The position numbers and the translations under genes are program-made. From the human T2T-CHM13v2.0 reference genome, Homo sapiens, in NCBI RefSeq assembly GCF_009914755.1, contig NC_060927.1: a DNA stretch of 64,000 bases. One strand, given 5' to 3'. How positions within the stretch are numbered: the stretch's first letter is position 1; each line of letters begins with the position of its first letter. This document shows positions 1 through 64,000 of the stretch, piece by piece. The notes under the pieces are model-generated. The model saw nothing but the letters and a program-made list of their open reading frames with translations. It was not told the origin of the DNA and ran no database searches.

Positions 1-17429: not shown

Positions 17430-18205
17430 GTGATTAGTTCAGGGAAAGAGAGGACAGGTATACATAATTTTACAATGCAGAGCAGCAGATGCCATATGGG
17501 AGAAATAAACATAAAATAATAATAGGGATTCAAAGGAAAAAAATCACATACAAAAAAGCTTAATGTAGGAGGTGGAATTTGACCTAAAAGGCAGAAAATA
17601 CCAGAACATTAGAGAGTTGCTATTCAGAGAAAAGAAAAAGAAAGTAATAAAACAAGAGCTGTGATAGAAAAAAAAGAACAGCTGAGCTTCACTCAAACCC
17701 AGGGGACATGTAGAGGGCGGAAAGAAACATGGCTTGGAAAGATGCTTGTGGACCAGGGCCACAGTATAAAGGACCTAAGGGCAAATGAAGTTTTGATTTT
17801 ATCCTGCGATCTATAGGGAGCCACAAGTGGTAAAACTGGGAATATTTTAGTGTATGATTACATTTGTTTTAAAAAGATAATAATATCCAGGAATATCCTG
17901 GATAATAATATCCAGGATTAGCGAGGGTGACAAGAGGAGGGACTGAAAAAGACTAATTGGGGGGTGGGTAGTAAAGGATCGAAGAAAGAGTAGATACCGA
18001 GCAGCTAGACAAGGACAGATTCGAGGGTCATTTTGATGGTAATGTTGACAGAGCTTAGTAACCTGTAAAATGTAGGCGTGAGGGTAAGAAGAAGAGCAAA
18101 GATGACCCGGTGCATAGCGCGGGTGTCAGGAAGACACTCCTCCACGGTTTTGGCATTATTTGGTGGGGAAAGTTTGAGTTTAGTTTTGTCCACATGGAGT
18201 TTAAA
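17430..18205 (-). mobile_element. Degenerate L2
   Basis: TTTTATCCTGCGATCTATAGGGAGCCAC and GAGTTTAGTTTTGTCCACATGGAGTTT, L2-like motifs. Confidence 0.6.
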
Positions 18206-18778
18206 CAAAACAATGTAAACTTAAGACCTGTTTTTTCTCAGATATCCTTTTGAAAAATTTTGCTTTGACTGCTGAGCTCCAAAATTAGCTCTGAGCTGTC
18301 TAGCTCTGTGCTCAAGTGTTTTGTTATGGGGCGTTGGAATATCGCCTTCCTACAAGACCTGCCATTTTACTGTCCAAAATTTCATGTAACAAAAAATAGG
18401 GGGTGGTGATTTAAAATTTTTTAGTAGCTTTTTTTTTTGCCACCAGTAGTTATTTTAATTTGCATTATAACTAAAATTTGGATGCAATCCCTATTGTTAA
18501 TAAGATGTCTGAACAAAGAACCATAAAGTTTGGGGTTCTAACAATATATACCAAAGCCTCTGACTCTGAAAAAGATTTCAGTTGTTGTGCCATCTGCTTG
18601 TAAACTAATTAATGGTTTAAAAATAGATGAACTTTTGAAGGCAAATAACATGAAAATAATGGAAAATATTAATATAGATCTCATAAACCTACAGCATAGA
18701 AAACAGTGATGTGTTTTAGGTATTGCATTAAGGAAAAAACCAGGCTGAGAAGATGCCACTATGAAATGCTTAACACTA

Positions 18779-19082
18779 GGGCTGGGTGCGGTGGCTCACA
18801 CCTGTAATCCCAGCACTTTGGGAGGCTGAGGCGGGCAGATGATGAGGTCAGGAGTTCGAGACCAGCCTGGCCAACATGGTGAAACCCCGTCTCTACTAAA
18901 AATACAAAAATTAGCCGGGCATGATGGTGGGCGCCTGTAATTCCAGCTACTCAGGAGGCCGAGGCAGGGAGAATTGCTTGAACCTGGGAGGCGGAGGTTG
19001 CAGTGAGCCGAGATTGCGCCACTGCACTCCAGCCTGGGCGACAGAGGAAGACTCCGTCTCGGAAAAAAAAAAAGAAAAAGAA
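18779..19082 (+). mobile_element. Alu (AluSg-like)
   Basis: full Alu; GAAATGCTTAACA repeated on both flanks. Confidence 0.95.
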
Positions 19083-19173
19083 ATGCTTAACATTATGTGC
19101 ATAGTATAATATGCACAGCTTTAGTGCCTACAGAAGCATAGGGAAAAAATAACATGCACAGATAAGGAGGTAG

Positions 19174-19588
<415 letters not shown>

Positions 19589-19775
19589 TTGGTTGGGTAC
19601 TTTCATAATTCTTTTTTCAAACTTATTACTGGTGATTAATTTTTAAACAGTATCTAGTAATGTGAGCACTCGTCCTATTTATGAGGTGAAACTTCTCATA
19701 TCCTATACTTAATAATTTCTAAAATATAAACATACAAATCCCTGCCGTATCTTGTCTATTCTGTCTCTGTCTTCG

Positions 19776-20017
19776 TTTTCTTTTTTCTTTTCTTTCTTTC
19801 TTTCTTTCTTTTTTTTGAGACGGCCTCTCTCTCTGTCGCCCAGGCTGGAGTGCAGTGGCGCAACCTCAGCTCCCCGCGATCTCCGCCTCCCGGGTTCAAG
19901 CGGTTCTCGTGGCTTAGCTTCCCGAGCAGCTGGTCTCAAACTCCTGGCCTCATGTGATCCCCCCTCACCCGCCTTCCAAAGTGCTGGGATTACAGGCGTG
20001 AGCTACAGTGCCCGGCC
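19776..20017 (-). mobile_element. Alu with internal deletion
   Basis: right arm joins left arm at GCAGCTGG|TCTCAAACTCC; linker missing. Confidence 0.88.
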
Positions 20018-20381
20018 TCTGTCTTCACTTTCACAACTAAACTTTTTAAACAAGCTACCTATACATGCAGTATCCCTTTCCACACCTTCCACTCATTCCT
20101 CAGCCCCGTGCAATGTGGCTTGCTACCCTCAAAAGGCCAATGAGGACACTCTCACTAAGATCACCAGTGATCTAGGTGACCCTGAATCTAGCGAAGTCTT
20201 TCTCATGTTAGCTCTGTTGTTTTGAGGATTAAATGAACTAATTCATGTAATACGCTTAGTAGAGTATCTGAAATGTTCAAGATACGTTCTAAACTTCTAT
20301 CTTGTATTGGTCTATCCACATCTTCTGAATATAGGTAAATCCAGCAAGTGGATCTTTTTGTCATTTAAAAAACTTGAAGTA

Positions 20382-20660
20382 GGCTGCACATGGTAGTTCA
20401 TGCCTGTAATATCAGCACTTTGGGAGGCTGAGGCAGGAGGTTCACTTGAGGCCAAGAGTTTGAGACCAGCCTGGCCAACATGGCGAGACATCGTCTCTAC
20501 AAAAAATTTTAGAAATTAGGCGTGGTGGTGTGCACCTGTGGTCCCAGCTACTCTGGAGGTTGAGGCAGGAGGATCACCTGAGCCTGGGAGGTTAAGGCTG
20601 CAGTGAGCTGTGATTGCACCACGCATTCTAGGCTGGGAGACAGAGTGAGACCCTGAAAAA
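20382..20660 (+). mobile_element. Alu (AluJ-type)
   Basis: GGAGGATCACCTGAGCCTGGGAGGTTAAGGCTGCAGTGAGCTGTGATT. Confidence 0.92.
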
Positions 20661-21053
20661 GAAAGAAAGAGAGAAACAGAGAGAAAGAGAAGGTGGGGGA
20701 GGGAGGGAGGGAAGGAAGGAAGGAAGGAGAAAGAAAGAGGAGGAAAGGAGGGAAGGAAGAGAGAGAGGAAGGAGAGGAGAGGAGGAGATGACAGGGGAGG
20801 GGAGGACAGGGGAGGGGAGGAGAGGAGAGGGGAGGGGAGGAGAGGGGAGGGGAGGAGAGGGGAGGGGAGGGGAGGGGAGGAGAGGAGGGGGGAGGAGAGG
20901 AGAGGGGAGGGGAGGGGAGGAGAGGGGAGGGGAGGGGAGGGGAGGGGAGGAGAGGAGGGGGGGAGGGGAGGGGAGGAGAGGAGAGGGGGGGAGGGGAGGA
21001 GAGGAGAGGGGAGGAGGGGAGGGGAGGGGAGGGGAGGGGAGAGGAGAGGAAAA
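20657..21053. repeat. ~400-bp polypurine (GGGGA/GGAGA)n tract
   Basis: almost only G and A; continuous with the AluJ tail. Confidence 0.95.
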
Positions 21054-21056
21054 GTC

Positions 21057-21667
<611 letters not shown>

Positions 21668-21865
21668 TCATCACATTTTTACTCACTTGCATTTACATAA
21701 AAAATCTAGAAGATCTCGAAAAGAAGAATACACCCTTCTGTTTTAATTTTTTAAATTAACAAATAAAATTATATATTTATGGTATGTACACACATTTTTG
21801 ATTTATGTATATACATCGTGGAATAGTTAAATCAAACTAACACATCCATCACCTCATATACTTAG

Positions 21866-22235
<370 letters not shown>

Positions 22236-22307
22236 AAAACACTGTTATTAACTATAGTCACCATATTTAACAACAGATTACCCCAAGTTATTCCTTCATC
22301 TAACTGA

Positions 22308-22730
<423 letters not shown>

Positions 22731-23254
22731 CATTCTACTCTTTACTTCTGAGTTTGACTTTTTTAGATTCCACACGTAAGTGGGGTCATGCAGTATTTGC
22801 ATTTCTGTGCCTGGCTTATTTCACTTAACATATGTCCTCCACGTTCATCCATGTCCTTGCAAATGACAGCATTTCTTTTTTAAGGCTGAATAATATTCCA
22901 CTGTGTATATACACCACATTTTCTTTATACATTCAACTGTTGGTGGACACTTACATCTCTTCAACATACCAGTTTCATTTGCTTTGGATATATACCCAGA
23001 AATGGAATTGCTGGATCATACAGTAGTTCTATTTTTAATTATTTGAGGAAGCTTCATATGGTTTCCCATAATGGTTGTACCAATTTATATTCCCCAAACA
23101 GTTTACAAGGGTTCTCTTTTCTCCACATCCTCATCAACATTTATCTCTTATTTTTAATTCTTCAGAGAATTCTCATCAACATATGTAATACTATTTTTCC
23201 AGAATCTGGGCAAAAAAGAAAGCTAAGTGTTCAAAGTATAGTTCTCAAAATTCA

Positions 23255-24392
23255 TTCAAGAGAAAGAAAACAAGCCACATACTGGGAGAATATATTTGCA
23301 AAAGATTTATATGATAAAGGACTGTTATCCAACATATACAAAGAACTCTTAAAGCTCAACAATAATAAAACAACCAGCTGGGCATGGTGGCTCACGCTTG
23401 TGATCCCAGCACTGTGGGAAGTGTGAAGATTGCTTCAGCCCAGGAGTTGGAGACCAGCCTGGGTAACATAGTGAGACCTTGGCTCTACAAAAAAATCTAA
23501 AAATTGGCTGGGTGTGGTGGCTCACATTTGTAATCCCAATAGTTTGGGAGGCTGAGGTGGGAGGATTGCTTGAGCTCAGGAGTTTGAGACCAGCCTGGAC
23601 AACATGGTGAAACCCCATCTCTACAAGAAAAACAAAAATTAGCCAAGCACAGTGGCGCATGCCTGTAGTTCCAGCTACTTGGGAGGCTGAGGTGGGAGGA
23701 TTGCTTGAGTCTGGAGGTTGTGGGTGTGCAGTGAGCCGTGATTGTGCCACTGCACTCCAGTCTGGACGACAGCAAGACCTTGTTTCTTAAAAAAAAAAAA
23801 AAAAGCTCCACATCACATATCATCTGGGAAATGCAAATCATTAGTGTGGCTAAAACCCAGAACACTTATAACACTAAATGCTGACAAGGATGTGGAGCAA
23901 TAGGAACTCTCATTTATTGCTGGTGGGAAAATGGTTCAGGTGCATTGGAAGATAGCTTGGCAGATTCTTACAAAACTAAATAAAACTCTGACTGTATGAT
24001 CCAGCAACTGCACTCCTTTGTATTTACCCAAAAGAGCTGTACACGTTAAAACCTGTACACAGATGTTTGCAGCAGCTTTATTCATAATCTCCAAAACTTA
24101 TAAGCAACCAAGATGTCCTCCGGTGGATTAATGGATAAACTATGGTATATACCGAAAACGGAATAACACTCAGTGTTAAAAAGAAATGAGCTATCCAGCC
24201 ATGAAAAGATACGGAGGAAGCTGAAACGCATATTACTATGTGAAAGAAGTCAATCTGAAAAGGCGATATACTGTATGATTCCAACTAGAGGACATTCTGG
24301 AAAAGGCAAAATTATGGAACTAACAAAAAGCCCAGTGGTTGCCAGGGGTTGGGAGGAGGAAGGAATGAATCAGTGGAGAGGATTTTTAGGGC
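23255..24392 (+). mobile_element. L1MC (L1MC1/2-like) ORF2 end and 3' UTR, left part
   Basis: remnant peptide [31 protein letters not shown] resembles the L1 ORF2p C-terminus; ends GGATTTTTAGGGC. Confidence 0.88.
23375..23803 (+). mobile_element. Alu monomer plus AluJ inside L1MC
   Basis: two Alu heads (~23375 and 23505), poly-A to 23803. Confidence 0.9.
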
Positions 24393-27300
24393 AGCGAAGC
24401 TCGTCTGTGCGATATCACAGTGGCAGATACAGGGAAGCTGCTCTGTATGATATCACAGTGGTAGATATAGTGAAGCTCCTCTGTGCGATATCACAGTGGT
24501 GGATACAGGGAAGCTCCTCTGTGCGATATCACAGTGGTAGATATAGTGAAGCTCCTCTGTGTGATATCACAGTGGTAGATACAGGGAAGCTGCTCTGTAT
24601 GATATCACAGTGGTAGATATAGTGAAGCTCCCCTGTATGATATCACAGTGGTAGATACACTGAAGCTCCTCTGTATGATATCACAGTGGTAGATATAGTG
24701 AAGCTCCTCTGTGCGATATCACAGCGGTAGATATAGTGAAGATCCTCTGTGTGATATCACAGTGGTAGATATAGTGAAGCTCCTCTGTATGATATCACAG
24801 TGGTAGATATAGTGAAGCTCCTCTGTGTGATATCACAGTGGTGGATATAGTGAAGCTCCTCTGTGTGATATCACAGTGGTGGATATAGTGAAGCTCCTCT
24901 GTGTGATATCACAGTGGTGGATATAGTGAAGCTCCTATATATGATACCACAGTGGTAGATACAGTGAAGCTCCTCTGTATGATATCACAGTGGTAGATAT
25001 AGTGAAGCTCCTCTGTGCGATATCACAGCGGTAGATATAGTGAAGTGTGATATCACAGTGGTGGATATAGTGAAGTTCCTCTGTGCGATATCACAGTGGT
25101 GGATATAGTGAAGCTGCTATATATGATACCACAGTGGTAGATACAGTGAAGCTCCTCTGTATTATATCACAGTGGTAGATATAGTGAAGCTCCTCTGTGT
25201 GATATCACAGTGGTGGATATAGTGAAGCTCCTCTGTGTGATATCACAGTGGTGGATATAGTGAAGCTCCTCTGTGCGATATCACAGTGGTGGATATAGTG
25301 AAGCTCCTATATATGATACCACAGTGGTAGATACAGTGAAGCTCCTCTGTATGATATCACAGTGGTAGATACAGTGAAGCTCCTGTGTGTGATATCACAG
25401 TGGTACATACAGTGAAGCTCCTATATATGATACCACAGTGGTAGATACAGTGAAGCTCCTCTGTATGATATCACAGTGGTAGATATAGTGAAGCTCCTAT
25501 ATATGATACCACAGTGGTAGCTACAGGGAAGCTCCTCTGTATGATATCACAGTGGTAAATATAGTGAAGCTCCTCTGTGCGATATCACAGCGGTAGATAT
25601 AGTGAAGCTCCTCTGTGTGATATCACAGTGGTGGATATAGTGAAGCTCCTCTGTGCGATATCACAGTGCTGGATATAGTGAAGCTCCTATATATGATATC
25701 ACAGTGGTAGATACAGTGAAGCTCCTCTGTATGATATCACAGTGGTAGATACAGTGAAGCTCCTGTGTGTGATATCACAGTGGTACATATAGTGAAGCTC
25801 CTATATATGATACCACAGTGGTAGATACAGTGAAGCTCCTCTGTATGATATCACAGTGGTAGATATAGTGAAGCTCCTTTGTGTGATATCACAGTGGTAG
25901 ATACAGTGAAGCTCCTGTGTGTGATATCACAGTGGTACATACAGTGAAGCTCCTATATATGATACCACAGTGGTAGATACAGTGAAGCTCCTCTGTATGA
26001 TATCACAGTGGTAGATATAGTGAAGCTCCTATATATGATACCACAGTGGTAGATACAGTGAAGCTCCTCTCTATGATATCACAGCGGTAGATATAGTGAA
26101 GCTCCTCTGTGCGATATCACAGCGGTAGATATAGTGAAGCTCCTTTGTGTGATATCACAGTGGTGGATATAGTGAAGCTCCTGTGTGTGATATCACAGTG
26201 GTACATATAGTGAAGCTCCTCTGTATGATATCACAGTGGTACATACACTAAAGCTGCTCTGTATGATATCACAGTGGTAGCTATAGCACAGCTCCTCTGT
26301 GTGATATCACAGTGGTAGATACAATGAAGCTCCTCTGTGTGATATCACAGTGGTAGATATAGTGAAGGTCCCCTGTATGATATCACAGTGGTGGATATAG
26401 TGAAGCTCCTCTGTATGATATCACAGTGGTCGATATAGTAAAGCTCCTCTGTGTGATATCACAGTGGTAGATACAGTGAAGCTCCTCTGTGTGATATCAC
26501 AGTGGTACATATAGTGAAGCTCCTCTGTGTGATATCACAGTGGTAGATACACTGAAGCTGCTCTGTATGATATCACAGTGGTAGCTATAGCACAGCTCCT
26601 CTGTGTGATATCACAGTGGTAGATACAATGAAGCTCCTCTGTGTGATATCACAGTGGTAGATACAGTGAAGCTCCTCTGTGTGATATCACAGTGGTGGAT
26701 ATAGTGAAGCTCCACTGTATGATATCACAGTGGTCGATATAGTGAAGCTGCTCTGTGTGATATCACAGTGGGAGATATAGTGAAGCTCCTCTGTATGATA
26801 TCACAGTGGTGGATATAGTGAAGCTCCTCTGTGCGATATCACAGTGGTGGATACAGGGAAGCTGCTCTGTATGATATCACAGTGGTAGATATAGTGAAGC
26901 TCCCCTGTATGATATCACAGTGGTAGATACAGTGAAGCTCCTCTGTATGATATCACAGTGGTAGATATAGTGAAGCTCCTCTGTGCGATATCACAGCGGT
27001 AGATATAGTGAAGATCCTCTGTGTGATATCACAGTGGTAGATATAGTGAAGCTCCTCTGTGTGATATCACAGTGGTGGATATAGTGAAGCTCCTCTGTGT
27101 GATATCACAGTGGTGGATATAGTGAAGCTCCTCTGTGTGATATCACAGTGGTGGATATAGTGAAGCTCCTATATATGATACCACAGTGGTAGATACAGTG
27201 AAGCTCCTCTGTATGATATCACAGTGGTAGATATAGTGAAGCTCCTCTGTGCGATATCACAGCGGTAGATATAGTGAAGCTCCTCTGTGTGATATCACAG

Positions 27301-30300
27301 TGGTGGATATAGTGAAGCTCCTCTGTGCGATATCGCAGTGGTGGATATAGTGAAGCTGCTATATATGATACCACAGTGGTAGATACAGTGAAGCTCCTCT
27401 GTATGATATCACAGTGGTAGATATAGTGAAGCTCCTCTGTGTGATATCACAGAGGTGGATATAGTGAAGCTCCTCTGTGTGATATCACAGTGGTGGATAT
27501 AGTGAAGCTCCTATATATGATACCACAGTGGTAGCTACAGTGAAGCTCCTCTGTATGATATCACAGTGGTAGATATAGTGAAGCTCCTCTGTGCGATATC
27601 ACAGCGGTAGATATAGTGAAGCTCCTCTGTGTGATATCACAGTGGTGGATATAGTCAACCTCCTCTGTGCGATATCACAGTGGTGGATATAGTGAAGCTC
27701 CTATATATGATACCACAGTGGTAGATACAGTGAAGCTCCTCTGTATGATATCACAGTGGTAGATACAGTGAAGCTCCTGTGTGTGATATCACAGTGGTAC
27801 ATATAGTGAAGCTCCTATATATGATACCACAGTGGTAGATACAGTGAAGCTCCTCTGTATGATATCACAGTGGTAGATATAGTGAAGCTCCTCTGTGTGA
27901 TATCACAGTGGTAGATACAGTGAAGCTCCTGTGTGTGATATCACAGTGGTACATATAGTGAAGCTCCTATATATGATACCACAGTGGTAGATACAGTGAA
28001 GCTCCTCTGTATGATATCACAGTGGTAGATATACTGAAGCTCCTATATATGATACCACAGTGGTAGATACAGTGAAGCTCCTCTCTATGATATCACAGCG
28101 GTAGATATAGTGAAGCTCCTCTGTGCGATATCACAGTGGTAGATATAGTGAAGCTCCCCTGTGTGATATCACAGTGGTGGATATAGTGAAGCTCCTCTGT
28201 GCGATATCACAGTGGTGGATATAGTGAAGCTCCTATATATGATACCACAGTGGTAGATACAGTGAAGCTCCTCTGTATGATATCACAGTGGTAGATATAG
28301 TGAAGCTCCTATATATGATACCACAGTGGTAGATACAGTGAAGCTCCTCTGTATGATATCACAGTGGTAGATATAGTGAAGCTCCTCTGTGCGATATCAC
28401 AGCGGTAGATATAGTGAAGCTCCTCTGTGTGATATCACAGTGGTGGATATAGTGAAGCTCCTCTGTGCGATATCACAGTGGTGGATATAGTGAAGCTCCT
28501 ATATATGATACCACAGTGGTAGATACAGTGAAGCTCCTCTGTATGATATCACAGTGGTAGATATAGTGAAGCTCCTATATATGATACCACAGTGGTAGAT
28601 ACAGTGAAACTCCTCTGTATGATAGCACAGTGGTAGATATAGTGAAGCTCCTCTGTGTGATATCACAGTGGTAGATACAGTGAAGCTCCTGTGTGTGATA
28701 TCACAGTGGTACATATAGTGAAGCTCCTATATATGATATCACAGTGGTAGATACAGTGAAGCTCCTCTGTATGATATCACAGTGGTAGATATAGTGAAGC
28801 TCCTCTGTGTGATATCACAGTGGTAGATACAGTGAAGCTCCTGTGTGTGATATCACAGTGGTACATATAGTGAAGCTCCTCTGTATGATATCTCAGTGGT
28901 ACATACACTAAAGCTGCTCTGTATGATATCACAGTGGTAGCTATAGCACAGCTCCTCTGTGTGATATCACAGTGGTATATACAATGAAGCTCCTCTGTGT
29001 GATATCACAGTGGTAGATATAGTGAAGGTCCCCTGTATGATATCACAGTGGTGGATATAGTGAAGCTCCTCTGTATGATATCACAGTGGTCGATATAGTA
29101 AAGCTCCTCTGTGTGATATCACACTGGTAGATACAGTGAAGCTCCTCTGTGTGATATCACAGTGGTACATATAGTGAAGCTCCTCTGTGTGATATCACAG
29201 TGGTAGATACACTGAAGCTGCTCTGTATGATATCACAGTGGTAGCTATAGCACAGCTCCTCTGTGTGATATCACAGTGGTAGATACAATGAAGCTCCTCT
29301 GTGTGATATCACAGTGGTAGATACAGTGAAGCTCCTCTGTGTGATATCACAGTGGTGGATATAGTGAAGCTCCACTGTATGATATCACAGTGGTCGATAT
29401 AGTGAAGCTGCTCTGTGTGATATCACAGTGGTAGATATAGTGAAGCTCCTCTGTATGATATCACAGTGGTGGATATAGTGAAGCTCCTCTGTGCGATATC
29501 ACAGTGGTGGATACAGGGAAGCTGCTCTGTATGATATCACAGTGGTAGATATAGTGAAGCTCCCCTGTATGATATCACAGTGGTAGATACAGTGAAGCTC
29601 CTCTGTATGATATCACAGTGGTAGATATAGTGAAGCTCCTCTGTGCGATATCACAGCGGTAGATATAGTGAAGATCCTCTGTGTGATATCACAGTGGTAG
29701 ATATAGTGAAGCTCCTCTGTGTGATATCACAGTGGTGGATATAGTGAAGCTCCTCTGTGTGATATCACAGTGGTGGATATAGTGAAGCTCCTCTGTGTGA
29801 TATCACAGTGGTGGATATAGTGAAGCTCCTATATATGATACCACAGTGGTAGATACAGTGAAGCTCCTCTGTATGATATCACAGTGGTAGATATAGTGAA
29901 GCTCCTCTGTGCGATATCACAGCGGTAGATATAGTGAAGCTCCTCTGTGTGATATCACAGTGGTGGATATAGTGAAGCTCCTCTGTGCGATATCGCAGTG
30001 GTGGATATAGTGAAGCTGCTATATATGATACCACAGTGGTAGATACAGTGAAGCTCCTCTGTATGATATCACAGTGGTAGATATAGTGAAGCTCCTCTGT
30101 GTGATATCACAGAGGTGGATGTAGTGAAGCTCCTCTGTGTGATATCACAGTGGTGGATATAGTGAAGCTCCTATATATGATACCACAGTGGTAGCTACAG
30201 TGAAGCTCCTCTGTATGATATCACAGTGGTAGATATAGTGAAGCTCCTCTGTGCGATATCACAGCGGTAGATATAGTGAAGCTCCTCTGTGTGATATCAC

Positions 30301-33300
30301 AGTGGTGGATATAGTCAACCTCCTCTGTGCGATATCACAGTGGTGGATATAGTGAAGCTCCTATATATGATACCACAGTGGTAGATACAGTGAAGCTCCT
30401 CTGTATGATATCACAGTGGTAGATACAGTGAAGCTCCTGTGTGTGATATCACAGTGGTACATATAGTGAAGCTCCTATATATGATACCACAGTGGTAGAT
30501 ACAGTGAAGCTCCTCTGTATGATATCACAGTGGTAGATATAGTGAAGCTCCTCTGTGTGATATCACAGTGGTAGATACAGTGAAGCTCCTGTGTGTGATA
30601 TCACAGTGGTACATATAGTGAAGCTCCTATATATGATACCACAGTGGTAGATACAGTGAAGCTCCTCTGTATGATATCACAGTGGTAGATATACTGAAGC
30701 TCCTATATATGATACCACAGTGGTAGATACAGTGAAGCTCCTCTCTATGATATCACAGCGGTAGATATAGTGAAGCTCCTCTGTGCGATATCACAGCGGT
30801 AGATATAGTGAAGCTCCCCTGTGTGATATCACAGTGGTGGATATAGTGAAGCTCCTCTGTGCGATATCACAGTGGTGGATATAGTGAAGCTCCTATATAT
30901 GATACCACAGTGGTAGATACAGTGAAGCTCCTCTGTATGATATCACAGTGGTAGATATAGTGAAGCTCCTATATATGATACCACAGTGGTAGATACAGTG
31001 AAGCTCCTCTGTATGATATCACAGTGGTAGATATAGTGAAGCTCCTCTGTGCGATATCACAGCGGTAGATATAGTGAAGCTCCTCTGTGTGATATCACAG
31101 TGGTGGATATAGTGAAGCTCCTCTGTGCGATATCACAGTGGTGGATATAGTGAAGCTCCTATATATGATACCACAGTGGTAGATACAGTGAAGCTCCTCT
31201 GTATGATATCACAGTGGTAGATATAGTGAAGCTCCTATATATGATACCACAGTGGTAGATACAGTGAAACTCCTCTGTATGATAGCACAGTGGTAGATAT
31301 AGTGAAGCTCCTCTGTGTGATATCACAGTGGTAGATACAGTGAAGCTCCTGTGTGTGATATCACAGTGGTACATATAGTGAAGCTCCTATATATGATATC
31401 ACAGTGGTAGATACAGTGAAGCTCCTCTGTATGATATCACAGTGGTAGATATAGTGAAGCTCCTCTGTGTGATATCACAGTGGTAGATACAGTGAAGCTC
31501 CTGTGTGTGATATCACAGTGGTACATATAGTGAAGCTCCTCTGTATGATATCTCAGTGGTACATACACTAAAGCTGCTCTGTATGATATCACAGTGGTAG
31601 CTATAGCACAGCTCCTCTGTGTGATATCACAGTGGTATATACAATGAAGCTCCTCTGTGTGATATCACAGTGGTAGATATAGTGAAGGTCCCCTGTATGA
31701 TATCACAGTGGTGGATATAGTGAAGCTCCTCTGTATGATATCACAGTGGTCGATATAGTAAAGCTCCTCTGTGTGATATCACACTGGTAGATACAGTGAA
31801 GCTCCTCTGTGTGATATCACAGTGGTACATATAGTGAAGCTCCTCTGTGTGATATCACAGTGGTAGATACACTGAAGCTGCTCTGTATGATATCACAGTG
31901 GTAGCTATAGCACAGCTCCTCTGTGTGATATCACAGTGGTAGATACAATGAAGCTCCTCTGTGTGATATCACAGTGGTAGATACAGTGAAGCTCCTCTGT
32001 GTGATATCACAGTGGTGGATATAGTGAAGCTCCACTGTATGATATCACAGTGGTCGATATAGTGAAGCTGCTCTGTGTGATATCACAGTGGTAGATATAG
32101 TGAAGCTCCTCTGTATGATATCACAGTGGTGGATATAGTGAAGCTCCTGTGTGCGATATCACAGTGGTGGATACAGGGAAGCTGCTCTGTATGATATCAC
32201 AGTGGTAGATATAGTGAAGCTCCCCTGTATGATATCACAGTGGTAGATACAGTGAAGCTCCTCTGTATGGTATCACAGTGGTAGATATAGTGAAGCTCCT
32301 CTGTGCGATATCACAGCGGTAGATATAGTGAAGATCCTGTGTGATATCACAGTGGTAGATATAGTGAAGCTCCTCTGTATGATATCACAGTGGTAGATAT
32401 AGTGAAGCTCCTCTGTGTGATATCACAGTGGTGGATATAGTGAAGCTCCTCTGTGTGATATCACAGTGGTGGATATAGTGAAGCTCCTATATATGATACC
32501 ACAGTGGTAGATACAGTGAAGCTCCTCTGTATGATATCACAGTGGTAGATATAGTGAAGCTCCTCTGTGCGATATCATAGCGGTAGATATAGTGAAGCTC
32601 CTCTGTGTGATATCACAGTGGTGGATATAGTGAAGCTCCTCTGTGCGATACCACAGTGGTGGATATAGTGAAGCTGCTATATATGATACCACAGTGGTAG
32701 ATACAGTGAAGCTCCTCTGTATGATATCACAGTGGTAGATATAGTGAAGCTCCTCTGTGTGATATCACAGTGGTGGATATAGTGAAGCTCCTCTGTGTGA
32801 TATCACAGTGGTGGATATAGTGAAGCTCCTATATATGGTACCACAGTGGTAGCTACAGTGAAGCTCCTCTGTATGATATCACAGTGGTAGATATAGTGAA
32901 GCTCCTCTGTGCGATATCACAGCGGTAGATATAGTGAAGCTCCTCTGTGTGATATCACAGTGGTGGATATAGTGAAGCTCCTCTGTGCGATATCACAGTG
33001 GTGGATATAGTGAAGCTCCTATATATGATACCACAGTGGTAGATACAGTGAAGCTCCTCTGTATGATATCACAGTGGTAGATACAGTGAAGCTCCTGTGT
33101 GTGATATCACAGTGGTACATATAGTGAAGCTCCTATATATGATACCACAGTGGTAGATACAGTGAAGCTCCTCTGTATGATATCACAGTGGTAGATATAG
33201 TGAAGCTCCTCTGTGTGATATCACAGTGGTAGATACAGTGAAGCTCCTGTGTGTGATATCACAGTGGTACATATAGTGAAGCTCCTATATATGATACCAC

Positions 33301-36300
33301 AGTGGTAGATACAGTGAAGCTCCTCTGTATGATATCACAGTGGTAGATATACTGAAGCTCCTATATATGATACCACAGTGGTAGATACAGTGAAGCTCCT
33401 CTCTATGATATCACAGCGGTAGATATAGTGAAGCTCCTCTGTGCGATATCACAGCGGTAGATATAGTGAAGCTCCTCTGTGTGATATCACAGTGGTGGAT
33501 ATAGTGAAGCTCCTCTGTGCGATATCACAGTGGTGGATATAGTGAAGCTCCTATATATGATACCACAGTGGTAGATACAGTGAAGCTCCTCTGTATGATA
33601 TCACAGTGGTAGATATAGTGAAGCTCCTATATATGATACCACAGTGGTAGATACAGTGAAACTCCTCTGTATGATAGCACAGTGGTAGATATAGTGAAGC
33701 TCCTCTGTGTGATATCACAGTGGTAGATACAGTGAAGCTCCTGTGTGTGATATCACAGTGGTACATATAGTGAAGCTCCTATATATGATATCACAGTGGT
33801 AGATACAGTGAAGCTCCTCTGTATGATATCACAGTGGTAGATATAGTGAAGCTCCTCTGTGTGATATCACAGTGGTAGATACAGTGAAGCTCCTGTGTGT
33901 GATATCACAGTGGTACATATAGTGAAGCTCCTCTGTATGATATCTCAGTGGTACATACACTAAAGCTGCTCTGTATGATATCACAGTGGTAGCTATAGCA
34001 CAGCTCCTCTGTGTGATATCACAGTGGTATATACAATGAAGCTCCTCTGTGTGATATCACAGTGGTAGATATAGTGAAGGTCCCCTGTATGATATCACAG
34101 TGGTGGATATAGTGAAGCTCCTCTGTATGATATCACAGTGGTCGATATAGTAAAGCTCCTCTGTGTGATATCATACTGGTAGATACAGTGAAGCTCCTCT
34201 GTGTTATATCACAGTGGTACATATAGTGAAGCTCCTCTGTGTGATATCACAGTGGTAGATACACTGAAGCTGCTCTGTATGATATCACAGTGGTAGCTAT
34301 AGCACAGCTCCTCTGTGTGATATCACAGTGGTAGATACAATGAAGCTCCTCTGTGTGATATCACAGTGGTAGATACAGTGAAGCTCCTCTGTGTGATATC
34401 ACAGTGGTGGATATAGTGAAGCTCCACTGTATGATATCACAGTGGTCGATATAGTGAAGCTGCTCTGTGTGATATCACAGTGGTAGATATAGTGAAGCTC
34501 CTCTGTATGATATCACAGTGGTGGATATAGTGAAGCTCCTGTGTGCGATATCACAGTGGTGGATACAGGGAAGCTGCTCTGTATGATATCACAGTGGTAG
34601 ATATAGTGAATCTCCCCTGTATGATATCACAGTGGTAGATACAGTGAAGCTCCTCTGTATGGTATCACAGTGGTAGATATAGTGAAGCTCCTCTGTGCGA
34701 TATCACAGCGGTAGATATAGTGAAGATCCTGTGTGATATCACAGTGGTAGATATAGTGAAGCTCCTCTGTATCATATCACAGTGGTAGATATAGTGAAGC
34801 TCCTCTGTGTGATATCACAGTGGTGGATATAGTGAAGCTCCTCTGTGTGATATCACAGTGGTGGATATAGTGAAGCTCCTATATATGATACCACAGTGGT
34901 AGATACAGTGAAGCTCCTCTGTATGATATCACAGTGGTAGATATAGTGAAGCTCCTCTGTGCGATATCATAGCGGTAGATATAGTGAAGCTCCTCTGTGT
35001 GATATCACAGTGGTGGATATAGTGAAGCTCCTCTGTGCGATACCACAGTGGTGGATATAGTGAAGCTGCTATATATGATACCACAGTGGTAGATACAGTG
35101 AAGCTCCTCTGTATGATATCACAGTGGTAGATATAGTGAAGCTCCTTTGTGTGATATCACAGTGGTGGATATAGTGAAGCTCCTCTGTGTGATATCACAG
35201 TGGTGGATATAGTGAAGCTCCTATATATGGTACCACAGTGGTAGCTACAGTGAAGCTCCTCTGTATGATATCACAGTGGTAGATATAGTGAAGCTCCTCT
35301 GTGCGATATCACAGCGGTAGATATAGTGAAGCTCCTCTGTGTGATATCACAGTGGTGGATATAGTGAAGCTCCTCTGTGCGATATCACAGTGGTGGATAT
35401 AGTGAAGCTCCTATATATGATACCACAGTGGTAGATACAGTGAAGCTCCTCTGTATGATATCACAGTGGTAGATACAGTGAAGCTCCTGTGTGTGATATC
35501 ACAGTGGTACATATAGTGAAGCTCCTATATATGATACCACAGTGGTAGATACAGTGAAGCTCCTCTGTATGATATCACAGTGGTAGATATAGTGAAGCTC
35601 CTCTGTGTGATATCACAGTGGTAGATACAGTGAAGCTCCTGTGTGTGATATCACAGTGGTACATATAGTGAAGCTCCTATATATGATACCACAGTGGTAG
35701 ATACAGTGAAGCTCCTCTGTATGATATCACAGTGGTAGATATAGTGAAGCTCCTATATATGATACCACAGTGGTAGATACAGTGAAGCTCCTCTCTATGA
35801 TATCACAGCGGTAGATATAGTGAAGCTCCTCTGTGCGATATCACAGCGGTAGATATAGTGAAGCTCCTCTGTGTGATATCACAGTGGTGGATATAGTGAA
35901 GCTCCTCTGTGCGATATCACAGTGGTGGATATAGTGAAGCTCCTATATATGATACCACAGTGGTAGATACAGTGAAGCTCCTCTGTATGATATCACAGTG
36001 GTAGATATAGTGAAGCTCCTATATATGATACCACAGTGGTAGATACAGTGAAGCTCCTCTGTATGATATCACAGTGGTAGATATAGTGAAGCTCCTCTCT
36101 CTGATATCACAGTGGTAGATACAGTGAAGCTCCTGTGTGTGATATCACAGTGGTACATATAGTGAAGCTCCTATATATGATACCACAGTGGTAGATACAG
36201 TGAAGCACCTCTGTATGATATCACAGTGGTAGATATAGTGAAGCTCCTCTGTGTGATATCACAGTGGTAGATACAGTGAAGCTCCTGTGTGTGATATCAC

Positions 36301-39300
36301 AGTGGTACATATAGTGAAGCTCCTCTGTATGATATCACAGTGGTACATACACTAAAGCTGCTCTGTATGATATCACAGTGGTAGCTATAGCACAGCTCCT
36401 CTGTGTGATATCACAGTGGTAGATACAATGAAGCTCCTCTGTGTGATATCACAGTGGTAGATATAGTGAAGGTCCCCTGTATGATATCACAGTGGTGGAT
36501 ATAGTGAAGCTCCTCTGTATGATATCACAGTGGTCAATATAGTAAAGCTCCTCTGTGTGATATCACAGTGGTAGATACAGTGAAGCTCCTCTGTGTGATA
36601 TCACAGTGGTACATATAGTGAAGCTCCTCTGTGTGATATCACAGTGGTAGATACACTGAAGCTGCTCTGTATGATATCACAGTGGTAGCTATAGCACAGC
36701 TCCTCTGTGTGATATCACAGTGGTAGATACAATGAAGCTCCTCTGTGTGATATCACAGTGGTAGATACAGTGAAGCTCCTCTGTGTGATATCACAGTGGT
36801 GGATATAGTGAAGCTCCACTGTATGATATCACAGTGGTCGATATAGTGAAGCTGCTCTGTGTGATATCACAGTGGTAGATATAGTGAAGCTCCTCTGTAT
36901 GATATCACAGTGGTGGATATAGTGAAGCTCCTCTGTGTGATATCACAGTGGTGGATATAGTGAAGCAGCCATGTATGATATCACAGTGGTAGATACAGTG
37001 AAGCAGCCCTGTATGATATCACAGTGGTAGATACAGTGAAGCTGCTCTGTGTGATATCACAGTGGTAGATATAGTGGAGCTGCTCTGTATGATATCACAG
37101 TGGTACATATAGTAAAGCTCCGCTGTATATCACAGTGGTAGATAAAGTGAAGCTCCTCTGTATGATATCACAGTCGTAGATATAGTGAAGCTCCTCTGTG
37201 TGATGTCACAGTAGTAGATATAGTGAAGCTCCCATGTATGATATCACAGTGGTACGTATAGTGAAGTTCCTCTGTGTGATATCACAGTGGTAGATTTAGT
37301 GAAGCTCCCCTGTATGATATCATATCGGTGGATATAGTGAAGCTCCTCTGTATGATATCACAGTGGTGGATATAGTGAAGCTCCTCTATGATATCACAGT
37401 GGTGGATAGAGTGAAGCTCCTCTGTATGATATCACAGTGGTAGATACAGTGAAGCTGCTCTGTATGATATCACAGTGGTAGATATTGTGAAGCTCCTCTG
37501 TGTGATATCACAGTGGTAGATACAGTGAAGCTTGTCAGTGTGATATCACAGTGGTAGATATAGTGAAGCTGCTCTGTATGATATAACAGTGGTAGATATA
37601 GTGAAGCTCCCCTGTATGATATCACAGTGGTAGATACACTGAAGCTACTCTGTATGATATCACAGTGGTAGCTATAGCACAGCTCCTCTTTGTGATATCA
37701 CAGTGGTAGATACAATGAAGCTCCTCTGTGTGATATCACAGTGGTAGATATAGTGAAGGTCCCCTGTATGATATCACAGTGGTGGATATAGTGAAGCTCC
37801 TCTGTATGATATCACAGTGGTAGATATAATGAAGCTGCCCTGTATAATATCACAGAGGTAGATATAGTGAAGCTCCTCTGTATGATATCACAGTGGTAGA
37901 TATAGTGAAGCTCCTCTGTGTGATATCACAGTGGTAGATACAGTGAAGCTGCTCTGTATGATATCACAGTGGTAGATATAGTGAAGTTCCTCTGTGTGAT
38001 ATCACACTGGTAGTTACAGTGAAGCTGCTCTGTATGATATCGCAGTGATAGATATAGTGAAGCTCCTCTGTGTGATATCACACTGGTAGATACAGTGAAG
38101 CTGCTCTGTATGATATCACAGTGGTAGATATTGTGAAGCTCCTCTGTGTGATATCACAGTGGTAGATACAGTGAAGCTCGTCTGTGTGATATCACAGTGG
38201 TAGATATAGTGAAGCTCCTCTGTATGATATAACACTGGTAGATACAGTGAAGATCCGCTGTATGATATCACAGTGGTAGATACACTGAAGCTGCTCTGTA
38301 TGATATCGCAGTGGTAGATATAGCACAGCTCCTCTGTGTGATATCACAGTAGTAGATACAATGAAGCTCCTCTGTATGATATCACAGTGGTAGATATAGT
38401 GAAGCTACCCTGTATGATATCACAGTGGTAGATATAGTGAACCTCCTCTGTATGATATCACAGTGGTGGATATAGTGAAGCTCCTCTGTATGATATCACA
38501 GTGGTGGATATAGTGAAGCTCCTCTGTATGATATCACAGTGGTGGATATAGTGAACCTCCTCTGTATGATATCACAGTGGTAGATACAGTGAAGCAGCTC
38601 TGTATGATATCACAGTGGTAGATACAGTGAAGCTCCTCTATATGATATCACAGTGGTAGATATAGTGAAGCTCCTCTGTGTGATATCACACTGGTAGATA
38701 TAGTGAAGCTGCTCTGTGTGATATCACAGTGGTAGATATAGTGAAGCTGCTCTGTATGATATAACAGTGGGAGATATAGTGAAGCTGCTCTGTATGATAT
38801 CAACAGTGCAGCTGCTCTGTATGATATCACAGTGGTAGTTATAGAGAAGCTCCCCTGTATGATATCACAGTGGTAGATATAGTGAAGCTGCTCTGTATGA
38901 TATCACAGTGGTAGATACAGTGAAGCTCCTCTGTGTGATATCACAGTGGTAGATATAGTGAAGCTCCTCTGTGTGATATAACAGTGGTAGATATAGTGAA
39001 GCTCCTATATATGATACCACAGTGGTAGATATAGTGAAGCTCCTCTGTATGATATCACAGTGGTAGATATAGTGAAGCTCCTCTGTGTGATATCACAGTG
39101 GTAGATACAGTGAAGCTCCTCTGTGTGATATCACAGTGGTACATATAGTGAAGCTCCTCTGTATGATATCACAGTGGTAGATACACTGAAGCTGCTCTGT
39201 ATGATATCACAGTGGTAGCTATAGCACAGCTCCTCTGTGTGATATCACAGTGGTAGATACAATGAAGCTCCTCTGTGTGATATCACAGTGGTACATATAG

Positions 39301-42300
39301 TGAAGGTCCCCTGTATGATATCACAGTGGTGGATATAGTGAAGCTCCACTGTATGATATCACAGTGGTCGATATAGTGAAGCTGCTCTGTGTGATATCAC
39401 AGTGGTAGATATAGTGAAGCTCCTCTGTATGATATCACAGTGGTGGATATAGTGAAGCTCCTCTGTATGATATCACAGTGGTGGATATAGTGAAGCGCCT
39501 CTGTATGATATCACAGTGGTAGATACAGTGAAGCAGCCCTGTGTGATATCACAGTGGTAGATACAGTGAAGCTGCTCTGTGTGATATCACAGTGGTAGAT
39601 ATAGTGGAGCTGCTCTGTATGATATCACAGTGGTACATATAGTAAAGCTCCGCTGTATATCACAGTGGTAGATAAAGGGAAGCTCCTCTGTATGATATCA
39701 CAGTCGTAGATATAGTGACGCTCCTCTGTGTGATGTCACAGTAGTAGATATAGTGAAGCTCCCATGTATGATATCACAGTGGTACGTATAGTGAAGTTCC
39801 TCTGTGTGATATCACAGTGGTAGATTTAGTGAATCTCCCCTGTATGATATCACAGTGATAGATATAGTGAAGTTCCTCTGTGTGATATCACAGTGGTAGA
39901 TATAGTGAAGTTCCCCATATGATATCACAGTGATAGATATCGTGAAGCTCCCCTGTATGATACCACAGTGGTAGATATAGTGAAGATCCTCTGAGTGACA
40001 TCACAGTGGTAGATATAGTGAAGATCCCCTGTAGGATATCATAATGGTAGATATAGTAAAGCTGCTCTGTGTGATATCACAGTGGCACATACAGTGAAGC
40101 TCCTCTGTGTGATATCACAGTGGTAGAAATAGTGAAGCTCCTCTGTATGATATCACAGTTGTAGATATAGTGAAGCTCCTCTGTGTGATATCACAGTGGT
40201 AGATACAGTGAAGCTGCTCTGTATGATATCACAGTGGTAGATATAGTGAAGTTCCTCTGTGTAATATCACACTGGTAGATACAGTGAAGCTGCTCTGTAT
40301 GATATCACAGTGGTAGATATAGTGAAGCTCCTCTGTGTGATATCACACTGGTAGATACAGTGAAGCTGCTCTGTATGATATCACAGTGGTAGATATTGTG
40401 AAGTTCCTCTGTGTGAAATCACAGTGGTAGATACAGTGAAGCTCGTCTGTGTGATATCACAGTGGTAGATAAAGTGAAGCTGCTCTGTATGATATAACAG
40501 TGGTAGATACAGTGAAGATCCCCTGTATGATATCACAGTGGTAGATACACTGAAGCTGCTCTGTATGATATCGCAGTGGTAGATATAGCACAGCTCCTCT
40601 GTGTGATATCACAGTGGTAGATACAATGAAGCTCCACTGTATGATATCACAGTGGTAGATATAGTGAAGCTGCCCTGTATGATATCACAGTGGTAGATAT
40701 CGTGAAGCTCCCCTGTATGATATCACAGTGGTGGATATAGTGAAGCTCCTCTGTATGATATCACAGTGGTGGATATAGTGAAGCTCCTCTATGATATCAC
40801 AGTGGTGGATATAGTGAAGCTCCTCTGTATGATATCACAGTGGTAGATACAGTGAAGCAGCTCTGTATGATATCACAGTGGTAGATACAGTGAAGCTCCT
40901 CTATATGAAATCACAGTGGTAGATATAGTGAAGCTCCTCTGTGTGATATCACAGTGGTAGATATACTGAAGCTGCTCTGTATGATATCAATACTGGAGCT
41001 GCTCTGTATATCATCACAGTGGTAGTTATAGAGAAGCTCCCCTGTATGATATCACAGTGGTGGATATAGTGAAGCTCCTCTGTATGATATCACAGTGGTA
41101 GATACAGTGAAGAAGCTCTGTATGATATCACAGTGGTCGATACAGTGAAGCTCCTCTATATGATATCAGAGTGGTAGATATAGTGAAGCTCCTCTGTGTG
41201 ATCTCACAGTGGTAGATATAGTGAAGCTGCTCTGTATGATATCAATAGTGGAGCTGCTCTGTATATCATCACAGTGGTAGTTATAGAGAAGCTCCCCTGT
41301 ATGATATCACAGTGGTAGATATAGTGAAGCTGCTCTGTATGATATCACAGTGGTAGATACAGCGAAGCTCCTCTGTGTGATATCACAGTGGTAAGATACA
41401 GTGAAGCTCCTCTGTGTGATATCACAGTGGTACATATAGTGAAGCTCCTCTGTGTGATATCACAGTGGTAGATACAGTGAAGCTGCTCTGTATGATATCA
41501 CAGTGGTAGATATTGTGAAACTCCTCTGTGTGATATCACAGTGGTAGATACAGTGAAGCTGCTCTGTATGATATCACAGTGGTAGATATTGTGAAACTCC
41601 TCTGTGTGATATCACAGTGGTAGATACAGTGAAGCTCATCAGTGTGATATCACAGTGGTAGATATAGTGAAGCTGCTCCGTATGATATAACTGGTAGATA
41701 TAGTGAAGCTCCCCTGTATGATATCACAGTGGTAGATACACTGAAGCTGCTCTGTATGATATCACAGTGGTAGCTATAGCACAGCTCCTCTGTGTGATAT
41801 CACAGTGGTAGATACAATGAAGCTCCTCTGTGTGATATCACAGTGGTAGATATAGTGAAGGTCCCCTGTATGATATCACAGTGGTGGATATAGTGAAGCT
41901 CCTCTATATGATATCACAGTGGTAGATATAATGAAGCTGCCCTGTATAATATCACATAGGTAGATATAGTGAAGCTCCTCTGTATGATATCACAGTGGTA
42001 GATATAGTGAAGCTCCTCTGTGTGATATCACAGTGGTAGATATAGTGAAGCTGCTCTGTATGATATCACAGTGATAGATATAGTGAAGCTCCTCTGTGTG
42101 ATATCACACTGGTAGATACAGTGAAGCTGCTCTGTATGGTATCACAGAGGTAGATATTGTGAAGCTCCTCTGTGTGATATCACAGTGGTAGATACAGTGA
42201 AGCTCGTCTGTGTGATATCACAGTGGTAGATATAGTGAAGCTGCTCTGTATGATATAACAGTGGTAGATACAGTGAAGATCCCCTGTATGATATCACAGT

Positions 42301-45300
42301 GGTAGATACACTGAAGCTGCTCTGTATGATATCGCAGTGGTAGATATAGCACAGCTCCTCTGTGTGATATCACAGTGGTAGATACAATGAAGCTCCTCTG
42401 TATGATATCACAGTGGTAGATATAGTGAAGCTGCCCTGTATGATATCACAGTGGTAGATATAGTGATTCTCCTCTGTATGATAGCACAGTGGTGGATATA
42501 ATGAAGCTCCTCTGTATGATATCACAGTGGTGGATATAGTGAAGCTCCTCTGTATGATATCACAGTGGTGGATATAGTGAAGCTCCTCTGTATGATATCA
42601 CAGTGGTAGATACAGTGAAGCAGCTCTGTATGATATCACAGTGGTAGATACAGTGAAGCTCCTCTATATGATATCACAGTGGTAGATATAGTGAAGTTCC
42701 TCTGTGTGATATCACACTGGTAGATATAGTGAAGCTGCTCTGTGTGATATGACAGTGGTAGATATAGTGAAGCTGCTCTGTATGATATAACAGTGGGAGA
42801 TATAGTGAAGTTGCTCTGTATGATTTCAACAGTGCAGCTGCTCTGTATGATATCACAGTGGCAGTCATAGAGAAGCTCCCCTGTATGATATCACAGTGGT
42901 AGATATAGTGAAGCTGCTCTGTATGCTATCACAGCGGTAGATACAGTGAAGCTCCTCTGTGTGATATCACAGCGGTAGATATAGTGAAGCTCCTCTGTGT
43001 GGTATCACAGTGGTAGATATAGTGAAGCTCCTATATATGATACCACAGTGGTAGATATAGTGAAGCTCCTCTGTATGATATCACAGTGGTAGATATAGTG
43101 AAGCTCCTCTGTGTGATATCACAGTGGTAGATACAGTGAGGCTCCTCTGTGTGATATCATAGTGGTATATATAGTGAAGCTCCTCTGTATGATATCACAG
43201 TGGTAGATACACTGAAGCTGCTCTGTATGATATCACATTGGTAGCTATAGCACAGCTCCTCTGTGTGATATCACAGTGGTAGATACAATGAAGCTCCTCT
43301 GTGTGATATCACAGTGGTAGATATAGTGAAGGTCCCCTGTATGATATCACAGTGGTGGATATAGTGAACCTCCACTGTATGATATCACAGTGGTCGATAT
43401 AGTGAAGCTGCTCTGTGTGATATCACAGTGGTAGATATAGTGAAGCTCCTCTCTATGATATCACAGTGGTGGATATAGTGAAGATCCTCTGTATGATATC
43501 ACAGTGGTGGATATAGTGAAGCGCCTCTCTATGATATCACAGTGGTAGATACAGTGAAGCAGCCCTGTATGATATCACAGTGGTAGATGCAGTGAAGCTG
43601 CTCTGTGTGATATCACAGTGGTAGATATAGTTGAGCTGCTCTGTATGATATCCCAGTGGTACATGTAGTAAAGCTCCGCTGTATATCACAGTGGTAGATA
43701 AAGTGAAGCTCCTCTGTATGATATCACAGTCGTAGATATAGTGAAGCTCCTCTCTGTGATGTCACAATAGTAGATATAGTGAAGCTCCCATGTATGATAT
43801 CACAGTGGTACGTATAGTGAAGTTCCTCTGTGTGATATCACAGTGGTAGATTTAGTGAAGCTCCCCTGTATGATATCACAGTGGTAGATATAGTGAAGTT
43901 CCTCTGTGTGATATCACAGTGGTAGATATAGTGAAGTTCCTCATATGATATCACAGTGATAGATATCGTGAAGCTCCCCTGTATGATACCACAGTGGTAG
44001 ATATAGTGAAGATCCTCTGTGTGACATCACAGTGGTAGATATAGTGAAGATCCCCTGTAGGATATCACAGTGGTAGATATATTGAAGCTGCTCTGTGTGA
44101 TATCACAGTGGTACATACAATGAAGCTCCTCTGTGTGATATCACAGTGGTAGAAATAGTGAAGCTCCTCTGTATGATATCACAGTGGTAGATATAGTGAA
44201 GCTCCTCTGTGTGATATCACAGTGGTAGATACAGTGAAGCTGCTCTGTATATCACAGTGGTATATATAGTGAAGCTCCTCTGTGTGATATCACACTGGTA
44301 GATACAGTGAAGCTGCTCTGTATGATATCACAGTGGTAGATATTGTGAAGTTCCTCTGTGTGAAATCACAGTGGTAGATACAGTGAAGCTCGTCTGTGTG
44401 ATATCACAGTGGTAGATATAGTGAAGCTGCTCTGTATGATATAACAGTGGTAGATACAGTGAAGATCCCCTGTATGATATCACAGTGGTAGATACACTGA
44501 AGCTGCTCTGTATGATATCGCAGTGGTAGCTATAGCACAGCTCCTCTGTGTGATATCACAGTGGAAGATACAATGAAGCTCCTCTGTATGATATCACAGT
44601 GGTAGATATAGTGAAGCTGCCCTGTATGATATCACAGTGGTAGATATAATGAAGCTGCCCTGTATGATATCACAGTGGTAGATATCGTGAAGCTCCCCTG
44701 TATGATATCACATCGGTGTATATAGTGAAGCTCCTCTGTATGATATCACAGTGGTGGATATAGTGAAGCTCCTCTATGATATGACAGTGGTGGATATAGT
44801 GAAGCTCCTCTGTATGATATCACAGTGGTAGATACAGTGAAGCAGCTCTGTATGATATCACAGTGGTAGATACAGTGAAGCTCCTCTATATGATATCACA
44901 GTGGTAGATATAGTGAAGCTCCTCTGTGTGATCTCACAGTGGTAGATATAGTGAAGCTGCTCTGTATGATATCAATAGTGGAGCTGCTCTGTATATCATC
45001 ACAGTGGTAGTTATAGAGAAGCTCCCCTGTATGTTATCACAGTGGTAGATATAGTGAAGCTGCTTTGTATGATATCACAGTGGTAGATACAGTGAAGCTC
45101 CTCTGTGTGATATCACAGTGGTAGATACAGTGAAGCTCCTCTGTGTGATATCACAGTGGTACATATAGTGAAACTCCTCTGTGTGATATCACAGTGGTAG
45201 ATACAGTGAAGCTGCTCTGTATGATATCACAGTGGTAGATATTGTGAAGCTCCTCTGTGTGATATCACAGTGGTAGATACAGTGAAGGTTGTCAGTGTGA

Positions 45301-48300
45301 TATCACAGTGGTAGATATAGTGAAGCTGCTCTGTATGATATAACAGTGGTAGACATAGTGAAGCTGCCCTGTATGATATCACAGTTGTAGATACACTGAA
45401 GCTGCTCTGTATGATATCACAGTGGTAGCTATAGCACAGCTCCTCAGTGTGATATCACAGTGGTAGATACAATGAAGCTCCTCTGTGTGATATCACAGTG
45501 GTAGATATAGTGAAGGTCCCCTGTATGATATCACAGTGGTGGATATAGTGAAGCTCCTCTGTATGATATCACAGTGGTAGATATAATGAAGCTGCCCAGT
45601 ATAATATCACAGAGGTAGATATAGTGAAGCTCCTCTGTATGATATCACAGTGGTAGATATAGTGAAGCTCCTCTGTGTGATATCACAGTGGTAGATACAG
45701 TGAAGCTGCTCTGTATGATATCACAGTGGTAGATATAGTGAAGTTCCTCTGTGTGATATCACACTGGTAGATACAGTGAAGCTGCTCTGTATGATATCAC
45801 AGTGATAGATATAGTGAAGCTCCTCTGTGTGATATCACACTGGTAGATACAGTGAAGCTCGTTTCTGTGATATCACAGTGGTAGATATTGTGAAGCTCCT
45901 CTGTGTGATATCACAGTGGTAGATACAGTGAAGCTCGTTTCTGTGATATCACAGTGGTAGATATAGTGAATCTGCTCTGTATGATATAACACTGGTAGAT
46001 ACAGTGAAGATCCCCCGTATGATATCACAGTGGTAGATACACTGAAGCTGCTCTGTATGATATCACAGTGGTAGATATAGCACAGCTCCTCTGTGTGATA
46101 TCACAGTGGTAGATACAATGAAGCTCCTCTGTATGATATCACAGTGGTAGATATAGTGAAGCTACCCTGTATGATATCACAGTGGTGGATATAGTGAAGC
46201 TCCTCTGTATGATATCACAGTGGTGGATATAGTGAAGCTCCTCTCTATGATATCACAGTGGTAGATACAGTGAAGCAGCTCTGTATGATATCACAGTGGT
46301 AGATACAGTGATGCTCCTCTATATGATATCACAGTGGTAGATATAGTGAAGCTCCTCTGTGTGATATCACACTGGTAGATATAGTGAAGCTGCTCTGTGT
46401 GATATCACAGTGGTAGATATAGTGAAGCTGCTCTGTATGATATAACAGTGGGAGATATAGTGAAGCTGCTCTGTATGATATCAACAGTGCAGCTGCTCTG
46501 TATGATATCACAGTGGTAGTTATAGAGAAGCTCCCCTGTATGATATCACAGTGGTAGATATAGTAAAGCTGCTCTGTATGATATCACAGTGGTAGATACA
46601 GTGAAGTTCCTCTGTGTGATATCACAGTGGTAGATATAGTGAAGCTCCTCTGTGTGATATCACAGTGGTAGATATAGTGAAGCTCCTATATATGATACCA
46701 CAGTGGTAGATATAGTGAAGCTCCTCTGTATGATATCACAGTGGTAGATATAGTGAAGCTCCTCTGTGTGATATCACAGTGGTAGATACAGTGAAGCTCC
46801 TCTGTGTGATATCACAGTGGTACATATAGTGAAGCTCCTCTGTATGATATCACAGTGGTAGATACACTGAAGCTGCTCTGTATGATATCACAGTGGTAGC
46901 TATAGCACAGCTCCTCTGTGTGATATCACAGTGGTAGATACAATGAAGCTCCTCTATGTGATATCACAGTGGTAGATATAGTGAAGGTCCCCTGTATGAT
47001 ATCACAGTGGTGGATATAGTGAAGCTCCACTGTATGATATCACAGTGGTCGATATAGTGAAGCTGCTCTGTGTGATATCACAGTGGTAGATATAGTGAAG
47101 CTCCTCTGTATGATATCACAGTGGTGCATATAGTGAAGATCCTCTGTATGATATCACAGTGGTGGATATAGTGAAGCGCCTCTGTATGATATCACAGTGG
47201 TAGATACAGTGAAGCAGCCCTGTATGATATCACAGTGGTAGATGCAGTGAAGCTGCTCTGTGTGATATCACAGTGGTAGATATAGTGGAGCTGCTCTGTA
47301 TGATATCACAGTGGTACATGTAGTAAAGCTCCGCTGTATATCACAGTGGTAGATAAAGTGAAGCTCCTCTGTATGATATCACAGTCGTAGATATAGTGAA
47401 GCTCCTCTGTGTGATATCACAGTAGTAGATATAGTGAAGCTCCCATGTATGATATCACAGTGGTACATATAGTGAAGTTCCTCTGTGTGATATCACAGTG
47501 GTAGATTTAGTGAAGCTCCCCTGTATGATATCACAGTGGTAAATATAGTGAAGTTCCTCTGTGTGATATCACAGTGGTAGATATAGTGAAGTTCCCCATA
47601 TGATATCACAGTGATAGATATCGTGAAGCTCCCCTGTATGATACCACAGTGGTAGATATAGTGAAGATCCTCTGTGTGACATCACAGTGGTAGATATAGT
47701 GAAGATCCCCTGTAGGATATCACAGTGGTAGATATAGTGAAGCTGCTCTGTGTGATATCACAGTGGTACATACAGTGAAGGTCCTCTGTGTGATATCACA
47801 GTGGTAGAAATAGTGAAGCTCCTCTGTATGATATCACAGTGGTAGATATAGTGAAGCTCCTCTGTGTGATATCACAGTGGTAGATACAGTGAAGCTGCTC
47901 TGTATGATATCACAGTGGTAGATATAGTGAAGTTCCTCTGTGTAATATCACACTGGTAGATACAGTGAAGCTGCTCTGTATGATATCACAGTGGTAGATA
48001 TAGTGAAGCTCCTCTGTGTGATATCACACTTGTAGATACAGTGAAGCTGCTCTGTATGATATCACAGTGGTAGATATTGTGAAGTTCCTCTGTGTGAAAT
48101 CAGAGTGGTAGATACAGTGAAGCTCGTCTGTGTGATATCACAGTGGTAGATATAGTGAAGCTGCTCTGTATGATATAACAGTGGTAGATACAGTGAAGAT
48201 CCCCTGTATGATATCACAGTGGTAGATACACTGAGGCTGCTCTGTATGATATCGCAGTGGTAGATATAGCACAGCTCCTCTGTGTGATATCACAGTGGTA

Positions 48301-51300
48301 GATACAATGAAGCTCCTCTGTATGATATCACAGTGGTAGATATAGTGAAGCTGCCCTGTATGATATCACAGTGGTAGATATCGTGAAGCTCCCCTGTATG
48401 ATATCACATCGGTGGATATAGTGAAGCTCCTCTGTATGATATCACAGTGGTGGATATAGTGAAGCTCCTCTATGATATCACAGTGGTGGATATAGTGCAG
48501 CTCCTCTGTATGATATCACAGTGGTAGATACAGTGAAGCAGCTCTGTATGACATCACAGTGGTAGATAAAGTGAAGCTCCTCTGTATGATATCACAGTGG
48601 TAGATACAGTGAAGCAGCTCTGTATGATATCACAGTGGTAGATACAGTGAAGCTCCTCTATATGGTATCACAGTGGTAGATATAGTGAAGCTCCTCTGTG
48701 TGATCTCACAGTGGTAGATATACTGAAGCTGCTCTGTATGATATCAATAGTGGAGCTGCTCTGTATATCGTCACAGTGGTAGTTATAGAGAAGCTCCCCT
48801 GTATGATATCACAGTGGTAGATATAGTGAAGCTGCTCTGTATGATATCACAGTGGTAGATACAGTGAAGCTCCTCTGTGTGATATCACAGTGGTAGATAC
48901 AGTGAAGCTCCTCTGTGTGATATCACAGTGGTACATATAGTGAAGCTCCTCAGTGTGATATCACAGTGGTAGATACAGTGAAGCTGCTCTGTATGATATC
49001 ACAGTGGTAGATATTGTGAAGCTCCTCTGTGTGATATCACAGTGGTAGATACAGTGAAGCTTGTCAGTGTGATATCACAGTGGTAGATATAGTGAAGCTG
49101 CTCTGTATGATATAACAGTGGTAGATATAGTGAATCTCCCCTGTATGATATCACAGTGGTAGATACGCTGAAGCTGCTCTGTATGATATCACAGTGGTAG
49201 CTATAGCACAGCTCCTCTGTGTGATATCACAGTGGTAGATACAATGAAGCTCCTCTGTGTGATATCACAGTGGTAGATATAGTGAAGGTCCCCTGTATGA
49301 TATCACAGTGTTGGATATAGTGAAGCTCCTCTGTATGATATCACAGTGGTAGATATAATGAAGCTGCCCTGTATAATATCACAGAGGTAGATATAGTGAA
49401 GCTCCTCTGTATGATATCACAGTGGTAGATATAGTGAAGCTCCTCTGTGTGATATCACAGTGGTAGATACAGTGAAGCTGCTCTGTATGATATCACAGTG
49501 GTAGATATAGTGAAGTTCCTCTGTGTGATATCACACTGGTTGATACAGTGAAGCTGCTCTGCATGATATCACAGTGATAGATATAGTGAAGCTCCTCTGT
49601 GTGATATCACACTGGTAGATACAGTGAAGCTGCTCTGTATGATATCACAGTGGTAGATATTGTGAAGCTCCTCTGTGTGATATCACAGTGGTAGATACAG
49701 TGAAGCTCGTCTCTGTCATATCACAGTGGTAGATACAGTGAAGCTGCTCTGTATGATATAACACTGGTAGATACAGTGAAGATCCCCTGTATGATATCAC
49801 AGTGGTAGATACACTGAAGCTGCTCTGTATGATATCGCAGTGGTAGATATAGCACAGCTCCTCTGTGTGATATCACAGTGGTAGATACAATGAAGCTCCT
49901 CTGTATGATATCACAGTGGTAGATATAGTGAAGCTACCCTGTATGATATCACAGTGGTGGATATAGTGAAGCTCCTCTGTATGATATCACAGTGGTAGAT
50001 AAAGTGAAGCAGCTCTGTATGATATCACAGTGGTAGATACAGTGAAGCTCCTCTATATGATATCACAGTGGTAGATATAGTGAAGCTCCTCTGTGTGATA
50101 TCACACTGGTAGATATAGTGAAGCTGCTCTGTGTGATATCACAGTGGTAGATATAGTGAAGCTGCTCTGTATAACAGTGGGAGATATAGTGAAGCTGCTC
50201 TGTATGATTTCAACAGTGCAGCTGCTCTGTATGATATCACAGTGGTAGTTATAGAGAAGCTCCCCTGTATGATATCACAGTGGTAGATATAGTGAAGCTG
50301 CTCTGTATGATATCACAGTGGTAGATACAGTGAAGCTCCTCTGTGTGTTATCACAGTGGTAGATATAGTGAAGCTCCTCTGTGTGATATCACAGTGGTAG
50401 ATATAGTGAAGCTCCTATATATGATACCACAGTGGTAGATATAGTGAAGCTCCTCTGTATGATATCACAGTGGTGGATATAGTGAAGCTCCTCTATGATA
50501 TCACAGTGGTGGATATAGTGAAGCTCCTCTGTATGATATCACAGTGGTAGATACAGTGAACCAGCTCTGTATGATATCACAGTGGTAGATACAGTGAAGC
50601 TCCTCTATATGATATCACAGTGGTAGATATAGTGAAGCTCCTCTGTGTGATCTCACAGTGGTAGATATAGTGAAGCTGCTCTGTATGATATCAATAGTGG
50701 AGCGGCTCTGTATATCATCACAGTGGTAGTTATAGAGAAGCTCCCCTGTATGATATCACAGTGGTAGATATAGTGAAGCTCCTCTGTGCGATATCACAGT
50801 GGTAGATACAGTGAAGCTCCTCTGTGTGATATCACAGCGGCAGATACAGTGAAGCTCCTCTGTGTGATATCACAGTGGTAGATATAGTGAAGCTCCTCTG
50901 TGCGATATCACAGTGGCAGATACACTGAAGCTCCTCTGTGCGATATCACAGTGGTAGATATAGTGAAGCTCCTCTGTGCGATATCACAGTGGCAGATACA
51001 GTGAAGCTCCTCTGTGCGATATCACAGTGGTAGATAGAGTGAAGCTCCTCTGTGCGATATCACAGTGGCAGATACAGTGAAGCTCCTCTGTGCGATATCA
51101 CAGTGGTAGATATAGTGAAGCTCCTCTGTGCGATATCACAGTGGCAGATACAGTGAAGCTCCTCTGTGCGATATCACAGTGGTAGATATAGTGAAGCTCC
51201 TCTGTGCGATATCACAGTGGCAGATACAGAGAAGCTCCTCTGTGCGATATCACAGTGGCAGATACAGTGAAGCTCCTCTGTGCGATATCACAGTGGTAGA

Positions 51301-54300
51301 TATAGTGAAGCTCCTCTGTGCGATATCACAGTGGCAGATACAGTGAAGCTCCTCTGTGCGATATCAAAGTGGTAGATATAGTGAAGCTCCTCTGTGCGAT
51401 ATCACAGTGGCAGATACAGTGAAGCTCCTCTGTGTGATATCACAGTGGCAGATACAGTGAAGCTCCTCTGTGCGATACCACAGTGGTAGATATAGTGAAG
51501 CTCCTCTGTGCGATATCACAGTGGCAGATACAGTGAAGCTCCTCTGTGCGATATCACAGTGGTAGATATAGTGAAGTTCCTCTGTGCGATATCACAGTGG
51601 CAGATACAGTGAAGCTCCTCTGTGCGATATCACAGTGGTAGATATAGTGAAGCTCCTCTGTGCGATATCACAGTGGCAGACACAGTGAAGCTCCTCTGTG
51701 CGATATCACAGTGGTAGATATAGTGAAGCTCCTCTCTGCGATATCACAGTGGCAGATACAGTGAAGCTCCTCTGTGTGATATCACAGTGGCAGATACAGT
51801 GAAGCTCCTCTGTATGATATCACAGTGGTAGATACAGTGAAGCTCCTCTGTGTGATATCTCAGTGGCAGATACAGTGAAGCTCCTCTGGATGATATCACA
51901 GTGGTAGATACAGTGAAGCTCCTCTGTGTGATATCACAGTGGTAGATATAGTGAAGCTCCTCTGTGCGATATCACAGTGGCAGATACAGTGAAGCTCCTT
52001 TGTGCGATATCACAGTGGTAGATACAGTGAAGCTCCTCTGTATGATATCAGAGTGGTAGATACAGTGAAGCTCCTCTGTATGATATCACAGTGGTAGATA
52101 CAGTGAAGCTCCTCTCTATGATATCACACTGGTAGATACAGTGAAGCTCCTCTGTATGATATCACAGCGGCAGATACGGTGAAGCTCCTCTGTGCGATAT
52201 CACAGTGGCAGATACAGTGAAGCTCCTCTGTGTGATATCACAGTGGTAGATACAGTGAAGCTCCTCTGTATGAAATCACAGTGGCAGATACAGTGAATCT
52301 CCTCTGTGCGATATCACAGCGGTAGATATAGTGAAGCTCCTCTGTATGATATCACAGTGGTGGATATAGTGAAGCTCCTCTTTATGATATCACAATGTTA
52401 GACACAGGGAAGCTCCTCTGTATGATATCACAGTGGTAGATATAGTGATGCTCCTCTGTATGATATCACAGTAGTACCTACAGTGAAGCTCCTCTGTGTG
52501 ATAACACAGTGGTAGATGTACTGAAGCTCCTCTGCGTGATATCACAGGGGTAGATACACGGAAGCTCCTCTGTATGATATCAAAGTGTTAGATACAGTGA
52601 AGCTGCTCTGTATGATATCACACTGGTAGATACAGTGAAGCTCGTCTCTGTGATATCACAGTGGTAGATATAGTGAAGCTGCTCTGTATGATATAACACT
52701 GGTAGATACAGTGAAGATCCCCTGTATGATATCACAGTGGTAGATACACTGAAGCTGCTCTGTATGATATCGCAGTGGTAGATATAGCACAGCTCCTCTG
52801 TGTGATATCACAGTGGTAGATACAATGAAGCTCCTCTGTATGATATCACAGTGGTAGATATAGTGAAGCTACCCTGTATGATATCACAGTGGTAGATATA
52901 CTGAAGCTCCTCTGTATGATATCACAGTGGTAGATATAGTGAAGCTCCTCTGTGCGATATCACAGTGGCAGATACAGTGAAGCTCCTCTGTGCGATATCA
53001 GAGTAGCAGATACAGTGAAGCTCCTCTGTATGATATCACAGTGGTAGATATAATGAAGCTCCTCTGTGTGATATCACAGTGGTAGATACAGTGAAGCTGC
53101 TCAGTAGGATATCAATAGTGCAGCTGCTCTGTATGACATCACAGTGGTAGATATAGTGAAGCTCCCCTGTATGATATCACAGTGGTAGATATAATGAAGC
53201 TGCCCTGTATAATATCACAGAGGTAGATATAGTGAAGCTGCTCTGTATGATATCACAGTGGTAGATATAGTGAAGCTGCTCTGTGTGATATCACAGTGGC
53301 AGATACAGTGAAGCTCCTCTGTATGATATCACAGTGGTAGATATAGTGAAGCTCCTCTGTATGATATCACAGTAGTACCTACAGTGAAGCTCCTCTGTGT
53401 GATAACACAGTGGTAGATGTACTGAAGCTCCTCTGTGTGATATCACAGGGGTAGATACACGGAAGCACCTCTCTATGATATCAAAGTGTTAGATACAGTG
53501 AAGCTGCTCTGTATGATATCACAGTGGTAGATATAGTGAAGCTCCTCTGTGTGATATCACAGTGGTAGATACAGTGAAGCTGCTCTGTATGATATCACAG
53601 TGGTAGATATAGTGAAGCTCCTCTGTGTGATATCACACTGGTAGATACAGTGAAGCTGCTCTGTATGATATCACAGTGGTAGATATTGTGAAGCTCCTCT
53701 GTGTGATATCACAGTGGTAGATACAGTGAAGCTCGTCTCTGTGATATCACAGTGGTAGATATAGTGAAGCTGCTCTGTATGATATAACACTGGTAGATAC
53801 AGTGAAGATCCCCTGTATGATATCACAGTGGTAGATACACTGAAGCTGCTCTGTATGATATCGCAGTGGTAGATATACCACAGCTCCTCTGTTTGATATC
53901 ACAGTGGTAGATACAATGAAGCTCCTCTGTATGATATCACAGTGGTAGATATAGTGAAGCTACCCTGTATGATATCACAGTGGTAGATATAGTGAAGCTC
54001 CTCTGTATGATATCACAGTGGTGGATATAGTGAAGCTCGTCTGTATGATATCACAGTGGTGCATATAGTGAAGCTCCTCTGTATGATATCACAGTGGTGG
54101 ATATAGTGAAGCTCCTCTGTATGATATCACAGTGGTAGATACAGTGAAGCTCCTCTATATGATATCACAGTGGTAGATATAGTGAAGCTCCTCTGTGTGA
54201 TATCACACTGGTAGATATAATGAAGCTGCTCTGTGTGATATCACAGTGGTAGATATAGTGAAGCTGCTCTGTATGATATAACAGTGGGAGATATAGTGAA

Positions 54301-57300
54301 GCTGCTCTGTATGATATCAACAGTGCAGCTGCTCCGTATGATATCACAGTGGTAGTTATAGAGAAGCGCCCCTGTATGATATCACAGTGGTAAATATAGT
54401 GAAGTTCCTCTGTGTGATATCACAGTGGTAGATACAGTGAAGCTCCTCTGTGTGATATCACAGTGGTAGATATAGTGAAGCTCCTCTGTGTGATATCACA
54501 GTGGTAGATATAGTGAAGCTCCTATATATGATACCACAGTGGTAGATATAGTGAAGCTCCTCTGTATGATATCACAGTGGCAGATACAGTAAATCTCCTC
54601 TGTGTGATATCACAGTGGTAGATACAGTGATGCTCCTCTGTGTGATATCACAGTGGTACATATAGTGAAGCTCCTCTGTATGATATCACAGTGGTAGATA
54701 CACTGAAGCTGCTCTGTATGATATCACAGTGGTAGCTATAGCACAGCTCCTCTGTGTGATATCACAGTGGTAGATACAATGAAGCTCCTCTGTGTGATAT
54801 CACAGTGGTAGATATAGTGAAGGTCCCCTGTATGATATCACAGTGGTGGATATAGTGAAGCTCCACTGTATGATATCACAGTGGTCGATATAGTGAAGCT
54901 GCTCTGTGTGATATCACAGTGGTAGATATAGTGAAGCTCCTCTGTATGATATCACAGTGGTGGATATAGTGAAGCTCCTCTGTATGATATCACAGTGGTG
55001 GATATAGTGAAGCGCCTCTGTATGATATCACAGTGGTAGATACAGTGAAGCAGCCCTGTATGATATCACAGTGGTAGATGCAGTGAAGCTGCTCTGTGCG
55101 ATATCACAGTGGTAGATATAGTGGAGCTGCTCTGTATGATATCACAGTGGTACATGTAGTAAAGCTCCGCTGTATATCACAGTGGTAGATAAAGTGAAGC
55201 TCCTCTGTATGATATCACAGTGGTAGATATAGTGAAGCTCCTCTGTGTGATGTCACAGTAGTAGATATAGTGAAGCTCCCATGTATGATATCACAGTGGT
55301 ACGTATAGTGAAGTTCTTCTGTGTGATATCACAGTGGTAGATTTAGTGAAGCTCCCCTGTATGATATCACAGTGGTAGATATAGTGAAGTTCCTCTGTGT
55401 GATATCACAGTGGTAGATATAGTGAAGTTCCCCATATGATATCACAGTGATAGATATCGTGAAGCTCCCCTGTATGATACCACAGTGGTAGATATAGTGA
55501 AGATCCTCTGTGTGACATCACAGTGGTAGGTATAGTGAAGATCCCCTGTAGGATATCACAGTGGTAGATATAGTGAAGCTGCTCTGTGTGATATCACAGT
55601 GGTACATACAGTGAAGCTCCTCTGTGTGATATCACAGTGGTAGAAATAGTGAAGCTCCTCTGTATGATATCACAGTGGTAGATATAGTGAAGCTCCTCTG
55701 TGTGATATCACAGTGGTAGATACAGTGAAGCTGCTCTGTATGATATCACAGTGGTAGATATAGTGAAGTTCCTCTGTGTAATATCACACTGGTAGATACA
55801 GTGAAGCTGCTCTGTATGATATCACAGTGGTAGATATAGTGAAGCTCCTCTGTGTGATATCACACTGGTAGATACAGTGAAGCTGCTCTGTATGTTATCA
55901 CAGTGGTAGGTATTGTGAAGTTCCTCTGTGTGAAATCACAGTGGTAGATACAGTGAAGCTCGTCTGTGTGATATCACAGTGGTAGATATAGTGAAGCTGC
56001 TCTGTATGATATAACAGTGGTACATACAGTGAAGATCCCCTGTATGATATCACAGTGGTAGATACACTGAAGCTGCTCTGTATGATATCGCAGTGGTAGA
56101 TATAGCACAGCTCCTCTGTGTGATATCACAGTGGTAGATACAATGAAGCTCCTCTGTATGATATCACAGTGGTAGATATAGTGAAGCTGCCCTGTATGAT
56201 ATCACAGTGGTAGATATCATGAAGCTCCCCTGTATGACATCACAGTGGTGGATATAGTGAAGCTCCTCTGTATGATATCACAGTGGTGGATATAGTGAAG
56301 CTCCTCTATGATATCACAGTGGTGGATATAGTGAAGCTCCTCTGTATGATATCACAGTGGTAGATACAGTGAAGCAGCTCTGTATGATATCACAGTGGTA
56401 GATACAGTGAAGCTCCTCTATATGATATCACAGTGGTAGATATAGTGAAGCTCCTCTGTGTGATATCACAGTGGTAGATATAGTGAAGCTACTCTGTATG
56501 ATATCAATAGTGGAGCTGCTCTGTATATCATCACAGTGGTAGTTATAGAGAAGCTCCCCTGTATGATATCACAGTGGTGGATATAGTGAAGCTCCTCTGT
56601 ATGATATCACAGTGGTAGATACAGTGAAGCAGCTCTGTATGATATCACAGTGGTAGATACAGTGAAGCTCCTCTATATGATATCACAGTGGTAGATATAG
56701 TGAAGCTCCTCTGTGTGATCTCACAGTGGTAGATATAGTGAAGCTGCTCTGTATGATATCAATAGTGGAGCTGCTCTGTATATCATCACAGTGGTAGTTA
56801 TAGAGAAGCTCCCCTGTATGATATCACAGTGGTAGATATAGTGAAGTTCCTCTGTGTAATATCACACTGGTAGATACAGTGAAGCTGCTCTGTATGATAT
56901 CACAGTGGTAGATATAGTGAAGCTCCTCTGTGTGATATCACACTGGTAGATACAGTGAAGCTGCTCTGTATGATATCACAGTGGTAGATATTGTGAAGTT
57001 CCTCTGTGTGAAATCAGAGTGGTAGATACAGTGAAGCTCATCTGTGTGATATCACAGTGGTAGATATAGTGAAGCTGCTCTGTATGATATAACAGTGGTA
57101 GATACAGTGAAGATCCCCTGTATGATATCACAGTGGTAGATACACTGAAGCTGCTCTGTATGATATCGCAGTGGTAGATATAGCACAGCTCCTCTGTGTG
57201 ATATCACAGTGGTAGATACAATGAAGCTCCTCTGTATGATATCACAGTGGTAGATATAGTGAAGCTGCCCTGTATGATATCACAGTGGTAGATATCGTGA

Positions 57301-60300
57301 AGCTCCCCTGTATGATATCACATCGGTGGATATAGTGAAGCTCCTCTGTATGATATCACAGTGGTGGATATAGTGAAGCTCCTCTATGATATCACAGTGG
57401 TGGATATAGTGAAGCTCCTCTGTATGATATCACAGTGGTAGATACAGTGAAGCTCCTCTATATGATATCACAGTGGTAGATATAGTGAAGCTCCTCTGTG
57501 TGATCTCACAGTGGTAGATATAGTGAAGCTGCTCTGTATGATATCAATAGTGGAGCTGCTCTGTATATCATCACAGTGGTAGTTATAGAGAAGCTCCCCT
57601 GTATGATATCACAGTGGTAGATATAGTGAAGCTGCTCTGTATGATATCACAGTGGTAGATACAGTGAAGCTCCTCTGTGTGATATCACAGTGGTAGATAC
57701 AGTGAAGCTCCTCTGTGTGATATCACAGTGGTACATATAGTGAAGCTCCTATATATGATACCACAGTGGTAGATATAGTGAAGCTCCTCTGTATGATATC
57801 ACAGTGGTAGATATAGTGAAGCTCCTCTGTGTGATATCACAGTGGTAGATACAGTGAAGCTCCTCTGTGTGATATCACAGTGGTACATATAGTGAAGCTC
57901 CTCTGTATGATATCACAGTGGTAGATACACTGAAGCTGCTCTGTATGATATCACAGTGGTAGCTATAGCACAGCTCCTCTGTGTGATATCACAGTGGTGG
58001 ATACAATGAAGCTCCTCTGTGTGATATCACAGTGGTAGATATAGTGAAGGTCCCCTGTATGATATCACAGTGGTGGATATAGTGAAGCTCCACTGTATGA
58101 TATCACAGTGGTCGATATAGTGAAGCTGCTCTGTGTGATATCACAGTGGTAGATATAGTGAAGCTCCTCTGTATGATATCACAGTGGTGGATATAGTGAA
58201 GCTCCTCTTTATGATATCACAGTGGTGGATATAGTGAAGCGCCTCTGTATGATATCACAGTGGTAGATACAGTGAAGCAGCCCTGTATGATATCACAGTG
58301 GTAGATACAGTGAAGCTGCTCTGTGTGATATCACAGTGGTAGGTATAGTGGAGCTGCTCTGTATGATATCACAGTGGTACATGTAGTAAAGCTCCGCTGT
58401 ATATCACAGTGGTAGATAAAGTGAAGCTCCTCTGTATGATATCACAGTCGTAGATATAGTGAAGCTCCTCTGTGTGATGTCACAGTAGTAGATATAGTGA
58501 AGCTCCCATGTATGATATTACAGTGGTACGTATAGTGAAGTTCTTCTGTGTGATATCACAGTGGTAGATTTAGTGAAGCTCCCCTGTATGATATCACAGT
58601 GGTAGATATAGTGAAGTTCCTCTGTGTGATATCACAGTGGTAGATATAGTGAAGTTCCCCATATGATATCACAGTGATAGATATCGTGAAGCTCCCCTGT
58701 ATGATACCACAGTGGTAGATATAGTGAAGATCCTCTGTGTGACATCACAGTGGTAGATATAGTGAAGATCCCCTGTAGGATATCACAGTGGTAGATATAG
58801 TGAAGCTGCTCTGTGTGATATCACAGTGGTACATACAGTGAAGCTCCTCTGTGTGATATCACAGTGGTAGAAATAGTGAAGCTCCTCTGTATGATATCAC
58901 AGTGGTAGATATAGTGAAGCTCCTCTGTGTGATATCACAGTGGTAGATACAGTGAAGCTGCTCTGTATGATATCACAGTGGTAGATATAGTGAAGTTCCT
59001 CTGTGTAATATCACACTGGTAGATACAGTGAAGCTGCTCTGTATGATATCAGAGTGGTAGATATAGTGAAGCTCCTCTGTGTGATATCACACTGGTAGAT
59101 ACAGTGAAGCTGCTCTGTATGATATCACAGTGGTAGATATTGTGAAGTTCCTCTGTGTGAAATCACAGTGATAGATACAGTGAAGCTCGTCTGTGTGATA
59201 TCACAGTGGTAGATATAGTGAAGCTGCTCTGTATGATATAACAGTGGTAGATACAGTGAAGATCCCCTGTATGATATCACAGTGGTAGATACACTGAAGC
59301 TGCTCTGTATGATATCACAGTGGTAGATATAGCACAGCTCCTCTGTGTGATATCACAGTGGTAGATACAATGAAGCTCCTCTGTATGATATCACAGTGGT
59401 AGATATAGTGAAGCTGCCCTGTATGATATCACAGTGGTAGATATCGTGAAGCTCCCCTGTATGATATCACAGTGGTGGATATAGTGAAGCTCCTCTGTAT
59501 GATATCACAGTGGTGGATATAGTGAAGCTCCTCTGTATGATATCACAGTGGTAGATACAGTGAAGCAGCTCTGTATGATATCACAGTGGTAGATACAGTG
59601 AAGCTCCTCTGTATGATATCACAGTGGTAGATATAGTGAAGCTCCTCTGTGTGATCTCACAGTGGTAGATATAGTGAAGCTGCTCTGTATGATATCAATA
59701 GTGGAGCTGCTCTGTATATCATCACAGTTGTAGTTATAGAGAAGCTCCCCTGTATGATATCACAGTGGTAGATATAGTGAAGCTGCTCTGTATGATATCA
59801 CAGTGGTAGATACAGTGAAGCTCCTCTGTGTGATATCACAGTGGTAAGATACAGTGAAGCTCCTCTGTGTGATATCACAGTGGTAGATTCAGTGAAGCTG
59901 CTCTGTATGATATCACAGTGGTAGATATTGTGAAGCTCCTCTGTGTGATATCACAGTGGTAGATACAGTGAAGCTTGTCAGTGTGATATCACAGTGGTAG
60001 ATATAGTGAAGCTGCTCTGTATGATATAACAGTGGTAGATATAGTGAAGCTCCCCTGTATGATATCACAGTGGTAGATACACTGAAGCTGCTCTGTATGA
60101 TATCACAGTGGTAGCTATAGCACAGCTCCTCTGTGTGATATCACAGTGGTAGATACAATGAAGCTCCTCAGTTTGATATCACAGTGGTAGATATAGTGAA
60201 GGTCCCCTGTATGATAACACAGTGTGGATATAGTGAAGCTCCTCTGTATGATATCACAGTGGTGGATATAGTGAATCTCCTCTGTATGATATCACAGTGG

Positions 60301-62044
60301 TAGATACAGTGAAGCAGCCCTGTATGATATCACAGTTGTAGATACAGTGAAGCTGCTCTGTGTGATATCACAGTGGTAGATATAGTGGAGCTGCTCTGTA
60401 TGATATCACAGTGGTACATATAGTAAAGCTCCGCTCTATATCACAGTGGTAGAGAAAGTGAAGCTCCTCTGCATGATATCACAGTCGTAGATATAGTGAA
60501 GCTCCTCTGTGTGATGTCACAGTAGTAGATATAGTGAAGCTCCCATGTATGATATCACAGTGGTACGTATAGTGAAGTTCCTCTGTGTGATATCACAGTG
60601 GTAGATTTAGTGAAGCTCCCCTGTATGATATCACAGTGGTAGATATAGTGAAGTTCCTCTGTGTGATATCACAGTGGTAGATATAGTGAAGCTCCCCTAT
60701 ATGATATCACAGTGATAGATATCGTGAAGCTCCCCTGTATGATACCACAGTGGTAGATATAGTGAAGATCCTCTGTGTGACATCACAGTGGTAGATATAG
60801 TGAAGATCCCCTGTAGGATATCACAGTGGTAGATATAATGAAGGTGCTCTGTATGATATCACAGTGGTAGATATAGTGAAGCTCCCCTATATGATATCAC
60901 AGTGATAGATATCGTGAAGCTCCCCTGTATGATACCACAGTGGTAGATATAGTGAAGATCCTCTGTGTGACATCACAGTGGTAGATATAGTGAAGATCCC
61001 CTGTAGGATATCACAGTGGTAGATATAGTGAAGCTGCTCTGTGTGATATCACAGTGGTAGATATAGTGAAGCTACTCTGTGTGATATCACAGTGGTACAT
61101 ACAGTGAAGCTCCTCTGTGTGATATCACAGTGGTAGATATAGTGAAGCTCCTCTGTATGATATCACAGTGGTAGATACAGTGAAGCTCCCCTGTATGATA
61201 TCACAGTGGTAGATATAGTGAAGCTCCTCTGTATGATATCACAGTGGTAGATATAGTGAAGCTGCTGTGTATATCACAGTGGTAGATACAGTGAAGCTCC
61301 CCTGTATATCACAGTGGCAGTTATATTGAAGCTCCTGTGTGTGATATCACAGTGGTAGATATACTGAAGCTCCTCTGTATGATATCACAGTGGTAGATAT
61401 AGTGAAGCTCCTCTGTATGATATCACAGTGGTAGACACAGAGAAGCTCCTCTGTGTGATATCACAGTGGTAGATATGGTGAAGCTCCTCTGTATGATATC
61501 ACAGTGGTAGACACAGCGAAGCTCCTCTGTGTGATATCACAGTGGTAGATATGGTGAAGCTCCTCTGTATGATATCACAGTGCTAGGTATAGTGAAGCTA
61601 CTCTGTGTGATATCACAGTGGTAGATATAGTGAAGCTCCCCTGTATGATATCACAGTAGTAGATATAGTGAAGCTCCTCTGTCTGATATCACAGTGGTAG
61701 ATACAATGAAGCTCCTCTGTGTGATATCACAGTGGTAGATATAGTGAAGCTCCTCTGTGTGATATCACAGTGGTAGATATAGTGAAGCTCCTCTGTGTGA
61801 TATCACAGTGGGAGGTATAGTGAAGCTCCCCCTGTATGATATCACAGTTGTATATATAGTGAAGCTCCTCTGTATGATATCACATTAGTAGATATAGTGA
61901 AGCTCCTCTGTGTGATATCACAGTGGTAGGTACAGTGAAGCTCCTCTGTATGATATCACAGTGGTAGATATAGTGAAGCTCCTCTGTATATCACAGTGGT
62001 AGATATAGCGCAGCTCCTCTGTATGACATCACAGTGGTAGATAC
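24393..62044 (+). repeat. Giant 38-bp tandem array (VNTR/satellite, ~37.65 kb, ~1000 units) derived from the L1MC 3' UTR, with higher-order repeats
   Basis: unit AGTGAAGCTCCTCTGT(A/G)TGATATCACAGTGGTAGATA(C/T), head-to-tail in one orientation, no spacers or inserted elements seen; rare-variant spacings are multiples of 38 after allowing for visible deletions. Confidence 0.99.
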
Positions 62045-62299
62045 ACATCATTATGCATTTGTCCAAACCCATAGAATGTAGTATACCCAGAGTGAACCCA
62101 AATGTAAACTATGGACTTTGGGTCAGTGTCATTGTAGGTTCATTGATTATAACAAATGTACCACTTTGTGGGGGATATTGGTTATGGGGGAGGTTATGTA
62201 TGTGTGAGGGCAGATGGTACATAAGAAATCTCTGTAGTTTTCTCTCAGTTTTGCTGTGAAGCTAAAACTGCTCTAAAAAATAAAGCTTATTTTAAAAAA
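62045..62299 (+). mobile_element. L1MC 3' UTR terminus, right part
   Basis: ACATCATTATGCATTTGTCCAAACCCATAGAATG...GTAAACTATGGACTTTGGG...CTAAAACTGCTCTAAAAAATAAAG plus A tail. Confidence 0.9.
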
Positions 62300-62680
62300 A
62301 TCACAAAACTTTCTTTGACTCATGTTCTAGTTGGAGCACAAAAGTGGAGAACTGCTATCTTTTCCAAAAGTGTTAAATGAGTTCATGAAACAGGGCTGGT
62401 CACCATTCAAGAGGTATTACATTTCAGTAACAACCCCTTCACCCTAGTCAGAGATTTTTGGCAATTTCTAACATCCAGAAACACAGACAGGAGGCTCGAA
62501 ATGAAAAGAAGCCTCTTGGTATCAAGGAAAACAGTCACAAAGCCCACACACATTAAGCTGGTAATGATCCTCAGATGTCTTACTGTTGAAAAAGCCCAGC
62601 ATGTTAAAGCTCAGGAAGAATCCCTTCAATGGGTTCTTGAGGACAAGACTGTATTTCAGATAGTATAATAATCAGTGTTC

Positions 62681-63063
<383 letters not shown>

Positions 63064-63412
63064 TCAATGAGTAAAGATTATGTTTGGTTTTTGAATATTG
63101 GAAAATGCACCACTCTCTAGCAAGATTTCCAAAAATGCTTACAAGCTGGAGTTTTGGTACAAGGCCTCAGCTGATTTGAGAAATTTTACTTCAGTGTAAG
63201 AGCTTGTTTTCAGATTATCCTGAATGTGTTAATTCTTAATACTCTCCACTCTGGAAAAAAGATAACCACCAAAGCGAGACAGGGCCACAGTGGTTCAGTC
63301 CAAGGAGAGATTTATTGTGAAAATGAAGAGTCAGGGTAACTGTATTCTAGTCTCTCCTCTGCCAAGAACCAGTTGAGTAATATTGACTTCCCTTTGCTTG
63401 CCTCTAAAAATT

Positions 63413-63488
63413 AAGGAAATTAGTTATTTCTGGTTTCTTTCTGGTTTCTAAGGAAATTAGCTGATTTTTGGTTTCTTTCTGGTTCTAA
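63413..63488. repeat. 37-bp tandem duplication
   Basis: AAGGAAATTAG...TTT(C/T)TGGTTTCTTTCTGGTT at 63413 and 63450. Confidence 0.85.
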
Positions 63489-63559
63489 TATTCAAACATG
63501 AAACATGAGGAAACATTAATAGAAAGGAAAAGGTGAATCACATTATGAGCAGGTATCAT

Positions 63560-64000
63560 CCTTTTATTCACTCTGGCCATACTTGTTGAGAGTTCTATTG
63601 AGCTGGCCCATACCAAGCTCTGAGAATACTGTAGTAAGGGAAAGAGCTCCTGTCTTCATGGAGCTTTTTATTTAGTGAGGAAACCAGGCAACAAGCAAAT
63701 AAACCAACAAGTTGAGGAAACAGTCTGAGAACCATAGGAAAGACATCTTTTTTACATGGAATAGGCAGGAAATAGCACCTCTGGGGGAGTTACGTTTGAA
63801 CCTAAGAATGAGCAGAAAAGTTGCATGAAAAATTAGTAAAGAGCATTTCCAGCAGAGGGGCTTGCTAGTATCTAGGCCCTAACAGAGAAGAGAAACTTAG
63901 TAAACTGTACAAACTGAATAAAAAACCAAAACAAAATTTCTAATGACTGAAATAATTAAGTAGGAGTGGCACAAAAAATTTGAACAGGTATGTGGGAGCC
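63560..64000 (-). mobile_element. Degenerate L2
   Basis: CCTGTCTTCATGGAGCTT and GAGCATTTCCAGCAGAGGG, L2 motifs. Confidence 0.65.

What the first reader, a model, noticed from the sequence alone, without database searches (positions are those of the whole stretch)
24393..62044. A satellite born in place: 38 bp of a dead L1MC 3' UTR amplified ~1000-fold
Seen: left flank ...GGATTTTTAGGGC|AGCGAAG and right flank ...GGTAGATAC|ACATCATTATGCATTTGTCCAAACCC. Collapsing the array to one unit restores a contiguous L1MC 3' UTR (recalled consensus GGGCAGTGAAACTATTCTGTATGATACTATAATGGTGGATACATGTCATTATACATTTG). A CA dinucleotide at both ends gives microhomology for the founding duplication. No Alu interrupts 37.6 kb although the flanks carry more than one per kb, so expansion looks recent. 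This is far larger than typical VNTRs and probably collapsed in older assemblies. It may already be catalogued in T2T repeat annotation; I cannot check.
Basis: partly seen in the sequence, partly recalled or inferred. Interest (0 to 1): 0.82.

Follow-up and report, generated by a model that had tools for sequence, protein, structure and literature searches.

The report
Known 3q29 L1-derived 38-bp repeat array
A 37.6-kb run of about 1000 copies of a 38-base piece of an old, dead LINE-1 element is real and grew where it sits, but it is the well-known chromosome 3q29 repeat that laboratories already use as a CRISPR imaging target.

Summary
TRF finds one array at 24396-62043, with period 38 and 996.9 copies. 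My segmentation gives 997 units and no foreign insertion.

The flanks are the two halves of one dead LINE-1 3' end. In 8 of 10 paralogous copies the flank homologies are collinear, 22-38 bp apart (35-38 in 7), about one unit. No scored paralog carries two units. All 694 near-consensus 38-mers in the genome lie in this array.

Three parts of the interpretation fail or stay open:
- **Not newly resolved.** hg19 holds the array at 34,855 bp. It is the "C3 / Chr3q29 / Chr3Rep" dCas9 imaging target.
- **Recency is only partly supported.** The array is layered. Four left-hand blocks of 2.4-2.7 kb are 98.6-99.7% alike. Five right-hand blocks of 3.3-4.0 kb are 94-97.7% alike. Single units are about 87% alike.
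- **The subfamily name L1MC could not be tested.**

It is a large, ordinary transposon-derived minisatellite that grew by unequal exchange. No function is indicated.

The parts
23840..24392 (+). Left half of the dead LINE-1 3' end: the ORF2 C-terminal remnant plus the start of the 3' UTR. It ends at the array junction.
   Evidence: BLAST to 10 of 10 paralogous copies at 70-81% identity. The translated piece 24000-24128 matches human LINE-1 ORF2p residues 1188-1215 of 1275, E 1.8e-5 to 4.2e-5. Divergence from the majority of 9 paralogs is 53 of 330 positions, 16.1%. Pfam found nothing.
23377..23720 (+). Alu inserted into the same LINE-1, upstream of the array.
   Evidence: Alu-like segment by self-BLAST. 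TRF shows the dimeric 136-bp period at 23421-23720. ORF2-like reading frames lie on both sides of it in the ORF list; calling them ORF2-like is my reading from recall.
24393..62044 (+). The 38-bp tandem array: 997 units and 37,652 bp.
   Evidence: TRF; segmentation. It holds 648 sites of the published C3 protospacer followed by NGG, 835 EcoRV sites and 206 CpG against 1625 expected. The longest stop-free stretch is 84 aa. There is no Rfam match.
26136..36239 (+). Left domain: four copies of a 63-70-unit higher-order block (2660, 2660, 2392 and 2392 bp).
   Evidence: Pairwise identity is 98.6-99.7% over 2392-2660 aligned bases. Diagonal runs: 101 units at lag 70 with 99.6% identity, and 86 units at lag 63 with 99.4%.
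38819..61219 (+). Right domain: six blocks of 87-108 units (3.3-4.1 kb), each starting at a 27-bp deletion-variant unit.
   Evidence: Five of the six blocks are 94.1-97.7% alike. The block at 50229-54297 is only about 90% alike to the others, which is the background level.
62045..62300 (+). Right half of the LINE-1 3' UTR, with AATAAA at 62279-62284 and the A-rich tail.
   Evidence: Read directly. The search with three units plus the right flank returned 39 matches out of 4056 candidates, at 76-81% identity. Most run to query positions 348-371 of 371, close to the A-tail. Divergence from the paralog majority is 49 of 279 positions, 17.6%.

Best explanation
This is a transposon-derived minisatellite (VNTR) grown to satellite size. 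I know of no function for it.

**Proposed history**
1. An old LINE-1 inserted here in the + orientation and decayed.
2. Much later, one roughly 38-bp stretch about 100 bp past the end of ORF2 was duplicated head to tail. The breakpoints share a CA dinucleotide.
3. Once two or more copies existed, out-of-register pairing let the array grow in steps. The exchange could be unequal sister-chromatid or homologue exchange, or gene conversion.
4. Single units first diverged from one another.
5. Blocks of about 90-105 units were then copied, forming the right domain.
6. Most recently, blocks of 63-70 units were copied, forming the left domain.

**What is shown and what is inferred**
- Shown: the anatomy, the in-place origin, the single-locus status and the block structure.
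- Inferred: the exchange mechanism and the timing.

The array is the same locus that the CRISPR imaging literature calls C3, Chr3q29 or Chr3Rep.
For: **Array and units:**

**Flanks are LINE-1**
- The left flank translates to a match with human ORF2p residues 1188-1215 of 1275.
- The left-flank query returned 39 matches out of 2862 candidate loci, at 77-82% identity.
- The right-flank query returned 39 matches out of 4056 candidates, at 76-81% identity.

**In-place origin**
- In 8 of 10 paralogs the two flank homologies are collinear, 22-38 bp apart (35-38 bp in 7), about one unit.
- None of the 39 matches starts before query position 83, so none carries a second unit.
- The genome holds 694 matches to the consensus 38-mer at up to 3 mismatches, all on the forward strand. 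The backwards-read control gave 0. The window's array alone also holds 694.

**Late founding event**
- 6 of 38 unit positions differ from the paralog majority in more than 90% of units, both edge units included.
- That 15.8% is close to the flanks' total divergence of 16.1% and 17.6%.

**Layered growth by blocks:**

**Identity with the known locus**
- The C3 protospacer and its TGG PAM occur 648 times, and only inside the array.
- The reverse complement of the published Chr3 FISH probe occurs 153 times.
- The papers place the repeat at 3q29, with the ACAP2 and PPP1R2 start sites 35 and 36 kb away. They give its hg19 span as 34,855 bp.
Against: - The exchange mechanism is inferred from block structure alone. 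Nothing here observes an exchange event.
- The 'late founding' argument rests on 38 positions. Variants swept through the array after amplification would look the same as founder changes.
- Mean unit divergence from the paralog majority is 24.7% (bootstrap over positions 14-37%). That is nominally above the flanks, but the interval includes them.
- Single units are only about 87% alike. At ordinary substitution rates this is hard to square with a young array, unless mutation or turnover is raised inside it.
- A 3-unit stretch folds no better than shuffles (z -1.44; 16 of 200 shuffles fold at least as well). No hairpin-driven slippage is indicated.
- No ape or monkey sequence could be examined.
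Confidence: 0.85

Rival explanations
1. The whole array is a very recent, human-lineage burst, which is the reader's 'recent' reading taken strictly. The diversity among units would then come from a raised mutation rate inside the array.
For: - There are 0 Alu-like segments in 37.6 kb, against about 34 expected at flank density.
- Left-domain blocks are 98.6-99.7% alike, and some 20-unit windows are 100% identical.
- Founder changes (6 of 38) already equal the flank divergence.
- Variant units that carry CpG still survive: 206 CpG in the array.
Against: - Right-domain blocks differ by 2.3-5.9%.
- Units are about 87% alike at every lag, and there are 311 distinct unit types.
- At genome-average rates (recalled, not computed here) these depths match ape to Old World monkey splits.
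- The lack of Alu can also be explained by a small target at the time of the Alu wave, or by loss of interrupted units through unequal exchange.
Confidence: 0.2
2. The tandem repeat was already present in the source LINE-1 and arrived with the insertion.
For: Some transposon families do carry internal tandem repeats that spread by transposition. Ahmed and Liang describe this for LTR12 (passages).
Against: - None of the 39 matches and none of the 10 loci aligned has more than one unit.
- All 694 genome matches to the unit lie at this locus.
- The unit carries 6 changes that the paralog majority lacks.
Confidence: 0.02
3. The length is an assembly artefact of the T2T assembly.
For: Long, near-identical blocks (99.7%) are the kind of sequence that can be mis-assembled.
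Against: - hg19, an independent assembly, holds 34,855 bp at the same place.
- The dCas9 papers describe 'about 500' or '529' target sites.
- They show discrete labelled foci in U2OS, HeLa, HepG2 and RPE cells.
Confidence: 0.03
4. The array is a functional element maintained by selection, such as a chromatin boundary, a zinc-finger-protein binding platform or a regulator of ACAP2 and PPP1R2.
For: Artificial HP1-alpha tethering to the array lowers ACAP2, PPP1R2 and TFRC expression moderately (passages). This shows that chromatin state at the array can reach neighbouring genes.
Against: - That effect is engineered, not natural.
- The array has no ORF above 84 aa and no Rfam family.
- The hub's RefSeq table shows no annotated gene or regulatory feature in the array.
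- Unit sequences drift freely, with 311 types.
Confidence: 0.07

Closest known systems
C3 / Chr3q29 / Chr3Rep repeat used for dCas9 live-cell imaging and tethering (Ma et al. J Cell Biol 2016, PMC5004447; CRISPR FISHer, PMC9652286; CRISPR-EChO preprint 10.1101/2021.06.06.447300; Bio-protocol, PMC12423276)
   Same: It is the same locus. It lies at 3q29 between ACAP2 and PPP1R2. The published 11-nt protospacer with its TGG PAM occurs 648 times here, and only inside the array. The reverse complement of the published FISH probe occurs 153 times.
   Different: - The passages I saw treat the repeat purely as a target. They do not discuss its LINE-1 origin or block structure.
- The hg19 span is 34,855 bp against 37,652 bp here. 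The 2,797-bp difference is about one left-domain block; this is my inference.
Transposon-derived minisatellites and satellites (Ahmed and Liang 2012, PMC3389668)
   Same: A tandem repeat whose unit is an internal piece of a transposable element, started and expanded locally after insertion. That paper reports 7,276 such repeats, 23% of human minisatellites and satellites (abstract and passages).
   Different: - Size. Those 7,276 repeats total 1.05 Mb, about 144 bp each on average, whereas this one alone is about 35-38 kb.
- I did not see their tables, so I cannot say whether this locus is in their set.
Higher-order-repeat satellites such as alpha satellite, and the transposon-derived SST1 arrays (Hoyt et al. 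preprint 10.1101/2021.07.12.451456)
   Same: The array is built in layers: diverged monomers are grouped into multi-monomer blocks that are much more alike than the monomers are. That is the signature of unequal exchange.
   Different: - It is a single euchromatic locus. The CRISPR-EChO authors call the region active euchromatin.
- It is not centromeric.
- The blocks vary in length and are few (4 and 5-6 copies).

Membership tests
Transposon-derived minisatellite / VNTR | Head-to-tail copies of a unit of roughly 10-100 bp | tested here: met
   Period 38 with 996.9 copies. 949 of 997 units are exactly 38 bp.
Transposon-derived minisatellite / VNTR | The unit is homologous to an internal segment of a transposable element, and both flanks continue that element collinearly | tested here: met
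   In 8 of 10 paralogs the flank homologies are collinear and 22-38 bp apart. The unit aligns to the intervening segment.
Transposon-derived minisatellite / VNTR | The repeat arose at this copy and was not inherited from the source element | tested here: met
   None of the 39 scored paralogs has a second unit. All 694 genome matches to the unit lie in this array.
LINE-1 (flanking element) | Encodes ORF2p-related sequence upstream, and ends in a polyadenylation signal and an A-tail | tested here: met
   ORF2p residues 1188-1215 are matched at E 1.8e-5. AATAAA lies at 62279-62284, followed by an A-run. Pfam gave no hit on the short decayed pieces.
L1MC subfamily specifically | Best match to the L1MC 3'-end consensus among LINE-1 subfamily models (Dfam / RepeatMasker) | not testable with these tools
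   No Dfam or RepeatMasker library is available. The only indirect figures are 16-18% divergence from the majority of nearby paralogs and an Alu inserted into the element. Both fit an old mammalian LINE-1 but do not name the subfamily.
C3 / Chr3q29 CRISPR imaging repeat | Hundreds of copies of the published protospacer plus NGG at 3q29 between ACAP2 and PPP1R2 | tested here: met
648 sites, all inside the array.
Classical satellite DNA | Very long arrays, usually at several loci and in heterochromatin | tested here: not met
   It is a single 37.6-kb locus, in a region the CRISPR-EChO authors describe as active euchromatin. By unit size and context it is a very large minisatellite.

The most novel reading that the evidence does not exclude
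The array may be a satellite caught in the act of being born. The almost identical left-domain blocks (98.6-99.7%) would be human-lineage additions that still vary among people in steps of about 2.4-2.7 kb. Array length would then tune chromatin state and expression of ACAP2 and PPP1R2. That would make this already CRISPR-addressable locus a natural model for how a transposon fragment turns into a higher-order-repeat satellite.
Probability: 0.15. Interest if true: 0.45.

Novelty: already known. Interest (0 to 1): 0.22.

Why it matters
The locus matters mainly as a tool. It is one of the standard bright targets for dCas9 imaging and tethering.

- 997 units, of which 648 are usable C3 sites.
- Two domains with block periods of 63-70 units and about 87-108 units.
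- A clear demonstration that the array grew in place from one 38-bp piece of a dead LINE-1 3' end.

This is useful background for anyone who uses the locus quantitatively, because site number and allele length are likely to vary in block steps. It is also a clean textbook example of a transposon-derived minisatellite. It does not open a new question.

Tried and rejected
- **Pfam on five translated flank pieces.** There was no LINE-1 domain hit, only a chance UBA_BRSK match at E 0.062. The PDB sequence search gave the ORF2p match instead. A second piece, 24167-24391, gave only chance hits at E 0.13-0.22.
- **Hairpin or cruciform-driven slippage.** A DNA fold of three units was not better than shuffles (z -1.44). 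Rejected as unsupported.
- **A single global higher-order period.** Identity by unit lag is flat at 0.864-0.883 over the whole array. Structure appears only locally.
- **Edge decay.** The first and last units match the consensus at 32 of 38 positions against a median of 35. The 50-unit bins show no gradient, at 0.905-0.936.
- **Coding potential.** The longest stop-free stretch is 84 aa.
- **RNA families.** The only Rfam hit in the window is a U6 copy at 5316-5400.
- **Literature on origin or population and ape variation of this array.**
  - '3q29' with 'L1MC': 0 papers.
  - 'ACAP2' with 'VNTR': 1 paper, irrelevant.
  - 'PPP1R2' with 'VNTR': 7 papers, judged irrelevant from the listing.
  - '3q29', 'VNTR', 'T2T-CHM13' and 'tandem repeat': 5 papers held all four terms. 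In the two whose '3q29' passages I read, those concern inversions.
  - The Hoyt et al. preprint has no 'chr3' or '3q29' in its main text. Its supplements are closed and could list the array.
- **Papers not held.** Ma et al. 2015 (PMC4364232) and the journal version of Hoyt et al..
- **Earlier findings of this scan** were not open to the session.
Full report
**1. The observation**

Tandem Repeats Finder reports one array at 24396-62043 with period 38, 996.9 copies, 87% matches and 1% indels.

I cut 24393-62044 into units against the TRF consensus:
- There are 997 units. Of these, 949 are 38 bp, 15 are a 27-bp deletion variant and the remainder are 30-39 bp.
- There are 311 distinct unit sequences. 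The commonest occurs 69 times.
- Because the units tile the whole interval, nothing longer than a unit is inserted.

Other properties of the array:
- CpG is depleted, at 206 observed against 1625 expected.
- Deviations from the consensus are 1669 transitions and 1027 transversions.
- The longest stop-free stretch on either strand is 84 aa.
- No Rfam family matches in the array.

**2. What the flanks are**

A search of the window's own genome with 24200-24470 returned 39 matches out of 2862 candidate loci, at 77-82% identity. Many of them run past the junction by about one unit. A search with three units plus the right flank (61930-62300) returned 39 matches out of 4056 candidates, at 76-81% identity. 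So the flanks belong to an abundant interspersed repeat.

The translated piece 24000-24128 matches human LINE-1 ORF2p residues 1188-1215 of 1275, at E 1.8e-5 to 4.2e-5 in four PDB sequence groups. Pfam found nothing on five short decayed pieces. A second piece gave only chance PDB hits.

The right flank ends in AATAAA (62279-62284) and an A-run. Most of the matches run to within about 20 bases of that point.

By the ORF2p register, the ORF2 stop would fall near 24290-24300. The array therefore starts roughly 90-100 bp into the 3' UTR. This placement is inferred. The subfamily name L1MC could not be tested, because no Dfam or RepeatMasker library is available.

**3. Born in place**

BLAST of the left and right flanks against ten paralogous loci (L001-L010) gave the following:
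- The left flank matched in 10 of 10.
- In 8 of 10 the right-flank homology follows collinearly, 22-38 bp after the left-flank homology. The gap is 35-38 bp in 7 of them and 22 bp in L005, which has a deletion.
- In L002 the right flank was missed by BLAST but aligned in MAFFT.
- In L006 the two homologies are 486 bp apart.

The MAFFT alignment shows the first unit continuing the left flank and the last unit continuing into the right flank. Both sit in register with the single-copy segment of the paralogs.

None of the 39 matches begins before query position 83. That is inside the last unit, so no scored paralog has a second unit.

Genome-wide, the consensus 38-mer at up to 3 mismatches has 694 forward and 0 reverse matches, and the backwards-read control has 0. 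The window's array alone holds 694, spanning 24434-61974. The array is therefore a single locus, and the repeat was not inherited from a source element.

By my arithmetic, 2 bp or more of microhomology is expected at about 16% of random junctions, so this carries little weight.

**4. When**

Against the column-majority of 9 paralogs, the left flank differs at 53 of 330 positions (16.1%) and the right flank at 49 of 279 (17.6%).

Within the unit:
- 6 of 38 positions differ from that majority in more than 90% of units, and 2 more in 50-90%.
- Four of the six lie in the block that creates the EcoRV site. They are present in both edge units.

So the founder had already taken on about as much change (15.8%) as the flanks carry today. 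This argues that amplification began late in the element's life. There are two limits to this argument. It rests on only 38 positions. Later sweeps within the array would look the same as founder changes.

Mean unit divergence from the majority is 24.7%, with a bootstrap interval over positions of 14-37%.

There are 24 Alu-like segments in 26,348 bp of flank and none in the array. About 34 would be expected at flank density. One Alu sits inside the same LINE-1 at 23377-23720. Most of the present length therefore post-dates the main Alu wave, or interrupted units were lost by exchange.

**5. Internal architecture**

Identity by unit lag is flat over the whole array, at 0.864-0.883. Local analysis shows two domains.

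*Left domain (26136-36239)*
- It has four blocks of 2660, 2660, 2392 and 2392 bp, which is 70, 70, 63 and 63 units.
- They are 98.6-99.7% alike.
- Some 20-unit windows are identical.

*Right domain (38819-61219)*
- It has six blocks of 3265-4069 bp, each opening with a 27-bp variant unit.
- Five of the six are 94.1-97.7% alike.
- The sixth (50229-54297) is only about 90% alike to the others. That is the background level seen for unrelated blocks: left against right is 90.4%.

Monomers inside a block are only about 83-90% like their neighbours.

This is the layered pattern expected from repeated unequal exchange: monomer divergence first, then amplification of blocks of about 100 units, then recent amplification of blocks of 63-70 units.

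Using recalled genome-average divergences (human-chimpanzee about 1.2%, human-macaque about 6%), the left-domain copies are of human-chimpanzee depth or younger. The right-domain copies are of ape to Old World monkey depth. This assumes ordinary mutation rates and no gene conversion, neither of which is assured. This dating is inference.

A DNA fold of three units is unremarkable (z -1.44). I therefore see no support for a structure-driven mechanism.

**6. Already known**

The unit contains the 11-nt 'C3' protospacer followed by a TGG PAM. This is used for dCas9 imaging (PMC12423276, Table 1 passage; PMC13750381, passage). It occurs 676 times in the window, 648 of them followed by NGG, and never outside the array.

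What the papers say about the locus:
- Ma et al. 2016 give it as hg19 chr3:195199022-195233876 at subtelomeric 3q29 (PMC5004447, passage). That span is 34,855 bp.
- CRISPR FISHer cites the same span and 'about 500 repeats'. It gives a FISH probe whose reverse complement occurs 153 times here (PMC9652286, passages).
- The CRISPR-EChO preprint describes a '529-copy, 29 kilobase' target. It places the ACAP2 and PPP1R2 start sites 35 and 36 kb from the repeat, in a region it calls active euchromatin. Artificial HP1-alpha tethering there moderately lowers expression of neighbouring genes (10.1101/2021.06.06.447300, passages).

The array was therefore not collapsed in older assemblies. CHM13 is 2,797 bp longer than hg19, which is about one left-domain block (my inference).

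The general class is also in print. Ahmed and Liang 2012 report 7,276 transposon-derived tandem repeats, 23% of human minisatellites and satellites, totalling 1.05 Mb (PMC3389668, abstract and passages). At 35-38 kb this locus is an extreme member of that class.

I found no paper that discusses the LINE-1 origin or block structure of this particular array (searches; passages). However, supplements of preprints are closed, two key papers were not held, and genome-browser repeat tracks were not available to me.

**7. Verdict**

- The in-place LINE-1 origin is confirmed.
- The claims of novelty and of collapse in older assemblies are not supported.
- 'Recent' holds only for the left domain.
- The array is best described as a very large, single-locus, transposon-derived minisatellite with emerging higher-order structure.
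- It has no indicated function and is already widely used as a CRISPR target.

Noticed in passing
window 5316-5400 (+): A U6 snRNA copy (Rfam RF00026, 50.8 bits against a gathering score of 44, full model length). It corresponds to the RefSeq 'cmsearch' pseudogene LOC124906341 in the hub table.
   Followed up: partly
window 20740-21050: A purine-rich GGAGG/GGGAGG simple repeat of about 310 bp, with period 5, 10 or 15 and 79-83% matches. It lies just upstream of an Alu cluster.
   Followed up: no
window 24393-62044, every unit: - Most units carry an EcoRV site (835 in the array) and the heptamer CACAGTG (829).
- In the 419 units with G at unit position 14, the EcoRV site sits in a 12-bp perfect palindrome; this is my reading of the sequence.
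- The changes that create the palindrome are among the six founder-specific differences from the LINE-1 majority.
- Folding gave no sign that this matters.
   Followed up: partly
window 22763-23015 (-): Reading-frame pieces resembling the LINE-1 ORF2 C-terminus lie on the minus strand (one search list). This suggests a second LINE-1 fragment in the opposite orientation next to the array-bearing one. The resemblance is judged from recall. Pfam gave no hit on one such piece.
   Followed up: partly
window 63412-63488: An unrelated two-copy 38-bp tandem repeat (2.1 copies, 90% matches) in the right flank. Its unit sequence is different, and the shared period looks like coincidence.
   Followed up: no
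window 62045-62048, right junction: Directly after the last unit the window differs from the paralog majority at two adjacent bases. The pattern is what two-way decay of an ancestral CpG would give. This is my inference.
   Followed up: no
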